This document shows positions 1 to 64,000 of a stretch of 64,000 bases of DNA, one piece after another. The DNA is taken from the NCBI GenBank assembly GCA_963737655.1, contig CAVTTN010000002.1:1952001-2016000 (forward strand), written 5' to 3'. Below the pieces are notes generated by a model, which did no database searches, was not told the DNA's origin, and was given only the letters and a program-made list of their open reading frames with translations. Within the stretch, counting starts at the first letter, position 1, and the number at the start of each line of letters is the position of its first letter. The stretch is from an uncultured Planctomycetota bacterium (GTDB lineage Bacteria > Planctomycetota > Planctomycetia > Isosphaerales > Isosphaeraceae). A program made the position numbers and the translations under genes.

Positions 1-964
1 CGTCCAGGAGGCGGGCCATGTGGTCGACCTGGCGCTTGGCGATGTCGAGCGCCTCCTCGGTCGCCGCCGCGTCGCCGCGGTCCAGGCGGATGGACTCGAT
101 GGCGTTGGCGATCGGGGCGAGCGGGTTGCGCAGCTCGTGGGCCAGCATCGCCAGGAACTCGTCCTTGCGGCGGTCGGCGGCCGCCAGCTCCTCGGCCCGC
201 CGCCGGAGCGCCTCCTCGAGGCGCCTGCGGTCGGTGATGTCCGAGGCGATGCAGAGGCCCCCCTTGACGCTGCCGGACGCGTCGCGGATCGGATCGACGG
301 TGACGCGGAGCCACCGGTCGGCCAGGGTCAGCTCGACGGCCTCGCGCCGACCGCTGTCGAGCATGCGGAGGAAGGGCGAATCGTCGGGGGCGGGGGAGAC
401 GGGCAGGAGGTCGTGGATCGACTGCCCGGCGAGCTCGTCCCAGGGCTTCCCCAGGAGGCCCTCGATCGCGGCGTTGATCTGCACCGTCCGCCCGTCGCGG
501 TCCAGGAGGACGACGCCGTCGCTGATGGCGTCGAAGGTCACCTGCCACTGCCGGGTCGAGATCTGGGCCGCTTCCTCGGCCCGCCGCGCCCTCAGCAGCG
601 CGCGGACCGTGGCCACCAGCTCCAGCGGTTCCAGGACGTCGGTCAGGTAGCCGTCCGCGCCGCCCTCCAGGCCCTGGACCCGATCCTCGATGTCCACGAA
701 CGTGGTGGAGACGTGCAGGACGGGGATCGTCGAGGTCGCCGGGTCCTGCTTGATCCGCCGGCAGACCTCGAACCCGCTCATGTCCGGGAGCATGACATCG
801 AGGACGATCAGGGAGGGCTTCTCGACCGCCAGCCGCAGGGCGTCGGCGCCGGAATCCCCCTCGCGGATCGCGAACCCCGCCCTGCGGAGGATCTTGACGA
901 GGGAGTGGCGCTTGGCGTCGTCGTCGTCGATGATCAGGACGGTGTCGGGCGGCTCGCCGACCAT
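1..964 (-). CDS. Hybrid response regulator/PAS/histidine kinase, runs off the left edge
   Basis: Manual minus-strand translation from ATG at 964 gives MVGEPPDTVLIIDDDDAKRH (receiver), a PAS-like segment, then the HisKA H-box KDEFLAMLAHELRNPLAPI. Missing from the ORF track because it has no stop in the window. Confidence 0.88.
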   Translation of the reverse strand, partial: MVGEPPDTVLIIDDDDAKRHSLVKILRRAGFAIREGDSGADALRLAVEKPSLIVLDVMLPDMSGFEVCRRIKQDPATSTIPVLHVSTTFVDIEDRVQGLEGGADGYLTDVLEPLELVATVRALLRARRAEEAAQISTRQWQVTFDAISDGVVLLDRDGRTVQINAAIEGLLGKPWDELAGQSIHDLLPVSPAPDDSPFLRMLDSGRREAVELTLADRWLRVTVDPIRDASGSVKGGLCIASDITDRRRLEEALRRRAEELAAADRRKDEFLAMLAHELRNPLAPIANAIESIRLDRGDAAATEEALDIAKRQVDHMARLLD

Positions 965-965
965 G

Positions 966-3122
966 TCAGGACTCCGCGCCCGTGGGGGACAGGCTCAATC
1001 CGGCCCGGATCAGGGCATCCCGGATCGTCGCGAACGCGTCCTCCGCCGGGACGGGGGACTTGGAGAGGATCGCGGCCGACCGGGGGGCGAGCCGACGCCG
1101 GGCCTCTTCGCCCAGGTCCGCCGAGGTGTTGATGATGACCGGGACGTCCCTGGTCCGGTCGTCGGCCCTCAGCCGCTCCAGGACCTCGAAGCCGGTCATG
1201 TCGGCCAGGACCAGGTCGAGGAAGATCACGTCGGGCGGCGCCTCGCGGGCCTTGAGCAGGCCCTCCTCGCCGCTGGACGCCTCGACGATCGCGAATCGCC
1301 CCTGGGCGGTGAGCAGGGTCCGCAGCGCGAAGCGGTCGGCCTCCTCGTCGTCGATGAGCAGGACGGTGCCGTGAGGCCGGCCCTGCTGCATCGCGTGGAG
1401 GCGGCCCAGCAGCCACCCGGGCTCGATGGGCTTGAGGCAGAAGTCGGTGGCGCCGAGGGCCAGCGCCTGCTCCTTGCCGTCGACGACGGTCAGGACGAGG
1501 ATCGGGATGTCCCGGGTGGCCGCCTGGCCCTTCAGCTCGGAGAGCAGGGTCCATCCGCTCTCCGCGTCGAGGAGGACGTCGAGCAGGACGGCGGTGGGGC
1601 GGACCCGCCGGAGGATCCGCCGGGCCTCGCCGAGGCTCCGGGCCGGGAGGATCTGGAAGGCCGAGCCCGCCAGGGACCTCTCGCAGAGCAGGAGGTCCAC
1701 CGGGTCGTCCTCGACCAGCAGCACGGGGGAGCGGAGCGGGTCGAGGTTCCAGCGCGAGTCGGGCGTGGGGTCCGGATCCTCGGGGGCCGGGTAGGTCCGG
1801 GGGATGGCGGCGAGGAACGCCGAGCCGACCCCGGGTTCGCTCCGGACGGACACCCCGCCGCCGAGCAGCTCGGCCAGCTTGCGGGACAGGGGCAGGCCCA
1901 GGCCGGTCCCCTTCACCCGCCTCTGGACCGGCCCGTCGACCTGGCTGAACTCCTCGAAGACGCGACGCTGGTCCGCCGGGGCGATCCCGATCCCGGTGTC
2001 GGCCACCGCGAAGAGGACCGTGTCGCCGGGGCCCATCCTCGCCGAGAGCCGGATCTCGCCGCGCTCGGTGAATTTCGCGGCGTTGGAGAGGAAGTTGCGG
2101 AGGATCTGCGTGAGCTTGCCCTCGTCGGTGTGGAGCGTGGGGATCCCGGCCGGCTCCTCGATCACCAGGTCCACCGCCCCCGGGACGACCAGGGGCCGGG
2201 TCGTGCCCCGGAGGCCCTCGAACAGGTCGGCGACCTCGAAGGACTCGGTGCGGATGACGGCCTTGCCCGCCTCGACCTTCGCCAGGTCCAGCAGGTCGTT
2301 GACCAGCGCCGAGAGGCCCTCGGCCGCCTTGCGGATGAAGCCGACCTCCTTCTCCTGCTCGGCCGACAGCGCGCCGCTGCTGCCGTTCAGGAGGAATCCG
2401 GACATGCTCAGGATCGTGTTGAGCGGCGAGCGGAATTCGTGGCTCATGTTCGACAGGAAGCGGGTCTTCAGATCGGAGATGCGCCGCAGGTCCTTGGCGT
2501 TCTCGTCGAGCTCGGAATAGAGGGCGACCACGCCCCGATTGGTCTCGTCCAGCTCGCGGTTGTGGAGCTCGGCGAGCTCGGCCTGGCGGTCGCGGAGCTC
2601 CTGGAGGGTGCGGAGCAGCTCCTGGTTCTGCACCTGGAGCTCGTCGAGCAGGCCCTGCGGCTTCTGCTGGGCCAGCTCGGCCGAGAGCCGCGCCAGGTCC
2701 TGCGTGTTGAACGAAACGTCGCGCCTCGGCAGGCCCTTGACCATCGTGACGGCGGCCCCGCCTTCGGACGTCTCGACCTCGAACGTGTCCATCAGGCGCT
2801 TGGCGCCGACGATCCCCAGGCCCAGGCCGTGCGGCGACTCGTAGCGGCCGTCGAGGATCGCCTGCAGGTCCTTGATCCCCGGGCCCCGCTCCCGGACGCG
2901 GATCAAGAGCCCGGTCGGCGGCCCCGAGGCGACCTGGAACTCGACCCGGCCGCCGCCGGCGTACTGGAACGCGTTGCGGGCGATCTCCGAGACCGCCGTG
3001 GCGATGCGCGTCTGGTCGAGCGGGGCGAAGCCCAGCAGGCCGGCGATCTGGCGGGCCCTCTGCCGGGCCAGGACGACGTCGGGCTCCACCCGGACCTCGA
3101 TCGTCAGGAGCGGGAAGTTCAT
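966..3122 (-). CDS. Hybrid sensor histidine kinase: N-terminal RsbT-like ATPase domain, HisKA/HATPase, two receiver domains
   Basis: Starts MNFPLL; ATAVSEIARNA (anti-sigma ATPase N-box), FLSNMSHEFRSPL (H-box), NFLSNAAKFT, DTGIGI, GTGLGL, two receiver starts (VLLVEDD, VLLIDD). Confidence 0.9.
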   Translation of the reverse strand: MNFPLLTIEVRVEPDVVLARQRARQIAGLLGFAPLDQTRIATAVSEIARNAFQYAGGGRVEFQVASGPPTGLLIRVRERGPGIKDLQAILDGRYESPHGLGLGIVGAKRLMDTFEVETSEGGAAVTMVKGLPRRDVSFNTQDLARLSAELAQQKPQGLLDELQVQNQELLRTLQELRDRQAELAELHNRELDETNRGVVALYSELDENAKDLRRISDLKTRFLSNMSHEFRSPLNTILSMSGFLLNGSSGALSAEQEKEVGFIRKAAEGLSALVNDLLDLAKVEAGKAVIRTESFEVADLFEGLRGTTRPLVVPGAVDLVIEEPAGIPTLHTDEGKLTQILRNFLSNAAKFTERGEIRLSARMGPGDTVLFAVADTGIGIAPADQRRVFEEFSQVDGPVQRRVKGTGLGLPLSRKLAELLGGGVSVRSEPGVGSAFLAAIPRTYPAPEDPDPTPDSRWNLDPLRSPVLLVEDDPVDLLLCERSLAGSAFQILPARSLGEARRILRRVRPTAVLLDVLLDAESGWTLLSELKGQAATRDIPILVLTVVDGKEQALALGATDFCLKPIEPGWLLGRLHAMQQGRPHGTVLLIDDEEADRFALRTLLTAQGRFAIVEASSGEEGLLKAREAPPDVIFLDLVLADMTGFEVLERLRADDRTRDVPVIINTSADLGEEARRRLAPRSAAILSKSPVPAEDAFATIRDALIRAGLSLSPTGAES

Positions 3123-4158
3123 CGGCCGCCCGCGCTCCCTTCCCGGACCGCGACGACCGTGACGTCGTCGCGGCCTCGCTTGAAGTCGCGGTACAGCGCC
3201 CCGGCGATCAGCCCGGGGTGCCGGGAGGCCAGCCCGGCGGAGCGGCCGAGCTGCCAATGGGTGGCCAGGCCGTCGGAGTGCATCACGAGCAGCGAGCCGG
3301 GTGCCCAGGGATAGAGGAATTCCTGGACCTTGCGAATCGTGTGCCCCACCGTGCCGTTGTGCGACACCATGCTCACGCTCCGCTCCTCCCCGGCGCCCAG
3401 GACGACGCCCGCGATGTTGCCGACGCCGGCGTATCGGACCTCGCCCCGATCCGGGTCGATCTGGGCGACCGCCAGGGCGGCCCCTCGCGTGCTGCGGAGG
3501 GCGGCGTGGGCGGCGTGGATGATCTCGGCCGGTCCGAGCGCCGCCCTCTCCCCGAAGACGCGGACGGCCTCGCGGGCCGCCTCGGCCGCCTGGGGCCCGT
3601 GCCCCAGCCCGTCGGCGACGAGCAGGAGGGTCTGGCCCGCGACCTCCGCGATCGCCCAGTGGTCGCCGCAGACCTCCTCCCCGGCCAGGGGGAGGCTCAC
3701 GGCCCCGAACTCCGGCCCGGGGCCCGCAGACGCTCCGCATCGGCGGGGTCCGACCAGAGCCGGGCCAGCGTCGCCGTCCCGACCCCGGGCAGCGAGTGGA
3801 TGTCGAAGGTCGCCGAGAGGCGGGCCATGGCGCCGAGGCCCGTGCCGGCGGACCCGGCGGTGGAATAGCCGTCGGCGAGGCAGCGGCCGACGTCCGCCAT
3901 CCCCGGCCCCGGGTCCAGGGCCAGGATGTCCACCCCCGCGTTGGCCCCGCGCTCCAGCCCCTGGATGACGATGACGCCGCCCCGGGCGTGCTTGAAGAGG
4001 TTGGTCGCCGCCTCGGTGGCGACGATGCCCACCTTGCCGCGCCCCGTCTCGTCGAAGTCGAGCCGCCCGGCCATCGCCGTCGCCGCACGACGGGCCTCGC
4101 CGGCGGCGGTCACGTCGTCGATCGCCAGGATGACCGGCCGGCCCGAGGGGATGATCAC
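3119..4158 (-). CDS. Anti-sigma-type ATPase fused to a SpoIIE/PP2C phosphatase (RsbX-like), split by a frameshift near 3720
   Basis: First half ATEAATNLFKH...DPGPGM...GTGLG; second half CGD, VADGLGHG, MHSDGL, RDDVTV (PP2C motifs). The halves abut in different frames. Confidence 0.8.
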
Positions 4159-4559
4159 TTCCACCTCGTGATCGCGACGCGGGTGCCCTCGCCGACTCGC
4201 GAGTCGAGCTCGAACTCGTTGACCAGCCGCTTCGATCCGCTCAGACCCATGCCCATCCCCTTCCCGGTGGTGTAGCCGTCGGTCAGCGCCTTCTCGATGT
4301 CGGGGATGCCCGGCCCCTGGTCCTCGAAGGTCAGCTTCAGGCCCTTGCGGATCCCCTCCTGCAGCGCCTCCAGTCGCACGGTCCCGCCGCGGCCGTAATC
4401 CAGCGTGTTGCGTGCCAACTCGCTGGCGGCCGTGATCATCTTGGTCTGGTCCACCAGGCTGAAGCCGAGCTCGATGGACCACTTGCGCACGGCCTGGCGG
4501 ACCAGCACCACGTGGTCGGACACCCGGATCTCCATGACGTCATCCTTCGTCACGACCAT
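4155..4559 (-). CDS. rsbT: Stressosome kinase RsbT
   Basis: ITAASELARN, FEDQGPGI, GMGMGLSG; follows rsbS. Confidence 0.9.
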   Translation of the reverse strand: MVVTKDDVMEIRVSDHVVLVRQAVRKWSIELGFSLVDQTKMITAASELARNTLDYGRGGTVRLEALQEGIRKGLKLTFEDQGPGIPDIEKALTDGYTTGKGMGMGLSGSKRLVNEFELDSRVGEGTRVAITRWK

Positions 4560-4935
4560 CGGCGTCCTCCCCGTGCCGCCCTCGCGTCGCGACGCGCAGG
4601 AGGACCATCCCCTTCTCGACGTCCAGCGCCGTGCGGACCCCGGCCAGCGACAGGCCGAGCTCGACCAGGGTGATGGCGACGGCCGGCCTCATGCCGACGA
4701 CGACCGTCTCGGCGTCGAGGACGCGGGACATCGCGGCGATGTTGCCGATCATCCGCCCGATGAAGGAATCGACCATGTCCAGCGAGGAGATGTCGATCAG
4801 GACGCCGTAGGCGCCGCTGTCGGAGATCATCGTGGTGAGGTCGTCCTGGAGCGTGGTCACCAGGCGGTCGTGCATGTCCACCTGGATCGTCACGATCAGG
4901 AATCCGCCCATCTTGAGGATCGGGATGCGTTCCAT
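4540..4935 (-). CDS. rsbS: STAS protein RsbS
   Basis: IPILKMG...VLIDISSLDMVDSF...GMRPAVAITLVELG, a single STAS domain between rsbR and rsbT. Confidence 0.9.
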   Translation of the reverse strand: MERIPILKMGGFLIVTIQVDMHDRLVTTLQDDLTTMISDSGAYGVLIDISSLDMVDSFIGRMIGNIAAMSRVLDAETVVVGMRPAVAITLVELGLSLAGVRTALDVEKGMVLLRVATRGRHGEDADGRDEG

Positions 4936-4948
4936 CGGGGCGGTCTCC

Positions 4949-5814
4949 TCAGGAGGCGGCCTGGACGCGACGGACCACGCGCCCGGTCCGTTCCAGGGCG
5001 ACGGCCAGCGCGTCGGCGAGCGTGGCCTTGGTCGTGATGTCGCCGAGGTCCACGCCGAGGTGGACGATCGTCTGGGCGATCTGGGGCCGGATGCCGCTGA
5101 TGATGCACTCGGCCCCCATCAGCCGGGCGGCGGTGACCGTCTTCAGGAGGTGCTGCGCCGTGAGCGTATCGACCGTCGGCACGCCCGTGATGTCGATGAT
5201 GGCGATGCTCGAGCCCGTCTCGACGATCCGCTGCAGGAGGGACTCCATCACGACCTGGGTCCGGCGCTGTCGAGCGTGCCGATCATCGGCAGGGCCAGGA
5301 TGCCCTCCCACAGCTTCACCACCGGCGTGGAGAGCTCGAGCATCTCCTGCTGCTGCCTGGCGATGATCTCCTCCCGCGCCTTCTGGTTGATCTCGGTGGT
5401 GTACAGGCCGAGGCTGTCCAGCATCTCGGTGGCCGACCAGGAGACTAGGGCGAGGGCCTCGGCGTCGTGGGCGAACTCGCGGCCCAGGCGCGAGAACAAC
5501 GGCCTCTTGAGGGAGAACACGAAGGATGCCGTCTCCGACGGCGTGAAGCCCTGGAGGCTGCGCGACCGGGAGAGGTCGGCCAGCATCTGCCGAACCCCGC
5601 TCCACCCGGGCCCCTGGGTGTCCCCGGGGCGCCCGTCCTTCACGGCGGCCCTGAGCAGCGCGAGGAACTCCTTGCTCTGGTCCCGGAGTTCCGAGTCCTT
5701 GATCGACCCCGCCCGGCGGGGTGCCCCGGCCGCCTGCTCCTTGACCCATTCGGCCAGTAGGTCCGCCTCGTTGCTCGCGAGGACCTCCGATAGCCCCTTC
5801 TCGTTCTTGCTCAT
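4949..5814 (-). CDS. rsbR: Stressosome protein RsbR (N-terminal sensory domain + STAS), 1-bp frameshift near 5262
   Basis: MSKNEKG...ELSTPVVKLWEGILALPMIGTLDS in one frame; RTQVVMESLL...DITGVPTVDT...SGIRPQIAQT continues in the next frame. Confidence 0.85.
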
Positions 5815-6394
5815 CTTGAACCCGACTCCTGACGGAATTGTAGGGCGGCGATGCCCAGGCCGCTTCCGCTTCCTCGTCCCGACGTTCGAACGGGGGCGGC
5901 CGTTCCGGATCCTGACCGGCGGCGCCGGCCTCTCGCGAACCGTGGACGCCTCTCGGACGAACCGAGGCCCCGCCCCGCCCCGCCGCGGGCCGGCCGTGGG
6001 CCCTCGCGTCGAACGACACTCCCGCCCTCGCCCCTCGCTCCCCGAACGAGAAAAATGCAATGATACGTCCGGGCTCGACTCAAGTCCAGGTCATGAGGCC
6101 CACGACGGCCCTTCAGAACCCTGTATGTTGACATAAACGAAGCTTCGTTCTCCGGGGTCGTGGCTCGGTGGGGAGCTGGGTCAAGGCTTGTCCCGATAGA
6201 AAAGTATCATGCTTGCTCTGGAGAATACCCCGTTGGGAGTCAGGAGTTGAGTCGGCCCGACTCGATCGGCCCCTTCAATCGGGGTATTCTAGAACACAAA
6301 TCCCACTCCTCCGACCGTCGCGGCTTCGCGTCGCCATCGAGAATTCGCCCGGCCGGTTCGAGTCGGAACCGAGACACGGCCGGGCTCGGGCCGA

Positions 6395-7714
6395 TCAGGC
6401 CCCGAGGCCGAACCCCGGTCGGTACGTTTTGCGGATCAAAGGCTCGGCCTCCGGGGCGTTCCGGGCGGCCATCGCCGCGGAGTCCCACTCGATCCTCTTC
6501 TGGAGCCTCAGGGCGAGATTGCCGACGAGCAGCGCCTCGGTGAACGGCCCGGAGTAGGCGAACCCGGCCCTGGCGTCTTCCGGCTTGTGGTCCTTGCACG
6601 CCTGGATCCACTCGGGGCGATGGCCGATCGAGCGCGGGATCGTCGCCGGAGGGGTGCGGAACGCCTCGCGGAGGGGCAGGGGATAGAGCGTCGGCGGCCC
6701 CGACCATCCCCCGCAGACCATCGTCCCCCGGTCGCCGACGAAGTAGATCCCGTTGTCGCCGAGGCCCACGTCGGCGGGCAGGTCCTTCGGCTTCGGCGGC
6801 ATCTTCCCGCCGTCGTACCAGGTGATCGTCACGGCCGGCCGGTCCCCCCGGGCGGCGAACTCGTACCGGAGGATCGTCCAGAGGGGGTACGATTCGGCCT
6901 TCAGGCCGGAGGTCTGCGCCTCGGCGGCGGTCGGGGCGCCGAGGTCCAGGGCGTAGAAGGCCGGGTCCATGTTGTGGATGGCCATGTCGCCCAGGGCGCC
7001 GGTGCCGAAGTCGAACCAGCCTCGCCAGTCGTGGGGGTGGTAGAGCCGGGAATACGGCCGGGCCGGCGCCGCGCCGAGGAAGAGGTCCCAGTCCAGCCCC
7101 GGGGGGACCGGCGGCCTCTCGGTGGGTCGGTCGTGGTTCTGAACCCACCACTTGCCCGGCCGGTCGGACCAGCAATGGATCTCGCGGACCGGCCCGATCG
7201 CGCCGGCCTGGAGCCATTCGCGGGTCAGGCGGAGGCCCTCCCCGGCGTGGCCGTTGTTGCCCATCTGGGTGACCAGGCCCGTCTCCCGGGCGACCCGGGT
7301 CATCACCCGGGCCTCCTCGATCGAATGGGCCATCGGCTTCTCGACGTACACGTGCTTGCCCGCCCGGAGCGCCGCGAGGGCGATCGGGGCGTGCATGTGG
7401 TCGGGCGTGGCGATCATCACGGCGTCGAGGTCGCGCCGCTTGTCCAGGAGGGCGCGATAGTCGCGGTGGACCTCGGCCCGGGGGAACGCCTTGAACGTGC
7501 CGGCGGCCTTGTTCGAGTCCACGTCGCAGAGGGCGACGATGTTCTCGGTGGCCATCTCGCGGATCACGCCGCCCCCCTGGCCGCCGACGCCGATCCCGGC
7601 GAGGTTCAGCTTCTCGCTCGGCGGCGTGAACCCGCGGCCCAGGACGTGCCGAGGCACGACATGGAAGGCGAACGCGGCCCCGCCTACGGCCTGGAGCAAG
7701 CGACGACGATTCAT
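6395..7714 (-). CDS. Gfo/Idh/MocA family oxidoreductase with Tat-like signal
   Basis: MNRRRLL signal, GIGVGGQG, ATPDHMH, VYVEKP, GDMAIH. Confidence 0.9.
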   Translation of the reverse strand: MNRRRLLQAVGGAAFAFHVVPRHVLGRGFTPPSEKLNLAGIGVGGQGGGVIREMATENIVALCDVDSNKAAGTFKAFPRAEVHRDYRALLDKRRDLDAVMIATPDHMHAPIALAALRAGKHVYVEKPMAHSIEEARVMTRVARETGLVTQMGNNGHAGEGLRLTREWLQAGAIGPVREIHCWSDRPGKWWVQNHDRPTERPPVPPGLDWDLFLGAAPARPYSRLYHPHDWRGWFDFGTGALGDMAIHNMDPAFYALDLGAPTAAEAQTSGLKAESYPLWTILRYEFAARGDRPAVTITWYDGGKMPPKPKDLPADVGLGDNGIYFVGDRGTMVCGGWSGPPTLYPLPLREAFRTPPATIPRSIGHRPEWIQACKDHKPEDARAGFAYSGPFTEALLVGNLALRLQKRIEWDSAAMAARNAPEAEPLIRKTYRPGFGLGA

Positions 7715-8282
7715 GAGCGAGGGCCTCCCCGGGCCGAGGGCCCCGGCCCGGACGGACTTCGGACGATCCCCAATGCGAGCCGCAGCATAAAGCAGCCCGG
7801 CCGTCCGGGCAAGGCACTGGCGGGCCGCCCCGAGGCCCCCGGCCCGAGACGCGCATGATCTTGACGAAATCCGCGCATAGACGTCGGAAAGCCCGGAGGC
7901 GAGGCCGTCCGAGCCGTCGGCGCCGTGCCGGCTCGGCCCCCGGTCCGTGTTTCGGACGATCTCGACACACGCCCGGATGACGCCGCCTCTGCCGGGGACC
8001 TCCACGAAAGCGGAGGCGCCGACAACGTTTCCGGCGAAAACCCTCCCCGCCCCCTTACAATCATGCCATTCGCTACTAAAGCTGTTGTCGTCACAGGCCG
8101 ATCCCTTCATCGTCCCCCACTGGCGTCGGCGATCGGTGCGCCGGCTAGCAACGCTCAGGGTGAGCCCTGCACGAGCCAGGAGTTGACGGCCTTCTGCTCG
8201 TCCGGCGGGATCGTAGACGAGCGAAAACTCCTCAAGGGCGAGGCGGATGAACCACCAGGCCAGGATTTCGAATGCGAGATCG

Positions 8283-10202
8283 ATGGGGCGCGTGATCGCC
8301 AGGGCGATCGCTTGCGGCCTCATGTTGCTCGTCCTGCCGTCGTGCGGAATCCCCCCGCTCCGCCGGGCGGAGCCGGGGCCGCTCCTGCCGCCGGACCCGC
8401 CGGGGGCGGCCGGCGCGGAGAACTCGGCCCAGCTCGGGATCGAGGAGTTCTACGACGATCGAATGCTGACGTGCTTGATCGAGAAGGCCCTGCTCGACAA
8501 TCGGGAGCTGAAGAACCTCAACGAGGACATCCTGATCGCCAGCAACGAGATCCTCGCGCGGTCCGGGGCGTACCTCCCGTTCATCAGCGTCGGGGCCGGG
8601 GCGGGCCTGAACCGGGCCAGCCGCTTCACGGTCGAGGGTGCCGGCATCCTCAGCGACCCGTATCTGCCGGGCAGGTTCTTCTCCCTGGCCCACGGCAACT
8701 TCGGGACGGGCATCAACCTCGCCTGGCAGTTGGACATCTACCGCCAGTTGCGCAATGCCCGGGACGCGGCCGCGGAGCGCTACGTGGTCGCCTGCGAGAG
8801 GCGGAACTACTTCGTGACTCGCCTGGTCGCGGACATCGCCGAGAATTATTACCGGCTGATGGCGCTGGACAAGCGCCTGGAGAACCTCGACCAGATCATC
8901 GCGCTCCAGGAGCAGAGCCTCAAGATCGCCGTGGCCCTGAAGGACGCCGCCCACGGCACCGAGCTGGGCGTCCTGCGGTTCCAGGCCGAGGTCCAGAGGA
9001 ACCAGAGCGAGAAGCTGATCGTCAACCAGTCGATCATCGAGGGCGAGAACCGCATCAACTACCTGGTCAATCGCGTGCCGCAGCGGGTCGAGCGCGTGTC
9101 GGCGGGATTCTACGACCTGAGCATCCACGCGCTGAACCTCGGGGTGCCCTCGCAGCTCCTCCAGAACCGCCCCGACATCCGCCAGGCCGAGCGCGAGCTG
9201 GCGGCCACCGGGCTCGACGTGAAGGTCGCCCGGGTGAACTTCTTCCCCCAGCTGGTGATCAGCGGCGGCACGGGCATCCAGTCGCTCCTGATCAATCATC
9301 TCTTCGAGCCCCAGGCCGTGATCGGCGACCTGGCCGCCGGCCTGGTCGGGCCTCTGGTCAACAAGCGGTTGATCCGGGCCCAGTACCTCACCGCCAACGC
9401 CAGGCAGTTGCAGGCCATCTACAACTACCAGCGAGTCATCCTCAACGCCTTCACCGAGGTGGTCAACCGGGTGAACATGGTGGAGAACTACAGCCGGAGC
9501 ATCGAGATCAAGAAGCAGCAGCTGCAATCGCTCGAGGCCGCGGTCAAGGTCGCCGGCGACCTCTTCTTCAACGCCCGGACCGAATACATCGACGTGCTCT
9601 TCGCCCAGCGCGACCTCCGGGACGCCCGGGTGGCCCTGATCGAGACCAAGACCGAGCAACTGGCCGCCATCGTGAACACCTATCAGGCCCTCGGCGGCGG
9701 TGCGCTCGCGATGTCCACCCCGGAAAACTTCCAGGGCCAGTTCCCCTATGCCCACACGGTCCGCGCCGGCGACAACTTCTGGACGATCTCGCTGCTCTAT
9801 TACAAGTCGGGCCGGTATTGCAAGGCGCTGTGGGCGGCCAACAGGAACGTCGTCCCCGCGTTCGACCGCCTGGCCGTGGGCACCAAGATCCTCATCCCCG
9901 CGGTCGGCCAGCTCGACCCGGCCCAGATCGAGCCGGTCGCCGATCCCCTGCCGCCGCTCCCCCAGCTGGCGCCCGGCGACCGGCCGGCGGTCGTCCCGCC
10001 GCCTCCGGCGAACCTGCCCGGCCCGTTCGCCCCTCCGCCTCCGGCCGCGGCCGGCGACCGGCCGGTGGTCATCCCCCCGCCGCCTCCGGCGAACCTGCCC
10101 GGCCCGCTCGGGCGGAGGGGGACGGGAGACCCCGCCGTCCAGACCACCGGCCTCGCCCAGGCCCCCGCAGCCCCCCAAAAGCCCGCGACGACGGGGAAGT
10201 GA
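8283..10202 (+). CDS. TolC/OprM-family outer-membrane efflux lipoprotein with C-terminal LysM domain and Pro-rich tail
   Basis: Lipobox LVLPSC, WQLDIY, PSQLLQNRPDIRQAE, YQALGGG, then HTVRAGDNFWTIS...GTKILIP. An alternative start lies at 8247. Confidence 0.88.
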   Translation: MGRVIARAIACGLMLLVLPSCGIPPLRRAEPGPLLPPDPPGAAGAENSAQLGIEEFYDDRMLTCLIEKALLDNRELKNLNEDILIASNEILARSGAYLPFISVGAGAGLNRASRFTVEGAGILSDPYLPGRFFSLAHGNFGTGINLAWQLDIYRQLRNARDAAAERYVVACERRNYFVTRLVADIAENYYRLMALDKRLENLDQIIALQEQSLKIAVALKDAAHGTELGVLRFQAEVQRNQSEKLIVNQSIIEGENRINYLVNRVPQRVERVSAGFYDLSIHALNLGVPSQLLQNRPDIRQAERELAATGLDVKVARVNFFPQLVISGGTGIQSLLINHLFEPQAVIGDLAAGLVGPLVNKRLIRAQYLTANARQLQAIYNYQRVILNAFTEVVNRVNMVENYSRSIEIKKQQLQSLEAAVKVAGDLFFNARTEYIDVLFAQRDLRDARVALIETKTEQLAAIVNTYQALGGGALAMSTPENFQGQFPYAHTVRAGDNFWTISLLYYKSGRYCKALWAANRNVVPAFDRLAVGTKILIPAVGQLDPAQIEPVADPLPPLPQLAPGDRPAVVPPPPANLPGPFAPPPPAAAGDRPVVIPPPPPANLPGPLGRRGTGDPAVQTTGLAQAPAAPQKPATTGK

Positions 10203-10268
10203 CCGGCCGGGCCGGGGCCCGGGCGGCCATCCCCCCGGGCCCCGCCAAGATGGGGCGTCCGCGACCGG

Positions 10269-10583
10269 TCAGCCCTCCCGGCCCGCCGGATCGAGCCGGT
10301 CGGGCCGGAGGATGAGCTCGAGCAGCACGCCCACCTCGCGGTGCGCCTCGACGGCATGCCTCAGCGGGCGGTCCGGGTGCACCTCGTAGTGATTGCGCCG
10401 ACCCTGTCGCGAGCGCGAGAGGTATCCCCCCTCCTCGAGGTCGGCCACGATCCGCTGGACGGCCCTCTCGGTGATCCCCACCCGATCGGCCACGTCCCGG
10501 AGTCGCACCGCGGGCTCTTTGGCGACGCAGAGGAGCACGTGGGCGTGATTGCTCAGGAATGTCCACCCTGGACCGTTTGTCAT
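10269..10583 (-). CDS. Winged-helix (MarR/ArsR-like) transcriptional regulator
   Basis: WTFLSNHAHVL...LRDVADRVGITERAVQRIVADLEEGGYL...GRRNHY. Confidence 0.85.
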   Translation of the reverse strand: MTNGPGWTFLSNHAHVLLCVAKEPAVRLRDVADRVGITERAVQRIVADLEEGGYLSRSRQGRRNHYEVHPDRPLRHAVEAHREVGVLLELILRPDRLDPAGREG

Positions 10584-10867
10584 CGCTGGAACACCCACCC
10601 GGGGCCGATCCGTTCTTGACGTGCGGGCCGATTGGAGGGCGTCCGATCCTCCGAGGGAGGCCCCCGACCGGCCCCCGAAGCCCCTCCCAGGGACGTTTCC
10701 TTCTCGGTGGACGATTCTTCCGAAGACGTTTGGGTGGCACGGGTTCCGAGGACGGGACCCGCGAGGGCCGTCCCACGGGTCCCGACGACGGGGCCCGCGC
10801 CAACCAAGTCCCTCTCGGCCGAAACCCCTCGGAACGTGAAACGGCCCGGAAGCCCCACCGCCTCTGC

Positions 10868-10896
10868 TTGACTTTCTTTTGGGGCGGCGGTATAAA
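10868..10896 (+). promoter_or_regulatory. Sigma70-like promoter upstream of the RND genes
   Basis: TTGACT-17 bp-TATAAA in an otherwise GC-rich intergenic region. Confidence 0.6.
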
Positions 10897-11060
10897 TTCT
10901 GCGACTTGGAAGTCGTGTTTCGGTTGGCAGGAATTCCGGAGCCACCCGGACTTTGAGAGTCTATCCTAGAAGCAGAGGTGCTTCACCCCGCCAGCCTCAA
11001 AAATCGCTCAGTGACCCGGCGGGATCCATCTCTCCGGCCTCTGGCGAGGCTCGAAAGACA

Positions 11061-11477
11061 ATGTTCGAGAACCGAGGGTTCATGGCCGCCCGAAAGTGCC
11101 TTCTGACCACGCTCTGGCTCACCACCTCGCTCACGCTGCTGGGGCTCGTCCTGGTCGCCCCGCTGCGGACGTCGGGCTTTGCCACGGTCTCCGACCGGCC
11201 GGGTTGCCTGCGCCGCAATTTCGCCATCTCCCCGGGCCAGCCTGCGACCCGTCTCTGTGAGGAGATCGCCGTCCACGCGACCCTGGAGGTGACCGGCCCT
11301 TCTTCCGAGAATGGGAGTGCCCTATCTTCGGAAACCGAGGAGCAAGAACGGGATTTGGCCGATGCCCTGGTCGATCCCCGTGACGCGTTCCTCCCCCCTC
11401 TCTCCTTCCGCAAGATCCCCGCTCTCCGCCTGGTCTCTCCCCGTCCTCTCCTCTCCCCGTTCCCTCTCCGTTGCTGA
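11061..11477 (+). CDS. Small membrane-anchored hypothetical protein ending in PLRC
   Basis: ATG downstream of the promoter; N-terminal hydrophobic helix. Confidence 0.55.
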   Translation: MFENRGFMAARKCLLTTLWLTTSLTLLGLVLVAPLRTSGFATVSDRPGCLRRNFAISPGQPATRLCEEIAVHATLEVTGPSSENGSALSSETEEQERDLADALVDPRDAFLPPLSFRKIPALRLVSPRPLLSPFPLRC

Positions 11478-11846
11478 TCGTTCCCTGACTCCCGGCTGAT
11501 GTGTCGCCGATCCTCGGCGCCTCGTCCAGGTCTCGGCCTGGGGGATGGCGTACGGACCGGGTTGCAAGCCTGGCGCAAGGTCGCCTGGCCGAGGCCCTGG
11601 ATCCGGAGGCCGACGTCCCTGGTGGTCGTCGGTTCGGTGAGACTCGTCGGCCGGACCTCGCGATCGATCAACAACGATCCGGTCGGGTGATCATCCCACG
11701 CACCTAGCGACGCCACCTCTCCCCTCTGGTGTCGAACCGGGTCGGATTTCTCTCCGTGCCCGCATCCCTCCAATCCACACCCGTTTTCCTTGGCCCAAGG
11801 AATCGGGACAGAGTCGAGTGGCGACGTGTCGAACAGGAGCCCTGCG

Positions 11847-13088
11847 ATGGAATCGATCGAACCCAAGAAGCGGCGTCCCCTGCGTGCGTTGATGTTGGTT
11901 GTCGCCGTGGCCGGCGGCGCGGTCTTCGGCCTCTACAAGGGGCGCGTGGAGATCCCGTCGTTGCACACATCCCGGCTGTACGCGTACCTGGATACCATGG
12001 TCGCTCGGGCCCACCAGACCAGGGACCGGCTCGTCGGGTCGGGCGAGGCGGAGTCGCACCACGAGGGGGGCGAGGGGGAGCACGAGTCGCAGGCGATCGT
12101 GGTCACCAACCCCCAGAAGAAGGACGTGGTCCTGACCCAGCAGTATGTCTGCCAGATCCACTCCCAGAACCACATCAAGATCCGGGCCCTGGAGAGCGGG
12201 TATCTCAAGCAGATCCTGGTGAAGGAAGGCCAGGCGGTGAAGAAGGGCGACCTGATGTTCAAGATCGTCCCGACGCTCTACCAGGCCAGGCTCGACGCGG
12301 AGAACGCCGAGGCCCGGCTGGCCGCCCTGGAGCTGAAGAACACCAAGCGGCTCTTCGACACCAAGGTCGTCTCGCAGAACGAGGTCTTCCTGCTCGAGGC
12401 CAAGCTGGCCAAGGCCCAGGCCAAGGCGGAGCTGGCCGGGGCCGAGCTGGAGTTCACCAACGTCCGGGCCCCGTTCGACGGCATCGTCGACCGCCTCCTG
12501 GAGCAGGTGGGCAGCCTGATCTCCGAAGGGGATGAGCTGACCACGCTGTCGGACAACAGCCTGATGTGGGTCTACTTCAACGTCCCCGAGCGCGACTACC
12601 TCGACTACATGGACGGCCCCCACCAGGGCAAGGACGACCGGATGGTCGAGCTCGAGCTGGCGAACCTCCAGAAGTTTCCCCAGCCCGGCAAGATCGCCAC
12701 GATCGAGGCCAAGTTCAACAACGTGACCGGCAACATCCCCTTCCGCGCCGACTTCCCCAACCCCAAGGGGCTGCTGCGTCACGGCCAGACCGGCAACGTC
12801 TACCTCAGGCGGGTCGCGCCCGACGCCATCGTCATCCCCCAGCGGGCGACCTTCGAGATCCTCGACCGGCGGTACGTCTACGTCGTCGACAAGGACAGCG
12901 TGGTCCACCAGCGCGAGATCCAGGTCGACCGCGAGCTGGACGACGTCTACGTCCTCCGCAAGGGCGTCGGCGTGGACGAGAAGATCGTCCTGGAGGGGAT
13001 GCGCGATCTCCGCGACGGCGACAAGGTGACCTACGAGTTCCGCCATCCGGAAGTGGTCGTCGCCCAGTTGAAGAACCGGGCGGAGTGA
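11847..13088 (+). CDS. RND efflux periplasmic adaptor (membrane fusion protein)
   Basis: VKEGQAVKKGDLMF, VRAPFDGIV, FPNPKGLLRHG; directly upstream of the permease. Confidence 0.92.
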   Translation: MESIEPKKRRPLRALMLVVAVAGGAVFGLYKGRVEIPSLHTSRLYAYLDTMVARAHQTRDRLVGSGEAESHHEGGEGEHESQAIVVTNPQKKDVVLTQQYVCQIHSQNHIKIRALESGYLKQILVKEGQAVKKGDLMFKIVPTLYQARLDAENAEARLAALELKNTKRLFDTKVVSQNEVFLLEAKLAKAQAKAELAGAELEFTNVRAPFDGIVDRLLEQVGSLISEGDELTTLSDNSLMWVYFNVPERDYLDYMDGPHQGKDDRMVELELANLQKFPQPGKIATIEAKFNNVTGNIPFRADFPNPKGLLRHGQTGNVYLRRVAPDAIVIPQRATFEILDRRYVYVVDKDSVVHQREIQVDRELDDVYVLRKGVGVDEKIVLEGMRDLRDGDKVTYEFRHPEVVVAQLKNRAE

Positions 13089-13161
13089 GCTCCGCCGACC
13101 GACGTTGCGGCAAGGGACGTGGACACTTCGGTACGGAACCCAACCAGATCACGGCGGGACC

Positions 13162-16100
13162 ATGTTCGCGAAAATCCTCTACAGGCCGGCGTTGGCGATC
13201 GTCATCTCGGTGATCATCCTGTTCCTGGGGGGGCTGGCGATCAAGACGTTGCCGGTCTCCCAGTTCCCCGCGGTCGCGCCGCCGAGCGTCGTGGTCACGG
13301 TGGCCTATCCCGGCGCCAGCGCCAACGTCCTGGTGGACTCGGTGCTGGTCATCCTGGAGCAGTCCATCAACGGCGTGCAGGACATGCGCTACATGGCCTC
13401 CGCCGCCACCAGCGCCGGCGAGGCGACGATCCTGATCGTCTTCGAGCCGGGGACCGACCCGAACGTGGCGGTCCTGAACGTCAACAACCGCATCCAGATG
13501 GTCAAGAACCGCCTCCCGCCGCTGGTGGAGCGGGAGGGCATCGTCGTCATGCAGATGATGACGAGCATGCTGATGTACGTGAACGTGTTCAGCGACCAGG
13601 AGGGCGTCGACCAGAACTTCCTGTACAATTACGCCTACGTGAACATCCTGCCCGAGATCAAGCGGGTGCGGGGCGTCGGCATGGCCACGATCCTCGGCAA
13701 CCGCCAGTACGCCATGAGGGTCTGGCTCGACCTGGACCGGATGCGGGCCTACAACGTCTCCTCCGACGACATCATGGAGGCGATCTCCAAGCAGAGCATG
13801 ATCGGCTCGCCCGGGCGGCTCGGCCAGGCGACGGGGAAGACGTCGCAGACGATCGAGTACGTGCTGACCTGGGTGGGGCGTTACAACAAGCCGGAGCAAT
13901 ATGAACGGATCGTCCTGAAGGCGAATCCCGATGGCGAGATCCTCCGGCTCAAGGACGTCGCCAAGGTCGAGATGAGCGCCTCGTACTACAACCTCTACTC
14001 GGACATCGACGGCCTCCCCTCGGCGGCCATCGTGCTCAAGCAGACCCCGGGCTCCAACGCCTCCACGGTCATCGAGGAGGTCAAGGAGAAGCTGACGGAG
14101 ATGAAGAAGGAGAAGTTCCCGCCGGGGATGGACTTCGCCGTGACCTACGACGTCTCCTCGTTCCTCGAGGCCTCCATCGAGAAGGTGCTCCACACCCTGA
14201 TCGAGGCCTTCGTGCTGGTGGCGCTGGTGGTCTTCCTGTTCCTCGGCGACTGGCGATCCACGCTGATCCCCACCCTGGCGGTCCCGGTCTCGCTGATCGG
14301 CACCTTCTTCTTCATGCAAGTGATGGGGCTGTCGATCAACCTCATCACGCTTTTCGCGCTGGTGCTGGCCATCGGCGTCGTCGTCGACGACGCGATCGTC
14401 GTGGTCGAGGCCGTGCACGCCAAGATGGCCGAGAAGCACCTGTCGCCCTATCGCGCGACGATGGAGGTCATGAACGAGATCAGCGGGGCGATCATCGCGA
14501 TCACCATGGTGATGACGGCGGTGTTCATCCCGGTCACCTTCATGACCGGGCCGGTCGGCGTCTTCTACCGCCAGTTCGGCATCACGATGGCCACGTCGAT
14601 CGTCCTCTCCGGCGTCGTCGCCCTGACGCTCACCCCGGTCCTCTGCGCCATGCTCCTCAAGCCCCACGGCCACAAGGCGCGGGGGCCGCTGGCGATCCTC
14701 CTCAGCGGGATCTTCCTGCCGGTGACCCTCGTGCTCCGCCTGTTCGATCGCGGGGTCAACAAGGTCACCAACGGCTACGCCGGCATCCTGGGCCGGATCG
14801 TCACGCTCCGGCTGATCACGATGCTCATCATCGGCGGCTTCGCCTATGGCATCTTCCTGGTCAACATGAAGCTCCCCTCGGGCTTCGTCCCCCTGGAGGA
14901 CCAGGGCATGATCTACGGGGTCCTCCAGACGCCCCCGGGCTCCACGCTGGAGTACACCAACGCCAAGGCCCACGAGCTCCAGGCGATCGCCAAGAAGATC
15001 GAGGGCGTCAAGTCCGTCTCCTCGCTCGCCGGTTACGAGGTGCTGACCGAGGGCCGAGGCTCCAACGCCGGGACCTGCCTGATCAACCTGAAGCCCTGGG
15101 CCGAGCGCAAGATGACCTCGAAGCAGATCATCGAGGAACTCCAGAAGCAGGGCCAGTCGATCTCCAACGCGAAGCTCGAGTTCTTCGAGCCGCCGGCGGT
15201 CCCCGGCTTCGGCGCGGCCGGAGGCTTCTCCACCCGCGTCCTCGACAAGACCAACACCAACGACTACAAGCGGCTCGGCGAAGTGACGGACAAATTCATG
15301 GCCGCCCTGAAGAAACGCAAGGAAATCAAGGGCCTGTTCACCTTCTTCGCCGCCAACTATCCCCAGTATGAGATCGTCATCGACAACGACGTGGCCATGC
15401 AGAAGGGGGTCTCCATCGCCGACGCCATGGACAACCTCTCCATCGTCGTCGGCAGCACCTGGGAGCAGGGCTTCGTCCGCTTCAACCAGTTCTGGAAGGT
15501 CTTCGTCCAGGCCGAGCCGAAGTTCCGACGCTACCCCGCGGACCTGCAGAACATGTTCGTCAAGAACGACCACGGCGAGATGGTCCCCTACTCCTCCTTC
15601 ATGTCGATCCGCAAGCAGCAGGGCCTCAACGAGATCAACCGCTACAACCTCTACGCCTCCGCCGCCATCCAGGGGGCACCGGCCCCCGGCTACAGCACCG
15701 GCCAGGCCATCAAGGCGATCGAGGAGGTCGCCAAGGAGACGCTGCCCCCGGGATTCGGCGTCGGCTGGGAGGGCCTCTCCTACGACGAGGCGAACAAGGG
15801 GAACCTGGCGGTCTACATCCTCCTGGTCGTCGTCATCTTCGTCTACCTCGTGCTCGTCGGCCAGTACGAGAGCTTCCTCCTCCCCCTGGCGGTCATCTTC
15901 TCCCTGCCCATCGGCCTGTTCGGGACGTTCTGGCTCCTGAAAGCCATGGGCCTGGCCAACGACGTCTACGCCCAGATCGGCCTGATCATGCTCGTCGGAC
16001 TGCTCGGCAAGAACGCGATCCTGATCGTGGAATTCGCCGTGCAGCGGCGGGCCGAGGGCCTGAGCATCAAGGAGGCCGCCATCGAAGGAGGAAAACTCCG

Positions 16101-16425
16101 ATTCCGGCCGATCCTCATGACCTCCTTCGCCTTCATCGCCGGCCTGCTCCCGCTGGTCTACGCCACCGGCCCCGGCGCGATCGGCAACCGCACCATCGGC
16201 ACCGCCGCGGTCGGCGGGATGCTCGTGGGCACCCTGGTCGGCGTCCTGGTCATCCCCGGCCTCTACTACGTCTTCGCGAAGATCTCCGACGGTCGCTACC
16301 TACTCAAGGACGAGACCGATGAAACGCTCTCAGAGTCCCTGACGACCCACGGGTCGATCGCGCCCGACCCGCATTCCAGCCCATCGCACTCGTTCCTCGC
16401 CCCGGAAGGCAAGGACTTGCACTAG
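13162..16425 (+). CDS. RND efflux permease (HAE1/AcrB family)
   Basis: LPVSQFP, AIGVVVDDAIVVVE, GLLGKNAILIVEFA, RFRPILMTS. Confidence 0.95.
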   Translation: MFAKILYRPALAIVISVIILFLGGLAIKTLPVSQFPAVAPPSVVVTVAYPGASANVLVDSVLVILEQSINGVQDMRYMASAATSAGEATILIVFEPGTDPNVAVLNVNNRIQMVKNRLPPLVEREGIVVMQMMTSMLMYVNVFSDQEGVDQNFLYNYAYVNILPEIKRVRGVGMATILGNRQYAMRVWLDLDRMRAYNVSSDDIMEAISKQSMIGSPGRLGQATGKTSQTIEYVLTWVGRYNKPEQYERIVLKANPDGEILRLKDVAKVEMSASYYNLYSDIDGLPSAAIVLKQTPGSNASTVIEEVKEKLTEMKKEKFPPGMDFAVTYDVSSFLEASIEKVLHTLIEAFVLVALVVFLFLGDWRSTLIPTLAVPVSLIGTFFFMQVMGLSINLITLFALVLAIGVVVDDAIVVVEAVHAKMAEKHLSPYRATMEVMNEISGAIIAITMVMTAVFIPVTFMTGPVGVFYRQFGITMATSIVLSGVVALTLTPVLCAMLLKPHGHKARGPLAILLSGIFLPVTLVLRLFDRGVNKVTNGYAGILGRIVTLRLITMLIIGGFAYGIFLVNMKLPSGFVPLEDQGMIYGVLQTPPGSTLEYTNAKAHELQAIAKKIEGVKSVSSLAGYEVLTEGRGSNAGTCLINLKPWAERKMTSKQIIEELQKQGQSISNAKLEFFEPPAVPGFGAAGGFSTRVLDKTNTNDYKRLGEVTDKFMAALKKRKEIKGLFTFFAANYPQYEIVIDNDVAMQKGVSIADAMDNLSIVVGSTWEQGFVRFNQFWKVFVQAEPKFRRYPADLQNMFVKNDHGEMVPYSSFMSIRKQQGLNEINRYNLYASAAIQGAPAPGYSTGQAIKAIEEVAKETLPPGFGVGWEGLSYDEANKGNLAVYILLVVVIFVYLVLVGQYESFLLPLAVIFSLPIGLFGTFWLLKAMGLANDVYAQIGLIMLVGLLGKNAILIVEFAVQRRAEGLSIKEAAIEGGKLRFRPILMTSFAFIAGLLPLVYATGPGAIGNRTIGTAAVGGMLVGTLVGVLVIPGLYYVFAKISDGRYLLKDETDETLSESLTTHGSIAPDPHSSPSHSFLAPEGKDLH

Positions 16426-16546
16426 CTGGTTCCTGATGGGATGGAAAGTCAAACCGGGTCCGGATTTTCGTCGAATTTCCCCGTCCCACCCGGTCGCCGG
16501 CCAAGCCGGAGGCCACGACTTCGAGACCATCCTCCCCGTTCGCGAG

Positions 16547-16575
16547 AAACCCCCGGATGACCCCGGGGGTTTTTC
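16547..16575 (+). terminator. Possible intrinsic terminator
   Basis: Hairpin aaacccccgg/ccgggggttt ending in a T run, about 120 bp after the permease stop. Confidence 0.45.
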
Positions 16576-17420
16576 TTCGCGCCCGCCGCCCCGCGGCTTC
16601 CGGTGCCCAGCACGTGCCCCAGCCCCGCCAAGGTGGCGGAGATCCCACCGGCACCCGGGCGACCAGGCCGGACCGATCCGTCCTCCACGCCGGAAGATCG
16701 GACGCGCCCTCCCCCGTCCCGAGCCGGGGGGCGGGAGTGAGGGGGGCCGGCTCTTGGAAGCCGAGCCCCACGACCGACCTTCGACCAGAAGCCGTCCGAA
16801 CCGACGGCGCGACCAAACCCATCCCAACCGCTCACGGCCCACCCCCGAACCACGAATCGAAGTCCCCGCCCGACGTCCACCGACGCCATCCCCTCGATCC
16901 AGACCATCGAGAGCCGCCCCCACCCCCGATCGCCCAATCTCGCCCCCACCCCATCACCCATCCCGAATGACCCCTCAAGCGCACTCCCCGAAGGATCCAC
17001 CAATCCGGACAAAATTCGGCGGCGAAGCTCCAAAATCCGATCGACGCAAACCGTTCGGACATCAAAATTTGCTCGCAAAAACCAAACAAATTCACAAATC
17101 AAGCAACATGGCTCGGCACGAGTGACTGTGCGCCCGAAAACCCTGGAAAAACCGCCCTCCGGCGCGTTTTTCGGGAAAACGTGGAGTCAAGTTCCGCGAA
17201 ATCGTCGATCGCGCACATCTGCCCATGACCAAACTCGAACAATCCAACCAATGAATGGAATCCAAATTAATAAATCTCGAAACATCGGCAACTTGCCGCT
17301 CGTCAGACCCCCGCAAACCCGACCCCACCCGCTTCTCTCGAGCGGATTTCCCGGAAGCCCCAGACTCCCCAGGATCGCAAGCCCCGGGGACCGTCGAGTG
17401 AGTCCTCAAGGATCGAGACT

Positions 17421-17508
17421 CGGGTGGCATGCTCACGTCTTTGCAACCAAGGATTCGGCCGGCTTCGAATGGAAGGCATGCTCACCTCTTGGTAAGCATG
17501 CAACCCGG
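17421..17508. repeat. Degenerate copy of the GGGTGGCATGCT-type REP-like repeat
   Basis: gggtggcatgctcacgtct...gtaagcatgcaaccc resembles the perfect element at 39075-39167. Confidence 0.55.
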
Positions 17509-17565
17509 CCAAAGAAAATCCTTGGAAGGCGAACTCGCCGTCGGCAAAATCAACAACCGGCCCGA

Positions 17566-17617
17566 GATTATGCATCCGAAACGACGTGATAAATCACGTC
17601 GTTTCGGATGCATAATC
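17566..17617. repeat. Perfect 25-bp-arm palindrome just upstream of the array start
   Basis: gattatgcatccgaaacgacgtgat-aa-atcacgtcgtttcggatgcataatc. Confidence 0.9.
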
Positions 17618-17650
17618 CCGCAAATTCGGAGATTCTGCGTCACTTTCGAT

Positions 17651-17668
17651 GTCTACTTCATGTTAGGC
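17651..17668 (+). other. Putative attI-like site (first GTTRRRY of the array)
   Basis: gtctacttcatGTTAGGC. This first GTTAGGC has no attC body before it and begins a cassette also seen after attC sites at 19536 and 20325. Confidence 0.55.
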
Positions 17669-17992
17669 GGCTCAGGAGTCGAAGCCTTCGGTCGTGCTCG
17701 TCGTCGGCCTCGCCGGTCGCGCCTCGGCTCGACGACGCCATCGGTCGGGCCCCTGGAGTCGGCCTCGGCGGTGGTGCGCGTCGTCGCCCTCGCCGGCCGC
17801 GCCCCGAGGTCGGGCCCGTCGGCCGGCGCCCCCCTTGCCAACGCCGTCGGTCCGTGCCAGGATCGTCGGTGTCGGCGCGTGGGGCGTCGCCGGGGCGCCG
17901 CCTAACCCGGCGCTGCAGCGGACCCGGCCCGCGGTCGACGATCACTCTCCTCTCAATCTCGCCGGGCGCGGGCCGGTCCGCTGAGCTTTGTC
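17662..17992 (+). repeat. Apparently gene-less cassette, copy 1 of 3
   Basis: 331 bp, near-identical to 19536-19866 and 20325-20655. Confidence 0.85.
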
Positions 17993-17999
17993 GTTAGGC
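17900..17999 (+). repeat. attC site
   Basis: GCCTAAC...GTTAGGC with L boxes. Confidence 0.9.
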
Positions 18000-18147
18000 G
18001 TCGCGCCCTCGACACGGTTGGTTTGGCTCGTCGTCGAAGTCGCTGGGAGTGCCCCTGCTGTCAAAGTCTGTGGGTTGAGCTCCGGCTTCGCCGTCGCGAT
18101 GTTCGGTCATCGTCTCCAAAGGTCATCGTCGTCGCGGTCGGCCGCCT

Positions 18148-18527
18148 CTTCGTGAACTCTTTGGCTGGGAACGGCCATCGACGCGCGACACTACCCCAAC
18201 CCCAGGCTTTGTGGCCGGGCAGCGGCGAGGTCCGGGTAGCAAACCGACGGATTCAAGAGCGGCGGACGAGGCGCGGGCCGAGAGGGGAGTCGGTTACGCT
18301 TGCAGTCTCTTCGACGGGAACATCCCCGCGAGTCGGCTCGCGGGGCGTCGCCAATGACCGGATCACGACCTCTCGGGCCAGGCTAACCTACGGGCAGGGA
18401 GCACCAAGGTGGAGACGGCCGGGAGGCCCGCGCCACACTCAGGCTACGCCGCGCCGGGTCGGCGGGCAAGTCGTCCCCGACCCCCGTTCACGCCCCGTCG
18501 GGAGCGGACGAAGGCCGCAGGATGGTT
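18148..18527 (-). mobile_element. 380-bp non-autonomous IS110/IS1111-derived element, copy a (type 1)
   Basis: cttcgtgaactct...gcaggatggtt inserted in GCCT^AAC; homologous to the IS110 upstream non-coding region. Confidence 0.9.
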
Positions 18528-18623
18528 AACCTCGCGCTGCAGCGGACCCGTCCCGCGGTTGACGATTTTTCTGGTGTCCAGCCCGCTGGCCGCGGGTCGG
18601 TCCGCTGAGCTTGGTCGTTAGGC
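18528..18623 (+). repeat. attC site, R'' interrupted by element a
   Basis: gcct(18144-47)|aacctcgcgctgcagcggacc...gttaggc. Confidence 0.88.
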
Positions 18624-18648
18624 GTATTAGGTCGATCGGAGGCTCTGG

Positions 18649-19059
18649 ATGCGCAGTAGAGTCCGCTATGTCAGTGGTTTGCTATCGCTGTCCGTGCTGA
18701 TCTTTACCTCGTGCAGACCGGAGCGACCGGCGGGCAGCGAGGCGGACGCGTGGCCATCCGACCAAGAGATCCTCGCCTACCTCGATGGCAAGACGATTTT
18801 CGAGCCCACGCCTGCCTCATCGGAGAAGGGAGGTAGTGTACCCCCGAAATCCTTCTTGCTGAAGGCAGGCAACATTTCCTCCTTGGAAGTGAAGAAGTCG
18901 GGGGTTGCTGTCTCGGGCGAGCCTTGGACGACGCCGATCCATTTCATCCTCGACGAGGGGGGGCGTAAATATGCCGTTGATGCCAGCGTCGATCACCGGA
19001 AAGTCGATAATAAACGGGCCTTCTTCGGGCTCAAGGCCGAGCGCATCGCTGAGCAGTGA
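18649..19059 (+). CDS. Cassette ORF, predicted lipoprotein
   Basis: GGAGG RBS, lipobox LIFTSC, fills the cassette. Confidence 0.75.
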   Translation: MRSRVRYVSGLLSLSVLIFTSCRPERPAGSEADAWPSDQEILAYLDGKTIFEPTPASSEKGGSVPPKSFLLKAGNISSLEVKKSGVAVSGEPWTTPIHFILDEGGRKYAVDASVDHRKVDNKRAFFGLKAERIAEQ

Positions 19060-19064
19060 CGCCT

Positions 19065-19444
19065 CTTCGTGAACTCTTTGGCTGGGAACGGCCATCGACG
19101 CGCGACACTACCCCAACCCCAGGCTTTGTGGCCGGGCAGCGGCGAGGTCCGGGTAGCAAACCGACGGATTCAAGAGCGGCGGACGAGGCGCGGGCCGAGA
19201 GGGGAGTCGGTTACGCTTGCAGTCTCTTCGACGGGAACATCCCCGCGAGTCGGCTCGCGGGGCGTCGCCAATGACCGGATCACGACCTCTCGGGCCAGGC
19301 TAACCTACGGGCAGGGAGCACCAAGGTGGAGACGGCCGGGAGGCCCGCGCCACACTCAGGCTACGCCGCGCCGGGTCGGCGGGCAAGTCGTCCCCGACCC
19401 CCGTTCACGCCCCGTCGGGAGCGGACGAAGGCCGCAGGATGGTT
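19065..19444 (-). mobile_element. 380-bp element, copy b (type 1)
   Basis: Same sequence and insertion point as copy a. Confidence 0.9.
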
Positions 19445-19542
19445 AACCTCGCGCTGCAGCGGACCCCGGCCACGGGCCGCGCTCCCCTCTTCCCTCAAGC
19501 TCACTGGTCCGTGGCCGGGTCCGCTGAGCTTTGGCGTTAGGC
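19445..19542 (+). repeat. attC site, interrupted by element b
   Basis: aacctcgcgctgcagcgg...gttaggc. Confidence 0.88.
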
Positions 19543-19866
19543 GGCTCAGGAGTCGAAGCCTTCGGTCGTGCTCGTCGTCGGCCTCGCCGGTCGCGCCTCG
19601 GCTCGACGACGCCATCGGTCGGGCCCCTGGAGTCGGCCTCGGCGGTGGTGCGCGTCGTCGCCCTCGCCGGCCGCGCCCCCGAGGTCGGGCCCGTCGGCCG
19701 GCGCCCCCCTTGCCAACGCCGTCGGTCCGTGCCAGGATCGTCGGTGTCGGCGCGTGGGGCGTCGCCGGGCGCCGCCTAACCCGGCGCTGCAGCGGACCCG
19801 GCCCGCGGTCGACGATCACTCTCCTCTCAATCTCGCCGGGCGCGGGCCGGTCCGCTGAGCTTTGTC
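19536..19866 (+). repeat. Gene-less cassette, copy 2 (includes most of attC 19774-19873)
   Basis: Repeat of 17662-17992. Confidence 0.85.
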
Positions 19867-19873
19867 GTTAGGC
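19774..19873 (+). repeat. attC site
   Basis: Identical to attC 17900-17999. Confidence 0.9.
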
Positions 19874-19890
19874 GGCGGGAGACTCCCGCG

Positions 19891-20211
19891 ATGGATTGGC
19901 TCGAACCGTGGTGCGATGTCGCCGACCTCGGCCCCGACTTCGCGGCTACATTCGAGCGGGTTCTGGCACGCGAGGTCGCGCCGGGCCATCCCCTCCACAG
20001 CATCCCGGTCGCGGCAGTCGGCAAGCGCGACGGCACCGACGACGTGCTCTTTCGGCTGCTCGACGGCTCGGAGCGTGTCGCCGCCGTGCACCTGACCTGG
20101 ACTCGCTCCCCTCCCGAGCGGCCACCCTGGCCGGCAACCGAACTGTTCGCCGACTTCGAGGCGTTCGCCCGGCACCAGATGCGGCCCGACCATGAGGAAT
20201 TCGTGACGTAG
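19891..20211 (+). CDS. Cassette ORF, hypothetical protein
   Basis: RBS then ATG just after the attC; stop just before the next attC. Confidence 0.75.
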   Translation: MDWLEPWCDVADLGPDFAATFERVLAREVAPGHPLHSIPVAAVGKRDGTDDVLFRLLDGSERVAAVHLTWTRSPPERPPWPATELFADFEAFARHQMRPDHEEFVT

Positions 20212-20231
20212 CGGCGGGCACAAGAGACGCC

Positions 20232-20331
20232 GCCTAACCCGGCGCTGCAGCGGACCCGGCCGCCGCGGTCGGTTTCTGGTAACATCAAGGTCACTGGTCG
20301 GCGGCCGGTCCGCTGAGCTTGGTCGTTAGGC
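20232..20331 (+). repeat. attC site
   Basis: GCCTAAC...GTTAGGC; loop contains TGGTAACAT. Confidence 0.9.
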
Positions 20332-20655
20332 GGCTCAGGAGTCGAAGCCTTCGGTCGTGCTCGTCGTCGGCCTCGCCGGTCGCGCCTCGGCTCGACGACG
20401 CCATCGGTCGGGCCCCTGGAGTCGGCCTCGGCGGTGGTGCGCGTCGTCGCCCTCGCCGGCCGCGCCCCCGAGGTCGGGCCCGTCGGCCGGCGCCCCCTTG
20501 CCAACGCCGTCGGTCCGTGCCAGGATCGTCGGTGTCGGCGCGTGGGGCGTCGCCGGGGCGCCGCCTAACCCGGCGCTGCAGCGGACCCGGCCCGCGGTCG
20601 ACGATCACTCTCCTCTCAATCTCGCCGGGCGCGGGCCGGTCCGCTGAGCTTTGTC
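20325..20655 (+). repeat. Gene-less cassette, copy 3
   Basis: Repeat of 17662-17992. Confidence 0.85.
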
Positions 20656-20662
20656 GTTAGGC
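20563..20662 (+). repeat. attC site
   Basis: Identical to attC 17900-17999. Confidence 0.9.
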
Positions 20663-20680
20663 GGCTCGGAGGCAACCGCA

Positions 20681-21091
20681 ATGGCCGAGCCTTTCGACCG
20701 CATCGCCGCGCTGGGCGAGTTGCCCCCGACGCTCGCGGCACGCCTGCGGTTCCTCCCCGAGACCGATCGCTCCGTCATCGGCACCATCCGATGCGGCGTT
20801 CTGTTCGTCATGGCCTTCTGGAGCGGCCCCGCCCGGCTGGCCTTCGCCGAACTCAAGCGGGTGCTCGCGGCCGAGGACATCGCCGGCCGCTTAGAGTTGG
20901 TCGTCGTCGATACCGATGGCTGCCCCGACCTCCAGGATCAGCCCGAGTTCACCGGCAAGCTGCACGGCGCCGGCGAGGCCGCTTGGGTTAATCAGGGCGT
21001 CATTGTCTGCACGTCGGGCCTGGGCTATCATCCCGAGTGCTTCGGGCCGAATACGCGGCGCCTCCTGGGCGAATGCGCCGCCTCCCCGTGA
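20681..21091 (+). CDS. Cassette ORF, possible degenerate thioredoxin-like fold
   Basis: GGAGG RBS; AFWSGPA at a WCGPC-like position, later LVVVDTD; stop codon supplied by the IS end. Confidence 0.65.
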   Translation: MAEPFDRIAALGELPPTLAARLRFLPETDRSVIGTIRCGVLFVMAFWSGPARLAFAELKRVLAAEDIAGRLELVVVDTDGCPDLQDQPEFTGKLHGAGEAAWVNQGVIVCTSGLGYHPECFGPNTRRLLGECAASP

Positions 21092-21243
21092 ACTCTTCGC
21101 GCCGGCGGTTCGGCATCGGTTGATACTATGTGGGCATGATCATCGATCGGCCCGCATCCCCCCCGGCCCCCGCGACGACGGGGACGGCCCGATCCGGCTC
21201 GGCGGGGCTTGCGGTCGGGCGCCCCGCCTCCGACCCGTCGCCC

Positions 21244-22596
21244 TCACGACGGCGGCGACGGCGGCGACTTCGCCACCAGCTCGTAGCCCAGCGACCTCGC
21301 CTTGCGCCGCAGCGACCGCTCCTGCTTCGCGCGCACCTCGGCCTCGTACTCCGCCAGCGACCTCGACACGTACTCCTCGCCGTGCCTGAGCATCCGGTAC
21401 ACCAGCCGCGACAGCTTGTGCGCCGTCGCCGTGATCGCCCCCCGGCCGCCGATCCGGCCCTTGATCCGCCGGTAGAACTGGCCCGTCGCCGTCGCCGTCC
21501 GGCCCGCCGCCTGCGCCGCCATCCGCAGCGCCTGACCCACCCGGTTCTTGCCCTTGCGGGGCGTGCGACGCCGCTCGGTCTTGTTGCTCCGGTCGGTCCG
21601 CGGGCAGAGGCCCAGCCAGCTGGCGAAGTGCTTCTCGCTCGGGAACCGCCCCACGTCGCCGCCGAGCTCGGCCAGGATCACCGTCGCCGTCGTCGCGTCG
21701 ATCCCCTCGATGGCCGTCAGGTCCACGCCGATCGCCCGGGCCAGCTTGGCCGGGGCGTCGAACCGCACGTCGTTGGCCTTGCGGCCGCGCTTGCGGGGCC
21801 TCGCCGCGATCGGCCGGCCTTCGGAGCGGTCGGGCAGGCGGTCCAGCTCCTCGGCGATCCGGGCGTCGCACTCGTCGACCTGGCGGTGGAGGTAGTGGTA
21901 CAGGTCGGACGCCTGCCTCAGGGCGAACAGGTGCTCGGGCCGCCAGGTGCCCTCCAGGGCCCGGGCGATCTCCGCCTCGTCCCGGGCGCACCGCTCGTGC
22001 CGCAGCGCGGCCAGCTTCGTGGCGTCCCGCTCGCCGGCGAGGATCGCGGCGATGATCGCCGTGCCGGTGACGCCCGTGATGCTGCTGACGACCTCGGTCA
22101 GCTTCACATTCATCTGCTCCAAAGCCTTCTGCATGTGCTGGACGTGGTGCGAGGCGTACCGCACGAGCATCTGCCGCTGCCGCCAGTAGCCGCGCAGGGC
22201 CAGGACGGCCCCGGGCGGGCGGAAGGACGGGCGGAGCAGGCCGCACGAGTGGAGGCGCTGGAGCCACTGGCAGTCGAGCCGGTCGGTCTTGGGCCGGGCG
22301 CCGCAGTGGCTGGCCTGGCTCGGCTCGATGAGGAAGACCTCGAAGCCGCGCGATTCGAGCAGCTCGAACAGGGGGATCCAGTAGACGCCGGTGGACTCCA
22401 GGACCACCGAGGTGACGCCCTCGGCCCGGAACCAATCGGCCAGGGCGTGGAGGTCGGCCGAGCAGGCGCCGAAGGTGCGGACCCGTCCGGGCCCGACGCA
22501 GGCGACGTGGTTGTCGGAGTGGACGTCGACGGCGGCGGCGTGGGGGTGGACGACCGGCAGGGACGCGTCGGGATCGGGGGGCGTGCGGCGACTCAT
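21244..22596 (-). CDS. IS110 family transposase/recombinase
   Basis: RuvC-like DEDD residues AVDVH, LESTG, KTDRLD; C-terminal FASWLGLCP...S..RKG motif. Confidence 0.93.
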   Translation of the reverse strand: MSRRTPPDPDASLPVVHPHAAAVDVHSDNHVACVGPGRVRTFGACSADLHALADWFRAEGVTSVVLESTGVYWIPLFELLESRGFEVFLIEPSQASHCGARPKTDRLDCQWLQRLHSCGLLRPSFRPPGAVLALRGYWRQRQMLVRYASHHVQHMQKALEQMNVKLTEVVSSITGVTGTAIIAAILAGERDATKLAALRHERCARDEAEIARALEGTWRPEHLFALRQASDLYHYLHRQVDECDARIAEELDRLPDRSEGRPIAARPRKRGRKANDVRFDAPAKLARAIGVDLTAIEGIDATTATVILAELGGDVGRFPSEKHFASWLGLCPRTDRSNKTERRRTPRKGKNRVGQALRMAAQAAGRTATATGQFYRRIKGRIGGRGAITATAHKLSRLVYRMLRHGEEYVSRSLAEYEAEVRAKQERSLRRKARSLGYELVAKSPPSPPS

Positions 22597-22629
22597 GGCG
22601 AGGGCTCCGGCGGGTGGGGGGCCAAGCCG

Positions 22630-22850
22630 TCGCGGGCCGAGAGGGGGTCCGGGGACGAGGTAGTCTCCCCGACGGGAACGTCGCGGGGCCGTGTTGACAC
22701 GGCGCCGCGGGTCACCAATGATGGGGCCACGGCCTCTCGGGCCAAGCTAACCTGCGGGCGGCGAGCACCAGGGAGATGACGGCCGGGAGGCCCGCGGCGG
22801 CGACGCCGATCGTACCGCGCCCCGGTTCACGTCCGTCGGGGAGCGGTCGC
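22630..22850 (-). ncRNA. Putative bridge/seek RNA of the IS110 element
   Basis: Non-coding region 5' of the transposase with stems (ccgagagg/cctctcgg, gccgtgt/acacggc), a target match ctaacct (22747-53) and an own-end match ctccccg (22665-71). Boundaries approximate. Confidence 0.65.
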
Positions 22851-22867
22851 AGGCCGCGCGGAGAGTT

Positions 22868-22965
22868 AACCTCGCGCTGCAGCGGACCCCGGCCACGGGC
22901 CGCGCTTTCTCTTCTCTCGATGCTCGGTGGTCCGTGGCCGTGTCCGCTGAGCTTTGTCGTTAGGT
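22868..22965 (+). repeat. attC site, interrupted by the IS110 element
   Basis: aacctcgcgctgcagcgg...gttaggt. Confidence 0.88.
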
Positions 22966-22980
22966 GGCTCGGAGCTGTCA

Positions 22981-23367
22981 ATGCTCGTTGACTCATGCAT
23001 TCCGGTCATACCCAGCGCCGATCTGGAGAGGAGCCTGCGCTTCTGGGTGGATGGGCTTGGTCTGTCCATGGATCGTGCCATGCGGCACGACGGTCGCCTC
23101 GTCGGTTGTATGGTGCATAACGAGCGGCTGTATTTTTGGCTCAATCAACGAGCCGGTCCCCCGACCGCGTCGGAGAATTACGAGGGCATACGCCTCTACT
23201 GGACGCCAGGCAACATCAAGGCCATTAGGGAGCGTCTCCTGCGACTCGGTTACGCGGCTTCCGAGATTGAGGATCGTGAATATGGACAGGCCGAGTTCGT
23301 CGTCAAGGATGATGACGGGTACTCCCATTGCTTCGGAGTCGCTACAACAAGAGCGGCTAGCCTATGA
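22981..23367 (+). CDS. Cassette ORF, VOC/glyoxalase/bleomycin-resistance family
   Basis: IPVIPSADLERSLRFWVDGLGL...EDREYGQAEFVVKDDDG. Confidence 0.85.
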   Translation: MLVDSCIPVIPSADLERSLRFWVDGLGLSMDRAMRHDGRLVGCMVHNERLYFWLNQRAGPPTASENYEGIRLYWTPGNIKAIRERLLRLGYAASEIEDREYGQAEFVVKDDDGYSHCFGVATTRAASL

Positions 23368-23380
23368 CCGCAAGGGTGCC

Positions 23381-23480
23381 GCCTAACCCGGCGCTGCAGC
23401 GGACCCCGCACCGCCGCGGCGCCTGTTGTCTTATCATTGCTCGCTCGGCGGTGCGGGTCCGCTGAGCTTTTGCGTTAGGC
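23381..23480 (+). repeat. attC site
   Basis: GCCTAAC...GTTAGGC. Confidence 0.9.
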
Positions 23481-23497
23481 GGCGGAGAGATTCCCCG

Positions 23498-23845
23498 TTG
23501 GCGATCGACAACCCAAACGTCATCGACCTAATCGGCACCGACCGGACGACCGGCGAGGCCGTGCTCACCATCAGCGATCACCTCGAATGGGACGACCGCA
23601 ACGAGCATCTGCTGATCTTGCAAGAGAAAATCAACCGCTACATCGGTTTCATCGAGTCTGGCGAACTGCTGGAAAACTACGCGGGTGCGGCGGGCCGACT
23701 GATCCGCGTCGAGGTCGTTTGCAAGTATCCGCCGAGTGAAGTCGGCGAGCGATTCCTGAACCTCGCCAGCGAAACGTTCGAGAAGGCCGGTTGGTCCCTC
23801 ACTTGGCGTTGGTGGCCGAGCAAGCAGCTCGACGCCTCTTCGTGA
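23498..23845 (+). CDS. Cassette ORF, DUF6572-like protein
   Basis: TTG start after GGAGAG; VIDLIG...LTISDHLEW...HLLILQEKINRY..FIESGEL. Confidence 0.75.
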   Translation: MAIDNPNVIDLIGTDRTTGEAVLTISDHLEWDDRNEHLLILQEKINRYIGFIESGELLENYAGAAGRLIRVEVVCKYPPSEVGERFLNLASETFEKAGWSLTWRWWPSKQLDASS

Positions 23846-24217
23846 ACTCTTTGGCTGGGAACGGCCATCGACGCGCGACACTACCCCAACCCCAGGCTTT
23901 GTGGCCGGGCAGCGGCGAGGTCCGGGTAGCAAACCGACGGATTCAAGAGCGGCGGACGAGGCGCGGGCCGAGAGGGGAGTCGGTTACGCTTGCAGTCTCT
24001 TCGACGGGAACATCCCCGCGAGTCGGCTCGCGGGGCGTCGCCGATGACCGGATCACGACCTCTCGGGCCAGGCTAACCTACGGGCATGGAGCACCGAGGT
24101 GGATCCGGCCACCGACCCGCGCCACGAACCGGGCTACGCCGCGCCGGGTCGGTGGGCAAGTCGGCCCCGGCCCCCGTTCACGCCCCCTCGGGAGCGGACG
24201 AAGGCCGCAGGATGGTT
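23838..24217 (-). mobile_element. 380-bp element, copy c (type 1/type 2 chimera)
   Basis: Left part matches copy a, right part matches copy f. Confidence 0.9.
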
Positions 24218-24313
24218 AACCTCGCGCTGCGGCGGACCCGGCCCGCCGCGGTGCTTTCCTGTGCTATCATCATTTCCTCGGCGGTGCGGGTCCGCTGAGT
24301 TTTGTCGTCAGGG
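24218..24313 (+). repeat. attC site, interrupted; R' degenerate (GTCAGGG)
   Basis: aacctcgcgctgcggcggacc...ggtccgctgagt...gtcaggg. Confidence 0.8.
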
Positions 24314-24329
24314 GGATTGATCGTTTACC

Positions 24330-24601
24330 GTGACCAGCAGCCGTAAGATGTCTCAGCCCGAGTTCGATGAGTGGGCCCGCTCGCGCCGACTTGGCCCTTG
24401 GCGTCACGTCCTCGTTCGGGGCGTGCTCTCGAAGGGCCTACCAATCGGCGCCGGCTGGTTGCTCGGTCATTGGCTCGCGGGTACGCTGTCCTGGAGTTTT
24501 GCGATCTGCCTGCTCCTCATCATGATCGTTGCCGGTGCCGTCGATGGGGTTAGTCGATGGCGAGGAGGGCTCCCAATCGGCTCGGCGCGAGCACGCGGCC
24601 T
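24330..24601 (+). CDS. Cassette ORF, small two-helix membrane protein; the frame runs on into element d
   Basis: Two hydrophobic stretches; the true C-terminus is uncertain. Confidence 0.55.
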
Positions 24602-24981
24602 CTTCGTGAACTCTTTGGCTGGGAACGGCCATCGACGCGCGACACTACCCCAACCCCAGGCTTTGTGGCCGGGCAGCGGCGAGGTCCGGGTAGCAAACCG
24701 ACGGATTCAAGAGCGGCGGACGAGGCGCGGGCCGAGAGGGGAGTCGGTTACGCTTGCAGTCTCTTCGACGGGAACATCCCCGCGAGTCGGCTCGCGGGGC
24801 GTCGCCAATGACCGGATCACGACCTCTCGGGCCAGGCTAACCTACGGGCAGGGAGCACCAAGGTGGAGACGGCCGGGAGGCCCGCGCCACACTCAGGCTA
24901 CGCCGCGCCGGGTCGGCGGGCAAGTCGTCCCCGACCCCCGTTCACGCCCCGTCGGGAGCGGACGAAGGCCGCAGGATGGTT
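24602..24981 (-). mobile_element. 380-bp element, copy d (type 1)
   Basis: Same sequence and insertion point as copy a. Confidence 0.9.
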
Positions 24982-25077
24982 AACCTCGCGCTGCAGCGGA
25001 CCCCGCACCGCCGCGGCGATTCTTGTGTTATCATCGCGTTCTCGGCGGTGCGGGTCCGCTGAGCTTTGGCGTTAGGC
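24982..25077 (+). repeat. attC site, interrupted by element d
   Basis: aacctcgcgctgcagcgg...gttaggc. Confidence 0.88.
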
Positions 25078-25105
25078 GGCTCGGCGAAGATGCCTCGGGA
25101 CACCC

Positions 25106-25501
25106 GTGACGTTCGACCCCGACCGAATCATGACCCTCTCGACCATGCAGTTCCGACGTTTCGGAATCGCGTGCTGCTATCGGTTGGGGTGCGACCGCAA
25201 AGACAAGCGTCTCGCGAAGGCGCTCAAGAGACTGGAGCAATCGCTGGGGCCGCCGGCCGACGAGAGCATGCGTCGTGACGCGCTCAACGCCGCCAACTCC
25301 GCTTGCCGAGACCTCTCCGCAAGCAGCGGCGTGATACAGGTCGTTGCCCGCACCCTTGTTTGTGCCTGCTGGGACGGTCCCAATGAGAATCTGATTGGGA
25401 ATTTCGAAGCGGCGCTTGAACAAGGAGAGCACTTGAGCAGGTCCGAGATCAAGGACATTGAAAGCGAGATCTTTCGGGCTATCCTGGGCGCCTCTTCGTG
25501 A
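25106..25501 (+). CDS. Cassette ORF, hypothetical protein
   Basis: Fills the cassette; stop supplied by element e. Confidence 0.7.
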   Translation: MTFDPDRIMTLSTMQFRRFGIACCYRLGCDRKDKRLAKALKRLEQSLGPPADESMRRDALNAANSACRDLSASSGVIQVVARTLVCACWDGPNENLIGNFEAALEQGEHLSRSEIKDIESEIFRAILGASS

Positions 25502-25873
25502 ACTCTTTGGCTGGGAACGGCCATCGACGCGCGACACTACCCCAACCCCAGGCTTTGTGGCCGGGCAGCGACGAAGTCCGGGTAGCAAACCGACGGATTC
25601 AAGAGCGGCGGACGAGGCGCGGGCCGAGAGGGGAGTCGGTTACGCTTGCAGTCTCTTCGGCGGGAACATCCCCGCGAGTCGGCTCGCGGGGCGTCGCCAA
25701 TGACCGGATCACGACCTCTCGGGCCAGGCTAACCTACGGGCAGGGAGCACCAAGGTGGAGACGGCCGGGAGGCCCGCGCCACACTCAGGCTACGCCGCGC
25801 CGGGTCGGCGGGCAAGTCGTCCCCGACCCCCGTTCACGCCCCGTCGGGAGCGGACGAAGGCCGCAGGATGGTT
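25494..25873 (-). mobile_element. 380-bp element, copy e (type 1, a few SNPs), followed by a truncated attC
   Basis: Followed by aacctcgcgct and then unrelated sequence. Confidence 0.9.
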
Positions 25874-25909
25874 AACCTCGCGCTCGACACCCAAGCCGGA
25901 GCATGTTGC

Positions 25910-26701
25910 ATGCGCTCATTAAGATTTGTCGTTATTACACTGTCGTTGACGGTTCGGTTCGCACCGCTCTATGCCCAGACGCCTGGAAAAAAACCGCCGA
26001 GCCGGGTTGTTGGCAGCGTGTATGGGAAGGCCGTCACCGCGGACCAGGTTGGCCTGACCTTGCCGATCGACAACACCAAGAAATTCGATGCACGAGATAC
26101 ACCCGCGTGGGAACAGATGGAGCGGGTCGCGGTGGCGTTCGGTAGCCCGGTCATGGAGCGGTTGGTCGCGCAGCGGAAGCTCGACGCCACGGCCGACGAG
26201 ATGGCCGCGTACAGGAGGGTCAACCTGATATTGAAAGGGCAGATGCTACGCGAGACGGAAGCTCGTTTGACGAAGGTCAAGGAGGAACTCGCGTCGCCCC
26301 ACCTGTCGGATGGAAGGAAAGCGGAACTGGAGAAAGAACGAGAGACGTTCGAACAGAGCCTCCCGGCGCAGCGCGAATCCGCCAGGCGTAATGACGACGA
26401 TGATGATGCTTTCGGTCGCGGGCTCATCCTCTCCTGGAAGGTCGAGCGGGAGCTGTACCGGACCTACGGCGGTCGCTTGATCTGGCAGCAATTCGGTATC
26501 GAGGCGCTCGACGCCCGCCGCCTGCTGTTCGAGGAAGCGGAGAAGAAGGGTGACCTGAAGTTCGACGATCCGGGGGTGCGGCGTCTATTTTATTACTACT
26601 CCAACATGCCTCACACTTTCGTCGGTGAGAAGGAACCAAGATTGCTGGAAGAGAAGCCTTGGTTCCTGAAGGATGGGGACGAACCGCTCCCCGAGAAGTG
26701 A
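25910..26701 (+). CDS. Cassette ORF, secreted helical protein
   Basis: GGAG RBS; signal-peptide-like MRSLRFVVITLSLTVRFAPLYA; coiled coil. Confidence 0.75.
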   Translation: MRSLRFVVITLSLTVRFAPLYAQTPGKKPPSRVVGSVYGKAVTADQVGLTLPIDNTKKFDARDTPAWEQMERVAVAFGSPVMERLVAQRKLDATADEMAAYRRVNLILKGQMLRETEARLTKVKEELASPHLSDGRKAELEKERETFEQSLPAQRESARRNDDDDDAFGRGLILSWKVERELYRTYGGRLIWQQFGIEALDARRLLFEEAEKKGDLKFDDPGVRRLFYYYSNMPHTFVGEKEPRLLEEKPWFLKDGDEPLPEK

Positions 26702-26764
26702 GTGATGGGGCCGCGGCCGGAATCGAGGACATGGCGGATTTTGGCCCTAACCCGCTATGTCATG

Positions 26765-26865
26765 GCCTGACCTCGCGCTGCAGCGGACCCCGCACCGCCG
26801 CGGCGCCTTCTGGTAGAATCAACGCTGCTCGGGCGGTGCGGGTCCGCTGAGCTTCGGCGTGAGGC
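26765..26865 (+). repeat. attC site (GCCTGAC...GTGAGGC variant)
   Basis: Conserved L boxes and stem. Confidence 0.8.
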
Positions 26866-26885
26866 GGCGGAGGGAGGCCGATCCC

Positions 26886-27332
26886 ATGGAAGTCGTGAAA
26901 TCCAACCGCTACGGGCCGCTGGAGCCTGCTCGACTCGAAGCGTTCGAATCCCTGATCGGGTCGCGTTTCCCGGGAGACTTCCGTCAGTTCCTCCTCGACC
27001 ATAATGGCGGTCGACCCGCCTTCGATCACCTCCTCGATGCCGAGCGGGACGACTCGTTGGCGTGCCTGAACAGCACTTACGGGCTGCACGACGGACCGGA
27101 GTATTGCCGCATGGACTCGACCTTCGACACGCTCCGTGATGTGCTGCCGGCCGGCCTCATCTCCTTCGGCGACGATCCGGGAGGGAACCTCTTCTGCATC
27201 GGGGTCGCCGGGGAGTATCGAGGCCGGGTTTATTTGTGGGACCACGAGACGGCGGAACCCAAGCTGCTGGGAGAATCGTTCGAGGAGTTCCTGTCGCGTT
27301 TGGGCCCCGATCCCTGGGACGCCTCTTCGTGA
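26886..27332 (+). CDS. Cassette ORF, SMI1/KNR4 (SUKH) family immunity-type protein
   Basis: LEAFESLIGSRFPGDFRQFLLDHNGG, ISFGDDPGGNLFC, GRVYLWDHE. Confidence 0.88.
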   Translation: MEVVKSNRYGPLEPARLEAFESLIGSRFPGDFRQFLLDHNGGRPAFDHLLDAERDDSLACLNSTYGLHDGPEYCRMDSTFDTLRDVLPAGLISFGDDPGGNLFCIGVAGEYRGRVYLWDHETAEPKLLGESFEEFLSRLGPDPWDASS

Positions 27333-27704
27333 ACTCTTCTCCATCGAACGGCCGTCGATGCGCGACATTCCCCCGACCCCTGGCCGTGTGGCCGGGCAGC
27401 GACGAGGTCCGGGTGGCAATCCGACGGATTCGGGATCGGCGATCGAGGCGCGGGCCGAGAGGGGAATCGGTTACGTTCGGAGTCTCTTCGACGGGGACAT
27501 CCCCGCGAGTCGCCGCGCGGGGCGTCGCCGATGACCGGATCACGACCTCTCGGGCCAGGCTAACCTACGGGCATGGAGCACCGAGGTGGATCCGGCCACC
27601 GACCCGCGCCACGAACCGGGCTACGCCGCGCCGAGTCGGTGGGCAAGTCGGCCCCGGCCCCCGTTCACGCCCCCTCGGGAGCGGACGAAGGCCGCAGGAT
27701 GGTT
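27325..27704 (-). mobile_element. 380-bp element, copy f (diverged type 2)
   Basis: Same length, ends and guide-like segments; many internal substitutions. Confidence 0.9.
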
Positions 27705-27801
27705 AACCTCGCGCTGCGGCGGACCCCGCACTGCCGCTACACTTTCTGCTACGATCAACGTCGCTCGGGCGGTGCGAGGCCGCTGAGCTTGGGCGTTAGG
27801 C
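27705..27801 (+). repeat. attC site, interrupted by element f
   Basis: aacctcgcgctgcggcgg...gttaggc. Confidence 0.85.
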
Positions 27802-27883
27802 GGCGTCGCGGTCGGCCAGAATGTGACGAACTCGCGGAGCGTGGAACGCAGGCCGCGCGGAAACCGATCGTGAGGTTAGCGAC

Positions 27884-28399
27884 ATGAAGCTGAATGTTTC
27901 CAGCCTCGCCTTCGCCCGACACCGAGACGAAGTGCCCGCGCGGTGGCTCCTCGATATCCTCTGGCTCGTCCTCGCCTCCGGCGAGGACACGAATGGCGAG
28001 TATTCCGTCATCGAGCAGTTCATGCCCGTCGGGTCCGGCCCGCCGCCGCACGGGCATCCGTTCGAGGACGAGATGTTCTACGTCCTGGCCGGGGAGATGA
28101 CCGTCATCGTCGGCGGGCAGGAGATCGTCTTGAAGCCCGGCAGCCTGGGCCACGTCCCGCGCAACGTCGTCCACGAATTCAAGGTGACCGGCACCGACGT
28201 GTGCCATTGCCTGAACTACTACACCCCCGCCGGGTTCGAGCAGTCGGTCCTCGGGTGTTCGCGGCCCGCGGAACGGCGCGAGTTGCCCCCGCCCGGGCTG
28301 GACCCGCTTGACTCTCCGCAGGTGATGCAATTCTTCAACAACTACTGGGTCGCCGGGGCAACGCTCCCCTGGGCCCAGCAGAAGTGGTCGCCCGGTTGA
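27884..28399 (+). CDS. Cassette ORF, cupin domain protein
   Basis: GPPPHGHPFEDEMFYVLAGE...VPRNVVHEF. Confidence 0.88.
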   Translation: MKLNVSSLAFARHRDEVPARWLLDILWLVLASGEDTNGEYSVIEQFMPVGSGPPPHGHPFEDEMFYVLAGEMTVIVGGQEIVLKPGSLGHVPRNVVHEFKVTGTDVCHCLNYYTPAGFEQSVLGCSRPAERRELPPPGLDPLDSPQVMQFFNNYWVAGATLPWAQQKWSPG

Positions 28400-28491
28400 G
28401 CGCCAAGCGGCACGCGCCCATGCCGGTTGGGCCGGAAAACCGCATCCCGGAGTGCCGGGGCCTCGACGCCTTCCCGCTGGCGGAGGGCGGC

Positions 28492-28592
28492 GCCGAAACT
28501 GGCGCGGGAGCGGACCCGGCCGCCGCGATTGGTTTCTGGTAATATTCTAAGTCGCAGGCCGGCGGCCGGTCCGCGGAGCTTCGGCGTTAGGC
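28492..28592 (+). repeat. attC site (R'' degenerate, GCCGAAA)
   Basis: gcggacccggcc...ggccggtccgcggagc...gttaggc. Confidence 0.78.
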
Positions 28593-28607
28593 GGCGAGGC
28601 GCGACCG

Positions 28608-29057
28608 ATGGCGAAGGGACTGCCGGGGACGGTCGCCGTCAACCACGACGATTACCACGCCGAATACGTCGGGCGAACCAAGGACGGCGCGCAATTCTTC
28701 CTCACGACGCCCTTCGTGCCGGGGGTCGGAGACCAGCCGGGCCGGGAGTTCATCGCGCTCTACCTGTTCGACAAGGCTGGCCAACTCCAGGCGGCCACGA
28801 TCGACGACCTGGGGCCTCGCGAGACGATGGATCTGGGGGCGAGGATGGCCCGCCGAGACGAGTTGCTCGCCTCGCTGGGTGAGGTCAGCTATCAGCGAAT
28901 CAAAGTCGCCCCGTTTCGGATCGAGAGGTTCGGGGTTGAGTTCGGGTTCATCCCGCAGCCGCCCGAGGAGCCGGGCGAGGACTGGAGCGTCATCGTGATG
29001 CCGGGAGACGTCATGTGCTTCTGGCCGCCTTGGTCCAGCGGCGACTACGATACGTAA
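28608..29057 (+). CDS. Cassette ORF, hypothetical protein
   Basis: RBS GAGG; fills the cassette. Confidence 0.75.
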   Translation: MAKGLPGTVAVNHDDYHAEYVGRTKDGAQFFLTTPFVPGVGDQPGREFIALYLFDKAGQLQAATIDDLGPRETMDLGARMARRDELLASLGEVSYQRIKVAPFRIERFGVEFGFIPQPPEEPGEDWSVIVMPGDVMCFWPPWSSGDYDT

Positions 29058-29066
29058 TGCCGCGAC

Positions 29067-29167
29067 GCCTAACCTGGCGCGGCGTCGGACCCCGCACCGC
29101 CGCGGCGCGTTCTGCTACGATCGAAGGCCGCTCGGGCGGGTGGGTCTGCTGAGCTTTGGCGTTTGGC
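29067..29167 (+). repeat. attC site
   Basis: GCCTAAC...GTTTGGC. Confidence 0.82.
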
Positions 29168-29185
29168 GGCTCGGAGGGTCAGGCG

Positions 29186-29521
29186 TTGGAGGAGGCGTGT
29201 CCCCTCGAAGAAAAGCTGTCCAATGTCGCAGCCGACCTGCTGTCCGAGCGGCGGTTCGAGGCATTCGTCCGCCGCCTGTTCGCGGCCCCTCCCGGCGTGT
29301 GGCAGGGCGTGGCGGCCTGCTGCTCAAGCATGCCGGTGCTGCCGGGCCTCGCCGCCGAGGTCTTCGCCGGCCACGCCGAGTGCTTCGTGGTCACGCATCT
29401 GCCATGGCCCGGCCTTCCCTCCCGCGATCCCTACGCTCTGGTGCTGTTCCTGCACGCCGATATCATGTGGTCCACCACCGCGTTGTACAATCGCGCCGTG
29501 TTCGGGGCCGACTCTTCGTGA
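29186..29521 (+). CDS. Cassette ORF, hypothetical protein
   Basis: TTG start after GGAGG; stop supplied by element g. Confidence 0.6.
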   Translation: MEEACPLEEKLSNVAADLLSERRFEAFVRRLFAAPPGVWQGVAACCSSMPVLPGLAAEVFAGHAECFVVTHLPWPGLPSRDPYALVLFLHADIMWSTTALYNRAVFGADSS

Positions 29522-29893
29522 ACTCTTTGGCTGGGAACGGCCATCGACGCGCGACACTACCCCAACCCCAGGCTTTGTGGCCGGGCAGCGGCGAGGTCCG
29601 GGTAGCAAACCGACGGATTCAAGAGCGGCGGACGAGGCGCGGGCCGAGAGGGGAGTCGGTTACGCTTGCAGTCTCTTCGACGGGAACATCCCCGCGAGTC
29701 GGCTCGCGGGGCGTCGCCAATGACCGGATCACGACCTCTCGGGCCAGGCTAACCTACGGGCAGGGAGCACCAAGGTGGAGACGGCCGGGAGGCCCGCGCC
29801 ACACTCAGGCTACGCCGCGCCGGGTCGGCGGGCAAGTCGTCCCCGACCCCCGTTCACGCCCCGTCGGGAGCGGACGAAGGCCGCAGGATGGTT
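29514..29893 (-). mobile_element. 380-bp element, copy g (type 1)
   Basis: Inserted in GACT^AAC. Confidence 0.9.
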
Positions 29894-29988
29894 AACCTCG
29901 CGCTGCAGCCGACCCCACCCGCCGCGGCGGTTTTCGGTATAGTCGATGTCGCTCGGGCGGGTGGGTCTGCTGAGCTTTGGCGTTAGGC
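29894..29988 (+). repeat. attC site, interrupted by element g
   Basis: aacctcgcgctgcagccgacc...gttaggc. Confidence 0.85.
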
Positions 29989-30004
29989 CCAAGGAGGGCG
30001 GGTC

Positions 30005-30775
30005 GTGGCTCGGAAGCGGAAGAGCACCCCCGGTCCGTACTTGTTGTACCTTGAGGTCCTCCGCGGTCGCATCCCGGACGTCAGCCGCTTCCCGTACAAC
30101 CTGCCCGCCTTCCGCGCCCTGACGACGCTGCCGTTCCATCCCAAGGTGACGTTCCTCGTCGGGGAGAACGGGTCCGGCAAATCGACACTCCTGGAGGCCG
30201 TCGCCGTCGAGTGCGGGTTGAATCCCGAAGGCGGCAGCCGGAACTTCCACTTCGCCACGCGGGCCTCGCACTCGTCGCTCGACGAATGCGTTCGGCTCGC
30301 GAAGGCCCCGGCTTCGCCCGGCGACTGGTACTTCTTGCGGGCCGAGAGCTTTTACAACGTGGCTTCGGAGATCGAACGTCTCGACGAGGGACCGGGAGGC
30401 GGGCCGATCATCGGTGCCTACGGCGGCAAGTCGCTCCACGAGCAGTCGCACGGGGAGTCTTTTTTCGCCCTGTTCCAGAACCGGTTCCGGGACCATGGGC
30501 TGTACCTGATGGATGAGCCGGAGGCCGCGTTGTCGCCGAAGCGGCAACTCCAATTCCTCGCATTGCTCCACGACTACGTGTGCCGGGGCGGGCAGTTCGT
30601 CATCGCCACGCACTCACCGATCATCATGGCGTACCCCGAATCGCGCATCTATTTGCTGGACGGCGAGGGTATCCGGGAGATTGCTTACACGGACACCGAG
30701 CACTACCAGATCACTCGGGGATTCCTGAGCAACCCGCAGCGGTCGCTGTCGGTGCTGCTCGGTGAGGAGCGATAA
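30005..30775 (+). CDS. Cassette ORF, stand-alone ABC/AAA-type ATPase
   Basis: Walker A GENGSGKS, signature QSHGE, Walker B LMDEPE, H-loop ATHSP. Confidence 0.9.
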   Translation: MARKRKSTPGPYLLYLEVLRGRIPDVSRFPYNLPAFRALTTLPFHPKVTFLVGENGSGKSTLLEAVAVECGLNPEGGSRNFHFATRASHSSLDECVRLAKAPASPGDWYFLRAESFYNVASEIERLDEGPGGGPIIGAYGGKSLHEQSHGESFFALFQNRFRDHGLYLMDEPEAALSPKRQLQFLALLHDYVCRGGQFVIATHSPIIMAYPESRIYLLDGEGIREIAYTDTEHYQITRGFLSNPQRSLSVLLGEER

Positions 30776-30779
30776 ATAG

Positions 30780-30883
30780 GCCCAGCCTCGCGCCGCTGCA
30801 GCGGACCCGGCCCACCTCCTCGCTTTCTGGTAACATGAAGGTCACTCTCGGCGGCGCGGGTCCGCTGAGCTTGGGCGTTAGGC
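30780..30883 (+). repeat. attC site (R'' degenerate)
   Basis: gctgcagcggacc...ggtccgctgagc...gttaggc. Confidence 0.8.
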
Positions 30884-30899
30884 GTGTCGCGAAAGCACA

Positions 30900-31469
30900 A
30901 TGAGCGAACCGAGACTTACATTCGCAACGCAATCCGAGTGGGAAGACTGGCTTGAAGCCAATGGCAGCACTTCGCCCGGCGTGTGGCTTCGCTTGGCGAA
31001 GAAGTCTGCCGAGCAACCAACGGTCACTTATGCACAAGCGCGAGAAAGCGCTCTTTGCCACGGGTGGATCGATGGCCAAAAGCAATCGGAAAACCAGCAC
31101 TATTGGCTTCAGCGCTTTACACCGAGAACTGCCAAGAGCATCTGGTCGAAGATCAACAAGGAAAAGGCGGAGGCACTCATCACATCGCAACGGATGCGGG
31201 CAGCAGGTCTGGTCGCGATAGAACGGGCAAAATCGGACGGAAGATGGGATGCGGCATACTCATCGGCGAGCACTTCGACCGTCCCTGACGACCTGCAAGA
31301 AGCCCTTGATGCAAACCCAAGAGCCAAAACGTTTTTTGCGACGCTCAATAGCCAAAATAGGTATGCCATCTTGTTTCGAATTCAAAAAGTCAAGAAGGCC
31401 GAGACACGGGCGAAGAAGATCGCTCAATTCATTGAAATGCTCAATGATGGCGAAAAGCTCTATCCATAA
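30900..31469 (+). CDS. Cassette ORF, YdeI/OmpD-associated (bacteriocin-protection) family
   Basis: WEDWL, ALCHGWIDG, RFTPR..KSIWSKINK, PDDLQEAL, KKAETRAKKI; visibly lower GC than the host. Confidence 0.85.
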   Translation: MSEPRLTFATQSEWEDWLEANGSTSPGVWLRLAKKSAEQPTVTYAQARESALCHGWIDGQKQSENQHYWLQRFTPRTAKSIWSKINKEKAEALITSQRMRAAGLVAIERAKSDGRWDAAYSSASTSTVPDDLQEALDANPRAKTFFATLNSQNRYAILFRIQKVKKAETRAKKIAQFIEMLNDGEKLYP

Positions 31470-31553
31470 CGAAGCCTGTCTAGTTGATGCAGAAAAGTTT
31501 ATCAAAATGATACATGTTAAATATTGATACTTGTCATAGACTGCGAGCGTCCC

Positions 31554-31658
31554 GCCTGACCTCGCGCCGCAGCGGACCCGGCCCGCCGCGGCGCCCGCTG
31601 GGGATGCGTAGGACAGACTCGGCGGGCCGGTCAGGTCCTCTGAGCTTGATCGTTAGGC
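31554..31658 (+). repeat. attC site (GCCTGAC variant)
   Basis: gcctgacctcgcgccgcagcggacc...gttaggc. Confidence 0.8.
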
Positions 31659-31674
31659 GGCAGGAGACCCCACG

Positions 31675-32180
31675 GTGGACGAGCCTGGGTTTTGGAAGAT
31701 CATCGATGCGGCCGGGCGAGCAGCCCACAGTGACCCCGAGCGGCAACTCTCCGCCGTCCGCAAGCGGTTGAGCGATCTCGCGCCGAGGAACTGGTCGAGT
31801 TCCACGCGATCTTCAACCGCAAATTGGCCGAAGCCTATACCTGGGACCTCTGGGGCGCCGCCTATCTCATCAACGGTGGGTGTTCTGATGATGGCTTCGC
31901 CTACTTCCGGGCCTGGCTTATCTCATGTGGTCAATCCGTCTACTCTTCAGCCCTCCGCAAACCCGACTCACTGTCGAGCATCGTCGATCCCGATCGCGAC
32001 GATTACGAGTTCGAGGATCTGTGGGGGATCGCCCAAGTCATCTACGAAGAGACGACGGGTAGCGAGATGCCAACGGTCGATTTTGCTTGGCCTGCCGAGC
32101 CGAAGGGGGATCGCTGGGATTTCGACGACGACGAACAAGTCACACGCAAGCTCCCCAAACTGGCCGAGCTTTACGCCTGA
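31675..32180 (+). CDS. Cassette ORF, DUF4240 family, 1-bp frameshift near 31785
   Basis: MDEPGFWKII in one frame; LWGAAYLINGGCSDDGFAYFRAWLI...LPKL in another. Confidence 0.8.
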
Positions 32181-32274
32181 CCTCGCGCTGCAGCGGACCC
32201 CGCACCGCCTCGGTGCTCCCCGTGCTATCATGGATTCCTGGGCGGTGCAGGTCCGCTGAGCTCTATCGTTAGGC
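32175..32274 (+). repeat. attC site (GCCTGAC variant; TGA is the gene's stop)
   Basis: gcctgacctcgcgctgcagcgg...gttaggc. Confidence 0.85.
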
Positions 32275-32289
32275 GGCTTGGAGACACCG

Positions 32290-32853
32290 ATGGAGGAATC
32301 GGACCTCGCCGCGATTGCGCACCGGCTCGCTCGCCCGAGCGTCCTGCTCAAGCGCGACGCCGCCGTGGGTGCTCTCGCCGGCGTGTGGGGCGGCGCAGGC
32401 GTTGTGCCCGCCCCGGCCGGGCCTTTCCGGCACTGGCTCAGCATCGACTGCCGCTTCCTCCCTGCCGGGCTCGGGCCGCCTGGCGGCGTCCTGAGCGTCT
32501 ACACCAACGAACAGGACTGCGTGTCCGGTTACGTGGGCCACGACCCGGCGGCGAGCCTCGCGGTCGGCGAGGGGCATCCTCTTTATGCACAGCCCAGGTC
32601 CTCGCTTCCACCGCCGGAGGCCCTGTCCGCAGAGGACGATGCGACGTACATTCACCTCTGGCAATCCAACTGTCCTCTGTATGCGAGTGAGGCGACGGCG
32701 GTGCTCGGCGGCTGGCATTTCCCCTGGCCCGACGGCGATTGGGAGGAGTTGCGTGAGCATCGCCTTCTGGTCTGGACGATCGAGGACTCGGAGCCGTGGG
32801 TCGAGGTGTGGGCCGAACCCTTCGGGTTCCGCGTTCTGCAGCGGATCACGTAA
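32290..32853 (+). CDS. Cassette ORF, hypothetical protein
   Basis: GGAG RBS; fills the cassette. Confidence 0.75.
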   Translation: MEESDLAAIAHRLARPSVLLKRDAAVGALAGVWGGAGVVPAPAGPFRHWLSIDCRFLPAGLGPPGGVLSVYTNEQDCVSGYVGHDPAASLAVGEGHPLYAQPRSSLPPPEALSAEDDATYIHLWQSNCPLYASEATAVLGGWHFPWPDGDWEELREHRLLVWTIEDSEPWVEVWAEPFGFRVLQRIT

Positions 32854-32857
32854 CGCC

Positions 32858-32915
32858 GCCTAACCGGGCGCTGCAGCGGACCCCGCACCGCCGCATCTGA
32901 TCTTTGGCGTTAGGC
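32858..32915 (+). repeat. Short 58-bp attC with internal deletion
   Basis: GCCTAAC...GTTAGGC but the right arm of the stem is missing. Confidence 0.75.
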
Positions 32916-32929
32916 GGCTTGGAGGCGAC

Positions 32930-33286
32930 GTGTCCGAAGGCGCACTCTTCAAGCCCGGTCAACTCGACTTCGTCCACTCGATCCGAGACCTGCTCGGCGA
33001 GGTCCGTGAGCGACCAGCCATGTGGCTCGGTGAGAAGTCGCTGACCGGGCTCAAGTGCCTCCTGTTCGGCGACGAGATCGCTTGTGGCAAGCATGGCATC
33101 ACCGAGCCGGATCAACTGCCGGATGACGTCCCCTGGCGGGGTTTCCGCGAGTGGCTTGCGGGGCGTTATGATAGAGTCGGCTGGAGCGTCGATTGGTACT
33201 GGTTGCTCATCGAACATTCGTCCTCGCAGGAGGAGGCGTTCGATCGCTTCTTCGAGCTGCTCGCGGAATACGAGGCCGCCGTCTAA
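32930..33286 (+). CDS. Cassette ORF, hypothetical protein
   Basis: GTG start after GGAGG; TAA stop inside the R'' box. Confidence 0.75.
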   Translation: MSEGALFKPGQLDFVHSIRDLLGEVRERPAMWLGEKSLTGLKCLLFGDEIACGKHGITEPDQLPDDVPWRGFREWLAGRYDRVGWSVDWYWLLIEHSSSQEEAFDRFFELLAEYEAAV

Positions 33287-33380
33287 CCTCGTGCTGCAGA
33301 GGACCCCGCACCGCCGCGGCGGTTTACGCGTTATCCTCGTACTCTCGGCGGTGTGGGTCCGCTGAGCTTTGGCGTTCGGC
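33281..33380 (+). repeat. attC site
   Basis: GTCTAAC...GTTCGGC. Confidence 0.85.
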
Positions 33381-33395
33381 GGCGGAGAATCAACC

Positions 33396-33803
33396 ATGAT
33401 CCGACGGCCAGACCTCCGCCCCAGGGTCCGCCATCTCCTGATCGGCGTGGCCGTCGCAGCAGTCGGCCTCTTCGTATTCCGGGACACCTGGGATGGTGGC
33501 GAGGAGGTCATCGTTCGCCAAGATCCGGAGGATCGGCGACCGTGGAATCGCGGCGATGCGATCCGAGTCCGGCTGGATGGCGACCGTTTGCGCGCGTACG
33601 GCCTCTCCAAAGCAGACGTGGTGGAAGCGCTGACACCGAGCACCATTCTCGGTTCCCAGAAGCGAGTCGATCCGCCCGCGGGGGTCGTGTACTTCAGGCG
33701 CCTCCCACGAGCCGACCAGCTCGAAAACTGCGTCTTGAAGGCCGATGCCGAGGGGGAGATCGTCCGGCTCAAGGATGTTGCGAGGGTCGAAGTCGGTCGG
33801 TGA
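33396..33803 (+). CDS. Cassette ORF: one TM helix plus a stand-alone AcrB-like docking (DN) subdomain
   Basis: AIRVRLDGDRLRAYGLSKADVVEAL...VLKADAEGEIVRLKDVARVE aligns by eye with the permease at 13162. Confidence 0.75.
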   Translation: MIRRPDLRPRVRHLLIGVAVAAVGLFVFRDTWDGGEEVIVRQDPEDRRPWNRGDAIRVRLDGDRLRAYGLSKADVVEALTPSTILGSQKRVDPPAGVVYFRRLPRADQLENCVLKADAEGEIVRLKDVARVEVGR

Positions 33804-33924
33804 AGGCTCGGCATCGCCCATCGATTCTCGACGGGATGGGGAGGGGGTCGAGTGGCTCGGCTCGGGCGGGCCGTCCGTCAGAGAGGGTGGTCACCGCCGC
33901 CGGAAGCGTGCCGGCCGGTCTGCC

Positions 33925-34024
33925 GCGTAACCTCGCTCCGCCGCGGGTTCCGCGGCGCCGCGGCGCTTGTGGTAGCATCACCGATGTCTCGGCGGTGCGG
34001 ATCCGCTGAGCTTGATCGTTTGGC
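33925..34024 (+). repeat. attC site (degenerate)
   Basis: gcgtaacctcgc...tccgctgagc...gtttggc. Confidence 0.75.
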
Positions 34025-34065
34025 GGCGGAGATCCGACCGGGCTTTACAGGAAGGAGTTCCAGGT

Positions 34066-34506
34066 ATGCGATCGCGTTCCGTCTGGCTATGCGGCTCGAT
34101 CGTCGTGGCCCTGGCTTGCGCGGGGTTGAGGGCTGACGTTCCGCCCCTCGGCGTCGATGAGTTGAAACAGCAGGCGACTCACGTCGTCGTCGGGAAGCTC
34201 ACGACGGTGTATCGCTCGGCAAAAACCGGCGACGACTTCGTGAGGACGAGCGGCATCGCCGAGATCGTTGTCGAGAAGGTCGAGAAAGGCGGCGGGCCAA
34301 AGGTTGGTGAGGTCACGTTCGTCCGGTTCTGGAACCAGCACTGGGTTGGTAAGGGAATGGTTCCCCCGCACAGCCCCGGCCATCACGTCCCGGCGGAGGG
34401 CGCGGTCGTCCGCGCCTACCTGAAGCGAGGCCAGGATGGCAGCTACGAGGCCCTGTTGCCGAATGGATTGGCGGTCGTGGCCGAGCCCGCGATCCGGCCT
34501 CGATGA
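34066..34506 (+). CDS. Cassette ORF, secreted hypothetical protein
   Basis: AGGAG RBS; signal peptide ending GLRA. Confidence 0.75.
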   Translation: MRSRSVWLCGSIVVALACAGLRADVPPLGVDELKQQATHVVVGKLTTVYRSAKTGDDFVRTSGIAEIVVEKVEKGGGPKVGEVTFVRFWNQHWVGKGMVPPHSPGHHVPAEGAVVRAYLKRGQDGSYEALLPNGLAVVAEPAIRPR

Positions 34507-34527
34507 GCGTACGGCTCCGGAAGCTGC

Positions 34528-34626
34528 GCCCAACCTCGCTCTGCGGCGGACCCGGCCACGCGGGCGCGGTATGATCGTGCGGGGCGTACCGGAATGGGGC
34601 CGGTCCGCGGAGCTTGGTCGTGAGGC
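34528..34626 (+). repeat. attC site (GCCCAAC...GTGAGGC)
   Basis: gcggacccggcc...ggccggtccgcggagc. Confidence 0.8.
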
Positions 34627-34644
34627 GGCGGAGTCAAAGACGCT

Positions 34645-35088
34645 ATGTCTGTCGAGATCGAGCCGGTGCTGCTCTCGGGCGATGACGACGCCATCTTCGA
34701 GTTCGCGTCGGACCCCGACAATTGCCTCGTCACCGACCATCGGGAGGACGAGGGCGACCTGATCGGCTACGTCATCGACGCGATCCCCGAGGCCGGGTTG
34801 GCCTTCTCGGAGGACGACTCGGGCGATGACCTGATCCTCTCCTGCCGAGGCCGCTCCACGCCGGTCGGCCTGACGATGACCCCCCGGGACCGCTACATCA
34901 CCATCCGCGCCCTCAACCGCCTCCTGGCGGGCGACTATGAGATGCGGCTGTTCCGGGTCACGCGCCAGGCGGACACGCACTCCTTCTATCTCAAGCCCGC
35001 CCGATGGTGGAGCGAAGCGGAGAGGGACCATCCCGAGGAGGTGGACCGAGTCTTCCTGGTGGTCGACGAGGCGCTGGACTTCCCGTGA
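34645..35088 (+). CDS. Cassette ORF, acidic hypothetical protein
   Basis: GGAG RBS; fills the last cassette. Confidence 0.75.
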   Translation: MSVEIEPVLLSGDDDAIFEFASDPDNCLVTDHREDEGDLIGYVIDAIPEAGLAFSEDDSGDDLILSCRGRSTPVGLTMTPRDRYITIRALNRLLAGDYEMRLFRVTRQADTHSFYLKPARWWSEAERDHPEEVDRVFLVVDEALDFP

Positions 35089-35089
35089 C

Positions 35090-35191
35090 GCCGAACCTGG
35101 CGCCGCGGCGGACCCCGCGCCGCCGCGGAGCTTTCTCCTTCGAGTCGACGGATCCTCGGCGGTGCGGGTCCGCCGAGCTGATGCGTCAGGC
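35090..35191 (+). repeat. Last attC site (GCCGAAC...GTCAGGC)
   Basis: gcggacccc...gggtccgccgagc. Confidence 0.78.
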
Positions 35192-35256
35192 GGCTACCCC
35201 CTTGCGTGAGGAAAAGGGGTCAGGAGTGCTCTGGAGAAAACCCCGGTGATAGCGTA

Positions 35257-35338
35257 GAAACGAGTAGGTCCGACTTCAGTCGGGCCTACAGAATAAGACG
35301 TTTTTGTAGGCCCGACTGAAGTCGGACCTACTCGTTTC
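35257..35338. repeat. GTAG-type REP doublet (REPIN-like), perfect 34-bp arms
   Basis: gaaacgagtaggtccgacttcagtcgggcctaca with its exact reverse complement at 35305-35338. Confidence 0.85.
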
Positions 35339-35498
35339 CTCATTCTCAATGGGGTTTTCTATGGAGCAGGGCCGGGGCCGATTTTGACCGGGGCGGGTGG
35401 CTGAACGACCGCCTCACCGTGAACGCGGGAAAGGGGCCAGGAGCCGATTTCGAGCAATACCCAGTGGTCGGGTCGAGAATCGGGCGATCCGGTTGGTT

Positions 35499-36413
35499 TC
35501 AGCCTGAGGGCGGGGTGGCGATCTCGTAGAGGTCGGACCCTTCGTTGCGGTCGGAGAGGAAGAGGAGTTTTCGGCCGTCGGGCGACCAGGTGGGGAAGGT
35601 GTCTCGGCCGGGATGCCTGGTGAGGTTCGTGGGGTTGGAGCCGTCGGCGGCCATCAGGTAGACCTCGAACTGGCCGTCTCGATTGGAGACGAAGGCGATT
35701 TGGCGGCCGTCGGGGGAGATCGCGGGGTAGTCGTCCAGTCCGGGGCTCCTGGTCAGGCGGGCGAGGTGGGTGCCGTCGGGGTGGATGGTGGCGATCTCCA
35801 GGCCGCCCCAGCGGTCGGTGGCGAAGGCGATGATCGTGCCGTCGGGCGACCAGCAGGGGTGGGCGTCGATCCCGGGGCTCTGCGAGAGCCGGACGAGGTC
35901 CGATCCGTCGGATTTGGCCGTGTAGATTTCTTGATTGCCGTCGTGGGTCGAGCTGAAGGCGAACCGCCGGCCGTCGGGCGACCAGCTCGGCCAATCCTGA
36001 TGCGAGAGGCCGCCCGAGCCGTCGCCCACGACCTTCTTGAGCCCCGAGCCGTCGAGGTTCACCATCGCCAGGTCGAGGTTCCCCTGGGTCCCCGAGAGCT
36101 CGACCACGGCCAGGAGCATGCGCTTGCCGTCGGGCGAGAACGCGCCGTTGAACTCCGGGGCCTTGCGGTCGGTCACTCGGCGGAGCGAATTCGGGTCGGT
36201 CCGGTCCATCGCGTACTGGAAGATCGCCATCCCGCCCGATTCGTGACGGGCGAACGTCACGAGCTTGCCGTCGGGCGAGAACGCGGGCCTCTGCTTGTCC
36301 TTGCCGTCGGTCGTGAGCCTTCGGGGGAGGGGAGGATCAACCGCCAAGACGCCAGGTTCGCCAAGAGTAAAAGAGAAAAGAACGAAGAATTTCACATATT
36401 TGAAGAATTTCAC
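35499..36413 (-). CDS. TolB-like PD40 beta-propeller protein
   Basis: Six F/W/I-SPDG repeats; probable GTG start at 36413 or 36395. Confidence 0.85.
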   Translation of the reverse strand: MKFFKYVKFFVLFSFTLGEPGVLAVDPPLPRRLTTDGKDKQRPAFSPDGKLVTFARHESGGMAIFQYAMDRTDPNSLRRVTDRKAPEFNGAFSPDGKRMLLAVVELSGTQGNLDLAMVNLDGSGLKKVVGDGSGGLSHQDWPSWSPDGRRFAFSSTHDGNQEIYTAKSDGSDLVRLSQSPGIDAHPCWSPDGTIIAFATDRWGGLEIATIHPDGTHLARLTRSPGLDDYPAISPDGRQIAFVSNRDGQFEVYLMAADGSNPTNLTRHPGRDTFPTWSPDGRKLLFLSDRNEGSDLYEIATPPSG

Positions 36414-36491
36414 AATTTCACCCTCACTGAATTTCTCTTCCTCTTCTTCTTTCTCTTCCTCTTCCTTGGCGGACCTGGCGTCTTGGCGGTT
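36339..36491. repeat. 153-bp element with 27-bp inverted ends and AT-rich core
   Basis: aaccgccaagacgccaggttcgccaag / cttggcggacctggcgtcttggcggtt (1 mismatch). Confidence 0.8.
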
Positions 36492-36504
36492 GGTCCCCCC
36501 CGAT

Positions 36505-37872
36505 TCAGAAGAGTTCGGAGAGGACATGACCCGAAGGATTGACGCCGATGCCGGTCAATTCGGCGGCGCCGATGCCCATCCGGGCGAGGATCGTGGCGCC
36601 GAGGTCGGCGGGGGTGGCGGGTCGTTCGGCGGGGTGTTCGCCCTTGCGGTCGGAGGCGCCGACGACGTGGCCGCCCCGGACGCCCCCTCCGGCGAGGAGG
36701 GCCGAGTAGCAGTTGTTCCAGTGGTCGCGGCCCGCCTTGTTGTTGATCTTGGGGGTCCGGCCGAACTCGCCGACGGCGACGATCAGGGTGGAGTCCAGCA
36801 GGCGGCGGTCGTGGAGGTCGTCCAGGAGGGCGGACAGGGCGCGATCGAACATCCAGCCGTGGCGGTCCTGCATGATCTGGAAGTAGCGGTCGTGCATGTC
36901 CCAGCCGCCGTCGCCCGCGTCCTCGGGGGCCTCGACGTGGGTGCTCCAGTTCACCTGGACGAACGGGATTCCCGCCTCGACGAGCCTCCGGGCGATCAGG
37001 CAGCACTGGCCGAACCGATGCGGGCCGTAGGCGTCGCGGACCTCGGGCGATTCTCGCGAGACGTCGAGCGCGGCGAGGCTTTCCCTCGAGGCGATCAGCG
37101 AATGGGCGAGCTCGTAATGCCGGTCCATCGCGGCGAGCGTCCGGCCCGGGGCGAGCGGGTCGAGCCGTTTCAGGAGGTCCCAGCGGGCGCCGAGCCTCTG
37201 GGCGGTGATCGATTCGGGCAGATCGACCTCGGGTAGTTTCAGGCCGACCCCGGGCTCGTAATCGAGGCGGAACGGGTCGAACGGCGTTCCGAGGGTGCCT
37301 CCGCCCTCGCCCACCACGCGCTTCAGGCCCTGATGCAAGGGGTTGCCGAGGACGACATATGGCGGGAGGACGCCCGAGGCGTCTCCCCGGTCCTTCGCCA
37401 CCCGGCCGACGATCGCGCCGGTGCTCGGCCTCATGGCGCCGGACGCCGTCTTGCCGTCGAGGCCGACGGCCCCGGCGATCGAGCCGGTCAAGGCGATCGT
37501 CCCGGCCACGCCATGATCGTTCGATTCGTGATGCATCCCGCGGAGCAGGGCGAAGCGATCGGCCCGCTTCGCCAGCCCCGGGAGGAGCTCGCAGACCCTC
37601 AGGCCCGGGACGTTCGTGGCGATCGGCTCGAACGGCCCTCGGTACTCGACCGGGGCGTCGGGCTTCATGTCGAAGGTGTCGAGATGGCTCGGGCCTCCCC
37701 AGAGCCACAGCACGATCACGGCCTTCGCCGGAGGGGCTTCGACCGCGAGCGCCCGGCTCGCGAGGAGATCGGCCAGCGAGACGCCCAGGGCGCCCAGCCC
37801 GCCGACCTGGAGGAACGCCCGCCGGGAGACCCCGCCGCACGTCCGGCCCGAGAAGCGTCCGAGGCTGAGCAT
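36505..37872 (-). CDS. DUF1501 domain protein
   Basis: SRRAFLQVG, GGPSHLDTFDMKP, CLIARRLVEAG, GWDMH, GEFGRTP, GRDHW. Confidence 0.92.
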   Translation of the reverse strand: MLSLGRFSGRTCGGVSRRAFLQVGGLGALGVSLADLLASRALAVEAPPAKAVIVLWLWGGPSHLDTFDMKPDAPVEYRGPFEPIATNVPGLRVCELLPGLAKRADRFALLRGMHHESNDHGVAGTIALTGSIAGAVGLDGKTASGAMRPSTGAIVGRVAKDRGDASGVLPPYVVLGNPLHQGLKRVVGEGGGTLGTPFDPFRLDYEPGVGLKLPEVDLPESITAQRLGARWDLLKRLDPLAPGRTLAAMDRHYELAHSLIASRESLAALDVSRESPEVRDAYGPHRFGQCCLIARRLVEAGIPFVQVNWSTHVEAPEDAGDGGWDMHDRYFQIMQDRHGWMFDRALSALLDDLHDRRLLDSTLIVAVGEFGRTPKINNKAGRDHWNNCYSALLAGGGVRGGHVVGASDRKGEHPAERPATPADLGATILARMGIGAAELTGIGVNPSGHVLSELF

Positions 37873-38013
37873 GGGCCGCGCCCCCTGTGGCCTGGTCCGG
37901 TCCGTCTCCGAGGGCCAGTCTATCGCGAGGATCGCTCCGGGGCCATCCTTCGCGGATCTTCGGTTTCTTGTGGTCGAGGCCCGGCGCGTCGGATAAAGTT
38001 CTTCGGGCGTGAC

Positions 38014-39327
38014 ATGAGGCCCCGGCTCGAGAGTCCCCCCGAAGTGAACGGACCCACCGAAGACGACGGCGCCGGGCGGCTGAAACGTCGGGCCTGGCTC
38101 GGCCTGGCGGCCTCGACCGTCCTGGCCGGGCGGGCCTGGGCCGAGGAGGGGCCGTCGGCCGAGGCGGACGAGATCCGGGAGGAGCGGGCCGTCCTGGAAA
38201 CGGCGACCAAGGCGGGGCTGGACCGTCTTTCGTGGTCGTCGTCCCCCCATTATGCCTGCCTCGGGAATGTCCGGGTCGAGGACCGCAAGAGGGCCCTGCG
38301 GTGGGCGGAGGCGCTGAGGGCCGGTTTCCTGTCGGAATGGCCCAGGCTGGGTTTCCCGGCCCGGCCCGATCCGAAAAGGCTCCTGATCCTCCTCACCAAG
38401 GATCGGCCGGGCTTCGTGGCCGCCGCTCGGGCCTTCGCCGACCACACCCCGTTCGAAGGGGTCAGCGGAATTTATTCTATCGAATTTCATCTTAATATTT
38501 GCAGTCACGTGATCGATTCGCATTCGGGGCGGACCGATGTCGAATTCATGTTCCGGACGGCTTGCCACGAAGGGATGCATCAACTTTGCTTCCATTGCGG
38601 AGTGTTCCGGCGGGGGGCCGACGTGCCTCGCTGGCTGGCCGAGGGGCTGGCGACCCTGGCCGAGTCGTGGGACGCCTGGGGGCGGCCTTCGCTCCTGGAA
38701 CGCAACGGTCCCGCAGTCGCCCCGGCCCTGGAACTGGCCCGGACCCGCAAGGGCTGGGTCGAACTCCCGGAGCTCCTGCTCGATGGGACCTGGAAGGAGG
38801 AAAATGACGAGGACTACCAAGCCAGATATGGCCAGAGCTGGCTCCTGGTCCATTACCTCGTGACCGAGCCGGCGATGGGGCGGAGGTTCCGCGCCTACCT
38901 CGCGACCATCGCCGGACGGGACGATTCCTCCCGGCAACTGCAGGACGCGCAGGCCCATTTCGGCGACCTCGGCCGCCTGGAACGGTCCCTGATCGAGCAC
39001 GCGAGCCTCGCTTCAGATCAATCCATCCAGGTATCCGCGATCGATCCGGCGAAAATGAGGTCGTCCTCGCTCTGGGCTGGGTGGCATGCTTACGTCTTCG
39101 TAAGCATGTCTTCGGACAGGTTCGCACCGAAGACATGCTTACGAAGACGTAAGCATGCCACCCAGCCGGGCCCGGACGAGTCCGGCCCTTCGGATCGGCT
39201 CGTGAGGGGGTTCGGGTCCGGTTTTCGACCTCGGAGGCGCGTCAGGGTCTTCCCGACCGTCGGAGTCGCCAGGTCCGCCCCGGCTTCTCGGACCGGGACA
39301 CCCTCGCGGTGGCCGATCGTGGTTTAG
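38014..39327 (+). CDS. DUF1570-like zinc metallopeptidase; the C-terminal ~100 aa read through a REP and are doubtful
   Basis: RRAWL Tat-like motif, HEGMHQL, PRWLAEGLA, YGQSWLLVHYL. Confidence 0.75.
   Translation: MRPRLESPPEVNGPTEDDGAGRLKRRAWLGLAASTVLAGRAWAEEGPSAEADEIREERAVLETATKAGLDRLSWSSSPHYACLGNVRVEDRKRALRWAEALRAGFLSEWPRLGFPARPDPKRLLILLTKDRPGFVAAARAFADHTPFEGVSGIYSIEFHLNICSHVIDSHSGRTDVEFMFRTACHEGMHQLCFHCGVFRRGADVPRWLAEGLATLAESWDAWGRPSLLERNGPAVAPALELARTRKGWVELPELLLDGTWKEENDEDYQARYGQSWLLVHYLVTEPAMGRRFRAYLATIAGRDDSSRQLQDAQAHFGDLGRLERSLIEHASLASDQSIQVSAIDPAKMRSSSLWAGWHAYVFVSMSSDRFAPKTCLRRRKHATQPGPDESGPSDRLVRGFGSGFRPRRRVRVFPTVGVARSAPASRTGTPSRWPIVV
39075..39167. repeat. REP-like doublet with perfect 41-bp arms
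   Basis: ggctgggtggcatgcttacgtcttcgtaagcatgtcttcgg with its reverse complement at 39127-39167. Confidence 0.88.
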
Positions 39328-39405
39328 GGTTGAGGGTCGAGCCTGCGTCCGGACGCGACAGGGACGAGTCGTCGCGTCGATCGGCTCGGAAAGGACGTTC
39401 CCGCC

Positions 39406-39734
39406 ATGAGGCGCTTCCGCATGGGTCTGATGTTGGTGATGGGGGGCTTGGCCCTTTCGACGGCGGGCTGGCGCAGTCTCGCGCCGGCCGGGTCGCCTCG
39501 GTCGAGCCTCCTCTCCTGGGTCCGTCGGGCGGGACGACGATCGTCGAGGCCCCGAAGGCCCGGCAGGTGGGCTGGGCGGACCGTCACCCGCTGTTCACCC
39601 GGCCGAAGGAGTATTACGACAGCACCCAGGCGAGCAAGGTCGGCAAGACCGCCGCGGCGGTGGTGATCGGCGTCCCGGCCGGTTTCGTGGCCGAGGTCCG
39701 GCAGATCGCCGTGGGGCAGGACCCGTTGCGTTGA
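39406..39734 (+). CDS. Small exported hypothetical protein, frameshifted near 39470
   Basis: Signal-like MRRFRMGLMLVMGGLALSTAG in one frame; WADRHPLF...IGVPAGFVAE in another. Confidence 0.55.
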
Positions 39735-39837
39735 GCCGGCTCGGGATTTGCCTCAACCGGCCGCCCCGGCGGTCCGATGGTCCAGAGGGCGGCCGGGTTC
39801 GGGAACGATCGGCTCGAATCGGAGCAAGGGGACGGCC

Positions 39838-40690
39838 ATGAGTCGCAGAATGTGGGCCGGGTCGCTGGGAATGGCCATTTCCGGGGCGTCGCTCGCCTCC
39901 GGGCAGGACCTCCCACCGCTGAATGCCCCGGCCGAGGCCCCTCCGGCGGCCAGCCCGGCCCCGTCACCCTCGCCCTCGCCCTCGCCCTCGCCGAAGCCGC
40001 GGCCTTCGCCGGCGCCGGCCTCCGCGCTCTCGACGCGTCGGCCGTCGGGCTTCCCCAGCCCGCCCCGAACCGTCGTCCGAACGCCGGCGCCGGCCCCGGC
40101 GGTCCCTCGGTTCGAGCCGGCGGGCCCGTCGTCGCTCCCCGAGGGGCCTCCGCCCCTGGACGGGCCGTCGGAGATGCCGGCCGCCGATCGGCCGACGGCC
40201 CGATCGCCGTTCGCTCCGGGGGAATCGACGATCCCGGGCGGCCCCCCGGCGCTCACCCTGGAGCCGGGTTCTGCCGACGAGGTGGGGCCGCTCGATCTCG
40301 ACCCGCTCCCCGGCGAGAAGGCGATCAGGGAGGGTCGGATCGAGCCGTCGCCCCGGCCCGAGGCCGCGAAGAGGCCGAAACGGTTCGGGCTCTTTCCGTT
40401 CCTGAACCCGCCGACCGCCCGGAATCGCGCCGCGACGGCCCCCGAGTCGTCGATCTCGGTCGAGCCCCGGACCGACCCGGCCGCCGACGCCACCCTGAAG
40501 CGGAAGCTGGAAGACAAGGTCCGCCAGGCCGTGGCCGGCAAGGCCCGGGACATCGAGGTCCGCGTGGTCGATCGCAACGTGTACGTCCGGGCCCGGGTCG
40601 ATCGGATCTGGAACCGCCGGTCCGTCCGCCGGACGATCGAGGGGCTTCCGGCGCTGGCCGGATACCGCGCGGGTCGATCTCGACGATTGA
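39838..40690 (+). CDS. Pro-rich exported protein with C-terminal BON-like domain; frameshift near its end
   Basis: Signal peptide; LKRKLEDKVRQAV...DIEVRVVDRNVYVRA; likely true stop TGA at 40688-40690. Confidence 0.7.
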
Positions 40691-40725
40691 CACGCGTCCC
40701 GTTCTCGTCCCCAGGAGGCCCGGCC

Positions 40726-41502
40726 TTGGCCTTTGCGACGATCCAGTATTACAGCCACTCGCTCCGCAAGGCGTCGGCCTTCAACGTGATCTTCCCGGAC
40801 TCGCCGGACGCCTCGCGCCCTTGGGCCGTGTACTACCTGCTCCACGGCCTCTCCGACGACCACACGACGTGGTCCCGGCGGTCGTGCGTCGAGCGGTACA
40901 CGCTGGGCTATCCCCTGATGGTCGTCATGCCCGACGGCGGCCGGGGCTGGTTCACCAACGCCCAGAACGGCGACGCCTACGAGGACGACTTCCTCAAGGA
41001 CGTGGTCGGCATGGTCGAGAAGAACTTCCCGGTCCGCGCCGAGAGGTCGGGCCGGGCGATCGGCGGCCTTTCGATGGGCGGATTCGGGGCGGTGAAGCTC
41101 GGTTTGAAGCATCCGGGCCTCTTCGCCAGCGTGGACAGCATGTCGGGCGTGGTCGGGTTCCTCCGCCGGCCGTTCGAGTCGAAGAAGCTGGCCCCGGAGT
41201 TCACCCGGATCTTCGGCAGGTCGCCCAAGGACGGCCCCGAGGACCCGTTCGCCCTGGCCTCGGCGGTCGAGCCGTCGAGGAGGCCGGCGCTCCGGCTGGT
41301 TTGCGGGGATGAAGACCCCTTCCTCCTCCAGAATCGCGGGTTTCGCGGGCACCTGAAGGGCCTGGACTTCCCCCACGAGTACGAGGAGCACGCCGGGTCG
41401 CACACCTGGGGTTTCTGGGACCGGCACGTCCGGGCGGCGATCGACTTCCACCGCCGGAACCTGGGGATCGCCGACTCCCCGGAGTATGCCCTCCTGCGAT
41501 GA
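40726..41502 (+). CDS. Alpha/beta hydrolase, esterase family
   Basis: AGGAGG + TTG start; YLLHGLSD, GGLSMGG nucleophile elbow, GSHTW. Confidence 0.88.
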   Translation: MAFATIQYYSHSLRKASAFNVIFPDSPDASRPWAVYYLLHGLSDDHTTWSRRSCVERYTLGYPLMVVMPDGGRGWFTNAQNGDAYEDDFLKDVVGMVEKNFPVRAERSGRAIGGLSMGGFGAVKLGLKHPGLFASVDSMSGVVGFLRRPFESKKLAPEFTRIFGRSPKDGPEDPFALASAVEPSRRPALRLVCGDEDPFLLQNRGFRGHLKGLDFPHEYEEHAGSHTWGFWDRHVRAAIDFHRRNLGIADSPEYALLR

Positions 41503-41511
41503 CCGGATCTC

Positions 41512-42573
41512 TCAGCAGAAGTCCGTCCGGTCCACGACGGGCCGGGCCGAGGGGACGGCCGTGAACCGGCCGGTCGGGTCCACCGGGAAGCGGATCTGGC
41601 GGAGGCCCTTCCGGCCGTCGCCGTCGATCGCCTCGACGTCCAGGGAATGCTCCCCCCTGGCCAGGAGGTCGCCCGGGAGTCGGGCGGTCCAGAGGCCCTC
41701 CCCGGCCGATTTCAGGGGGAACGGCTCGCCGCCGTCGATCCGCCCGAGGACCCGGCCCACCGGCGTCCTCGACCAGGTCCGGACCCGGATCTCGTCGGCC
41801 CCCCGGACGACGTGGGCCGGGCCGGTGGCCAGGAGGGCCTCCCGGGGATGGATCACCAGGGCCAGCGGGCCCTCTTCGTCCACGGCCCGGTAGGCGACGG
41901 CGAGGTCTTCGCCCGAGAGGCAGCCGACCGCGAAGCCGGGGGCGCCGCCCTCGGGGTCGCCGATCGACCGGGTGGCGATGGCGACGTTCCTGCCGTCGTT
42001 GGCGACCTGCCAGTAATGGGTGTGGCCGCAGATGATCGCCGCGATCGGCCGGGTCTGGACGACCTCCCGCCACTCGGCGATCCCCGGGCCGTCGAAGGTC
42101 TCCCAGATCTGGAATGGGTAATTGTGCTGGAACACGACCACCCGTTCTCCGCCGGAGAGGGCGGCGTCCACCTCGCCCCGGAACCACTCGACCTGCCGGG
42201 CGGAGATCCCCAGGGGGCGGGCCTCCTGGGTGTTCAGGCGGAGGAACCGGAAGCCGCCGAGGCTCATCGCGCCGAAGGTCTCGCCGACGTGGCGGCGGAA
42301 CCCCTCGGCCGACGGGTCCCCCTTGACGTCGTGGTCGCCGACCAGGGCGAAATGGGGGACGGTCAGCCTGCGGCGGAGGGCATCGAACAGGAGGAACTGG
42401 CCCTCCTCGGCGTCCTGGACATTGTCGCCGATGAACTGGACGAAATCCGGCCGGATGACCTCCTCGATCTCGTCGATCGCCCGGAGGGCGTCCCGGAAGC
42501 TCTCCCGGCCGGGCTCGGTCAGGTGGAGGTCTCCGGGGACGGCGAAGGTGATTTCGGGGGCCGGTGCCCTCAT
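41512..42573 (-). CDS. Metallophosphoesterase with C-terminal Ig-like domain
   Basis: GDLH, IGDN, GDHD, CGHTH. Confidence 0.85.
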   Translation of the reverse strand: MRAPAPEITFAVPGDLHLTEPGRESFRDALRAIDEIEEVIRPDFVQFIGDNVQDAEEGQFLLFDALRRRLTVPHFALVGDHDVKGDPSAEGFRRHVGETFGAMSLGGFRFLRLNTQEARPLGISARQVEWFRGEVDAALSGGERVVVFQHNYPFQIWETFDGPGIAEWREVVQTRPIAAIICGHTHYWQVANDGRNVAIATRSIGDPEGGAPGFAVGCLSGEDLAVAYRAVDEEGPLALVIHPREALLATGPAHVVRGADEIRVRTWSRTPVGRVLGRIDGGEPFPLKSAGEGLWTARLPGDLLARGEHSLDVEAIDGDGRKGLRQIRFPVDPTGRFTAVPSARPVVDRTDFC

Positions 42574-42767
42574 GGGTTCGCCCCCCGGGACGGCTCGGGG
42601 GCGGGCGGATCGACCGGCGCGGCGGGCGGGGGCGTGGTCCTGGACGGGTTGGGGAGGCGGTGGTCGATGGCCTGGATCAGCCCGTGGGCCGCCATGCCCG
42701 AGGCGATCCCGGCGCACAGGTTCCAGAGGCACGGGACGGCCACCACGTCGAACGCGCAGAAATCCAT
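42570..42767 (-). CDS. Small hypothetical membrane peptide
   Basis: GGAGG RBS; ATGA overlap with the downstream gene. Confidence 0.55.
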   Translation of the reverse strand: MDFCAFDVVAVPCLWNLCAGIASGMAAHGLIQAIDHRLPNPSRTTPPPAAPVDPPAPEPSRGANP

Positions 42768-43000
42768 GAACGGGGCCTCCTCCGAAAGGCGAGGATCGGG
42801 CGGGACGATCCGGACTCGGGCCGGGACGTGGTCCCGAGGCGCCGCCTTTCTTCAGACCGAACGCACGGGTCGTACCGAAGCGCCGGAAGGGCCATTTCCC
42901 GGCGGATTCGGCCGAATTTCGGGCGTTTCGGGCGGGGGATTCCCGCCGAGGTGGGGGCATTCCGCCCGGTCCCTTCGGGCGGATCGCCCGACCCCGGGAT

Positions 43001-43900
43001 TCAGCCCGGCGAGGCGAGTCCCTCGTCGATCCGGGCCGGGAGGTCGCCGACCATCTCCAGGATGGCCCGTTCCTGGGCGTCGGAGAGGACCGACCGCCAC
43101 CGGCCGACCGAGGCGTCGTCGATCGGCCGGCTCGGGTCGGTCCCGCCGACGGTCCGGCCATCGGCGAAGACCTCCGAATGAGGGCGGCTCGGGTGGGCGA
43201 GCAGGCCGGAATCCCAGGGGAGGCCCAGGGCCTCGACGATCCTCGACAGCGAAGGCTCCGGGTCGGCGGCCAGGGCCTCGTACCGGACCGGGACGATCGG
43301 CCAGCCCCGGGCCCGGTAGTCGAGGACGCAGCGGTTCTTGTAGAGCCAGTAGAGGGCCCCGACGCTCGCCGGGTCGTCTCCCGAGGCGCGAAGCCGGGCG
43401 ATCTCGGGGGCGAAGCGGTCGGCAAACCCCGGGTCTCGGGCGATCTTGTCCTCCAGGATCGGCCGTCCCCAGGCGTCCAGCCACGAGCTCCGGCCCAGGT
43501 CCAGCGAGATCATCGAGGCCACCGTGTCGCGGACGTCCCGGATCAGGAAGACGATCGGCTCGCCTCGGTACAGGTGGCGGGCCTCGACCGGCAGGCCGAA
43601 ATCCCAGGCCACGTCCCGGCCGAGCTGCTCGGTCCATCGGGGGACCTTGAACCCTCGTCGGAGCTTCGCAGAAACCGGGGCCTCGATCGTGTCGGCCAGG
43701 ACGTCGTAGGAGGTCGTCTCGTCGAGGCAGGCGATGTCCGGGTGGGACTCCAGGACCAGCCTCATCAGGGTGGTGCCGCTCCTCTGGCACCCCACGATGA
43801 AGAACCAACCCTCGCGACGGACGGGATCTGGCATCACACCCTCGGGATCTGGGCAGTCTGGGCGGACCTTGGAGACCACGATCGAGACCTCGGCGCGCAT
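43001..43900 (-). CDS. Sulfotransferase family protein
   Basis: FIVGCQRSGTT, LIRDVRDTVAS, VRYEAL, SVGRWR; start uncertain. Confidence 0.85.
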   Translation of the reverse strand: MRAEVSIVVSKVRPDCPDPEGVMPDPVRREGWFFIVGCQRSGTTLMRLVLESHPDIACLDETTSYDVLADTIEAPVSAKLRRGFKVPRWTEQLGRDVAWDFGLPVEARHLYRGEPIVFLIRDVRDTVASMISLDLGRSSWLDAWGRPILEDKIARDPGFADRFAPEIARLRASGDDPASVGALYWLYKNRCVLDYRARGWPIVPVRYEALAADPEPSLSRIVEALGLPWDSGLLAHPSRPHSEVFADGRTVGGTDPSRPIDDASVGRWRSVLSDAQERAILEMVGDLPARIDEGLASPG

Positions 43901-44171
43901 CGCGGCCGTTGCGTCTCCGTCTCGCGGATGCTTCCTCTCATGGGCGACATCATCACCCGGATGGTCCCCGGCGGTTCGGGGGGGCCTCGAAGTTCAACCC
44001 CGCGAGTGGCGCCGGGTTGCGGACCGATCTCGTATCGGTTGCGGACGATCCGGGACTTTTCGTGACGTTCCGCAATTCCCTCCCGGAAGGCACGAGCCGG
44101 TTTTTCGTCGGGCCGGCCTCGGCCTGCCCGACGAAAAATCGGAGTGCGCCCCGCCCGTGAACCGCCGAGGG

Positions 44172-44822
44172 CTAGCCGAGCATGCCCGGGGCGCCGTGAT
44201 GGCCTCCGCCGCCGAAGTCTCCGCCGCCCCAGGCGCCCCGGGCGGGCATGTTGGCCTGCATGGCGGTCTGGAGGGCGGTTTCGGCGGCGTCGATGCTGGT
44301 GACCTGGGCGTCGGAGGCGCCGATCGACTTGAGGAGGGCGTCGCGGTCGGCCTGGAGCTTGGCCTGGGCGTCGGTCTGGGAAAGGGTGCCGTCGTGGGCG
44401 GCCTGCATGTCGGCCTGGAACGTGGAGAGCTGGCTGGAGGTGGCCTTGGTGGTGAGGTCCAGGCCGCTGGCGGCCTGGGTCAGCGCCGTCTGGGCGGCCG
44501 TGACGGCGGCCGGAGGGGTGAAGTTCCCCCGAGGGCCTCCGTGGCCGCCGTCCATCCCGGGCGAGTCGATCCCGGCGAGCTGGCCGACGGTCGGGGTGAA
44601 GCTCGAGGCGAAGTCCGTCGGCGGGGTTCCCACGTCATGCTTGGCGTGGAGCCCGGCGACGTCCCGGGGGCCGGGGCTGCCGTGGTGGGCCGCGGGGAGG
44701 ACGGGCAGGTTGCTCAGGAGCCTGCGGGCATCCAGCGCCTCGCAGGCCAGGCCGGCCCGGGTCGAAGGCCTCCGCGATCCGGGCCTCCGGCCGCTCGTCG
44801 TCCGATCGTGATGTCCGATCAT
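44172..44822 (-). CDS. Exported hypothetical protein with planctomycete N-terminal motif
   Basis: RRPSTRAGLACEALDARRLLS resembles the planctomycete E.LE.R.LL export motif. Confidence 0.7.
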   Translation of the reverse strand: MIGHHDRTTSGRRPGSRRPSTRAGLACEALDARRLLSNLPVLPAAHHGSPGPRDVAGLHAKHDVGTPPTDFASSFTPTVGQLAGIDSPGMDGGHGGPRGNFTPPAAVTAAQTALTQAASGLDLTTKATSSQLSTFQADMQAAHDGTLSQTDAQAKLQADRDALLKSIGASDAQVTSIDAAETALQTAMQANMPARGAWGGGDFGGGGHHGAPGMLG

Positions 44823-45209
44823 TGCGTTCTCCTCGATCCTTCGAGTGGGACGGTCGGACGCGGCTCGCGCCTCCGCCGCCAGGGAAGGCCCCGATCGGCC
44901 GGGCCTCGCGGGGAGGCGAGGCCCAGGATTCACCGTCGGGGACGCCTTCCAGAGCGACCCGTCCGGCACGGGGCGAACGTGCTTTCCGGGCCCGGTTCGC
45001 GGATTGTAGGCTCCGCCGAAACCCCGGCCGCGATTGAGGATTTTCCCTCAAGCCCGGTCGTCTCGGGGCCGGCCCGCCGTCGCCGGCTTCTCGAATGATG
45101 CGTTCCGGGGTCGTCGGTTCGGTCCCCGGTTGCCTCGGCGCCCATCGGGCCCCGATAATCGGCCCAGAAGGGCCGTGACCGGCCCGGGACCGCCGCGGGG
45201 TGATCGACG

Positions 45210-48200
45210 ATGCCGGCCAGCCAGGTCCAGTGCCCGAAATGCTCCCGTTCCTACAGCATCGACGACCGGTTGCTCGGCAACATCGGCCGGTGCCGGAAGT
45301 GCGGGGCGAAGTTCTCGCTCTCGGCCTCGGCCTCGGCCTCGACCCTGGAGGGGCCGTCCTCGAAGCCGGCGAAGCGGCCTTCGGGCTCGACGTTCTCCTC
45401 GTCCTCGACGGTCCCCGAGCGGATCGGCCGGTTCGTGGTCCGGGACCGCCTGGGCAGCGGGGCGTTCGGCTCGGTCTATCGGGCCCTGGACCCGGACCTC
45501 GACCGCGAGGTCGCGTTGAAGGTCCCCCATCCCGGATCGATGGACGAGCCCAGGGCCGTCGAGCGGTTCCTCCGGGAGGCGAAGGCGGCGGCCCGGCTCC
45601 GGCACCCGAACATCGTCCCGGTGTTCGAGACGGGCGTGGCCGGATCGACCTATTATCTCGCCTCGGCCTTCATCGAGGGCCGGACCCTCGCCGCCCTGAT
45701 CGACGAGGGGCCGATCGACCCCCTCCGGGCCGCCGAGATTGCCGCCGAGACGGCCGAGGCGCTCCACGCCGCCCACGACCGGGGGATCGTCCACCGCGAC
45801 GTGAAGCCTCATAACATCATGATCGATCGCGACGGCCGGGCCCTGCTCATGGATTTCGGCCTCGCCCGCTGGGAGGACGCCTCGGCCAAGCTCACCCAGG
45901 ACGGCGCGATCCTGGGGACGCCCGCCTACATGGCCCCCGAACAGGCCACCGGCCGGAGCGCCGAGGCCGACTCCGCCAGCGATCAGTATGCCGTGGGCGT
46001 GACCCTGTACGAGATGCTCTGCGGCCGTCCGCCGTTCTCCGGGCCCCCGGCGATCGTGATCTTCCACGCGGTCCATTCGCCCCCGCCGTCCCCCCGATCG
46101 ATCCGCCCGGGGGTCTCGCCGGAGCTGGAGGCGATCTGCCTGAAGGCGATGGCCAAGGAGCCGGCCGGGCGATTCGAGAGCTGTCGGGCGATGGCCGAGG
46201 TGCTCCGCCGGTGGCTCTCCGGGGCCTCGACGATCCGGCCCAATCCGCCGCCGAGGGTTCCGCCGCCCCTGCCGGATCGGGACGTGGTCTCGGAGGATTG
46301 GACGATCGAGGAGCCCGTGTCCCTAAGGGTCCGCCCCTCGCCTCGCCCGGAACGGTCACGCCGGACGGCGATGGTCCTCGGCGCGATGGCGCCGATCGCC
46401 GCGGTCCTCGCGCTGATCGTCGTCCTGTCCCGGGCGCCTCGCGGCCCGAGCCCCCGCCCGAGCCCGGGCCGGCCTCCCCGTCCGAGGAGAGGGCTGCGGC
46501 CCCGGCCCCGCGCCCCTCCGAAACGGCCCCGGCCCCGCGCCCCTCCGAGGTCGAGAAGACCAGGGGCACGGTCGTCGATCGCGGCACGGTCGTCGATCGC
46601 GGCACCGTCGTCTTCCCCGTCTCGGCCCTCGATCCCAATCGCACCTGGACCTCGGACGACCTGACCGGCTCGGGGTTCGTGGCGCCATTCAAGGCGAGGT
46701 CGCCCATCCTCGATGGCCAGATCGGCCCGGACGAGTACGGCTCCCCTCTGTATATCGAGTTCACCCGCGACGCCAACCCCGGCCGGCTGATCTCCGGGAC
46801 GGTCCAGAATCCCGAGGACCTCAGCTACCACGTCTTCGCGGCCCACGACAACCAGGCGCTTTACGTGGCGGTGAGGGTCCGCGACGACGTGCTGGTGGTC
46901 AACGACGCCGACGCCAGGAACCCCTGGCGCAACGACGCGGTCCAGATTTTCCTGGACGGCGACCTCGCCCCGGGCGACTTCCTCCAGAGGGCCCAGGACC
47001 CGCGATACAGCCGCGAGGGGTTCGAGGTGATCGCCGACATCGCCGGCCACCGCAAGACGTTCTGCGACGACTTCCCCGATGAGGCGTGGTCGGCCGTCAC
47101 CCGCAAGTTCGACGACGGCCGGGGCTACGTCACCGAGTTCCGCATCCCGATGGTCCTGATCGACACGAAGGACGGCCGCGCGTTCGAGAGGCCGGAGGTC
47201 GGCTCGACCGTGGGATGGTCGCTCCTGGTGACCGATCGCGACGCGCCCGAGGAGCTCGGGGCGGTCTCGGCGCTGTGGCACGACGGGGCCAGGGGGGCCT
47301 GGCACTGGGCCGGCGGCGATGCGTCGTGGAAGGCCCGGCTCCGCTTCGGAGGGGCCGAGTTCCACGCGCCCTATCGGCAGAAGGCCCCGAACCTCGACGC
47401 CCGGATCGACCCGGGCGAGTACGGCCCGCCGGCGATCCTCGATTTCGCCGACGCCTCGCCGCTGGGCGCCCTGCTCGAAGGCAAGCTCGTCGGCCCCGAC
47501 GACCTCTCGGCCGAGGTCTCGTTCTGCTACACCGAGACCGACCTGTTCGTCGCGGTGAAGGCCCGAGACGACGTGGTCGTGGGCGCCGCCGCCGCCCCGG
47601 CCGTGCGGGACCGCATCGACCTGGGGATCGACGGCGACCTCCGGCCGGGCGATTTCGGCCCGTCGAGCCCGGGGGGAAGCCGCGAGGGGTTCTTCCTCCG
47701 GGCGGAGGTCCGGGGCGAGCGGACCGGCTCGGGCCCGTGGACCAGCAACTGGGGCTGGACGTCGGCCTCGGCCCAGACGGCCGACGGCTACGTGGTCGAA
47801 TTCCGCGTCCCGCTGTCCATGATCGACACCCGGAACGGCCCCGGAGAGGCCCGGCCCGGCCCCGGATCGGCCGTGAGGATCGGCCTGGTGATCGGCGATC
47901 GCGACTCGGCCGACCCGTCCGAGCCGCTCACTCGCGGCTCGCTCTGGAAGGTCCCCGGGCTGGGCGAAACCCAGGACACCTCGGACACGGCCTGGGTCTG
48001 CGAGCTCCAGTTCGACCGCCCGTCGGACTTCGAGCTGGCCGGCGCCGCGGTCGGCTTGAGGATCGACCCGGATTCCGGGCTCCTTTCCTGGACCCCGGCG
48101 CCCGGGGAATCCGCCCGGACGATCACCATCCGGGCCCGCGACCGCAAGCGGTCCGAGGTCGTTGGCGACCGCGATTTCACCCTCTTCCCCGACGGCATGG

Positions 48201-48271
48201 TCATCCCCCGCCCGGTCGAGCCGTTCGAACGCCTGAAGCTCCCCTGGCCGCTGCCGCCGTCGTTGAGATAG
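45210..48271 (+). CDS. Membrane Ser/Thr kinase: Zn ribbon, kinase, TM, then two CBM9-like domains and an Ig-like segment; frameshift near 46450-46490
   Basis: CPKC/CRKC, GSGAFG, HRDVKPHN, DFG, GTPAYMAPE, a TM helix; the next frame has repeated DG/DA.I.P.EYG...LY/FVAV.(V/A)RDD...EFR(I/V)P. Confidence 0.8.
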
Positions 48272-48294
48272 CCCGTGATGAGGGGAGGCCATCC

Positions 48295-48711
48295 ATGCTT
48301 CTGAATGCGATCTTCCACACCCTCGCCTGGTCGAAGCGGCGTGATGCCCTTCGAGAGCTCGTCCGCGGGACCATCGAGAGGGAAGGCGGCGAGGTCGATC
48401 GCATCTCGATCATCGGGTTCCTGCTTCGGTCCCCGTTCCCCCCGATGGGCGGCTCGCCCGGCTATCTGAGGGTGGATTGTCGATATCCCGGGGACTCGGG
48501 CACCTGGTTCATCGGCGAATCCCAAGGGGCGGAGACACATTGGGTCTGGCGGAGCGACACGGGCGCCGAGAGGCCACCGATCGAGAGGACGGAGCCGGTC
48601 CTCGTCGCGAATGATCTGGTCGTCCTCCCCGCCTGGCTCAATGTCGTCCTCTACCTCCTGGCCCTGGTGGCGTTGCTGGGAGGGGTCTGGTACGTCTGCG
48701 TCTTCGTCTGA
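48295..48711 (+). CDS. Hypothetical protein with C-terminal TM helix
   Basis: GGAGG RBS; hydrophobic C-terminus. Confidence 0.65.
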   Translation: MLLNAIFHTLAWSKRRDALRELVRGTIEREGGEVDRISIIGFLLRSPFPPMGGSPGYLRVDCRYPGDSGTWFIGESQGAETHWVWRSDTGAERPPIERTEPVLVANDLVVLPAWLNVVLYLLALVALLGGVWYVCVFV

Positions 48712-48794
48712 ACCCGCACCGCGATCCCCGCGTCAAGTGCGATGCCACTCGACGGAGCCGGTCCTGCGAGAGGCGGACCCGTTCGATAACCGCC

Positions 48795-50036
48795 CTAACG
48801 TCCCGCCGGGGCGAACGGGGCGAGCTCGGCCCACATCGAGAGGGCGTCGGGGAAGCGGGCGTCGGGCTGGCGCTCCAGGGCCCGGTGGATGACCTCGGCC
48901 AGGACGTCGGGGATCTCCTCCCGGCGGTCCTGGATCGGGATCGGCGGGTCCTGGAGGATCATTAACAATTGTTTCTCGATGCTGGTGGGGAAGTCGTACA
49001 CCTTCCTGCCGGTCAGGAGGAAATACAGGGTGGCCCCGGCGGCGTAGATGTCGGCCGGCGGGCGGGCCTCGCGGAACTGGGTGATCTGCTCCGGCGGCAT
49101 GTAGCCATACGTCCCGGCGACCTGGCCGGTGAACGACAGGCCGCTCAGCGGCGAGTCGAGGTACAGCTTGGCCAAACCGAAGTCGGCGAGCTTCACCGAC
49201 TCCCTGCGCGTCCCGGGCTCGGAGACCAGCAGGTTCTTCGGCTTCACGTCGCGATGGACGAACCCCCGGGAGTGGGCGAAGGCCAGGGCATTCAGCATGG
49301 TCCGGGCCATCGCCACGGCGCGGGGGACGGGCAGGGGGCCGTGGCGGCGGACCAGGGCATCGGCGTCGTCGCCCGAGACCAGGTCCATCACGAAGAAGAT
49401 CAGGCCGTCGGCGTGGCCGATCTCCCGGAACCGGACGATCCCCGGATGATCCAGTTGGCGGAGGATGGCCGCCTCGCGGAGGAACCGGGCGACCACGCCT
49501 TCGGTCCCCACGGCGGCCGGCGCGATCGTCTTGACGGCCACGGCCTCGCCCGAGGGCGTGGAGGCCCGGTACACCACGCCCATCCCGCCCCGGCCGATCT
49601 CCGTCTCGAGCAGCAGGCGGGGCAGGGCGGGCAGGCCGTTGGTCGGCGTCACGCTGACCGTCGGCTCCACGAGAAGCGGCGAGAGCGGGTCGCCGGGCAG
49701 GCGGGTCTCGGTCGGGTCCGGGTCGTCCGAGCCGATCCAGAGCTTCAATTCGGTCCGACCGGCGCGGATCGTGTCGCCGTCGGCCAGGTCGATCGTCGTG
49801 ACCTGCTTGCCGTTGACCAGCGTGCCGTTGGTGCTGGCCATGTCCATCAAGCGGCACGACGGCGGATTGACTTCCACGAGGAAGTGGACCCGGGAGAGCG
49901 TCTTGTCCTTCAACGGCAGGCGGAACTGGGCGGCGGCCGACCGCCCGACGACGAAGGCGTCGTGCGCGACGAACTCGAAGGACGCGCCCGATGGGGCCCG
50001 CCGGTCACCGTGAGCGTCACCCTCATGGGCGATCAC
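48795..50036 (-). CDS. FHA-domain Ser/Thr protein kinase
   Basis: VGRS...LSRVH...STNGTLVNG (FHA); GRGGMG, HRDVKPKN, DFG. Start uncertain. Confidence 0.9.
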   Translation of the reverse strand: MIAHEGDAHGDRRAPSGASFEFVAHDAFVVGRSAAAQFRLPLKDKTLSRVHFLVEVNPPSCRLMDMASTNGTLVNGKQVTTIDLADGDTIRAGRTELKLWIGSDDPDPTETRLPGDPLSPLLVEPTVSVTPTNGLPALPRLLLETEIGRGGMGVVYRASTPSGEAVAVKTIAPAAVGTEGVVARFLREAAILRQLDHPGIVRFREIGHADGLIFFVMDLVSGDDADALVRRHGPLPVPRAVAMARTMLNALAFAHSRGFVHRDVKPKNLLVSEPGTRRESVKLADFGLAKLYLDSPLSGLSFTGQVAGTYGYMPPEQITQFREARPPADIYAAGATLYFLLTGRKVYDFPTSIEKQLLMILQDPPIPIQDRREEIPDVLAEVIHRALERQPDARFPDALSMWAELAPFAPAGR

Positions 50037-50673
50037 GATAGAGCAAACCGGCGGGCGGCGGAAGGCCCCGGGGCGATCAGGCGCCGATGTCGTCGTGATG
50101 ATGCCCGGATCGGCCCGGATGGGCCCGTTCCTGGAGGCTCACGCAGCCGATCTGCTCGTTGGTGAGGTCCGAGATGGCATCGGAGCTCAGGCTGATCGGG
50201 CCGAGGTCGTTGGGAAGGTCGTCGAGCCATCGGTCGTCGTTGTCCGGCCGGTCGTCCTGGGCTCGGTCGGCGCCTTCTGCGCCTGGGGAGGAATGTGGGT
50301 CATCGCAGGTCCCCCGTCGCATCGCGACGATTGCCGCCGGGCGAGTGGGGAGGGGTCCGAAAGGCCGTCCCCCACGCCTCGCCTACCCTCCTGTACGCTC
50401 ACCGAGCGTCGATCGGACCGGGCGATCCGCGATTTCCGCCGGATTGCGGCTTCGGCCCGCCGATCCGGTCGCAACGATCCCTCCGCCCGGGACGACCCGG
50501 CCCCTCGGCCTCGCCGGGCTGGTTCCGTCTCGGCCGAGGGGGTTCCGGGACGGAAACGGCCTGGAGACGGCCCGGTCCGGCCCTTCCCGCGGCTTGCATG
50601 GTAGGATAAACTGGAAGGGTGGGGCTGCCGCGACACGTGGCGATCACTCGGGGCGCTGGGGAGGCGGTGCGCG

Positions 50674-51197
50674 ATGGGGCGGATCGGCCAGGATCGGATT
50701 GTCCGCAAGCTGGACGAGGCCGAGGGCTATCTGATGCTCGGCCTGGCCGACCAGGCCCTGGAGATCCTCCGGTCCCGCGACGACTGGGCGACCATGCAGT
50801 TCGAGGCGAGCTTCATGACCGGCGACGCGCTGCGGCGCTGGGCCGGTTTCGCGAGGCGCTGAAGCCCCTGGAAGTCGCCGCCGCGCTGAAGCCCTCGGAC
50901 ATGGCCGTGGCCCTGGCCCAGGGCTGGTGCTACAAGAGGACCCACCGGCTGGCCCAGGCGATTGACGCCCTGGAACGGGTCGTCCCCGAGCACGCGGACG
51001 TCCCCTTGCTCCACTACAATCTCGCCTGTTACTGGAGTCTCGCCGGCCACCCGGGCAAGGCCGTTGCCGCCCTGGCCGAGGCGATCGAACTCGATCCCGA
51101 GTTCCGCGACCGAGTCGCCGCCGAGTCCGACTTCGACCCGATCCGGGGCGACGCCGAGTTCGGCCGACTCGTCGAAGGCAAGGCCCCTCTGGGGTGA
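50674..51197 (+). CDS. TPR protein, frameshift near 50840
   Basis: EAEGYLMLGL in one frame; GWCYKR...HYNLACYWSL...ESDFDPIR in the next. Confidence 0.75.
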
Positions 51198-51208
51198 GCC
51201 TCCCGGAC

Positions 51209-51844
51209 TTATTTGCTGGCCGTCTCGGCGCTCCGGCGATTTGCGGTGAGCGGCTTGGGGTGGAAGACCCGGCCCATCAGGCTCAGCCAGATGTTGCGTT
51301 GTTCGGCGGAGAGGCATCCCAGAGCGGTCGAGCCAAGCCTGGCCTCCGCCTCCGGGTCGAAGCCGCCGGACCGCTGCCGGGCCGCGTCGCGGGCCTTCAC
51401 GGCCCCTCGGATCGTCGCCTTCTGCTCCTCCGCCAGGCCCAGCGTGGACGCCACGATCGGGCGGCTGATCAGGGCCGACGGCCCTTCCCACTGAAGATCG
51501 ATCTGCACGAGCCGTTCCCTCTGCGATTCGGTCAGCTCGGTTTCGATCCAGCCGAACATCTTCCGGTCGATCGCCTCGCGACCGGGCCGGGCCTCGGCGT
51601 TGGGCTTGCCCTTGAGGGCCTCGGCCGCCAGCCAGCATTCGCGGACGGTGGCCTCGGCCGATCGGGCCTGGACCGGCGTGAGGCCCAGGTCCTCGCGGAC
51701 GTCCGAGCGCGTCAGGAGCAGGATCGGTACGACTCGGGTGCCCAGCCGGAAGTCGGGCAACGGCGGGTCTTCGGCCCGGACGGCCCCGATCAGGGCCGTC
51801 AGGACGAGGACCACGGCCGGGAGTCGTCGGGCAATCGTGGGCAT
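51209..51844 (-). CDS. Exported helical hypothetical protein
   Basis: AGGAG RBS, signal ending AVRA, LTESQRERLVQIDLQ motif. Confidence 0.7.
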   Translation of the reverse strand: MPTIARRLPAVVLVLTALIGAVRAEDPPLPDFRLGTRVVPILLLTRSDVREDLGLTPVQARSAEATVRECWLAAEALKGKPNAEARPGREAIDRKMFGWIETELTESQRERLVQIDLQWEGPSALISRPIVASTLGLAEEQKATIRGAVKARDAARQRSGGFDPEAEARLGSTALGCLSAEQRNIWLSLMGRVFHPKPLTANRRSAETASK

Positions 51845-52016
51845 GGGTCGGCTCCTTCCGACGGGCACCGGCCCTGATCCGGGGCCGGGCGCTCGGGCGA
51901 CTCTTGTACGTCCCGGGCCGGGATCTGGGAAGGCCAACAAACAGGCCGGGGAGATCGACCGCGAATTGCGGCGGATCTCCCCGGCATGGCGAGAGTTCGA
52001 AAGGACGAGGCAAGAC

Positions 52017-53644
52017 TCAGTTGTCCGGATCTTCGCTCGGCATCGGCGCGCCCTTGGTCGTCTGGCCCCCTCGGTTCGCGCCATTGCCGGTGCCGCGAGT
52101 CGCCGCACCATTCGCAGCACCACCGCCAGGAGCACCCGGTCCGCCCGGACCACCACCGCCCGGACCACCGGGACCACCAGGGCCGCCGTTACCACGACCG
52201 TTCCGACCGCCGGGACCACCCCGGTTCCCCGCCACGTCCTTGGCCAGGGCGTAGAGGTCGATGTCCGGGCCGAGCAACTTGTTGAAGTTGGCCTTCTGGC
52301 CCTTGGTCAGGACCTTGGCGATCTTCGCCTCGGTCGCCTTTTCCATGGCCCGGGTCTCCTCGGTCATCTTGGTCATCCGTTCCCGCATCGCGGCCATGGC
52401 CGCCGGGTCCGGATTCCCCCGATTCCCGCGCCCACCCGGATTGTTGCCGTTGCCGGCGTTGCCATTCCCGTTGCCGTTGCCGTTGCCGTTCCCATTGGCG
52501 TTGGGCTGAGCATCATCGGCCGGATCTTCTGCGGGAGGATTCGCGCGGGCGTTGCCACGAGCCTGAGCCCCACCCTGAGCATTCGCGCCGCCCGGGCCAC
52601 CGGGTCCGCCCGGGCCACCGGGTCCGCCAGGCCCACCCGGGCCGCCGGGGCCACCCGGACCGCCATTGCCTCGCATCCCGGCCCACATTCCCTGCATGAG
52701 CTGGCGCTGGGCTTCCTGGGACTCGGTCAGGACGAGCTGGACCTGTTCCAATTTGTCCTCGTCCATGTTGATCTTCTGGGCGATTTCCGGCCGGGCCACG
52801 GCGGTCACGCCCTCGATCCTCAGGGCGATCTGGGCGAGGCGGGCCTTTTGACCCTTGTTCAGGATCTTGCCGTAGGCGGCTTCCGCTTCCTGGGTCAGTT
52901 GGGTCATCAGCGCCATGACCTGGGGATCGGGCCCGCCGCCTCGGTTGCCCCGCCCGCCCTGGGCGTTGTTCTGCGGTCCATTCTGGCCATTGGCCTGGCC
53001 ACCCCGGGCGTTCTGGCCGTTGGCCTGTCCGCCTCGACCGTTCTGGCCGTTGGCCTGTCCGCCGGCGCGTTACCCTGTCCGCCGGGTGCGTTGCCCGGGC
53101 CGCCGGGACCGTTATTCGCGCCCCCTTGTCGATTCCGCATCTGGCTGAAGAGTTCCTGGCGCTTCTTGTTGACCAGGTCGCTGAGTTCCTTCCACTCTTC
53201 CTTCTGATCGTCCGTCATCTTGAGCTCGTCCTGGAGGACGGTCGAGCGGGCGATGAGGTCCGTCAGCCGGCTGACGGGGGTCGCGGTATCCTGTCCGCCG
53301 GGCCCGCCCTGTCCGCCGGGGCCTCCTCGGCCTCCCGGTCCACCACGCCCCCCGAACCCTCCGCCGCCGCCGACGACCATCTGGCGGAGCATGCGGAGTT
53401 GGTTCTCGGGATCCTCCATCATCGCGGCCATCGGGTTGTTGGCGTTGCCCTTGGCCTGGTCCTTGGTGGCGGCGGGGTCCTCGCCGTCGGCCGCCTTGGT
53501 CCGGGCGGGGCGCGCGGCCTTGCTGGCGGCGGCCTTGGTGGTGCCGGCGGTCTTGCCCGTCTGGGCCAGGCTGAGCCCCGGGAATGCGGTCAGGGCCATG
53601 CCGGCCCCGACGGCGAGCGGGATCAGACGCTTCCTCATCATCAT
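52017..53644 (-). CDS. Exported Gly/Pro/Asn-rich protein, frameshifted around 52920-53080
   Basis: Signal peptide, GGP repeats, ILNKGQKARLAQI and VLTKGQKANF motifs in two consecutive ORFs. Confidence 0.7.
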
Positions 53645-53853
53645 GGCGGCATCCTCCGAGACGGCGAGGCGACGAGCAGGGGGGATTGGCCAACCGCTCC
53701 GGCGGTCCGGGGCGTGGCGGGATCGGACCGGCTGACAGCGACGGCCGACCCTCTCACAGGCATCAGCGCCAATCCCGGCCGGCGTGTCCCAACTCTTTTC
53801 CCCGTTTTCTCGAAGTCAAACGCCTCCGCGGATTTTCTCGCGCCCCACGACCA

Positions 53854-54599
53854 TCACGCATGGATTCGCCAGAGCCAGGCCGCCAGGACGACCCCGGCGC
53901 CCAGAGTGGCGATCCGGACGCCCGTCCGATAGAGGCGGAACCGACCCCGGCGGGGAGGTTCCGCTCCGGGAGCCTCGGTCGCGGACAGCCGTTCCAGGCC
54001 TCCCACGGCATTCATCCCGACCAGGTGGACCATCAGGAGCAACAAGAAGCCGAACCCCTGTTCCATCCACGACCGGAGGGGCAGGGCGGCGAGCCTCGCC
54101 CGCGAGGGCCAGACCGAGGCCAGGGTCGAATCGGGCCGGAAGACCACGAGTCGGGCCCCCGCGCGGCCCGGCCCGACTCGTCGCGGACGACCAGGGTGAG
54201 TTCCGCCGGTCCGGACGCCCCGGCCGAGGGCGTCCCTCGGATCATCCCGGAGCCCGCGTCCAGCTCCAGCCCGGCCGGCAGGTCGCCGACGACCGACCAG
54301 GTCTTGGGGCCGGAGCCGCCCTCGGAGGCCAGGGCGAGCGTGTAGGGCCGGCCGGCGATGGCCTCGGGAAGCGCCTCGGGCGTGGAGATCGCAAGCTCCT
54401 TCGTCTTTTCCTTTTCCGACCCCGGATCGCTCGGTTTGGGCGTGTCGGTCGCCTTCGGGATCAGGGCCATGATCACCATCGTCAGCAGGAGGATGAACAG
54501 CAAGGCCCCGGTCAGCTTCGTGACGACCACCGCCACGAACGAATCCTCGCCCGAGCCGCCGAATTCCATCCCCGAGCCGCCCCGTCGCGATCGCCTCAT
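53854..54599 (-). CDS. Membrane protein with putative Ig (He_PIG-like) domain, frameshifted near 54150
   Basis: TM after GEDSF; LPAGLELDAGSGMIRGTP Ig motif; further TM segments in another frame. Confidence 0.65.
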
Positions 54600-54612
54600 G
54601 GCCTCCCCCGTT

Positions 54613-54698
54613 GGGTGCATGCAATGCACCGTCATGTCCGGTGCATCGAATGCACCAAGGGCCCCGGTGATTCAAAATGGTTGCCGCTCATGCACCCG
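54613..54698. repeat. REP-like GGTGCAT-N3-ATGCACC palindromes
   Basis: ggtgcatgcaatgcacc, ggtgcatcgaatgcacc and a distal atgcaccc. Confidence 0.6.
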
Positions 54699-54701
54699 AC
54701 G

Positions 54702-55980
54702 TCACGACGCCTCTTCGCGATAGACCGAGAACTTCGACTTGACGATGCTCCGGTACAGGGCGTTGCCCTGTTCCATGCTGACGTTGAGCATGTCCAGGGC
54801 GTCCTTGAGGCTGCCGAGGGTCCGGGCGAGCTGCTCCTGGGTGGTCTTGCTCGACTTCTCGAAGGCCGCGGCCCACTGGGCGGCGAGGTTCTCGACGGCC
54901 ACGCACTGGCGGTCGATCCCCCGGCGGATGGCGTCGAGCTGCTCGTCGGTCCCGCTCTCGGCGGTCAGGACGGTTTCGATCCGGGCGAGGGTGGCCACGC
55001 CCTTGCGGATCGAGTCGCCGGCCCCGGCGACGGCCGAGAGCTCGCCGCCGAGCCGTCCGATCGCCTCGGCCCCCCGGTTCAGGCCGTCCATCGCCGGAGG
55101 GAGGCGGTCGATGGCCGTCGAGAACCTGGCCACGTTGGCGCCCAGGCCCTCGCCCAGACGCTCGGCCAGGGCGGCGAAGTCCTCGTGGAGCCGGTCCAGC
55201 CTCGCGGCCAGGGCGGATTCGGACGCTTCCTCGGTCGTCACCGCCAGGACGTGATCGACGATCCAGCGATCGACCCGGGCCAGGAAGTCTTCGGACCGGC
55301 GATGGACCAGGGTCTGGACCAGCATCAACGCCGCGCTCAGGAACAGGGCCAGCAACGTGCTGTCGAAGGCGACCTGCAAGGCCGACGTGACGCTCGTGAG
55401 GTTCTGCATGAACCCGTCGAGGTCCTTGACCATCGGCAAGACCCGGCTGATGTTCATCAGGGCCTTGGAAATGCCCTCGACGGTCCCGATAAACCCAATC
55501 ACCGGCAGGAGATACAGGATATACTTGGTGATCGTGAACCGGCCGGCCGCCTGCTCCTGGTCCAGCCCCGACGCCTCGCGGTTCAGCTCCATCTTCTGCG
55601 ACGAGGACGACGAGGACGAGGCCATCTGCCGGACCCGGGCCGGGAGGACCCGGCGCTCGTCCTTGGCGATCGAGTCCGGCGAGGCGAGGAGGGCCGGGGC
55701 CTCGGCGAACGCCTTCTCATTGGACCAGAGCCGGAACAATTCCGAACCCAGGGCCACCACGGCATAGGCGTAGAGGCCCGTCCCGACGAACTGCTCCCAG
55801 CCTCGCTCGAACATGAGCGTGGGGTTGAAGATCATCAGCGAGACGGGGAACGCCAGGGCCAGGCCCAGCATGGCGAGCGTGCCGGGATAGGCCAGGCGAG
55901 AGGTCTGGTGGGCGGCGGGTCGGGACGACATCGGGGCCTCCTCCTGGGCCGACGCGCGGCGACCCGGCGATTCCGGCATC
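54702..55980 (-). CDS. MotA/TolQ/ExbB proton-channel family protein with coiled-coil tail
   Basis: LPVIGFIGTVEGI...ALQVAFDSTLLAL; start uncertain. Confidence 0.8.
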
Positions 55981-56092
55981 GCCGATCCGCGCGACACAAT
56001 CCGTATCATCGGCGCAACCCCGGCCGATCTTGACTCGCCTGTCTACCCCGAAGCCGCCGGGAGGTCCAGAGCAGTCGGCCCGAGGCGCGAGG

Positions 56093-56560
56093 TCACGCCT
56101 CCGAGAGCTTCCGGTAGCGATGCTCCGCGAAGCGCTTCCAGCCCGCCTTGTTCCTCGATTCCACGGCCCAGGAGAATCCCTCGTCGTCGCCCGGCCAGTA
56201 GATCATCCTGGCGAGGCCGGCGGGCATCTGGGCCTCGAAACCGATGGCCTCGGGGTGGACGTCGGTCACGTCGGCCAGCTTCCCCTCCGAACGCTTGCCG
56301 TCGGACGTGAACGACCAGAAGACGAGCGATCCCCCCTCGCCGGGCCCGAAGACGGCGTGCTCGATGTACGCTTTCTCCGCGAATTCCCACCGGGCATCCA
56401 GCAGGACGTAAGAACGGTTCAGGGCCCGGGCGAAGGTCCGGAAGCAGACCAGGGGCCCCATCGGCGAATCGGTTTCCGCCCTCCAGGCCCCGATCAGAGG
56501 GTCCAGGACCCCCAGCTTCCCCCGTCCCTTCTTCCACCGACGCCCCTTCGCATCGCTCAT
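56093..56560 (-). CDS. Hypothetical beta-barrel-like protein
   Basis: LDPLIGAW; co-oriented after hpnD. Confidence 0.65.
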   Translation of the reverse strand: MSDAKGRRWKKGRGKLGVLDPLIGAWRAETDSPMGPLVCFRTFARALNRSYVLLDARWEFAEKAYIEHAVFGPGEGGSLVFWSFTSDGKRSEGKLADVTDVHPEAIGFEAQMPAGLARMIYWPGDDEGFSWAVESRNKAGWKRFAEHRYRKLSEA

Positions 56561-56585
56561 CGGAGGGCTCCCGAAAGGTCTCGCG

Positions 56586-57449
56586 TCATCGCGACAGCCC
56601 GGCCAGGGCGCCGAGGGTGATCGCCGCCTTCTTCCACGAGGGCAAGGAGATCCGACCGGCCAGGACGTTCCAGTCCCTCCGGGCGATCTCGTCGAGCAAG
56701 GCCCGGTAGATCCCCACGATCGCCCGGAGGACCGGCCGGCCGACCGGCGCCACGAGTCGGATCAACGGCGCGGCCTCGGCGTAGAAGTCATACGCGCGAC
56801 GGCCCTCGAACTCGAACAGGGCGCGGACGCGGTCGCTGGGCACGTCGGCGCGGAGGTCCTCGGGCGTCACTCCGAATCGTTCCAGGTCGTCCTGCGGCAG
56901 GTAGATCCGCCCCTGGCGGGCGTCCTCGCGGACGTCTCGCAGGATGTTCGTGAGCTGGAGGGCCACGCCGCACTTCTCGGCCAGCGCCTCGGCCCGACCC
57001 CCCTCGGAGCGATAGCCCCAGATGTGAATGCACGACAGCCCCACGGCCGACGCCACCCGGTAGCAATAGGCGTACAGGTCGTCGAACGAGGCGAACGGCC
57101 GGGGCTCGACGTCCATCGCCACGCCGTCGATGACCTCGTGGAGATATCGGGCCGGGATCGCGTGGCGAGCGACCGAATCGGCCAGGGCGGGCAGGCCCGG
57201 CCAGGCGTCCGGATGACCGTCCAGGGCGCGGTCGAGGTCGGTCCGCCAGCGGTCCAGGGCCTCGCGCTTCCCCCCGCTGGGGCCGGGCTCGTCGGCGAGG
57301 TCGTCGGTGTGGCGGAGGAAGGCGTAGAGGGCGCACATGGCCCGCCTTCGCCCGGGAGGGAGCAGGAGGAAGCTGTAATAGAAGTTCTTCGCCTCGCGTC
57401 GCGAGACCTCGGCGCAGAACCGATAGCTCGCCTTGAGGGCCGCGTCCAT
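56586..57449 (-). CDS. hpnD: Presqualene diphosphate synthase (phytoene/squalene synthase family)
   Basis: NFYYSF, TDDLAD, YCYRVASAVG, QLTNILRDVRED, GRIYLP; adjacent to hpnC. Confidence 0.85.
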   Translation of the reverse strand: MDAALKASYRFCAEVSRREAKNFYYSFLLLPPGRRRAMCALYAFLRHTDDLADEPGPSGGKREALDRWRTDLDRALDGHPDAWPGLPALADSVARHAIPARYLHEVIDGVAMDVEPRPFASFDDLYAYCYRVASAVGLSCIHIWGYRSEGGRAEALAEKCGVALQLTNILRDVREDARQGRIYLPQDDLERFGVTPEDLRADVPSDRVRALFEFEGRRAYDFYAEAAPLIRLVAPVGRPVLRAIVGIYRALLDEIARRDWNVLAGRISLPSWKKAAITLGALAGLSR

Positions 57450-57452
57450 CGT

Positions 57453-58403
57453 TCAGGCCCCCCCGTCGGCGGCCGGCCGGACCCGGGCGCGAGTCGCGAC
57501 CGGGGCCTTGCTCATCCAGAGGGCCCGGAGCAGCAGGCCGGCCTTGGCGAGCTTCCCGAGCTTCGGGCGCCCGGTCAGCACGTCGAATTTCCTCGCCGCG
57601 ATCCGGTCGAGGATCGCCAGGCCGCCCCGGGTGAAGAGGTCCACGTCCACGGCGAGATCGCGGGGCATCCGGGCCACCAGCGGCCAGCCTCGGTGGAGGA
57701 GCGTCCGGGCCCGATCCACCTCGAATTCCAGGAGGGCCGCGAACTCGGGCGTGAACCGCCTGGCCCGGAGGTCCGGCTCGGTCACGCCGAACCGCTCGCG
57801 GTCGTCCCGGGGCAGGTAGATCCGGCCGATGTCCAGGTCTCGCGAAACGTCCTGCCAGAAATTCGCGAGCTGGAGGGCCGAGCAGGTGCAATCCGACAGC
57901 GCCGCGTTCTCCGGGGACATGCATCGGCCGAGGTAGAGGACCAGATGCCCGACCGGGTTGGCCGATCGCGTGCAATAATCGAGCAATTGCTCATAGGAAT
58001 CGTATTCGAGGACGTCCTGGTCCTGCTCGAAGGCCGAGATCAGGGCCTCGAACGGGTCGATCGGGATGGCGAACTCGGCGACGGTCGCGGCCAGGGCGAT
58101 CATCACGGGATGGCGGGGGGCCTCCCCGGCGAACATCGAGCGGAGCTCGCCCCGCCACCAGGCCAGGAGCTCGCGCGAGCGTTGGCGGTCGCCGAGTTCG
58201 TCGCCCAGGTCGTCGGACCACCGGCAGAAGGCGTAGATGCTGGCGAAGTGGGGCCTCAGCGGGCGAGGCGTCAGCCAGGTCACGACGCTGAAGTTCTCGT
58301 AGTGCGAGGCCGTGAGGCCGGCGCAGTAGGCGAGGGCCTGATCCGGGGAGGGGACCGTCGGGCCATCGGGCCCGAACCGGGCGAGGTCGTCGGCGAACGG
58401 CAT
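57453..58403 (-). CDS. hpnC: Squalene synthase HpnC
   Basis: HYENF, SDDLGDE, YCTRSANPVG, QLANFWQDV. Confidence 0.9.
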   Translation of the reverse strand: MPFADDLARFGPDGPTVPSPDQALAYCAGLTASHYENFSVVTWLTPRPLRPHFASIYAFCRWSDDLGDELGDRQRSRELLAWWRGELRSMFAGEAPRHPVMIALAATVAEFAIPIDPFEALISAFEQDQDVLEYDSYEQLLDYCTRSANPVGHLVLYLGRCMSPENAALSDCTCSALQLANFWQDVSRDLDIGRIYLPRDDRERFGVTEPDLRARRFTPEFAALLEFEVDRARTLLHRGWPLVARMPRDLAVDVDLFTRGGLAILDRIAARKFDVLTGRPKLGKLAKAGLLLRALWMSKAPVATRARVRPAADGGA

Positions 58404-58626
58404 GGGCGGGCTCGCGAGGGGGGCAGGTCCGGGAGGGGATTCTAACGCCTCGCCCCCGGGCTTGCCCAGGGGGGCCGCACGCTCGACAGCCTCGGAGACG
58501 GTGTGCTAGATTCGGGCCCGACCGCCGGGACCGGGCCGGCGGAGCGCTCCCCACCAACCCGGCCCGACGGCGCGACGTGCGCCCGGGGGCCGCCCGAGAC
58601 GACCCGAGCCGAGGTGTCGCCCAGCC

Positions 58627-59289
58627 ATGAGACAGGGACTTTTGATGACCGCCATCCGCCGGGGCTGCCTGGCCCTGCTCGGGACCATCGCCGTGGCGTC
58701 GTCCACCGCCTCGGCCGCCGACAAGCCGGTCGTGGTCGTGGAGACCAGCCTGGGCAACATCACGATCGAGCTGGAGCCCGAGAAGGCCCCGAAGACCGTC
58801 GAGAATTTCCTGAAGTATGTCGATGAGGGCTACTACAACGGGACGATCTTCCATCGGGTGATCGGCCCGAACCCGCCGGGCAACCCCGACGGCTTCATGA
58901 TCCAGGGCGGCGGGTTCGACCAGAAGGGCGTCGAGAAGAAGACCCGCCCGCCGATCCCCAACGAGTCCCTGGCCTTCAACAAGAAGGGGATGAGCAACCA
59001 GCGAGGGACCATCGCCATGGCCCGGACGCCCGACCCGAACTCGGCGACCTCGCAGTTCTTCATCAACCTGAGCAACAAGAACGAGCAGCTCGACGAGTAC
59101 CAGAGGGCCGGCTACGCGGCCTTCGGCAAGGTCATCGGCGGGATGGACGTCGTGGACAAGATCGCCAAGGTCGAGACCGGGGTGGGCAAGCTCACCAGCC
59201 TCGTCGACGGCGAGCCCCTGGCCGGGACGCATCAGGACGTGCCGTTGCAGCCGGTCGTCATCAAGACGATCAAGCGCAAGGCCAAGTGA
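58627..59289 (+). CDS. Periplasmic cyclophilin-type peptidyl-prolyl isomerase
   Basis: [35 protein letters not shown]. Confidence 0.93.
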
Positions 59290-59497
59290 AGCCGAAAGAA
59301 AGGCGGAGGCCATCGGGCCGCCGGGGCCTCCCCGCCGCCTTGACCCCCCTCCGCCCGCCTCTTATCATGGTCGGGCGTCGGGGGGCCTCGACGGGAGACG
59401 CCAACGCCCGTCCCGTCCCGTCCCCCTCGCCCGGCCGCCGCGGACCGATCGCTTCGAATCGATCCGAACACCGTCTACGAAGGAAGGAGCTTCTGGA

Positions 59498-59797
59498 ATG
59501 GCCCACGTGGTCGCGGAGCCGTGCTTCGACTGCAAGTACACGGACTGCGTCGTCGTCTGCCCGGTCGATTGCTTCTACGAAGGGGACCAGATCCTCTACA
59601 TCCACCCGGAGGAGTGCATCGACTGCGAGGCCTGCGTGCCGGAGTGCCCCGTCGAGGCGATCTTCCACGAGGACAACCTCCCCGACGACTGGAAGGAGTT
59701 CACCGAGCTCAACGCCGAGATGGCGCCCAAGTGCCCGGTGATCACCGAGAAGAAGTCGGCCCTGGAAGGCGAGTCCTGCAACAAGGCCCAGCACTGA
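59498..59797 (+). CDS. fdxA: 7Fe-type ferredoxin (FdxA family)
   Basis: [18 protein letters not shown]...[13 protein letters not shown]. Confidence 0.9.
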
Positions 59798-59866
59798 GCG
59801 CCCGCCCCGAGGCCGAGATCGGCCGTGACGCCAATCACGGCCCGATCGTGACCATACCATCCGACA

Positions 59867-59928
59867 GGGGCCGCGATGGCGATCCCTCCCTCGATTCTCG
59901 GAGGGATGGATCGCCATCGCGGCCCTAC
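59867..59928. repeat. GTAG-type REP-like inverted repeat between convergent genes
   Basis: gggccgcgatggcgatcc ... ggatcgccatcgcggccctac. Confidence 0.7.
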
Positions 59929-59956
59929 GGCGTTCCCATCGTATCCGGGCCGGCGA

Positions 59957-60871
59957 TCAGCGGATCTCGGACCCGGAGATCGACTCGCCCCCGGCCCGGG
60001 TCATCAGCTTGACCAGGACGTCCCGCTTGATCGTCGAGGTCAGCGACTTGACCGAGCCGTCGGCGAAGGCGTAGTTGACCAGGCCGTCGTGGTTGCTCGC
60101 CCAGTAGTTGTAGTAGTTCGTGCCCGGGATCGGCTTGTTGATCTGCCGGTCCAGGGTCGTCCGGACGCAGCAGCTCGTGGCGTCGGGCCAGGTGCCGTAG
60201 GACTTGAGGTACGAGACCTCGCCGTAGAGGATCGTCGTCGAGGTCCCGTCGCGGATGTCGGCGATGGTGACCTCGGAGTCGCAGTAGTTCGTCCCGCTGT
60301 CGAAGGACAGGCAGGTCGGGTCGGTGATCGAGCTGGAGACGCACCCGGGGATGGTCCCGGCGGCCATGTTCGCCCGGTAGTCGATGGTCCCGTACTTCAC
60401 CACCTTGCCGTTGGTGGTCGTGGTCCCGACGTTGGTGCCCGACGCCTTGCCCTTGGACGGGCACTGGAGCATGTCGATCTGCCGGGTCACCGAGGTCATG
60501 TTGTCGGGCCAGTTCACCGGCAGGTAGAAATTGATCTCGTTGAACAGGTTGTCCTGCTCCATCTTCTGGAACAGGCCGACCATGCCGTTCCACATGTAGC
60601 TCTGGGCGCCCGTCATCGAATAGTTCGGGTCGTTCTGGTCGGCGTACCAACCGGCGGGGAACGAGCCGAACGAGTCGTGATAGTTCTGGGACGCGATGGC
60701 GAGCTGGTGGAGCTGGCTGAGGCACTTGGCGCGGTTGGACGCCTCTCGGGCCTTCTGGACGGCCGGCAAGATCAGGGCGATCAAGACGCCGATGATCGCG
60801 ATCACCACCAACAATTCGATCAGAGTGAAGCCGCCCCTGGACGGCCGTCGTCCCGTCTCAATCCGTCGCAT
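59957..60871 (-). CDS. DUF1559 prepilin-type protein
   Basis: [32 protein letters not shown]-terminal [12 protein letters not shown]. Confidence 0.93.
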
Positions 60872-61096
60872 GGGAACACCTGTCGCGAAAGGGGCCCGGG
60901 CACGAGAGAGGAACCGCCATCTCCCAGGCTAACCGAGAGGGCGATTCAATGCAATCATAGGATGATCGGCTTCCCGGGTATGGAAATCCCGAATTCCGCG
61001 TCGAGAGGTTCCGACCGCGAACACCCCTTGTCTCCATCTCGGGGCCTATGAGACCCTGGAATGCGCGGGTGCCTCGACGACCATTCGGAGGTCATC

Positions 61097-61342
61097 ATGT
61101 CACTTCTTGATCTCTTGCCCGAGATCGGCTCCCTCTCGCGGCACGACAAGCGAACGCTTTTTGAATGGCTCGCCGCCGATCTCGCCCGGGGCGAGGAACC
61201 TCCCGTTATTGAGGCCGATCGAACCTTTCCGATCTGGTCGCCCGATCGAGCCTTCGGCGCGGCGGCCGAGATGCTCCGGGCGCTTGAGGAGGACGCGAAG
61301 GGGCCGATGGTAAGCGCCCGGGAGCGGATCGCGCGCCCGTAG
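61097..61342 (+). CDS. Small hypothetical protein
   Basis: GGAGG RBS; LSRHDKRTLFEWL; ends at a REP. Confidence 0.6.
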   Translation: MSLLDLLPEIGSLSRHDKRTLFEWLAADLARGEEPPVIEADRTFPIWSPDRAFGAAAEMLRALEEDAKGPMVSARERIARP

Positions 61343-61397
61343 GGCAGGCCTTGGCCTGCCGAGATTGGCGAAGACGGCAGGCCAAGGCCTGCCCTAC
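61339..61397. repeat. GTAG-type REP doublet, perfect 23-bp arms
   Basis: gtagggcaggccttggcctgccg / cggcaggccaaggcctgccctac. Confidence 0.85.
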
Positions 61398-61421
61398 CCA
61401 ACCCGTCACGCGCAATCCGGT

Positions 61422-62054
61422 CTAGCTCAGCTCCACCGACCAGTAGGCGTGGTCCAGAAACGTCTTCCAGCTCTGGTACTTGCGGTGGGTGAGCTTGAGG
61501 CTGAGGATCGGCGAGGTCTTGGGCTGGACGGGCTCCTTGATGAGCTTCATCCCGGCCTCCCACGGCGTGCGGCCCCCCTTGCGGACGTTGCACTTCAGGC
61601 AGGCGCAGACGATGTTGTCCCACGTGGCCTGACCGCCGCGGCTCCGGGGCATCACGTGGTCCAGGCTCAACTCGCTGGTGGCGAATCGTCTCCCGCAGTA
61701 CTGGCAGCGGTTGCCGTCTCGGGCAAAAATATTTCGGCGGTTAAATTTGACTTTTTGACGGGGCAGTCGGTCGTAACCGAAGAGGCGGATGACCCGGGGC
61801 ACCTGGACCTCGAAATGGACGGTCCGAACGAACTCGTCGTCCGGCTCCTTGAAGCGGCTCCGGGCCTCGGAGACCTCTCGCCAGGAGGCGAAGTCGTAGG
61901 AGAGATAATGGCCGTCGTCCAGGACGATGACCTCGGCCAGTTCCTTGACGAGGAGGCCGAACGCCCGGCGGACCGGGATCACGTGGACGGCCATGTACAG
62001 CTTGTTCAGGACGAGGACGCTGGCGTCCAGGGCCGGGGTGGCTCCGAGGCTCAT
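61422..62054 (-). CDS. HNH endonuclease (McrA-like)
   Basis: RDGNRCQYCG, LDHVMPRSRGG, WDNIVCACLKCN. Confidence 0.9.
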   Translation of the reverse strand: MSLGATPALDASVLVLNKLYMAVHVIPVRRAFGLLVKELAEVIVLDDGHYLSYDFASWREVSEARSRFKEPDDEFVRTVHFEVQVPRVIRLFGYDRLPRQKVKFNRRNIFARDGNRCQYCGRRFATSELSLDHVMPRSRGGQATWDNIVCACLKCNVRKGGRTPWEAGMKLIKEPVQPKTSPILSLKLTHRKYQSWKTFLDHAYWSVELS

Positions 62055-62199
62055 GGGCTGGCTCGCTCCGGTCGGGAAGAGAGGGTCAACCGCCAGGACA
62101 CCGAGGGTCGCGATCTCCGGGAGAAGAGTCGGGGCAAAAGCCTAGGGGACGTCTTCTCGGCGGGTCAGCCTCGGCGGTCTCCGGCGGTCATCCTCCTCC

Positions 62200-63309
62200 T
62201 CAACCGCCGAGGGCCGCCAGGATGGCCCGGCCGACGTCCCTGGTCCCGGCCGAGCCGCCGAGGTCCGGCGTCCTGGGACCGCCGGGGGCGAGCGTCCTCG
62301 CCACGGCCCGGCGTAAGTCCTCGGCCGCCGAGGGACATTGCAGGTGATCGAGCATCATCGCCGCCGAGAGCACGGCCGCCACCGGGTTGGCCACCCCCCG
62401 GCCCGCGATGTCGGGCGCCGAGCCGTGGACCGGCTCGAACATGCTGGGGAACTCCCGGGTCGGGTTCAAATTGGCCGACGCCGCCAGGCCCATCCCCCCC
62501 TGGAGCACCGCCCCGAGGTCCGTCAGGATGTCGCCGAACATGTTCGTGGTGGCGATCACGTCGTACCGCTCGGGGTTGGTCACGAGTCTCATGCAGCAGG
62601 CATCGACGTGATTATAATCCGGCTTGATCTCGGGATAGTCACGAGAAACTTCGGTGAAGGCCCGCATCCAGAGGTCATGGGCGAACGTCAGGACGTTCGT
62701 CTTGGCCACCATCGTGACCTGCCCGCGCCTCCCCGAGTCCAGGTCGCTCGGCGAGAGCCCGGAGAAAGTCCGGGACCCGGCGCGCTTCCGGGCCAGATCG
62801 AAGGCGAACCGGAGGCACCGCTCGACCCCGGCCCGGGTGTTGATGGAGGTCTGGATCGCGACCTCCTCGGGCGTCCCCTTGCGAGTGAACCCGCCGGCGC
62901 CGACGTACAGGTCCTCGTTGTTCTCGCGGACGACCGTCAGGTCGATCTGCTCGGGCCCCTTGCCCTTGATGGGCGTCTCGACCCCGGGGTAGAGCTTCAC
63001 GGGCCGCAGGTTGATGTATTGATGGAACTCGAAGCGGATCTTCAGCAGGAGGCCCTTTTCCAGGACGCCCGGCGGGACGCGGGGATCGCCCACGGCGCCG
63101 AGATAGAGGGCGTCGCACCGCTTGAGATCGTCGAGGACCGGGTCGGGCAGGACCTCCCCCGTCTTGAGGAACCGTTCGGCCCCCAGGTCGAACGGGACGA
63201 GCTCGATCGGCAGGCCGTGGCGGCGGGCGACGACCTCCAGGGCGGCAAGCCCCTCGCGGACGACCTCCGGCCCGACCCCATCCCCGGCGATGACCCCAAC
63301 TTTCGGCAC
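62200..63309 (-). CDS. leuB: 3-isopropylmalate dehydrogenase family
   Basis: GDGVGPEV, NLRPV, VVRENNED, NMFGDILTD, EPVHGSAPDIAG. Confidence 0.85.
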   Translation of the reverse strand: MPKVGVIAGDGVGPEVVREGLAALEVVARRHGLPIELVPFDLGAERFLKTGEVLPDPVLDDLKRCDALYLGAVGDPRVPPGVLEKGLLLKIRFEFHQYINLRPVKLYPGVETPIKGKGPEQIDLTVVRENNEDLYVGAGGFTRKGTPEEVAIQTSINTRAGVERCLRFAFDLARKRAGSRTFSGLSPSDLDSGRRGQVTMVAKTNVLTFAHDLWMRAFTEVSRDYPEIKPDYNHVDACCMRLVTNPERYDVIATTNMFGDILTDLGAVLQGGMGLAASANLNPTREFPSMFEPVHGSAPDIAGRGVANPVAAVLSAAMMLDHLQCPSAAEDLRRAVARTLAPGGPRTPDLGGSAGTRDVGRAILAALGG

Positions 63310-63766
63310 GTCCGCATCCCCCTCGATTTCTCGGGGCCGCGGCGACCCGGTTTGGGAGTCACCGCCGGCCCACCGCCGCGTAGAGCCGATTGTAAAGGGA
63401 CAACCGGCGGTCGGCAAGCGTCGCGGAGGGCGGTTCGGGCGTGGACCGGGGCCGCTTCCTTTTCGGGAGATCCCTCGGCCGGGAGCGTTTTGGTCGGCGA
63501 GGGTCCCGTCTTCGGGACCCTCGGGGCGTCCGTCTCGGGTCTTGAAGACGGAACCCTTGCCGCCCGAAACGCTTCCGAAGAATCGTCTACCGAGGAGGAA
63601 AGGGGCCTGGGGCGTTGACAAACGCGATCCAAACTCAATACTAAGATGGGGAGACCCCGCGCGGCCCGTCACACGTCTTTGCGGGCCGCGCCTCCCCGCG
63701 ACCATCCCGGCCGCGACCGTTCCTCGCCCGACCGCTCGGATCGCCCGTCACCCGGGAGACGGCTTC

Positions 63767-64000
63767 ATGGCCACCTCCGTCGAGAGCACCCCCCCCGCGA
63801 AGGACGCCCCCGCGTCGTCGCCGACGCCCGCCGACCCGGCCCCGAAGGCCGCCGCCAGGCCCCCCGCGCCCGCTCCCGCCAAGGGCGATCCCAAGGCCAG
63901 GAGCGACGTGAAGGCCAAGAGCGACGTCAAGGGCCTCTCCGCGCTCGACGAGGCCAACCTCGAACGCACCGTGATCCGTCGCGGACTGGTCACCCTCGCC
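63767..64000 (+). CDS. N-terminus of a protein running off the right edge (Pro/Ala-rich)
   Basis: GGAGA RBS + ATG; open to the window end (MATSVESTPP...ERTVIRRGLVT). A TTGACA lies upstream at 63615. Confidence 0.7.
   Translation, partial: MATSVESTPPAKDAPASSPTPADPAPKAAARPPAPAPAKGDPKARSDVKAKSDVKGLSALDEANLERTVIRRGLVTLA

Follow-up and report, generated by a model that had tools for sequence, protein, structure and literature searches.

Putative bridge-RNA-guided IS110-family elements and their transposase-less derivatives in integron attC sites of a Planctomycetota genome

Introduction

Insertion sequences of the IS110 group, such as IS621, encode a recombinase with DEDD and Tnp domains, whose gene is preceded by a long non-coding region (PMC11208160, PMC11208158). 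The RNA of this region forms two stem-loops, each with an internal loop, and the insertion is specific for site and orientation. In IS621, the RTG is placed on the 3' side of the loop, its two final bases pairing with the CT core (PMC11208158, PMC11208160), and 11 positions are read (PMC11208160). The target of IS621 is REP.

ISPpu9 and ISPpu10 of Pseudomonas putida also belong to the IS110 family, and are described as flanked by AG dinucleotides in the orientation of the transposase and as inserted in a hairpin-forming repeat, again REP (PMC12288879). ISPpu10 was reported to require the stem-loop of the target in addition to pairing (10.64898/2026.03.19.712850). ISPpu9 is accompanied by a MITE-like derivative, MITEPpu9, which is described as carrying the Ssr9 sRNA gene between IS-like ends (PMC12288879). 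In the IS1111-attC group (ISKpn4, ISPst6, and ISPa25), which enters attC sites always at one point and in one orientation, the guide is a seekRNA encoded downstream of the transposase gene, and the inverted repeats are described as subterminal (PMC11187229).

In our study, we analysed a stretch of 64,000 nucleotides (the window) of an uncultured Planctomycetota genome, in which a preliminary description had noted insertions in attC sites. We found that the inserts are a new example of the bridge-RNA mechanism, which has been known since 2024.

Results

The window was found to contain a cassette array, in which 24 attC-type sites were counted between 17.9 and 35.2 kb (Table 1). As in integron attC sites, the site was an imperfect inverted repeat, R''-L''...L'-R' (GCCTAAC...GTTAGGC), closing each cassette on its 3' side, and intI was also accompanied by this repeat. 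A genome-wide search for the integron integrase revealed a single one (TIGR02249, 474.6 bits), located outside the window at C2:6777135-6778073; the array that it adjoins contained the repeat of the window, the first site there being C2:6778524. A two-half scan of the genome found 81 sites that pass as attC. The word CTAACCT was observed 11 times in the window versus 1.2 times expected from shuffles, and none of the 100 shuffles reached 11. Eight of the 11 words were internal to the inserts, one apiece.

Table 1. Positions of the attC sites, inserted elements, and guides in the window.
Feature	Position	Strand	Remarks
Cassette array, 24 attC-type sites and cassettes	17900..35191	+	CALIN: integrase absent from window
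Empty attC with CTAACCC	17902..17908; likewise 19776, 20234, 20565, 23383	+	
Mini copy 1, 380 bp	18148..18527	-	Target guide 18383-18389; donor guide CGAAGAG 18307-18313, matches own end CT+CTTCG
Left flank of mini copy 2	18985..19064	+	80/80 identical to C2:6787822-6787901, whose attC carries no insert
Mini copy 2	19065..19444	-	Guides at 19300 and 19224; an empty paralogue of the cassette occurs at another genomic position
Full-length IS110-family element, 1784 bp	21084..22867	-	Inserted between GCCT and AACCT
Transposase / putative bridge recombinase, 450 aa	21244..22596	-	PF01548 E = 1.9e-17; PF02371 E = 5.9e-18; NF033542
Bridge-RNA-like non-coding region, two stem-loops each with internal loop	22606..22803	-	Folds; alignment with 15 homologues; pair counts
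Donor guide of full element, RNA CGGGGAG	22665..22671	-	Loop 2 3' strand; reverse complement of CT+CCCCG (+ strand left end)
Target guide of full element, RNA AGGUUAG	22747..22753	-	Loop 1 3' strand; + strand CTAACCT
Mini copy 3	23838..24217	-	95% identical to copy 1; guides at 24073 and 23997
Mini copy 4	24602..24981	-	Guides at 24837 and 24761
Mini copy 5	25494..25873	-	Guides at 25729 and 25653; attC on the right ends abruptly after AACCTCGCGCT
Empty attC with CTGACCT	26767..26773; likewise 31556-31562, 32177-32183	+	
Mini copy 6	27325..27704	-	87% identical to copy 1; guides retained at 27560 and 27484
Six empty attC sites with other words	28502, 30793, 32868, ~33930, 34538, 35100		
Empty attC with CTAACCT	29069..29075	+	Followed by G
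Mini copy 7	29514..29893	-	Guides at 29749 and 29673; left flank GACT, not GCCT
Empty attC with CTAACCT	33283..33289	+	Preceded by GT instead of GC

The inserts of the window were one full-length element and seven transposase-less derivatives (minis), and the upstream non-coding RNA was kept in all eight. The transposase contained PF01548 (N-terminal DEDD, RuvC-like) at residues 22-162 and PF02371 (C-terminal Tnp) at residues 293-375, which are the domains of an IS110-group recombinase, and it matched NF033542 'IS110 family RNA-guided transposase' with 253 bits (cut-off 140). The non-coding sequence was 271 nt long upstream of the gene versus about 160 nt downstream. Six full copies were found in the genome, three identical and three of 1802 bp with 96.5-96.6% identity. 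A different element of this genome contains another IS110-family transposase (C2:4847309-4848397).

The fixed point and fixed orientation of the insertions in attC sites resemble those of the IS1111-attC group. However, membership in that group was rejected, because the conserved RNA precedes the start codon instead of following the gene, and the NCBIfam match is to the IS110 model.

Between the minis and the full element about 160 bp of the RNA region could be aligned, with 75% identity, and both had the end motifs C(T/C)(T/C)CGTGAACTCTT and ...GTT. The minis are thus MITE-like: they lack a transposase gene and are related, in their ends and interior, to an autonomous element of the same genome.

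All eight inserts of the window had the left flank ...(G/A)CCT and the right flank AACCTCGCGCT. The empty paralogue of the cassette carrying mini copy 2 (C2:6787822-6787901) continued directly as GCCT AACCTCGCGCTGCAGCGGACCCCGGCCACGGGCCGCGCTC. In the filled copy, AACCTCGCGCTGCAGCGGACCCCGGCCACGGGCCGCGCTC forms the right flank of the insert, and this empty/filled pair places the boundary between GCCT and AACCT, with a single T ambiguous. The AACCT is therefore part of the target and not of the element, so the correlation between CTAACCT and occupancy is not circular; the preliminary description had used this boundary with a caveat about circularity, which is now removed.

Genome-wide, 36 copies were found, of which 28 were minis, six were full, and two were internally deleted. 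They all had one orientation and the site (G/T)(C/A)CT followed, beyond the insertion point, by AACCT(C/T/G)GCGC. There were 34 distinct left flanks; the copies at 1673105 and 6786655 had the same flanks, and those at 1679758 and 1977494 had the left flank in common. Each copy contained one internal CTAACCT, and together these accounted for 36 of the 92 occurrences of the word in the genome. The junction dinucleotides on the + strand were unequal, CT on the left and TT on the right, which would need a G.T wobble or an asymmetric exchange.

The putative guide RNA is encoded upstream of the recombinase on the same strand. Its scaffold was kept across 17 aligned sequences, and the loop strands were hypervariable. 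The stem pair 71-169 was changed from AU to GC in six sequences, the stems of loop 1 were 95-100% paired, and the G.U pairs were compatible only with the transposase strand. The covariation score of the hand-drawn structure was weak, 0.130 versus 0.114 in shuffles, 45 of 500 of which scored as high.

The 3' strand of loop 1, AGGUU-AG, was the exact reverse complement of CT-AACCT spanning the insertion point, that is, the CT 'core' and the five adjacent bases on the right. In loop 2, the 3' strand was CGGGG-AG in the full element and CGAAG-AG in the mini, each complementary to CT and the first five bases of the + strand left end of its own element. The same relation was found in four other lineages, in which the boundaries were set by comparison of copies. 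On the target side, the flank at the RNA-coding end corresponded to the 3' strand of loop 1 (CATTC/CATTT, TGTC, TTAGG, and CACAT); on the donor side, the far element end corresponded to the 3' strand of loop 2 (TGGGG, TTGGG, TCAGG, CGGGG, and CGAAG), giving five lineages in all. The matches of guide with flank and of guide with element end therefore argue that targeting is RNA-guided. An upstream structured RNA with two internal loops, a right target guide, and a right donor guide, as in the IS110 group, were all found.

As in the IS621 scheme, AG terminates the 3' strand in both loops, and this strand pairs with the CT core and the bases to the right of it. The right-hand guide comprises 5+2 bases here, whereas 2+2 are described for IS621; the junction dinucleotides differ (CT, TT), and the target is the R'' box of attC instead of REP. 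The 5' loop strands (LTG and LDG in IS621) showed no match with target or donor, a scan over nine lineages remaining at or below the 95th percentile of permuted controls, so the demonstrated pairing covers only half of the IS621 scheme. The right flanks, on the side of a 5'-strand guide, varied between copies, and four different 5' strands were present among elements with an identical target.

After removal of the inserts, 8 of the 10 attC sites of the window with CTAACCT were occupied versus none of the other 14 (Fisher p = 6e-5), in agreement with the counts of the preliminary description. The genome-wide tabulation that it had proposed gave 36/54 for attC sites with CTAACCT versus 0/30 for other words (p = 1.7e-10). 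No insertion was found in CTAACCC (0/13) or CTGACCT sites (0/6; p = 0.003 against CTAACCT attC sites), the two words at which, according to that description, insertions at similar rates would speak against a sequence preference. The 13 CTAACCC sites represent about four distinct cassette families, and after deduplication the comparison was 0/4 versus 34/52 (p = 0.02). That only CTAACCT attC sites are used follows from the 7-letter guide, which complements this word exactly.

Discussion

From the sequence comparisons, the inserts very probably belong to a bridge-RNA-guided insertion sequence of the IS110 family and to its 380-bp derivatives without a transposase, both of which invaded the attC sites of the genome's integron and of integrase-less cassette arrays. 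The recombinase-RNA complex would pair loop 1 with an attC R'' box reading CTAACCT, and loop 2 with the joined ends of the excised circle. Strand exchange at the core would then yield ...GC-CT-[element]-TT-AACCT..., and attC sites with any change in the 7-mer would go unused.

The 84 near-identical attC sites, with their single-base differences, represent a clean natural experiment on the specificity of a bridge RNA, in which occupancy tracks the 7-base guide exactly. Specialisation on integron attC sites is thereby shown for the IS110 group as well as for the IS1111-attC group. For integron biology, the recombination sites of many cassettes in this genome, a large share, carry an inserted element. 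As in ISPpu9 and ISPpu10, AG dinucleotides flank the element in transposase orientation and the target lies in a hairpin-forming repeat, which is attC here and REP in those elements (PMC12288879).

The preliminary description had proposed that targeting is sequence-guided rather than hairpin-guided. The choice by sequence stands, the guide being complementary to CT-AACCT as in the four other lineages. The exclusion of the hairpin does not, since none of the 38 CTAACCT words outside an attC context was occupied versus 36/54 inside (p = 3e-12). The 7-mer is thus necessary and apparently not sufficient, and the guide match alone does not predict insertion. By analogy with ISPpu10 and its REP hairpin, the likeliest extra requirement is the attC stem-loop, and the restriction to attC provides, beside ISPpu10, another natural case in which possible gating of RNA-guided recombination by a DNA stem-loop can be studied. 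Selection against insertions elsewhere could yield the same attC-only picture. It is possible, if rather doubtful, that the target consists of no more than the 7-8 bases recognised by the RNA and that the other words, located mostly in genes, are empty through selection or too little time. Such a target accounts for all 36 insertions, and the process is not saturated, about two thirds of the attC CTAACCT sites being filled and 18 empty; the attC sites lie between cassettes, where insertion is cheap, and the element even provides an in-frame TGA two codons past the lost TAA. However, the difference between attC and other sites remains to be set against it, and 7 of the 38 empty non-attC sites have the longer GCCTAACCT in common. 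A target of 7-8 nt is also short next to the 11 positions described for IS621 (PMC11208160), and ISPpu10 is reported to require the stem-loop besides pairing (10.64898/2026.03.19.712850).

Some of the empty sites had been described as resembling escape variants, so that CTGACCT, CTAACCC, and the two diverged empty CTAACCT sites of the window would be alleles selected for blocking insertion. We consider this improbable. The two unoccupied words are one base off the target within the guide footprint, and the stop that had been reported near 32175 is preserved, the TGA at 32178 ending a reading frame open for 148 codons. The CTGACCT sites may be immune, as had been suggested, none of the six being occupied. 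However, the change in CTGACCT gives just an rU.dG wobble beside the core, no evidence that CTGACCT was selected was seen, nor any other sign of selection for escape, and the variants of R'' are not accompanied by matching changes in the R' boxes. Six of the empty sites were perfect GCCTAACCTCGCGCTGCAGCGGACC sites. The two diverged sites deviate only where insertions are tolerated: 5 of the 36 insertions were at CTAACCTG, the word of the empty site at 29069 with G after the 7-mer, and insertions after GACT and TCCT were also seen (non-GCCT left flanks in 2/36). The escape claim is thus unsupported. To our knowledge, attC R'' boxes are variable in all integrons, which also counts against it.

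That the attC hairpin or a protein guides the insertion, with CTAACCT merely the commonest allele and the internal copy of the element coincidental, is scarcely credible. Every insertion lies in an attC, and other selfish elements specialised on attC sites are known, namely the group IIC-attC introns, which are retro-elements with a reverse transcriptase and have no parts in common with the present element. However, the attC sites without the word were all empty, including the 13 CTAACCC sites with otherwise perfect halves, and in the four other lineages loop strand and flank co-vary. Common descent, in which copies of a single occupied cassette were spread by the integron or by duplication together with their CTAACCT allele, would explain the two pairs of copies with common flanks and is otherwise very improbable given the 34 distinct left flanks, the many attC loop sequences around 99-100% identical elements, and a cassette present both filled and empty.

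For the RNA-guided element, the minis would have all of a guide RNA gene, including a donor code of their own, and be mobilised in trans by the recombinase borrowed from the six full copies. A MITE-like derivative thus occurs here as in ISPpu9, whereas MITEPpu9 is described with the Ssr9 gene (PMC12288879) and the mini retains the whole bridge-RNA region and its own donor guide; a gene-less derivative is thus able to keep an entire guide-RNA gene. Tentatively, the minis may parasitise the bridge recombinase with nothing but a guide RNA: each would be a full bridge-RNA gene whose product directs the borrowed enzyme to mobilise that very gene. With a private donor code (CGAAG versus CGGGG of the parent), the RNA of the parent need not be shared. 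In the same tentative reading, the half-site guide (5+2 bases) would have the attC stem-loop as a second lock, and the element end would keep the cassette gene, and perhaps the attC, usable by bringing in an in-frame TGA together with a GGTT partly resembling the split R'' box. With 28 copies against 6, the minis are more numerous than the full element at the landing sites that both use, and 15 of them are 100% identical. A congeneric genome was found to carry the mini in a form that is 83% identical, occupies this same position of attC, and has the same guides.

Occupancy of attC Sites in the Cassette Array

The window contained an array of short cassettes at 17.9-35.2 kb, each closed by a ~100-bp repeat of the form GCCTAAC-N5-GCTGCAGCGGACC...GGTCCGCTGAGCT-N4-CGTTAGGC. 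The genome (7.63 Mb, 68.7% G+C) was found to encode one integron integrase, and an array of the same repeat begins ~450 bp from it. Because of this adjacency, the repeats are attC sites, and the array in the window is an integrase-less cluster (CALIN). There were 24 attC-type sites in the array, the number also given in the preliminary description; a genome-wide scan with a two-half pattern gave 81 sites, a few degenerate ones being missed.

Eight of the window sites were interrupted by copies of an IS110-family element. After removal of the inserts, ten sites contained CTAACCT (eight filled, two empty), five CTAACCC, three CTGACCT, and six other words. The preliminary description had claimed that occupancy follows CTAACCT, and this association is real and highly non-random (8/10 vs. 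0/14 in the window, p = 6e-5). The genome-wide tabulation of attC sites that it had proposed gave the same result, with 36/54 CTAACCT sites occupied vs. 0/30 for other words (p = 1.7e-10). The CTGACCT sites (0/6, p = 0.003) and the CTAACCC sites (0/13) were all empty; the latter belong to ~4 distinct cassette families, and the deduplicated p was 0.02. The CTAACCC count is inflated because a ~331-bp cassette with this word, found at least 10 times in the genome and never occupied, is so abundant. Another cassette, placed before a CTGACCT site, had two overlapping long open frames entering the site, which suggests a frameshifted gene.

BLAST found 36 element copies in the genome: 28 of 380 bp (15 identical), six of full length (1784 or 1802 bp), and two internally deleted (996 and 648 bp). 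All of them lay in one orientation at (G/T)(C/A)CT|AACCT(C/T/G)GCGC, with 34 distinct left flanks. The word CTAACCT was observed 11 times in the window, where 1.2 were expected. Eight of these lie inside the inserts, one per insert, a point on which the preliminary description did not remark. A word search of the genome gave 92 occurrences, 36 within element copies, 18 in empty attC sites, and 38 elsewhere.

Locations of the features (C2, the contig, on which the window spans 1952001-2016000; other coordinates are those of the window)
Feature	Location	Details
Full IS110-family element, 1784 bp	21084-22867	Gene on minus strand; 450-aa protein, PF01548 and PF02371
Empty CTAACCT sites of the window	29069, 33283
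Empty sites perfect over 25 bases	C2:284007, 285057, 285334, 4849751, 6782426, 6787908
Second copy of the cassette left of the insert at 19065	C2:6787822-6787901	80/80 identical
Split stop, examples	18145-18156, 21081-21092
attC broken off, right of a mini	25874-25884
Same cassette and mini, attC intact	C2:1679758
~331-bp cassette with CTAACCC attC	17664-17990, 19543-19870, 20335-20660
Cassette with overlapping open frames	31677-32180	148 and 173 codons; CTGACCT site at 32177
Integron integrase	C2:6777135-6778073	TIGR02249, 474.6 bits (cut-off 265)
Second IS110-family element	C2:~4847046-4848540	Transposase 4847309-4848397
Relic of the second element, ~55 nt	C2:~4298500
Palindrome, ~60 nt	17560-17622
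~76-nt hairpin repeat	35260-35335; C2:~290990-291080, ~1118400-1118480

Insertion Point

Each of the eight interrupted sites read ...(G/A)CCT | insert | AACCTCGCGCT.... The preliminary description had cautioned that its correlation would be circular if AACCT belonged to the element end. The empty copy of the cassette left of the insert at 19065 continues with GCCT AACCTCGCGCTGCAGCGGACCCCGGCCACGGGCCGCGCTC, identical to what stands right of the insert in the filled copy; therefore AACCT is target, this insert is CTTCG...GGTT with one T ambiguous, and the boundary used in the preliminary description stands. Under this boundary, a circle with joined ends would read ...GAGTTCACGAAG, then A, then ACCATCC... 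in the transposase orientation, without the target bases of the AACCT side.

Two sites departed from the regular pattern. Right of one mini, as the transposase-less 380-bp copy is called here, the attC is broken off after AACCTCGCGCT and followed by unrelated sequence; the same cassette and mini occur elsewhere on the contig with the attC intact, which points to a rearrangement either during insertion or later. At a contig end of a same-genus genome (L095, G003:C69), the mini had the right flank AACTCGCGCTGCAG, one C fewer than AACCT, either by a change after insertion or by an assembly error.

At all 36 sites, insertion divides the stop (GCC TAA) that is part of the R'' box, one of the attC end boxes. 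The element end provides TCT TCG TGA (mini) or TCC CCG TGA (full element), by which a cassette gene stopping at this TAA is extended by two codons to a new stop. In 19 of the 36 occupied cassettes, no open frame was longer than the one ending in TAA (at least 60 codons), long frames being common in a G+C-rich genome.

Predicted Bridge RNA and Guide Strands

The 450-aa protein matched NF033542, 'IS110 family RNA-guided transposase' (253 bits vs. a cut-off of 140), and 271 nt separate its start codon from the end of the full element. This upstream region was aligned with its counterparts in the mini and in 15 homologues found via the transposase (41-84% identity). All of them share a scaffold in which a stem GGCCG/UGGCC around an internal loop and a small hairpin is followed by a stem CGAGAGG/CCUCUCG around a second internal loop and a hairpin. 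One stem pair switches from AU to GC; this change and the G.U pairs of CCCGAGAGG with CCUCUUGG are compatible with the transposase strand only. The loop strands were hypervariable between lineages. RNAalifold, run on the MAFFT alignment, reproduced loop 1 and, of the rest of the structure, parts only; the hand-drawn three-way junction had weak covariation support. An Rfam search of the window at 17-36 kb (E up to 1) found no RNA family on the element and only weak miRNA-like matches on unrelated hairpins. In a screen of public sequencing runs for the stretch, at most 0.09 of the sampled words were shared; all hits were Logan contigs, with no RNA run among those listed.

In IS621, the first loop carries the right target guide on its 3' side, with the last two guide bases pairing with the CT core, and the right donor guide is arranged likewise in the second loop (PMC11208158, PMC11208160). 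The loop-1 3' strand of our element, AGGUU-AG, is reverse-complementary to plus-strand CT-AACCT, the same 7-mer that occupancy follows, and the insertion point lies just after CT. In loop 2, the full element has the 3' strand CGGGG-AG, reverse-complementary to CT+CCCCG, and the mini has CGAAG-AG, reverse-complementary to CT+CTTCG; on the plus strand, these two sequences form the left junction of the respective element. In four other lineages, element boundaries were set by comparison of copies. The flanks at the RNA-coding end were CATTC/CATTT, (C)TGTC, TTAGG, and CACAT, and the loop-1 strands CAUUC/CAUUU-AG, CUGUC-AA, UUAGG-AG, and CACAU-AG. The far element ends were TGGGG, TTGGG, TCAGG, and TGGGG, then AG or AA and unrelated flank, and the loop-2 strands read the same. 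It is mainly because of these matches in the four other lineages that the 3' loop strands are taken as guides.

In 36/36 copies, the plus-strand dinucleotide was CT at the left junction and TT at the right one; the first of the two bases faces a G in the guides. Since G pairs with C and can wobble with T, a target core CT would be compatible with a donor core TT. The AA/AG asymmetry was likewise found in three of the other lineages; PMC12288879 reports AG as necessary at both sides in ISPpu9.

The 5' loop strands, which in IS621 are the left target and left donor guides, end in CU/UU-GG, in keeping with a match to the core. When their variable parts were compared with target and donor, visually and in an offset scan controlled by lineage permutation, no match exceeded the controls. 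Four versions of the 5' strand (CAUCUCC, CUCCACC, AUCCACC, and ACUCUCC) occurred among elements sharing one target. The left side of the target is limited to ...C-CT, beyond which the cassette sequence varies, and recognition probably concerns a half-site of ~7-8 bases. Two further pairings were dropped, since they hold neither in other lineages nor in the mini of G003: CCGUG/UCGUGA with the element end, and the loop-1 5' strand with the other end of the element. A homologous locus (L013, guide GGGUU-AG) was considered as lying in an attC, and its flank did not bear this out.

Sufficiency of the Target Word

The core claim of the preliminary description, guidance by sequence, was right, and the RNA guide strands are its concrete basis. 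Its further claim that targeting is sequence-guided rather than hairpin-guided was not supported: CTAACCT alone is apparently insufficient, as 0/38 words outside attC were used (p = 3e-12), seven of them with GCCTAACCT. Either the target has a second determinant, the attC stem-loop, as a preprint on ISPpu10 reports for a REP stem-loop, or insertions outside attC were lost to selection.

In the unoccupied CTGACCT, the changed base lies beside the core and gives an rU.dG wobble; in CTAACCC, also unoccupied, an rA.dC mismatch falls at the guide end remote from the core. The idea that such sites are escape variants was not supported, as nothing indicates that the element drove the origin of either. 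Six empty sites were perfect over 25 bases, so emptiness needs no special explanation. Of the two empty CTAACCT sites of the window, one has G following the word and the other has GT in place of GC preceding it; the G was tolerated in 5/36 insertions, and insertions were also found after GACT and TCCT.

The Mini Element and Related Elements

In the 380-bp copies the transposase gene is absent; the upstream region (75% identity over ~160 nt) and ~125 bp of the other end are kept. A mini of 83% identity was found in G003 in GACGCCT|...GGTT|AACCTCGCGCTGCAG, with both guides retained. Its full-length parent was sought in G003 and not found; several contigs there break off within the element, and the assembly has no close transposase. 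In the limited collection of literature searched, we found neither an IS110-group element specialised on attC nor a mini in which the bridge-RNA gene is retained in full and has a donor guide of its own. A MITE-like derivative of an IS110 element, MITEPpu9, is already published (PMC12288879).

By family and mechanism, the element belongs to the IS110 group. The IS1111-attC group, as described in PMC11187229, has its guide downstream of the gene, and our element is hence not a member, although the effect on integrons is the same. A second, different IS110-family element with the loop-1 guide GUGUU-AG was found outside the window. Elsewhere, a relic of its RNA-coding end directly follows ...CTGTGTT|AG in an attC R' box; because of this position, the second lineage inserts at the opposite attC end, whose GTTAG is the inverted copy of the R'' CTAAC.

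Two other structures flank the array. A palindrome lies just ahead of the first cassette, with weak, chance-level Rfam matches only, and a ~76-nt hairpin repeat with weak miRNA-like Rfam matches lies at the array end. Outside the window, this repeat adjoins GGAAAAGGGGACGGAG tandem motifs and small hairpins GCCTCCCCGTGAACTTTACACGGGC, which have CCCCGTGAAC in common with the end of the full element.

Follow-up and report, generated by a model that had tools for sequence, protein, structure and literature searches.

The descriptions of bridge and seek RNAs published in 2024 present them as parts of autonomous elements. In IS621, according to the portions of Durrant 2024 (PMC11208160) drawn on here, mismatches between the left donor and its guide are poorly tolerated and the RNA acts in trans, and the sections used of a study on ISEc11 (PMC11187229) report that cargo between the ends is mobilised by transposase and non-coding region supplied in trans. 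Here, we report 380-bp units that occupy attC sites in a 64,000-nt stretch of planctomycete DNA (the window), and that are probably, at a rough probability of 0.8 judged from sequence comparison, non-autonomous relatives of an RNA-guided IS110-type IS, carrying their own bridge RNA and borrowing the recombinase in trans. Our literature searches returned no description of such a gene-less element with its own guide RNA.

The window holds seven copies of exactly 380 bp (Table 1), four of them at 100% identity to copy 18148 and the rest at 99.2%, 95.3% and 87.4%. The whole genome has 28 full-length copies, 15 of which are identical in sequence; the 1784/1802-bp IS has 6 intact copies and 2 with internal deletions. 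An earlier note on this DNA had listed these seven copies as lacking a transposase open reading frame and as colinear over about 260 bp with the region 5' of the IS transposase gene. All seven were found where it had placed them, the 450-aa IS recombinase protein has zero matches within any 380-bp copy, and positions 1-256 of the element align colinearly with positions 1-237 of the IS at about 75-80% identity. The note's 7:1 excess over the autonomous element stands as an outnumbering, with a genome-wide ratio of 28 to 6 intact ISs instead.

Table 1. Coordinates of the features in the window (identities are to copy 1; C2 coordinates are outside the window numbering)
Feature	Position	Strand	Remarks
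Unoccupied attC, example	17903..18002	+	left flank CGGGTT (element sense), not NAGGTT; four more in the window start at 19777, 20235, 20566 and 23384
380-bp element copy 1 (reference)	18148..18527	-	one of the 15 genome copies with the commonest sequence; flanks GCCT/AACC
Predicted bridge-RNA core of copy 1	18267..18437	-	element positions 91-261; P1-to-P1 outer stem; three-way junction with target arm and donor arm
Putative left-donor guide of copy 1	18305..18313	-	element positions 215-223; equals own right end (..CGAAG) plus AG; identical in 28/28 copies
Putative left-target guide of copy 1	18382..18390	-	element positions 138-146; 7 nt equal to attC left flank plus AG; identical in 28/28 copies
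attC body split by copy 1	18528..18625	+	ends in GTTAGGCG; first four bases GCCT at 18144-18147; other copies likewise
Cassette preceding copy 2	18584..19063	+	475/480 nt identical to cassette with empty attC, C2:6787421-6787900
380-bp element copy 2	19065..19444	-	filled member of filled/empty pair; surrounding cassette and attC recur without the 380 bp at C2:6787421-6788000
Autonomous IS110-type IS	21084..22867	-	1784 bp; occupies same attC position as the mini-elements
IS recombinase gene	21244..22596	-	450 aa; DEDD_Tnp_IS110 and Transposase_20
IS 5' non-coding region with predicted bridge RNA	22597..22867	-	271 nt upstream of recombinase gene; core 22620-22809
380-bp element copy 3	23838..24217	-	95.3%; mosaic of two subtypes, 5' part resembling copy 27325, 3' part identical to main type
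380-bp element copy 4	24602..24981	-	100%
380-bp element copy 5	25494..25873	-	99.2%; adjoining attC body absent past about 12 nt
380-bp element copy 6	27325..27704	-	87.4%; divergent subtype, both guides unaltered
380-bp element copy 7	29514..29893	-	100%

The mini-element lacks the recombinase gene and keeps both ends and the whole RNA-folding region. Positions 257-365, a filler of about 110 nt, have no relation to the IS, whose sequence is shared once more over roughly the final 14 nt. At the termini, the 11 nt before the final three are shared, while the right ends differ (..CGAAG in the mini-element, ..CGGGG in the IS), as do the left ends (AACCATCC against AACTCTCC). By these comparisons the mini-element is an old separate lineage and not a recent deletion of the resident IS. 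A 996-bp deletion derivative, which likewise retains the RNA and both ends, is present as a single copy, a point that counts against the reading proposed here. An antisense open frame of 126 codons in the mini-element was considered as a kept gene and rejected, being preserved neither at locus L042 nor at L062b. A consensus scan, whose consensus may not suit this phylum, found no sigma-70-like promoter and no intrinsic terminator in or beside the copies (0 and 0), which likewise counts against this reading.

The recombinase of the IS matches PF01548 (E 1.9e-17), PF02371 (E 5.9e-18) and NF033542 (253 bits, cut-off 140) and, distantly, the recombinase of IS621 (E 1.5e-10), and its gene is open in all six intact copies. 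The upstream non-coding region, longer than the 160 nt downstream of the gene, is conserved upstream of the recombinase in 87 of 98 homologous hits. A 7-bp subterminal repeat covaries among homologues; its distance is 35 nt to the left end and 3 nt to the right. These domains, the upstream non-coding region and the site-specific insertion without duplication assign the parent IS to the IS110 group of the IS110 family. The background invoked in the earlier note, IS110/IS1111 elements and an attC-targeting IS1111 group, can be refined: with its 450-aa protein and upstream non-coding region the parent is of IS110 type and does not belong to the known IS1111-attC group.

All 34 full copies in the genome, 28 mini-elements and 6 ISs, are inserted at GCCT^AACC of attC in a single orientation relative to it, which bears out both the single attC base that the earlier note had assigned to the two kinds of element and its expectation that genome matches to the mini-element would lie only in attC (28/28 full-length copies). 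In the window, every copy, and likewise the IS, is preceded by ..GCCT and followed by AACCTCGCGCTGC.., the R'' end of attC; read in the element sense, the flanks in 34/34 copies are ..GCGC(G/A/C)AGGTT before the element and AGGC.. after it. A shared T on the plus strand leaves a one-base ambiguity in the insertion point. The empty allele that the note had also anticipated exists for copy 2, with flank identities of 475/480, 40/40 and 60/60 around exactly 380 absent bp. As the same cassette and attC occur with and without exactly 380 bp, the unit appears to have moved precisely and without target duplication. Genome-wide, guide-matching attC sites are filled in 35 of 44 cases against 0 of 22 for mismatched sites, and 13 attC sites have the CGGGTT left flank, with 0 occupied. 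Copy 25494 shares its right flank (element sense) with copy C2:1679758, and their left flanks differ. The genome also contains duplicated cassettes.

The homologous non-coding regions are predicted, from covariation in an alignment of 28 of them, to form a common RNA fold. In the consensus structure 85.5% of cells are paired, against 40.6-51.3% with slid partners; double-change cells number 78 against 26-37, and the covariation of 0.245, against a maximum of 0.119 with slid partners, was reached by 0 of 500 shuffles. Between P2 and the donor loop, a short helix (P3) fits no single register across homologues and was therefore excluded from the pairing count. RNAalifold recovers the stems independently, frequent G-U pairs are compatible with the sense strand alone, and compensatory changes maintain the stems in the mini-element rows of the alignment. 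Single-sequence folds were no better than shuffles (z -0.65 for the element, -0.67 for the IS non-coding region), and Rfam 15, searched with all copies and with the IS non-coding region, gave no family at E ≤ 1; three weak Rfam hits are located outside the elements. Divergence of the RNA core is lower than that of the filler in the sister-species copy (12% vs 28%), in L062b (25% vs 39%) and in copy 27325 (11% vs 19%).

Within this fold, segments matching the target and the donor were located. For 25 of 37 elements, or 12 of 22 distinct-guide representatives, the element's own target 6-mer was found within the 50-nt junction window, as against 5 of 462 comparisons with foreign target guides; the donor 6-mer directly follows the right-end subterminal repeat in 29 of 41 rows, in nine sequence variants. 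The putative target guide is the same in mini-element and IS. The donor guides differ by two bases, GAAGAG in the mini-element and GGGGAG in the IS, as the right ends do (GAAG vs GGGG), and each fits its own end, so that the RNA of the mini-element appears to be set for the mini-element's own end. Both guides are invariant in 28/28 copies, including those diverged by 12-13%, and in each loop the bottom-strand guide occupies the 3' side. When RNA columns were scanned blindly against positions in the flanks and ends, with 14 non-redundant elements (two with a mis-set right end; the window's IS left out), the left-target diagonal plus one left-donor position were recovered, and no diagonal appeared for right-target or right-donor guides. 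A 9-nt segment on the 5' side of the target loop, which by eye resembled the start of the left end, was rejected, since the match failed a permutation test once relatives were removed (246/5000, and 1080/5000 without the conserved ends). The fold, together with one match to the left flank of attC and one to the right end of the element itself, agrees with the proposal of the earlier note that the mini-element consists of two ends plus its own guide RNA.

On this reading the mini-element would be built of a left end that contains an entire bridge-RNA gene, filler of about 110 nt unrelated to the IS, and a right end. RNA read from the minus strand of the window would fold into a three-way junction with two arms, the second of which contains 7 nt identical to the right end of the element itself plus AG and would pair with the donor through them. 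A recombinase from any of the six intact ISs could bind this RNA, excise the mini-element as a circle and insert the circle at GCCT^AACC of a further attC, always in the same orientation and with no duplication. We infer transcription of the RNA, circle formation and supply of the recombinase in trans. Since both the right end and the donor guide differ from those of the IS, the mini-element would depend on its own RNA and borrow only the protein. The 15 identical copies and the 27 different flank pairs among 28 copies point to recent spread. The odds lie slightly above even for a further step, namely an RNA-only parasite lineage with a private donor code, in which neither RNA moves the other's element, the protein and the attC target are shared, and the lineage is old and out-multiplies its helper by 28 to 6.

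It is very improbable that no transposition took place and that one deleted IS was multiplied through segmental duplication or cassette shuffling by the integron integrase. One pair of copies (C2:1673105 and 6786655) does have identical flanks on both sides, and duplicated cassettes are present in the genome, but there are 27 distinct flank pairs, on which count the earlier note had good reason to doubt segmental duplication; moreover, one and the same cassette with its attC exists both filled and empty, occupancy tracks the guide sequence, and the elements, at 75-80% identity and with other termini, do not represent a deleted version of the resident IS. The RNA gene could instead be an inert relic, the mini-elements being moved by a recombinase that carries the full IS's RNA. 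The shared target guide, the 11 nt in common before the last three of the ends and the action of IS621 RNA in trans, as given in the portions used of PMC11208160, would all fit such a relic, which we nevertheless consider unlikely: donor guide and right end differ from those of the IS by the same two bases, the guides are invariant in 28/28 copies in spite of changes at up to 13% of the remaining positions, the RNA core is better conserved than the filler across three lineages, and compensatory changes keep the stems in the mini-element rows.

The elements might also be mobile with an RNA that serves chiefly as a decoy damping the IS, or their insertions might be kept for freezing cassettes through split attC sites. 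The splitting of 35 of 44 eligible attC, the 28:6 excess over the IS and, in the part consulted of the account of ISPpu9 (PMC12288879), a MITEPpu9 bearing a small RNA thought to be regulatory could all be read in this way; a donor guide that matches the element's own end, however, is a need of a mobilising RNA and not of a decoy, and we regard both variants as quite unlikely. The preferred reading remains that of a mobile element with its own bridge RNA and a borrowed recombinase.

Among 121 genomes of the family, full-length matches were found in G000 and G003 only. The sister species G003 has at least 4 copies of the mini-element and the cognate recombinase only as a 72-aa fragment, in an assembly that is 77% complete and in which, as is often the case, repeats may be unassembled; taken by itself, the near absence of a recombinase there speaks against the proposed reading. 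The lineage also occurs in one other contig, adjoining a related IS (L062b) and 25-39% diverged. The 11 of 98 non-coding-region hits without an adjacent recombinase gene comprise five of the mini-element lineage, one decayed, three with the gene further on and two with a gene after all, so that no further gene-less lineage is present among the loci examined. Scanning metagenome contigs for a 16-nt pattern produced 119 stretches; 0 of 80 fetched loci match the non-coding-region profile, and the stretches are thus attributed to chance. A search of sequencing runs gave no RNA run with the element. Two DNA sequencing runs of one study had only attC-like stretches in common with the element, with a depth of 0 over it.

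A natural element that consists only of two ends and a guide RNA of its own would indicate that an RNA gene can be the unit under selection, and that donor recognition can diverge into orthogonal RNA/end pairs under one protein. If the reading is true, one cell would hold one recombinase with two orthogonal guide RNAs as a natural case, yielding a natural pair of orthogonal donor codes, as well as a bridge-RNA architecture from a little-studied clade of recombinases of about 450 aa, in which the opposite side of the loop carries the guides. Saturation of the target by such elements (35/44 readable attC) bears on the freezing of integron cassette arrays: about four fifths of the guide-readable attC are filled, which would immobilise those cassettes.

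The comparisons with known systems that follow are made with the portions used here of the cited papers. The likeness to IS621 and its IS110-group bridge RNA (PMC11208160; Hiraizumi 2024, PMC11208158) consists in a DEDD/Tnp recombinase, a left-end RNA gene upstream of its gene, and two arms, target-matching and donor-matching, with guides that include the crossover base(s) and no duplication. The recombinase here, in contrast, has 450 aa against 326-328 aa and is only distantly alike, the left halves are followed by AG and not CT (PMC11208160; PMC11208158), the RNA has a long outer stem that closes a three-way junction, and it occurs also without the recombinase gene. In IS621 the 5' side of each internal loop holds the bottom-strand guide and the 3' side the top-strand guide (PMC11208160); here the bottom-strand guides occupy the 3' side, no top-strand guide was found in the scan and permutation test, and mechanism can therefore be transferred from IS621 by analogy only. 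With the IS1111-attC group (ISKpn4, ISPst6, ISPa25) and its seekRNA (PMC11187229), RNA-guided insertion at one attC end in one orientation is shared, as is a bottom-strand match 3' of the other match. That group, however, is described in PMC11187229 with transposases of 330-350 aa, a downstream non-coding region, and subterminal repeats of 11-13 bp with 7/3-bp extensions, where the present IS has a protein of 450 aa, an upstream region, and a 7-bp repeat 35 nt from the left and 3 nt from the right end; given these differences, attC targeting looks convergent.

Like a classical MITE, the mini-element is short, non-coding and multi-copy, and its sequence is akin to the ends of an autonomous element, but it makes no target-site duplication and its repeats are subterminal only, and we therefore label it MITE-like. 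MITEPpu9 of ISPpu9 in Pseudomonas putida (PMC12288879) is, as presented there, also a gene-less module with IS110-family ends and more copies than its IS, for which use of the IS transposase in trans has been proposed, and it stands alone or directly behind the IS, as at locus L062 here. Its cargo is the small RNA Ssr9, given in that source as dispensable for transposition and as distinct from a bridge RNA, whereas the cargo here would be the guide RNA itself with its own donor guide. Engineered mini-donors, such as ISEc11 ends with cargo (PMC11187229) and the 22-bp donor of IS621 (PMC11208160), indicate in their published descriptions that ends and RNA suffice when the protein is supplied from elsewhere; those are laboratory constructs, whereas the mini-element forms a lineage found in nature, with 28 copies here and others in a second species.

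Seven 380-bp mini-elements devoid of a transposase gene had been reported from the window in an earlier note, and a repeat finder recovered all of them at those starts (table), each exactly 380 bp long with identical terminal bases and with a mean column identity of 97% in their alignment. Every copy is preceded by ..GCCT and followed by AACCTCGCGCTGC.., and since the right-hand flank continues for about 100 nt up to ..GTTAGGC, each copy lies four bases inside the R'' end of a cassette attC. The 7.6-Mb genome assembly (68.7% G+C) harbours 28 full-length 380-bp copies, 27 of them on one strand; 15 are identical, 6 have a one-base difference and the rest are 87–99.5% identical. All 28, together with the six intact copies of the autonomous IS110-type element (IS), have uniform junctions, reading ..GCGC(G/A/C)AGGTT before the element and AGGC.. 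after it in the element sense, so that the proposed use of a single attC base by both kinds of element holds genome-wide, as does the numerical excess of mini-elements (28 versus 6). That the flanking cassettes differ was likewise borne out by 27 different pairs of 40-nt flanks among the 28 copies. The only integron integrase gene above the model cut-off in the genome adjoins another array, and the window array is thus without an integrase of its own.

Two of the window copies carry possible traces of deletion or exchange. In the element sense, the attC to the left of copy 5 is reduced to about 12 nt, and the right flank of this copy is identical to that of a mini-element elsewhere in the genome whose attC is whole; this looks like a deletion, or like homologous recombination between two mini-elements. 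In copy 3 an initial part of ~130 nt resembles the divergent subtype represented by copy 6 and the remainder is identical to the main type, a mosaic that suggests recombination between subtypes.

Coordinates of the features discussed (window unless a contig of the same genome, C2, or a public locus, L062 or L072, is named)
Feature	Position	Strand	Remark
AcrB-type RND transporter gene	13105-16425	+	PF00873, E 3.7e-295; just upstream of the integrase-less cassette array
Inverted repeat	17566-17617		perfect, 24 bp, 4-nt loop; 42% G+C (genome 68%); start of cassette array; source of spurious microRNA matches in Rfam
Repeated cassette with attC	17644-18005, 19518-19879, 20307-20668		74-99% identity
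Mini-element copy 1	from 18148
Mini-element copy 2	from 19065
Mini-element copy 3	23838-24217
Mini-element copy 4	from 24602
Mini-element copy 5	25494-25873
Mini-element copy 6	from 27325		divergent subtype
Mini-element copy 7	from 29514
IS	21084-22867	-
Left-end hairpin of IS	22843-22858	-
Mini-element sharing right flank with copy 5	C2:1679758-1680137
Deleted IS, 996 bp	C2:1680652-1681647
Deleted IS, 648 bp	C2:6791946-6792593
Integron integrase gene	C2:6777135-6778073
Distant recombinase paralogues	C2:4847288-4848490, C2:287059-287556
Related IS	L062:7-1820
Mini-type element, 391 bp	L062:1821-2211
Related IS copies	L072:1091-3030, L072 from 3041

An empty allele, which the earlier note had expected, is present in the same genome, where one unoccupied attC has the same neighbourhood as copy 2. 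Between the two regions the cassette is identical at 475 of 480 bases, the first part of the attC at 40 of 40 and the rest at 60 of 60, and the occupied version contains exactly 380 additional bases between the first and second aligned blocks. The mini-element is thus a self-contained unit whose gain or loss neither duplicates nor deletes target bases; the placement of the cut is uncertain by one shared base, and a restored site would read GCCTAACC.

The 1784-bp IS of the window has the same flanks as the mini-elements and encodes on the minus strand a 450-aa protein with both domains of IS110-family recombinases (253 bits on the NCBI model 'IS110 family RNA-guided transposase', cut-off 140). 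The proposed colinearity with the non-coding region 5' of the transposase was confirmed: in the sense of the recombinase gene, nt 1–256 of the mini-element match nt 1–237 of the IS with about 75–80% identity, which covers most of the 271 nt upstream of the gene. The mini-element then has about 110 nt unrelated to the IS, followed by a right end of about 14 nt common to both, while the first eight and last three bases are unlike. The six intact ISs come in two lengths (1784 and 1802 bp). Two internally deleted ISs, each single-copy and located in attC, keep both IS-type ends; the 996-bp form retains the whole RNA region and the 648-bp form no more than the initial 126 nt of the IS left end. Two distant paralogues of the recombinase (34–38% identical) are also encoded, both within a few kb of cassette arrays holding mini-elements.

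A protein-based search of public genomes identified 79 loci with recombinase relatives (41–84% identical, mostly in Planctomycetota assemblies), nearly all of which have, 5' of the gene, a stretch homologous to the non-coding region, as detected with a profile of that region. From 28 aligned non-redundant RNA cores RNAalifold, unaided, returned a hairpin-capped internal loop with its closing stem, another long-range stem, a stem of two nearly invariant blocks and a variable hairpin; addition of a long outer stem found by eye gave 38 pairs in six helices. In these 28 cores 85.5% of the cells pair, versus 40.6–51.3% with partners slid by one to three columns, and 78 cells are changed on both sides, versus 26–37 in the slid pairings. 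The covariation score of 0.245 (controls, no more than 0.119) was not attained in any of 500 shuffles. Several pairs are G-U in most sequences, so that only the gene strand fits. In the resulting model of the RNA, the outer stem meets a 'target arm' and a 'donor arm' in a three-way junction. All homologues also have a short G+C-rich hairpin some 10–25 nt from the start of the left end, retained with different sequences in distant homologues, which could serve as a protein site or as the 5' stem of the RNA.

The target arm has an invariant GCCCG, and the six to seven bases behind it vary among elements, in each case equalling those immediately left of the element. When sought in the 50-nt window expected to hold the left junction, an element's own 6-mer was present in 25 of 37 elements (12 of 22 distinct-guide representatives), and foreign guides were present in the same windows in 5 of 462 cases. 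When every RNA column was compared blindly with the flank positions, the same diagonal emerged, supported by 12–14 of the 14 elements at each of five consecutive positions. In the donor arm, an invariant CCCGT precedes a segment with the sequence of that element's right terminus and of the two bases beyond it. In 29 of 41 rows, with nine sequence variants among them, the donor 6-mer occurs where expected, immediately past the subterminal repeat; the 12 misses comprise eight loci that end too early, one tandem junction and three that are truncated, decayed or unexplained. The IS and mini-element of the window have target guides alike except for the first base, and differ in the donor guide (GGGGAG in the IS versus GAAGAG in the mini-element) as in the right end (..CACGGGG versus ..CACGAAG). 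Both guides are invariant in all 28 copies, including two with 12–13% divergence. The mini-elements have therefore kept a putative guide-RNA gene of their own, as had been supposed, with a covarying fold, a target guide equal to the left flank and a donor guide equal to their own right end. Both guides terminate in AG, the target being ..GGTT-AG-GC; the right junction keeps AG and the left junction reads AA, which places the crossover directly behind the A. In more distant homologues both junctions read AG.

The distribution of the elements follows the guide. Among common-type attC ends, counted genome-wide, NAGGTT sites hold 27 mini-elements and eight ISs (six intact, two deleted), with nine empty, and all other types are empty (CGGGTT 13, GAGGTC 5, plus four other variants); 35 of 44 NAGGTT sites are thus occupied versus 0 of 22 others. 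The count covered sites matching a set pattern, which copy 5, the 28th mini-element, escaped; its attC lacks the body. One cassette with its attC occurs three times in the window array, each time with an unoccupied CGGGTT-type attC.

By sequence comparison, the mini-element is an old lineage and did not arise by recent deletion of the resident IS. One complete mini-element of 378 bp, 83% identical and located in attC, is present in a sister species (G003), together with three further copies cut by contig ends; among 121 genomes of the family, full-length matches were confined to the present genome and G003. The cognate recombinase in G003 is represented only by a 72-aa fragment, in an assembly 77% complete. 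On a 2273-bp public contig (L062), a related IS with 84% amino-acid identity is directly followed, head to tail, by a mini-type element with GAAG-type guide and right end, an arrangement that can be understood from insertion leaving the left flank intact plus an A, so that the left junction is still target-like. Divergence is lower in the RNA core than in the filler for the sister-species copy (12% versus 28%), for the L062 element (25% versus 39%) and for copy 6 (11% versus 19%), and the last 14 nt have hardly diverged from these relatives. L062 is labelled an actinobacterial bin, its relatives are planctomycete, and it may be mis-binned. At another public locus, L072, two related IS copies lie only 11 nt apart, and the spacer repeats the left flank of the target, representing another near-tandem insertion.

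By analogy with IS621 and ISEc11/ISEc21, recombinase supplied by an intact IS would associate with the mini-element RNA, pair it with the ends of the element and an attC site, and catalyse excision of the element as a circle and its insertion. The sequences themselves document the anatomy of the element and the evolutionary signature it carries; transcription, circles and action in trans are inferred.

The nearest described gene-less relative is MITEPpu9, whose small RNA, according to PMC12288879, is different and dispensable for transposition. The searchable full-text literature, outside which most subscription journals lie, yielded no naturally occurring IS110/IS1111 element that is gene-less and has a guide RNA of its own. 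The parts are known; the natural combination of a guide RNA as sole cargo, a donor code of its own and near-saturation of the target is absent from the searchable papers. The parent was considered as a member of the IS1111-attC group and rejected on its protein of 450 aa and its upstream non-coding region, judged by PMC11187229; its 7-bp repeat covaries among homologues but sits 35 nt from the left end. Right-half guides, as in the IS621 template, were found neither by a permutation test of the loop segment nor by the blind column scan. The bottom-strand guides lie here on the 3' side of the loops, unlike the IS621 order (PMC11208160), and this 3'-side order matches that reported for the seekRNAs of IS1111-type elements in PMC11187229.

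Follow-up and report, generated by a model that had tools for sequence, protein, structure and literature searches.

Small elements of 380 bp that lack a recombinase gene carry a complete bridge RNA of their own, and the donor guide of this RNA matches the ends of the small elements rather than those of the IS110-family insertion sequence (IS) resident in the same planctomycete genome. The two kinds of element lie side by side in the stretch of DNA analyzed here (the window, 64,000 nucleotides), where an attC gene-cassette array would have been colonized by two related mobile elements, the IS and the mini-elements (minis). The recombinase of the resident IS would serve two RNAs, both directing insertion into CT|AACCT; reading would be restricted to CGGGG ends for the IS RNA and to CGAAG ends for the mini RNA, which mismatch at two of five bases. 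The minis would be excised and inserted by the IS recombinase in trans, loaded with the mini's own RNA, which is proposed as the partner because it alone matches the mini's end. Taken as a whole (anatomy, guides, and trans-mobilized minis with their own RNA), this explanation is probably correct. The small copies resemble parasites that supply the guide themselves and depend on another element for the enzyme alone.

The IS, the mini-elements, and their attC sites

The full IS occupies 21084..22867 on the minus strand (1784 bp; in transposase sense it runs from the left end, LE, at 22867 to the right end, RE, at 21084) and sits inside an attC site, at gcCT|...|AACCT. Its recombinase gene (21244..22596, minus strand) encodes 450 aa with a DEDD/RuvC-like domain and a Tnp domain, matching the Pfam families PF01548 (DEDD_Tnp_IS110) and PF02371 (Transposase_20) and scoring 253 bits against NCBIfam NF033542, "IS110 family RNA-guided transposase" (cut-off 140). 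The only relative in the PDB is the IS621 chain 8wt6_A, a distant one (E 1.5e-10), and the alignment with it spans the LESTG, KTDxxD, and GLxPRxxxS stretches of the protein. The arrangement of an N-terminal DEDD RuvC-like domain and a C-terminal Tnp domain with a conserved Ser is that of the IS110 family. The motif G--P----S(G), described for these transposases in the consulted portion of Siddiquee et al. (2024; PMC11187229), is present, but an N comes after the S. At the RE junction (21082..21088, minus strand), the terminal CGGGG (CCCCG on the plus strand, 21084-21088) is followed by the target core AG (CT on the plus strand, 21082-21083), so that the plus strand reads gcct|CCCCGTGAACTC, the element starting at 21084. 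A short inverted repeat, AACTCTyCGCGC, was seen by eye at the LE tip and 7 bases inside the RE. The whole genome (7.6 Mb, 3 contigs) contains six full IS copies, three of them identical and three at 96.5% identity, in addition to two partial copies.

The end motif CGTGAACTCTT occurs eight times in the window against 0.63 expected, a number reached in none of 100 shuffles, and these eight motifs belong to one IS and seven minis of 380 bp. The type 1 mini at 18148..18527 (minus strand, like all seven) has no recombinase gene; its complete bridge RNA lies between an LE of 89 nt and an RE part of 112 nt. Its RE junction (18146..18152, minus strand) has the terminal CGAAG (CTTCG on the plus strand) followed by the core AG (CT on the plus strand), and the plus strand reads gcct|CTTCGTGAACTC, starting at 18148. 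Four further minis are of type 1, namely 19065..19444 (RNA 19177-19355), 24602..24981 (RNA 24714-24892), 25494..25873 (RNA 25606-25784), and 29514..29893 (RNA 29626-29804). The mini at 27325..27704 (RNA 27437-27614) represents type 2, which is 87% identical to type 1, and that at 23838..24217 (RNA 23950-24127) is a mosaic of the two types. To the right of the copy at 25494..25873, the attC ends abruptly 11 bases past the junction; the copy at 29514..29893 has the left flank gaCT instead of gcCT.

Across the genome, 28 mini copies were found, all transposase-less and 380 bp long, compared with the six copies of the IS. Fifteen of the 28 are identical to the query copy and six more differ from it by about one base. 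The copies are scattered over at least seven separate chromosome regions, with 26 different left flanks among them; two pairs of minis have common flanks, which indicates that some copies arose by duplication. In having no transposase gene, in keeping both ends, and in occurring as many copies at cognate sites, the minis are MITE-like. Their ends, however, are not identical to those of the resident autonomous element, as would be expected of a MITE. The five terminal RE bases differ at two positions, and the first 16 LE bases differ too, the mini RE finishing ...GTTCACGAAG and the mini LE opening A(A/G)CCATCC..., whereas 14 subterminal RE bases (GTGAACTCTT...) are common to IS and minis. Since the mini ends are unlike the IS ends, the mini's own RNA would be needed for their recognition.

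The target field of both elements is an array of at least 22 attC-like sites (GCCTAAC...GTTAGGC) at 17900..34626 on the plus strand, all in one orientation, where 0.01 would be expected. Among six neighboring frames scanned around the array, no integrase gene was found. All 34 complete elements in the genome have CTAACCT inside, CT| and |AACCT as flanks, and the attC 5' core as their site, in one orientation. Their right-hand context is AACCT(c/t/g)gcgctgcag, in which the base after AACCT varies and thus belongs to the flank and not to the element. Insertion at one attC end in one orientation, the habit of the IS1111-attC group, is therefore seen in 34 of 34 copies; papers by Tetu and Holmes in 2008 and by Post and Hall in 2009 are said to deal with that group. 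Occupancy depends on the sequence of the site: among the attC sites of the genome that read AACCT, 31 are occupied and nine free, whereas those reading AACCC, GACCT, or AACCG comprise no occupied and 18 free sites (Fisher p = 1e-8). Minis and IS together, though mostly minis, thus fill 31 of 40 cognate sites, and by saturating the cognate sites of a large cassette array they probably freeze those cassettes.

Fold of the bridge RNA and its guides

The RNA was delimited by comparison with recombinase homologues (41-84% identity) gathered from genomes of the same family as well as public genome contigs; many of the homologue records are labeled Planctomycetota and others are labeled as several other phyla. 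The regions upstream of the homologous genes align with both the IS and the minis. An independent MAFFT alignment of 23 sequences (A1) was used to build a covariance model (R1), which places a bridge RNA of about 180 nt upstream of the recombinase gene and in the same sense, i.e., on the minus strand of the window. The IS RNA lies at 22619..22802 (148.4 bits), and the bridge RNA core of the first mini lies at 18260..18438 (157.1 bits), both on the minus strand. The mini RNA thus outscores the IS RNA on R1 (157 vs. 148 bits); it covers model positions 1-184, the full length, and retains all conserved scaffold positions. In total, R1 gave 98 matches in 99 sources, representing 68 distinct RNAs, and in the loci that could be oriented by a recombinase gene, 74 of 74 matches were on the strand of the gene.

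In the consensus fold, an outer stem encloses two modules, each consisting of a basal stem, an internal loop, and a distal hairpin, and the 3' strand of each internal loop bears five variable bases and a constant AG. A structured, same-sense RNA with two internal loops beside the recombinase gene is what characterizes IS110 bridge RNAs. In A1, 95.8% of the cells pair, compared with 91.0% after shuffling (none of 500 shuffles reached the observed value), and sliding the partners reduces pairing to 41-46%. In a second alignment (A2), in which the 68 distinct RNAs were fitted to the model, a procedure that favors structure, 96.1% of the cells pair vs. 75.7% after shuffling (again 0/500), with changes on both sides at 32 of 39 pairs. 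For example, the basal stem of the donor loop, which joins 18278-18285 (ccgagagg) with 18369-18376 (cctctcgg) on the minus strand of the mini (A1 helix columns 65-70/161-166), has double-sided changes at six of six pairs in A2, where it is helix 5. G-U pairs are frequent in A1, e.g., in 22 and 21 of the 23 sequences at two pairs, and their abundance implies that the fold exists only on the recombinase-sense strand. General-purpose searches were negative. Rfam gave no match in the window at gathering scores, and a permissive Rfam search of 22550-22900 returned only a chance-level sX15 (19 bits, cut-off 55). Folding of single sequences gave z-scores of -0.9 and -0.4. A scan for sigma-70-like promoters was negative for the RNA strand in both the IS and the mini, and the joined RE-LE ends matched the promoter consensus at best at 7/12 (mini) and 5/12 (IS) positions, a consensus that may not apply to this organism in either case.

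The two internal loops hold the guides, which lie unpaired on their 3' strands (A1 columns 50-56 and 133-139). In the first, the target guide consists of five hypervariable bases followed by the constant AG; it reads 5'-AGGUU-AG-3' in the IS (22747..22753, minus strand; CTAACCT on the plus strand) and is the same in the mini (18383..18389, minus strand). IS and minis therefore have one target code and would compete for the same attC subset. Among homologues, 43 of the 58 distinct RNAs with enough upstream sequence for this test have the five target-guide bases, followed by A, in their left flank, at a distance of 55-125 nt upstream of the RNA and adjoining the conserved start of the element. 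When target guides were swapped between loci (1000 trials), the mean was 0.59 matches and the maximum 4. The matches involve 22 different target words, each found in its own flank.

The donor guide occupies the 3' strand of the second loop and reads 5'-CGGGG-AG-3' in the IS (22665..22671, minus strand; CTCCCCG on the plus strand) and CGAAG-AG in the mini (18307..18313, minus strand; CTCTTCG on the plus strand), a difference at two of the five variable bases. Element REs follow a common pattern, with a subterminal GTT, two bases, five bases equal to the donor guide, and then the flanking AG. GTTnn plus the five donor-guide bases plus A was found at the RE for 55 of 64 distinct RNAs, compared with a mean of 0.34 and a maximum of 2 for swapped guides. 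All 13 distinct donor words have a matching end: TGGGG, CGGGG, CGAAG, TTGGG, TGGGA, TTGGA, TCAGG, TTAGG, TTGAG, TTGAA, TTGTA, TTAGA, and TTGCA. Within the genome itself, the end CTTCG goes with an internal CTTCG in 28/28 minis and the end CCCCG with an internal CCCCG in 6/6 full IS copies (plus strand). The IS and the minis amount to a single evolutionary contrast, however, so that significance rests on the homologues and not on the number of copies; given the match across 13 words, this contrast exemplifies a rule that holds generally. Relatedness among the sequences means that the permutation figures exaggerate their independence, and truncated contigs or misalignments explain some of the unmatched guides (15/58 for the target, 9/64 for the donor).

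Both guides end in AG, and AG follows the RE in 34 of 34 copies of the genome and everywhere among the homologues; in more distant homologues AG also begins the LE. In the clade of the IS and the minis, the LE instead begins with AA, so in all 34 copies AA from the donor marks the left junction and AG from the target the right one. Each guide corresponds to the top-strand sequence (recombinase sense) of a left half-site plus the core, and hence pairs with the bottom strand. One loop thus covaries with the genomic target and the other with the element's own ends, and both guides include the shared core dinucleotide that flanks the element, as in IS110 elements. The assignment of the target and donor guides is almost certainly correct. 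The first-pass annotation had already picked out CTAACCT in both elements as equal to the target across the insertion point, CTCTTCG and CTCCCCG as mirrors of the respective junction ends, the stem ccgagagg/cctctcgg around the donor segment, and the order of target loop before donor loop with both guides ending at the core AG; each of these readings holds. It had also named location in paired stems, or covariation that vanishes with more homologues, as grounds for giving up the guides, but both segments are unpaired and the covariation strengthens as homologues are added.

A guide for the opposite strand is less clear. The candidate top-strand (right-target) guide of the IS, at 22770..22779 (minus strand), lies on the 5' strand of the target loop and matches its own right flank weakly. 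For 37 RNA types, this candidate gave 149 matched positions vs. a permutation mean of 109 (0/2000 as high; related types are non-independent), and the covariation of columns with positions agrees with the candidate register. For the window's own IS and minis, it matches the right flank at 1-2 of 10 positions. With a one-base shift, CCU stands opposite AGG, and in the minis CCACCU stands opposite AGGYGG. In the column-by-position scan for a top-strand donor guide, the signal was weak and non-contiguous, the best being RNA position 73 with RE -6 (0.70 vs. 0.37 expected). Judged by eye, the sequence CCGUGG (IS) or UCGUGA (mini) at the start of the donor-loop 5' strand is complementary to RE -3 to -8, but this complementarity fails in the loci L140 and L061 and in the larger group of homologues. 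The segment after the donor guide (GUCCCCG in the IS, GUAACCG in the minis) was rejected as a further guide, since it does not covary with target or donor words in the homologues.

Origin and mobilization of the mini-elements

The mini RNA shares 70% identity with that of the resident IS, and in the RNA tree the attC-targeting IS RNAs are sister to a group made up of the minis and one relative, which argues that the minis are not recent deletions of the resident IS. On sequence grounds, they are an older sister lineage and are not derived from that IS. The first-pass annotation had called the mini RNA reprogrammed for its own donor; this stands insofar as the donor guide matches the mini's own end, but not insofar as it implies descent from the resident IS. 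Relatives of the minis occur elsewhere. A diverged copy (L140) with the same CGAAG pair sits in an attC site in a genome of the same genus, and on a public contig (L061), a GAAG-type mini lies directly against the RE of an 84%-identical IS. The L061 mini has the end CATGAAG with the guide UGAAG, whereas the minis here and L140 have CACGAAG with CGAAG. This covariation of end (C/T) and guide (C/U) at position -5 inside the mini lineage points to selection on the mini's own guide.

GAAG-type guides were seen in nine of 108 model matches examined, in each case with no recombinase gene following; conversely, GAAG is absent from all recombinase-linked RNAs examined. Ten R1 matches for which no recombinase match was listed alongside were fetched (two of them for inspection of a second or nearby match), and six are complete small transposase-less elements (L140, L141, L142, L143, L146, and L148). 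Five of these six are located at a left flank that matches their own target guide, and L143 has one mismatch (by reading). Two other loci, L144 and L145, continue into a recombinase-like reading frame, and in L149 the gene is broken. Transposase-less elements with a complete RNA are thus common in this IS clade. Searches with the mini DNA in 400 genomes sampled across the phylum gave no match outside its own genome, the best two candidates per genome being scored. A metagenome scan with a 17-letter donor-guide pattern, which is too short, returned at least 119 stretches, and those examined were chance matches; the 80 loci fetched from it included none with an R1 RNA and none with a recombinase homologue. 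A search of indexed sequencing runs found none of this organism; the runs it did list, five from soil metagenomes, contained as contigs a share of 0.05-0.06 of the sampled words. In four of the five, the contigs came only from relatives about 90% alike and showed neither circle junctions nor empty sites.

Within the genome, the only recombinase linked to an R1-type RNA is that of the IS; a second IS110-family gene belongs to another subfamily and has no R1-type RNA beside it, and no autonomous GAAG-type partner was found. We consider it fairly likely that the minis are mobilized in trans with their own RNA, with mini transcription, recombinase binding, and present mobility all presumed. The mini and IS RNAs have diverged to 70% identity, and the conserved scaffold positions are the basis for assuming that the IS recombinase binds the mini RNA. 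An autonomous GAAG-ended IS may have escaped sampling, and the minis would then have inherited a donor code that is not peculiar to them. A more far-reaching proposal, about which our judgment is evenly divided, is that the GAAG minis form a long-lived guide-RNA-only lineage, in which end and donor word co-evolve privately as a natural orthogonal pair, and which acts as a hyperparasite of its helper. Target and donor recognition would then both reside in the carried RNA, so that any compatible recombinase would suffice and no resemblance of the ends would be needed.

Other explanations have to be weighed against mobilization by the mini's own RNA. That the words are chance matches or captured attC sequence might be supposed from their length of seven bases and from the single contrast in this genome, but the swapped-guide control refutes it (means of 0.59 and 0.34 vs. 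43 and 55 observed), 22 target and 13 donor words match their own flanks, and structural covariation places the words in loops; the probability left to chance is negligible. The minis could instead be inert relics, internal deletions of an extinct GAAG-ended IS that spread with the cassettes through duplication or integron recombination. Although such relics would agree with the lack of an autonomous GAAG-type partner in the genome and with the two mini pairs whose common flanks imply some duplication, several observations speak against them: 28 copies have 26 different left flanks, every copy lies at exactly the same position and only in AACCT attC sites, the copies occur in at least seven separate chromosome regions, and the 15 identical copies and six at about one base point to a recent burst. 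We regard this account as quite unlikely.

The IS ribonucleoprotein might also move the minis with the IS's own RNA, the mini RNA being a passenger and the match of guide and end inherited history. The 14 subterminal RE bases common to both elements would allow for this, and the consulted text of Durrant et al. (2024; PMC11208160) reports that IS621 tolerates some mismatches but that mismatches between left donor and guide are poorly tolerated. Two of the five donor-guide positions would mismatch here, and the five bases track the end exactly in 55/64 homologues, a tracking that continues within the mini lineage (C/U with C/T at -5), while no conserved scaffold position has been lost from the mini RNA; movement by the IS RNA is thus very unlikely. 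The diversity of flanks and the continued tracking of end and guide disfavor both the relics and the IS-RNA route. A third possibility is that the mini RNA acts mainly on the IS, as a decoy titrating the recombinase, a blocker of target sites, or a regulator, with its own spread secondary. Its target guide is the same as that of the IS, the minis account for most of the 31/40 filled cognate sites, and a regulatory role has been proposed for Ssr9, the RNA borne by MITEPpu9 (PMC12288879, in the part consulted), yet the tracking of the mini's own end by its donor guide would be left unexplained. As the main function this is unlikely. Such a role is compatible with, and not exclusive of, mobilization of the minis by their own RNA.

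Comparison with known systems

RNA-guided recombination by IS110 and IS1111 elements, attC targeting by the IS1111-attC group, and the small-RNA-bearing MITE of ISPpu9 are already known. Bridge RNA recombination was described for IS621 and the IS110 family (Durrant et al., 2024, PMC11208160; Hiraizumi et al., 2024, PMC11208158), and the comparison here follows excerpts of these papers. Like IS621, the present element combines the same two recombinase domains with an RNA that is upstream, in the same sense, and arranged as target loop then donor loop; its donor guide reads the element's own RE, and the left target and donor guides pair with the bottom strand. The first-pass annotation had likened to IS621 the order of target loop then donor loop with guides that end at the core, and this is borne out, but the position of the guides differs: the bottom-strand guides lie on the 3' strand of the loops here and on the 5' strand in IS621, so that the loop layout defined by Durrant et al. 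(2024; PMC11208160) does not apply. Further differences are guides of 5+2 instead of 7+2 bases, an outer stem that encloses both modules, a core AG (recombinase sense) instead of CT, and a recombinase of 450 aa vs. the 328-aa IS621 chain (E 1.5e-10). If confirmed, this bridge RNA family with a guide order inverted relative to IS621 would help in understanding how the loops dock on the tetramer.

Insertion at one end of attC sites is shared with the IS1111-attC group, which in the consulted text of Siddiquee et al. (2024; PMC11187229) includes ISKpn4, ISPst6, and ISPa25. According to the same text, IS1111 seekRNAs have the top-strand match first and the bottom-strand match second, whereas the IS110-type ISEc21 has the reverse; IS1111 elements have an NCR downstream of tnp, a transposase of 330-350 aa, and subterminal inverted repeats; and the IS110 group has a transposase of 395-455 aa and an upstream NCR (Siddiquee et al., 2024; PMC11187229). 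In the RNA of our element, the top-strand match precedes the bottom-strand match, as in IS1111 seekRNAs, but the NCR is upstream and the recombinase has 450 aa, and the set of IS1111 features is not found. The element therefore combines an IS110-type organization with an IS1111-type guide order. Its attC targeting looks convergent with that of the IS1111-attC group and, if confirmed, would make it an attC-targeting IS110-type element unrelated to that group.

The closest parallel to the minis is MITEPpu9 with the ssr9 gene, associated with ISPpu9 (Pares-Guillen et al., 2025, PMC12288879; compared here from excerpts). Both are transposase-less, MITE-like companions of an IS110-family element that carry a small-RNA gene, both occur in tandem IS-MITE arrangements (L061 here), and both have the crossover dinucleotide AG. 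MITEPpu9 was proposed to hitch-hike on the IS transposase (PMC12288879); unlike those of the minis, its ends are near-copies of the IS ends, with 1-3 mismatches. Its RNA is discussed as a regulator complementary to an antisense RNA and not as a guide, and the excerpts describe no donor guide matched to its own end. MITEPpu9 has eight copies, while 28 minis with their own donor word stand beside six IS copies here. The ends of a classical MITE must mimic those of its helper; mini ends are free to drift, since the RNA by which they are read travels with the element. If confirmed, CGGGG and CGAAG would be natural orthogonal donor codes for one recombinase with one common target code.

In the main texts of the literature searched, we found no description of a recombinase-less element with a bridge RNA of its own in which the donor guide matches that element's own, distinct end. 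A recent preprint reports transposase-only IS110 elements of about 800 bp without a 5' UTR, and indicates that recombinase and bridge RNA can live apart and work in trans (bioRxiv 10.64898/2026.08.14.744561, in the portion consulted). That survey required a transposase, which put RNA-only elements outside its scope, and another 2026 preprint, in its excerpted text, surveyed bridge RNA diversity only beside recombinase genes. The transposase-only elements, protein without RNA, are the reciprocal of the minis, and what the minis add is a natural case in which the RNA half is freed from the protein half.

Target guides and their changes among relatives

In one genome, a single IS is represented by two sub-types, one comprising L033, L066, L069 and L121 and the other L060, L067, L068 and L073 (all loci with homologous RNA). 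The target guides of the two sub-types differ by a single base, CAUUC vs CAUUU, and in those copies with a readable left flank, the flank differs likewise (CATTC vs CATTT). Judged from these guide and flank sequences, the two sub-types are an instance of natural retargeting inside one genome. In the L033/L066 genome, GTTCCATTC is present in both the left and the right flank; therefore, the target itself is a tandem repeat. In the soil-metagenome run X2, a single contig of low depth (2), about 92% alike, holds a relative of the recombinase-less 380-bp mini. Its target guide reads CTGACCG instead of CTAACCT, i.e., with two changes (window 18385 and 18389), and this relative has possibly been retargeted.

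Junctions and rearranged copies

All 34 own copies show LT-AA at the left junction and RE-AG at the right one, RE being the right element end (e.g., window 18146-18148 and 18527-18529). The second core base is thus A in the donor vs G in the target, and its segregation is identical in every copy; in distant homologues, AG stands at both junctions. The AA/AG pattern could be read as inheritance limited to the products of one strand's exchange.

Because the mini at window 23838-24217 is a mosaic, with an RE half that is type 1-like and a part toward the left element end (LE) that resembles the type 2 mini at 27325-27704, its sequence suggests recombination between the mini types. The attC on the right flank of the window 25494-25873 mini ends after AACCTCGCGCT and is followed by unrelated sequence (25874-25900). 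The cassette flank of this mini recurs in the genome at C2:1679758, there with an intact attC; the truncation came after insertion. One partial IS copy of 90% identity, which lies beyond the window at C2:1680927-1681647, is broken inside the recombinase gene, and the break adjoins a short tandem repeat with units of GTCCCCTTTTCGGCCCC.

The attC array

At least 22 attC-like sites, all in a single orientation, occupy window 17900-34626, flanked by genes for an AcrB-family pump (13105-16425) and a beta-propeller protein (35499-36527). No integron integrase was found among the six neighbouring reading frames scanned, and the array resembles a cluster of attC sites that has no integrase gene next to it. 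Such elements occur in at least seven separate regions of the genome.

Antisense promoter-like site and tandem elements

A promoter-like site (TTGACA, 17 nt, AATGAT; window 22694-22722, + strand) runs antisense over the donor loop of the IS bridge RNA, scoring 10/12 against a consensus that may not be this organism's, and 50 shuffles yielded no equivalent. The site is absent from the minis. In ISPpu9, an antisense RNA covers the 5' UTR (PMC12288879).

Tandem copies occur in other loci. L071 carries two RNA matches (687-870 and 2637-2820) and two full IS copies spaced by 9 bases; the second is inserted where the target word of the first, GGCACAT, is repeated. On the public contig L061 (1780-2273), the LE of a mini with the GAAG-type donor word abuts the RE of an 84%-identical IS. 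The target-guide block of this mini is two bases longer (CGGTTGG-AG) and, minus TT, resembles the IS right end CGGGG. This tandem of IS and mini is like the ISPpu9-MITEPpu9 arrangement.

Follow-up and report, generated by a model that had tools for sequence, protein, structure and literature searches.

We lean towards the interpretation that many attC sites in the window, by which we mean the whole 64,000-nt stretch of DNA from an uncultured Planctomycetota bacterium, belong to a lineage that carries a candidate extended -10 promoter in its loop, from which the next cassette would be expressed. An extended -10 (TGn) promoter of the sigma-70 type has TG one base upstream of TAnnnT and works without a -35 element, and its -11 A and -7 T are the most critical bases. 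By sequence, the attC motif TGnTAnnnT shares the TG, the TAnnnT, the lack of a -35 element, the -11 A and the -7 T. Judging from its attC sequences, the lineage spans 11 or more genera within a single planctomycete family. An earlier sequence-only reading had likewise taken the loop motifs for promoters that keep the array expressed, and this interpretation is partly supported by the results below.

The region is an integron cassette array with an attI-like head and without an integrase of its own. It contains 22 full-length attC sites and one short attC of 66 nt, and its cassette ORFs lie on the + strand, with start codons mostly about 20-30 nt past the crossover. The head matches the attI region of the true integron in this genome with 93.6% identity over 172 nt (blastn, L001 2489-2660), and its 3′ limit is the crossover between G and TTAGGC, with the G at 17662. 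Within the head, a palindrome with 28-nt arms (17563-17620) holds a CATAAT box (17611-17616) oriented toward the cassettes, the array's own Pc-like box; the true integron has TATAAT instead. A tblastn search of the window with the genome's IntI gave no integrase match (best E 3.6), and no integrase was found by Pfam among 12 flanking ORFs. The sole intI of the genome lies 4.8 Mb from the window array, on the main 7.6-Mb contig (C2:6777135-6778073), where it has its own attC array; its product matched TIGR02249 at 474.6 bits (cut-off 265). With at least two attC sites and no intI nearby, the window array qualifies as a CALIN. Like the sedentary chromosomal integrons and CALINs in the parts of the survey by Cury et al. 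2016 (10.1101/030866; PMC4889954) used here, it has co-oriented cassettes, homogeneous attC sites and no nearby integrase, with a single intI elsewhere. Unlike a plain CALIN, it keeps a near-intact attI/Pc copy at 17509-17662, and unlike the CALINs in those parts of the survey, about half of its attC loops carry a promoter-like box. The features of the array are as follows.

17509..17662, + strand: attI-like head, copy of the intI-attI intergenic region of the true integron
17896..18003, + strand: attC, loop class N1, no -10-like box
18520..18627, + strand: attC, loop TGGTGTCCA, motif not matched
19437..19546, + strand: attC, loop class N2 (polypyrimidine), no -10-like box
19770-19877 and 20559-20666: N1 attC sites, identical copies of 17896..18003
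20228..20335, + strand: attC, TGGTAACAT at 20277-20285 in the apical loop
21077..22871, - strand: IS-bearing segment (PF01548, PF02371), part of the array anatomy and separate from the promoter motif
22860-22969: second N2 attC
23377..23484, + strand: attC, plain TATCAT at 23432-23437 without TG at -15/-14; a DUF6572 ORF starts 61 nt past the hexamer
24210..24317, + strand: attC, TGCTATCAT at 24262-24270
24974..25081, + strand: attC, TGTTATCAT at 25026-25034
26761..26869, + strand: attC, TGGTAGAAT at 26811-26819; SUKH-1 ORF starts at 26886
27697..27805, + strand: attC, TGCTACGAT at 27747-27755; cupin ORF starts at 27884
28488..28596, + strand: attC, TGGTAATAT at 28537-28545
29063..29171, + strand: attC, TGCTACGAT at 29113-29121
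29886..29992, + strand: attC, CGGTATAGT, hexamer TATAGT at 29938-29943; AAA ATPase ORF starts at 30005
30776..30887, + strand: attC, TGGTAACAT at 30828-30836; OmdA-domain ORF starts at 30900
31550..31662, + strand: attC, no -10-like box
32171..32278, + strand: attC, TGCTATCAT at 32223-32231
32854..32919, + strand: short 66-nt attC (covariance model, 40.5 bits), apical part missing, no loop and no motif
33277..33384, + strand: attC, CGTTATCCT, hexamer TATCCT at 33332-33337
33921..34028, + strand: attC, TGGTAGCAT at 33970-33978
34524..34630, + strand: attC, CGGTATGAT, hexamer TATGAT at 34570-34575, in a third, more 5′ register
35086..35195, + strand: last attC of the array, no -10-like box

The window sites are genuine integron attC sites. 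Alignment of 20 of them revealed outer boxes GCCTAAC...GTTAGGC and inner boxes CAGCGGACC...GGTCCGCTG, and the R′′/L′′/L′/R′ hairpin was recovered both by a covariance model and by alifold, in which 5 of the 14 pairs showed compensatory changes. The 5′ arm has a two-base bulge that faces a single base of the 3′ arm, and one further base bulges out after GGACC. DNA folding of six top-strand attC sites left an apical region of about 20-24 nt unpaired; the fold z-scores were -4.75 to -5.66 in three of them and -1.3 to -3.8 in the others. All ten TGnTAnnnT motifs and all three plain -10 hexamers (TATCAT at 23432, TATAGT at 29938 and TATGAT at 34570) reported by the sequence-only reading are present on the + strand, and we added a fourth plain hexamer, TATCCT at 33332. 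All of these motifs do lie within genuine attC sites, as that reading proposed, but their placement in the open loop holds only in part: the motif is in the unpaired apex in four of the six minimum-free-energy folds, and in the attC sites at 26761 and 32171 a mini-hairpin of 4-5 bp inside the loop pairs part of it.

The motif TGNTANNNT occurs 18 times in the window, compared with 8.46 ± 2.76 in shuffles (maximum 14; none of 100 reached 18). Outside the attC loops, + strand matches were found at 21121 (left end of the IS) and 33169 (in a cassette ORF) within the span covered by that reading, and at 35247, just beyond the last attC. TG at -15/-14, one base before TAnnnT, is found in 10 of the 22 full-length window attC sites and in 41 of the 86 attC sites of the genome; 4 further window sites have TAnnnT only, and 8 have neither. 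On contig C2, 41 of the 878 motif occurrences fall in the roughly 9 kb that is made up of attC sites. Because 8 of the 22 window sites and 34 of the 86 genome sites have no TAnnnT at all, the loop box is dispensable for an attC, and not all cassettes would be served. The proposal that each attC drives the next cassette was therefore overstated; with the exact motif in 10 and any TAnnnT in 14 of the 22, the array would be served in blocks rather than cassette by cassette.

The motif is strongly biased to the cassette strand. All 41 genomic occurrences in attC are on the top strand, and the bottom strand has none among the 86 sites. In a loop-agnostic scan of 142 unique attC interiors from 13 genomes (11 genera of one planctomycete family), where the arrays of relatives had been picked from matches of a model that included loop columns and are thus a biased sample, the motif was found on the top strand of 62 interiors and on the bottom strand of 1, far above the 1.0 ± 1.0 (maximum 5) obtained from 300 dinucleotide shuffles of the interiors; since attC sites of one family are paralogues, these counts are non-independent events. 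TAnnnT itself was found in 84 interiors on the top strand, 11 on the bottom and 23.5 in shuffles.

The pattern of conservation is that of a -10 element. Among the 41 loops of a family picked by its flanks alone, we found T at -15 in 33, G at -14 in 35, G at -13 in 34, T at -12 in 35, A at -11 in 33, A at -8 in 27 and T at -7 in 32, whereas -10 and -9 varied freely. Conservation confined to the promoter-critical positions, as the sequence-only reading described it, is borne out in part: -10 and -9 are free, but register A also keeps the -13 G (34 of 41) and its flanks, TTTC and CAAGG. In register B, the whole TATCAT is invariant in all 19 motif-selected loops except for one C at -8. A similar distance of all motifs from R′ also needs qualification: measured from the motif start to the G of R′, the ten window sites have no single value and fall into two registers, at 45 nt (three sites) or 48-49 nt (seven sites). 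Counted back from the 3′ end of the interior, the motif begins at 27 nt in 18 loops, at 30 nt in 33, at 31 nt in 6 and at 35 nt in 2. It is present in at least five stem lineages, and the two largest each have both main registers. Such a spread over registers and stem lineages suggests that selection acts on the motif as such rather than on a fixed column.

This pattern bears on the alternative that the loop descends, with slow drift, from a small number of ancestral attC templates, resembles an extended -10 only incidentally and drives no meaningful transcription. The attC sites of sedentary integrons are homogeneous within a lineage, and loop classes without any -10 (N1, the polypyrimidine N2 and GGTCAnnCAACGGTT, some of which share a TTCTGGT start) are equally conserved, which means that loops can be conserved by descent alone; conservation of the flanks and -13, together with the fully invariant TATCAT of register B, is what descent would leave behind. 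Descent fits less well with -10 and -9 being free to vary while -11 and -7 are not, with the T, G, T, A and T that are kept in all of 19 different 9-mers, with two to three registers in five or more stem lineages, with the near absence of the motif from the bottom strand (0 of 86 and 1 of 142), and with enrichment of the same word upstream of ordinary genes of the genome. We consider this alternative unlikely.

The loop is the sole AT-rich stretch of a very GC-rich attC palindrome of about 108 nt in a genome of 70% GC, and its length is constant while the motif slides inside it. Both observations would suit a conserved loop that serves recombination rather than expression, either as a stretch richer in AT where extrusion of a cruciform or hairpin could nucleate or as a site at which the folded strand is bound by a factor of the host or one associated with the integrase. 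According to two studies (PMC2727003, PMC5027507), how an attC folds and which strand is chosen are influenced by the size and structure of its variable terminal region, which would also favour such a role. AT-richness alone, by contrast, explains neither a base-specific T, G, T, A, T with free -10 and -9 nor the same word upstream of genes elsewhere in the genome; quite different loops and loopless 66-nt attC sites coexist in the same arrays; and the integron papers searched describe no sequence-specific role for the loop. A role in recombination in place of expression seems decidedly unlikely.

The attC motif seems to follow the same promoter grammar as the tRNA genes of the host. Upstream of many of the 61 predicted tRNA genes we found TTGACA-17-TAnnnT, and upstream of four of them TGnTAnnnT, in three cases without a -35 element. 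A search for a -35 element at the attC-loop motifs found none; most of the strong tRNA promoters of the host, by contrast, contain such an element. With a crude ORF map, 152 of the 837 motif occurrences outside attC (18.2%) are followed on the same strand by an ORF at 15-250 nt, versus 5.9-11.5% for four permuted controls. The spacing to the ribosome-binding site and start codon of the cassette that follows is also sensible: in 12 of 14 window sites, those with a clear downstream ORF, the hexamer lies 47-129 nt before the start codon, and in 9 of these 12 it lies 59-72 nt before it. Solitary attC sites have co-oriented ORFs downstream whether the motif is kept or not, and this comparison did not discriminate.

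On the promoter reading, the candidate element (TGnTAnnnT without a -35), located on the cassette-coding strand in what becomes the unpaired apical loop of the attC, would be bound in duplex DNA by the housekeeping sigma-70-type holoenzyme, which would melt the AT-richer loop from roughly -17 to +3. Transcription would start about 7 nt downstream of the hexamer, in the 3′ arm of the attC, and run on past L′ and R′ into the next cassette. The predicted leader of about 50-65 nt would end with a GGAG-type ribosome-binding site and the start codon of that cassette, and it could not form the attC hairpin because the 5′ arm would be missing. Every cassette with the motif would thus bring along a portable promoter, placed at the 3′ end and serving any sequence downstream. 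Such promoters would render expression partly independent of distance from Pc, and if the loop motif is a promoter, stored cassettes may be turned on individually.

The motif might instead act in RNA. The cassettes are co-oriented, so read-through would transcribe attC sites as hairpins, and the loop, which is exposed in the fold, could be recognised by an RNase or RNA-binding protein that processes or stabilises cassette mRNAs. This we find scarcely credible: the spaced T-G-n-T-A-n-n-n-T is typical of DNA recognition by sigma, the motif slides between loop registers, and no Rfam family matched at the gathering threshold across the window or at E up to 1 over 23800-24330, the sole stretch searched at that level, which includes one attC.

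Very improbable, too, is a promoter that couples transcription to recombination, in which holoenzyme binding and melting of -11 to +2 at the centre of the palindrome would nucleate hairpin extrusion. Such coupling would account for the apical position, for the constant loop length with a sliding box and for retention on a single strand. If it were true, how mobile a cassette is would depend on how far polymerase occupies the attC of that cassette, with its neighbour expressed by the same element, and once the circle is excised the promoter would point at the gene of the cassette itself.

The sequence-only reading had contrasted its promoters with classical arrays in which a single Pc leaves distal cassettes silent, but this premise is out of date, as the relevant parts of two reports already document promoters within arrays (PMC2945992, PMC11014356). 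Michael and Labbate (2010) describe, for Vibrio sp. DAT722, a sigma-70 promoter that spans an attC and gives about 40-fold more downstream transcript (PMC2945992). It resembles our candidate in overlapping an attC and reading into the next cassette, and it supports expression far from Pc. In the sections of that report drawn on here, however, it is an isolated example, which primer walking revealed in one array, and is not conserved lineage-wide; its position is given as the junction of attC and cassette, with no mention of the apical loop (PMC2945992). Its transcript was measured; the planctomycete motif is a family-wide candidate promoter. As reported in the parts of Blanco et al. 2024 used here, gene-less cassettes of Vibrionaceae superintegrons hold promoters that drive downstream cassettes, and transcription starts even inside an attC, in cassette F2; starts in attC are discussed there as possibly spurious transcription in AT-rich DNA (PMC11014356). 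Those promoters lie in the body of non-coding cassettes, whereas the planctomycete candidate belongs, as a conserved part, to the recombination site of ordinary coding cassettes in a genome of 70% GC.

Other attC-associated promoters are the outward promoters (Pout) of group IIC-attC introns (Leon et al. 2010, PMC3001079) and of insertion sequences in attC (PMC8876359), which, according to the portions of these papers cited, restore expression of downstream cassettes. Pout belongs to a mobile element inserted in an attC, whereas the planctomycete motif is part of the attC loop itself. In the array, the IS and its 387-nt derivative end at R′′ and are separate from the loop, which begins some 45 nt further downstream. 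The motif is found in loops of attC sites both with and without either element, which speaks against a Pout borne by an IS or a group IIC intron as its source. One copy of the 387-nt element (window 23800-24330) was searched at E up to 1 and matched no group II intron family. The IS at 21077..22871 has six near-full copies in the genome, five of which overlap a covariance-model attC match or lie within 40 nt of one.

The window, with a GC content of ~70%, contains a same-strand array of ~108-nt repeats at 17.5-35.2 kb. In an alignment of 20 of these sites, the repeats show the classic attC layout, with outer boxes GCCTAAC and GTTAGGC, inner boxes CAGCGGACC and GGTCCGCTG, and an unpaired apex closed by additional GC-rich stem pairs. 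RNAalifold returned a fold of 14 pairs, five of them with compensatory changes, and z-scores of the single-strand DNA folds were as low as -5.66. The cassette ORFs in the window lie on the + strand and encode a glyoxalase, DUF6572, SUKH-1, a cupin, an AAA_15/21 ATPase, an OmdA domain and DUF4240, which is typical cargo for integron cassettes. A tRNA-Ala(cgc) predicted by ARAGORN at 23497-23583 (-) is probably spurious, given its length of 87 nt and its position within the DUF6572 cassette ORF (E 2.5e-34).

No integrase was detected by Pfam in the 12 ORFs flanking the array, and tblastn of the genome's own IntI against the window gave no match (best E 3.6). The integron integrase (TIGR02249, 474.6 bits against a cut-off of 265) is encoded 4.8 Mb away, at 6777135-6778073 of the main contig, where it adjoins one attC place. 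The head of the array nevertheless retains the following features:

17509-17680, copy (93.6% identity) of the stretch between intI and attI in the genome's true integron (region L001, 2489-2660)
17563-17620, palindrome with 28-nt arms bearing two divergent -10-like boxes
17662, retained crossover G|TTAGGC

The lack of an integrase together with the copied attI region indicates that the array is either an integrase-less integron copy or a CALIN, that is, an attC cluster lacking an integron integrase, with an attI-like head. In the true integron both palindrome boxes are TATAAT, and in the window the cassette-side box is CATAAT; judged by sequence, they look like a cassette promoter (Pc) and an integrase promoter (Pint) placed back to back.

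The extended -10-like word TGNTANNNT occurs 18 times in the window versus 8.46 +/- 2.76 times in shuffled sequence, and none of 100 shuffles reached 18. All ten motif sites listed by the sequence-only reading were found on the + strand, each within an attC, and its three plain -10 hexamers (TAnnnT without TG) were present where it had placed them; a fourth plain hexamer, TATCCT, lies at 33332. The motif starts 45 nt (three sites) or 48-49 nt (seven sites) upstream of the G of R'. In four of six top-strand MFE folds the motif sits in the unpaired apex, and in the remaining two a 4-5-bp hairpin inside the loop pairs part of it. Among the 22 full-length attC sites of the window, ten have the exact motif, four have TAnnnT only, and eight have neither, so the earlier proposal, in which every attC may drive the cassette that follows it, is too strong. 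The attC loops have no -35 and would therefore need to act as extended -10 promoters. Accordingly, a two-hexamer promoter scan of 17000-36000, which returned five sites, had none in attC loops, as expected for boxes of this kind. A terminator-promoter module was abandoned, since terminator-like sites were not enriched (10 found versus 12.9 expected). The CAT of the motif was also considered as a bottom-strand start codon, and was rejected: no suitably spaced ribosome-binding site was found for it, and the cassette ORFs are on the + strand.

A covariance model was then built from 20 window attC sites and applied at E <= 0.01, with 150 of 10,733 first-look candidates scored. It gave at least 90 rows genome-wide; once three rows that repeated sites on the reverse strand and a short site of 66 nt had been removed, 86 attC sites at ~15 places remained. 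The motif was present in 41 of these 86 sites on the cassette strand and in none on the opposite strand. Counting both strands, the 7.6-Mb main contig holds 878 occurrences of the word, 41 of which fall within ~9 kb of attC. The model also matched 38 of 61 genomes including its own: within the family, 31 of the 36 other genomes gave a match, and in the remaining families of the class 6 of 24 did.

To guard against bias from the loop-aware model, a loop-agnostic scan that used only the R''/L''/L'/R' boxes as a pattern was applied to 20 array regions from 12 relatives plus the own genome. After removal of reverse-strand duplicates, 142 unique attC interiors from 13 genomes and 11 genera were obtained, with the motif on the top strand in 62 and on the bottom strand in one. 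Enrichment over shuffles, which the sequence-only reading had proposed as a check, was found: 62 of 142 interiors compare with 1.0 +/- 1.0 (maximum 5) in 300 dinucleotide-preserving shuffles, although the relatives' arrays were chosen from matches of the loop-aware model, and the counts are not independent events because attC sites are paralogues. TAnnnT alone was found in 84 interiors on the top strand and 11 on the bottom strand (shuffles, 23.5 +/- 4.2). All 13 genomes scanned have at least one motif-bearing attC. The motif observation is confirmed, and it extends to a whole attC lineage across 11 genera. Solitary attC sites are followed by a co-oriented ORF both where the motif is kept (two sites) and where it is lost (three).

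The 62 motif-bearing interiors contain 19 different 9-mers, the most frequent being TGGTATCAT (16), TGCTATCAT (11) and TGGTAACAT (9). Measured back from the 3' end of the interior, the motif begins at 30 nt in 33 loops, 27 nt in 18, 31 nt in six and 35 nt in two, with three other loops at 26, 28 or 29 nt, and total loop length is constant across these registers. The motif is spread over at least five stem lineages, of which the two largest each contain both main registers (GGCCCGC, 17 loops at 30 nt and three at 27 nt; GCACCGC, 12 at 27 nt and three at 30 nt). We further defined a loop family by its flanks (TTTC upstream and CAAGG downstream, at least 7/9 matches) with no selection on the motif. 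In the resulting 41 loops, the counts were T33 G35 G34 T35 A33, two freely varying positions, and A27 T32, and 27 loops had the exact motif. This is the profile of an extended -10, in which -11 A and -7 T are fixed and -10 and -9 are free. The sequence-only reading, which held conservation to be confined to promoter-critical positions, is thus partly right: -13 G and the flanks are conserved too in the 41-loop family, and in register B, one of the two main motif placements, all 19 motif-selected loops share the whole TATCAT hexamer, bar one C at -8.

That descent alone accounts for the loop sequence is unlikely, yet this explanation is still alive, because loop classes without -10 likeness, namely N1, the polypyrimidine class N2 and the GGTCAnnCAACGGTT loops, are equally conserved; some of them share a TTCTGGT start. 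The GGTCAnnCAACGGTT class was found in genomes G008, G021 and G028 by the box scan, while the model matches show it in G017 and G025; another such class is a polypyrimidine loop on CCACGGGCCGCG stems. In the more distant G060, G056 and G032, attC sites with a CACCTGAC-type L box have different loops again. A role of the loop in folding or recombination, which would account for an AT-richer apex of fixed length, is rather improbable, as it leaves unexplained the base-specific pattern and the behavior of the word elsewhere in the genome.

With respect to that behavior, many textbook TTGACA-17-TAnnnT promoters lie upstream of the 61 tRNAs predicted by ARAGORN, including:

653305, tRNA-Phe
1941128, tRNA-Asp
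2180705, tRNA-Ile
2275512, tRNA-Ala
2971771, tRNA-Pro
7161697, tRNA-His

TGnTAnnnT is found upstream of four of the 61, three of which have no recognisable -35. On a crude ORF map of 5,189 high-GC3 ORFs, 152 of the 837 motif occurrences outside attC (18.2%) were non-coding and 15-250 nt upstream of a same-strand ORF, versus 75/652, 161/2,712, 142/1,728 and 200/2,842 (5.9-11.5%) for four permuted control words. These results suggest that, outside attC, the word acts in this genome much as a promoter element would.

In the window, 12 of the 14 attC sites bearing a -10-like box are followed by a clear next-cassette ORF. Its start codon lies 47-129 nt past the hexamer (n=12; 59-72 nt in nine), usually with a GGAG-type box just upstream. 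Of the other two sites, one faces a gene-less 331-bp cassette and the other a cassette without a clear ORF. A transcript starting ~7 nt past the hexamer would include only the 3' arm of the attC, so that the attC hairpin could not form in the RNA. An RNA-level role of the loop is very improbable; Rfam gave no match over the window at the gathering threshold, and at E up to 1 over 23800-24330 only a chance CRISPR-DR29 match (21 bits against a cut-off of 39). We lean slightly towards the motif-bearing attC loops acting as extended -10 promoters that read into the next cassette, an interpretation that is plausible and well framed. A motif-bearing cassette would then carry a portable promoter for its downstream neighbor. 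That promoter melting at the apex might also nucleate hairpin extrusion, linking transcription to cassette mobility, is a long shot.

In the standard integron model, expression of the promoterless cassettes depends on how far they lie from Pc, and large arrays are mostly silent memory. If the loops are promoters, an expression signal can reside in the recombination site itself, older cassettes would not be silenced when a new cassette inserts, and integrase-less arrays could remain expressed; the loops would also offer a concrete, mutable sequence for testing position-independence of array expression in a non-model phylum. In the available text of earlier reports, one sigma-70 promoter of Vibrio sp. 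DAT722 bridges an attC, with the downstream transcript ~40-fold up (Michael and Labbate 2010, PMC2945992), and promoters are described in gene-less cassettes, along with transcription starts even inside one attC that may be spurious according to the authors (Blanco et al. 2024, PMC11014356). The available part of a 2022 review (PMC8876359) covers cassette-borne, IS-borne, intron-borne, ORF-less-cassette and fused-cassette promoters, and a conserved attC-loop promoter is not among the types it names. Likewise, the literature searched yielded single attC-associated promoters and promoter cassettes, and no conserved attC-loop promoter.

The array also hosts an IS110-family element at 21077-22871 (PF01548 and PF02371), of which the genome has six near-full copies, together with a 387-nt repeat that is a non-autonomous derivative of it. 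The derivative shares the IS ends plus 167 nt (75% identity) of the non-coding region upstream of the transposase, which in IS110 elements is where guide (bridge/seek) RNAs are encoded. Its 28 copies (25 at 98-100% identity, three at 88-95%) include seven in the window:

18144-18530, 387-nt derivative
19061-19447, 387-nt derivative
23834-24220, 387-nt derivative
24598-24984, 387-nt derivative
25490-25876, 387-nt derivative
27321-27707, 387-nt derivative
29512-29896, 387-nt derivative

All seven end at an R'' box, six at intact attC sites and one at a truncated attC at 25866. Genome-wide, five of six IS copies and 26 of 28 derivatives have a covariance-model attC match overlapping them or at most 40 nt away, in the same orientation. 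This behavior resembles that of the IS1111-attC group (cf. PMC11187229). An RNA gene and a group II intron were both rejected as readings of the 387-nt repeat (no Rfam match in the one copy searched, 23800-24330; fold z-score -0.5). At 25866-25885, the attC ends after R'' and the spacer, downstream of a 387-nt element, and is followed by an AT-richer 277-aa ORF (25868-26701) with no Pfam match, which points either to disruption of the attC or to an additional insertion.

The gene-less 331-bp cassette is present at 17663-17993, 19537-19867 and 20326-20656 and in seven other genome copies, all ten at 99-100% identity and some in tandem. It has flat GC1/2/3 with no coding signature, two internal 52-nt direct repeats, and an attC of class N1 without a -10 box. 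The true integron and the window array both carry this cassette in first position after attI. Short attC-like sites of ~66 nt, in which the R and L boxes are kept and the entire apical part is absent, were found in this genome and four relatives:

window 32854-32919, short site
L017 2687-2753, short site
L027 2157-2222 and 2772-2837, short sites
L028 327-394, short site
L022 1989-2056, short site

Directly past the last attC lies an inverted repeat (35227-35368; 67-nt arms, 84% complementary, 8 nt between), and the motif occurrence TGATAGCGT at 35247 falls within it.
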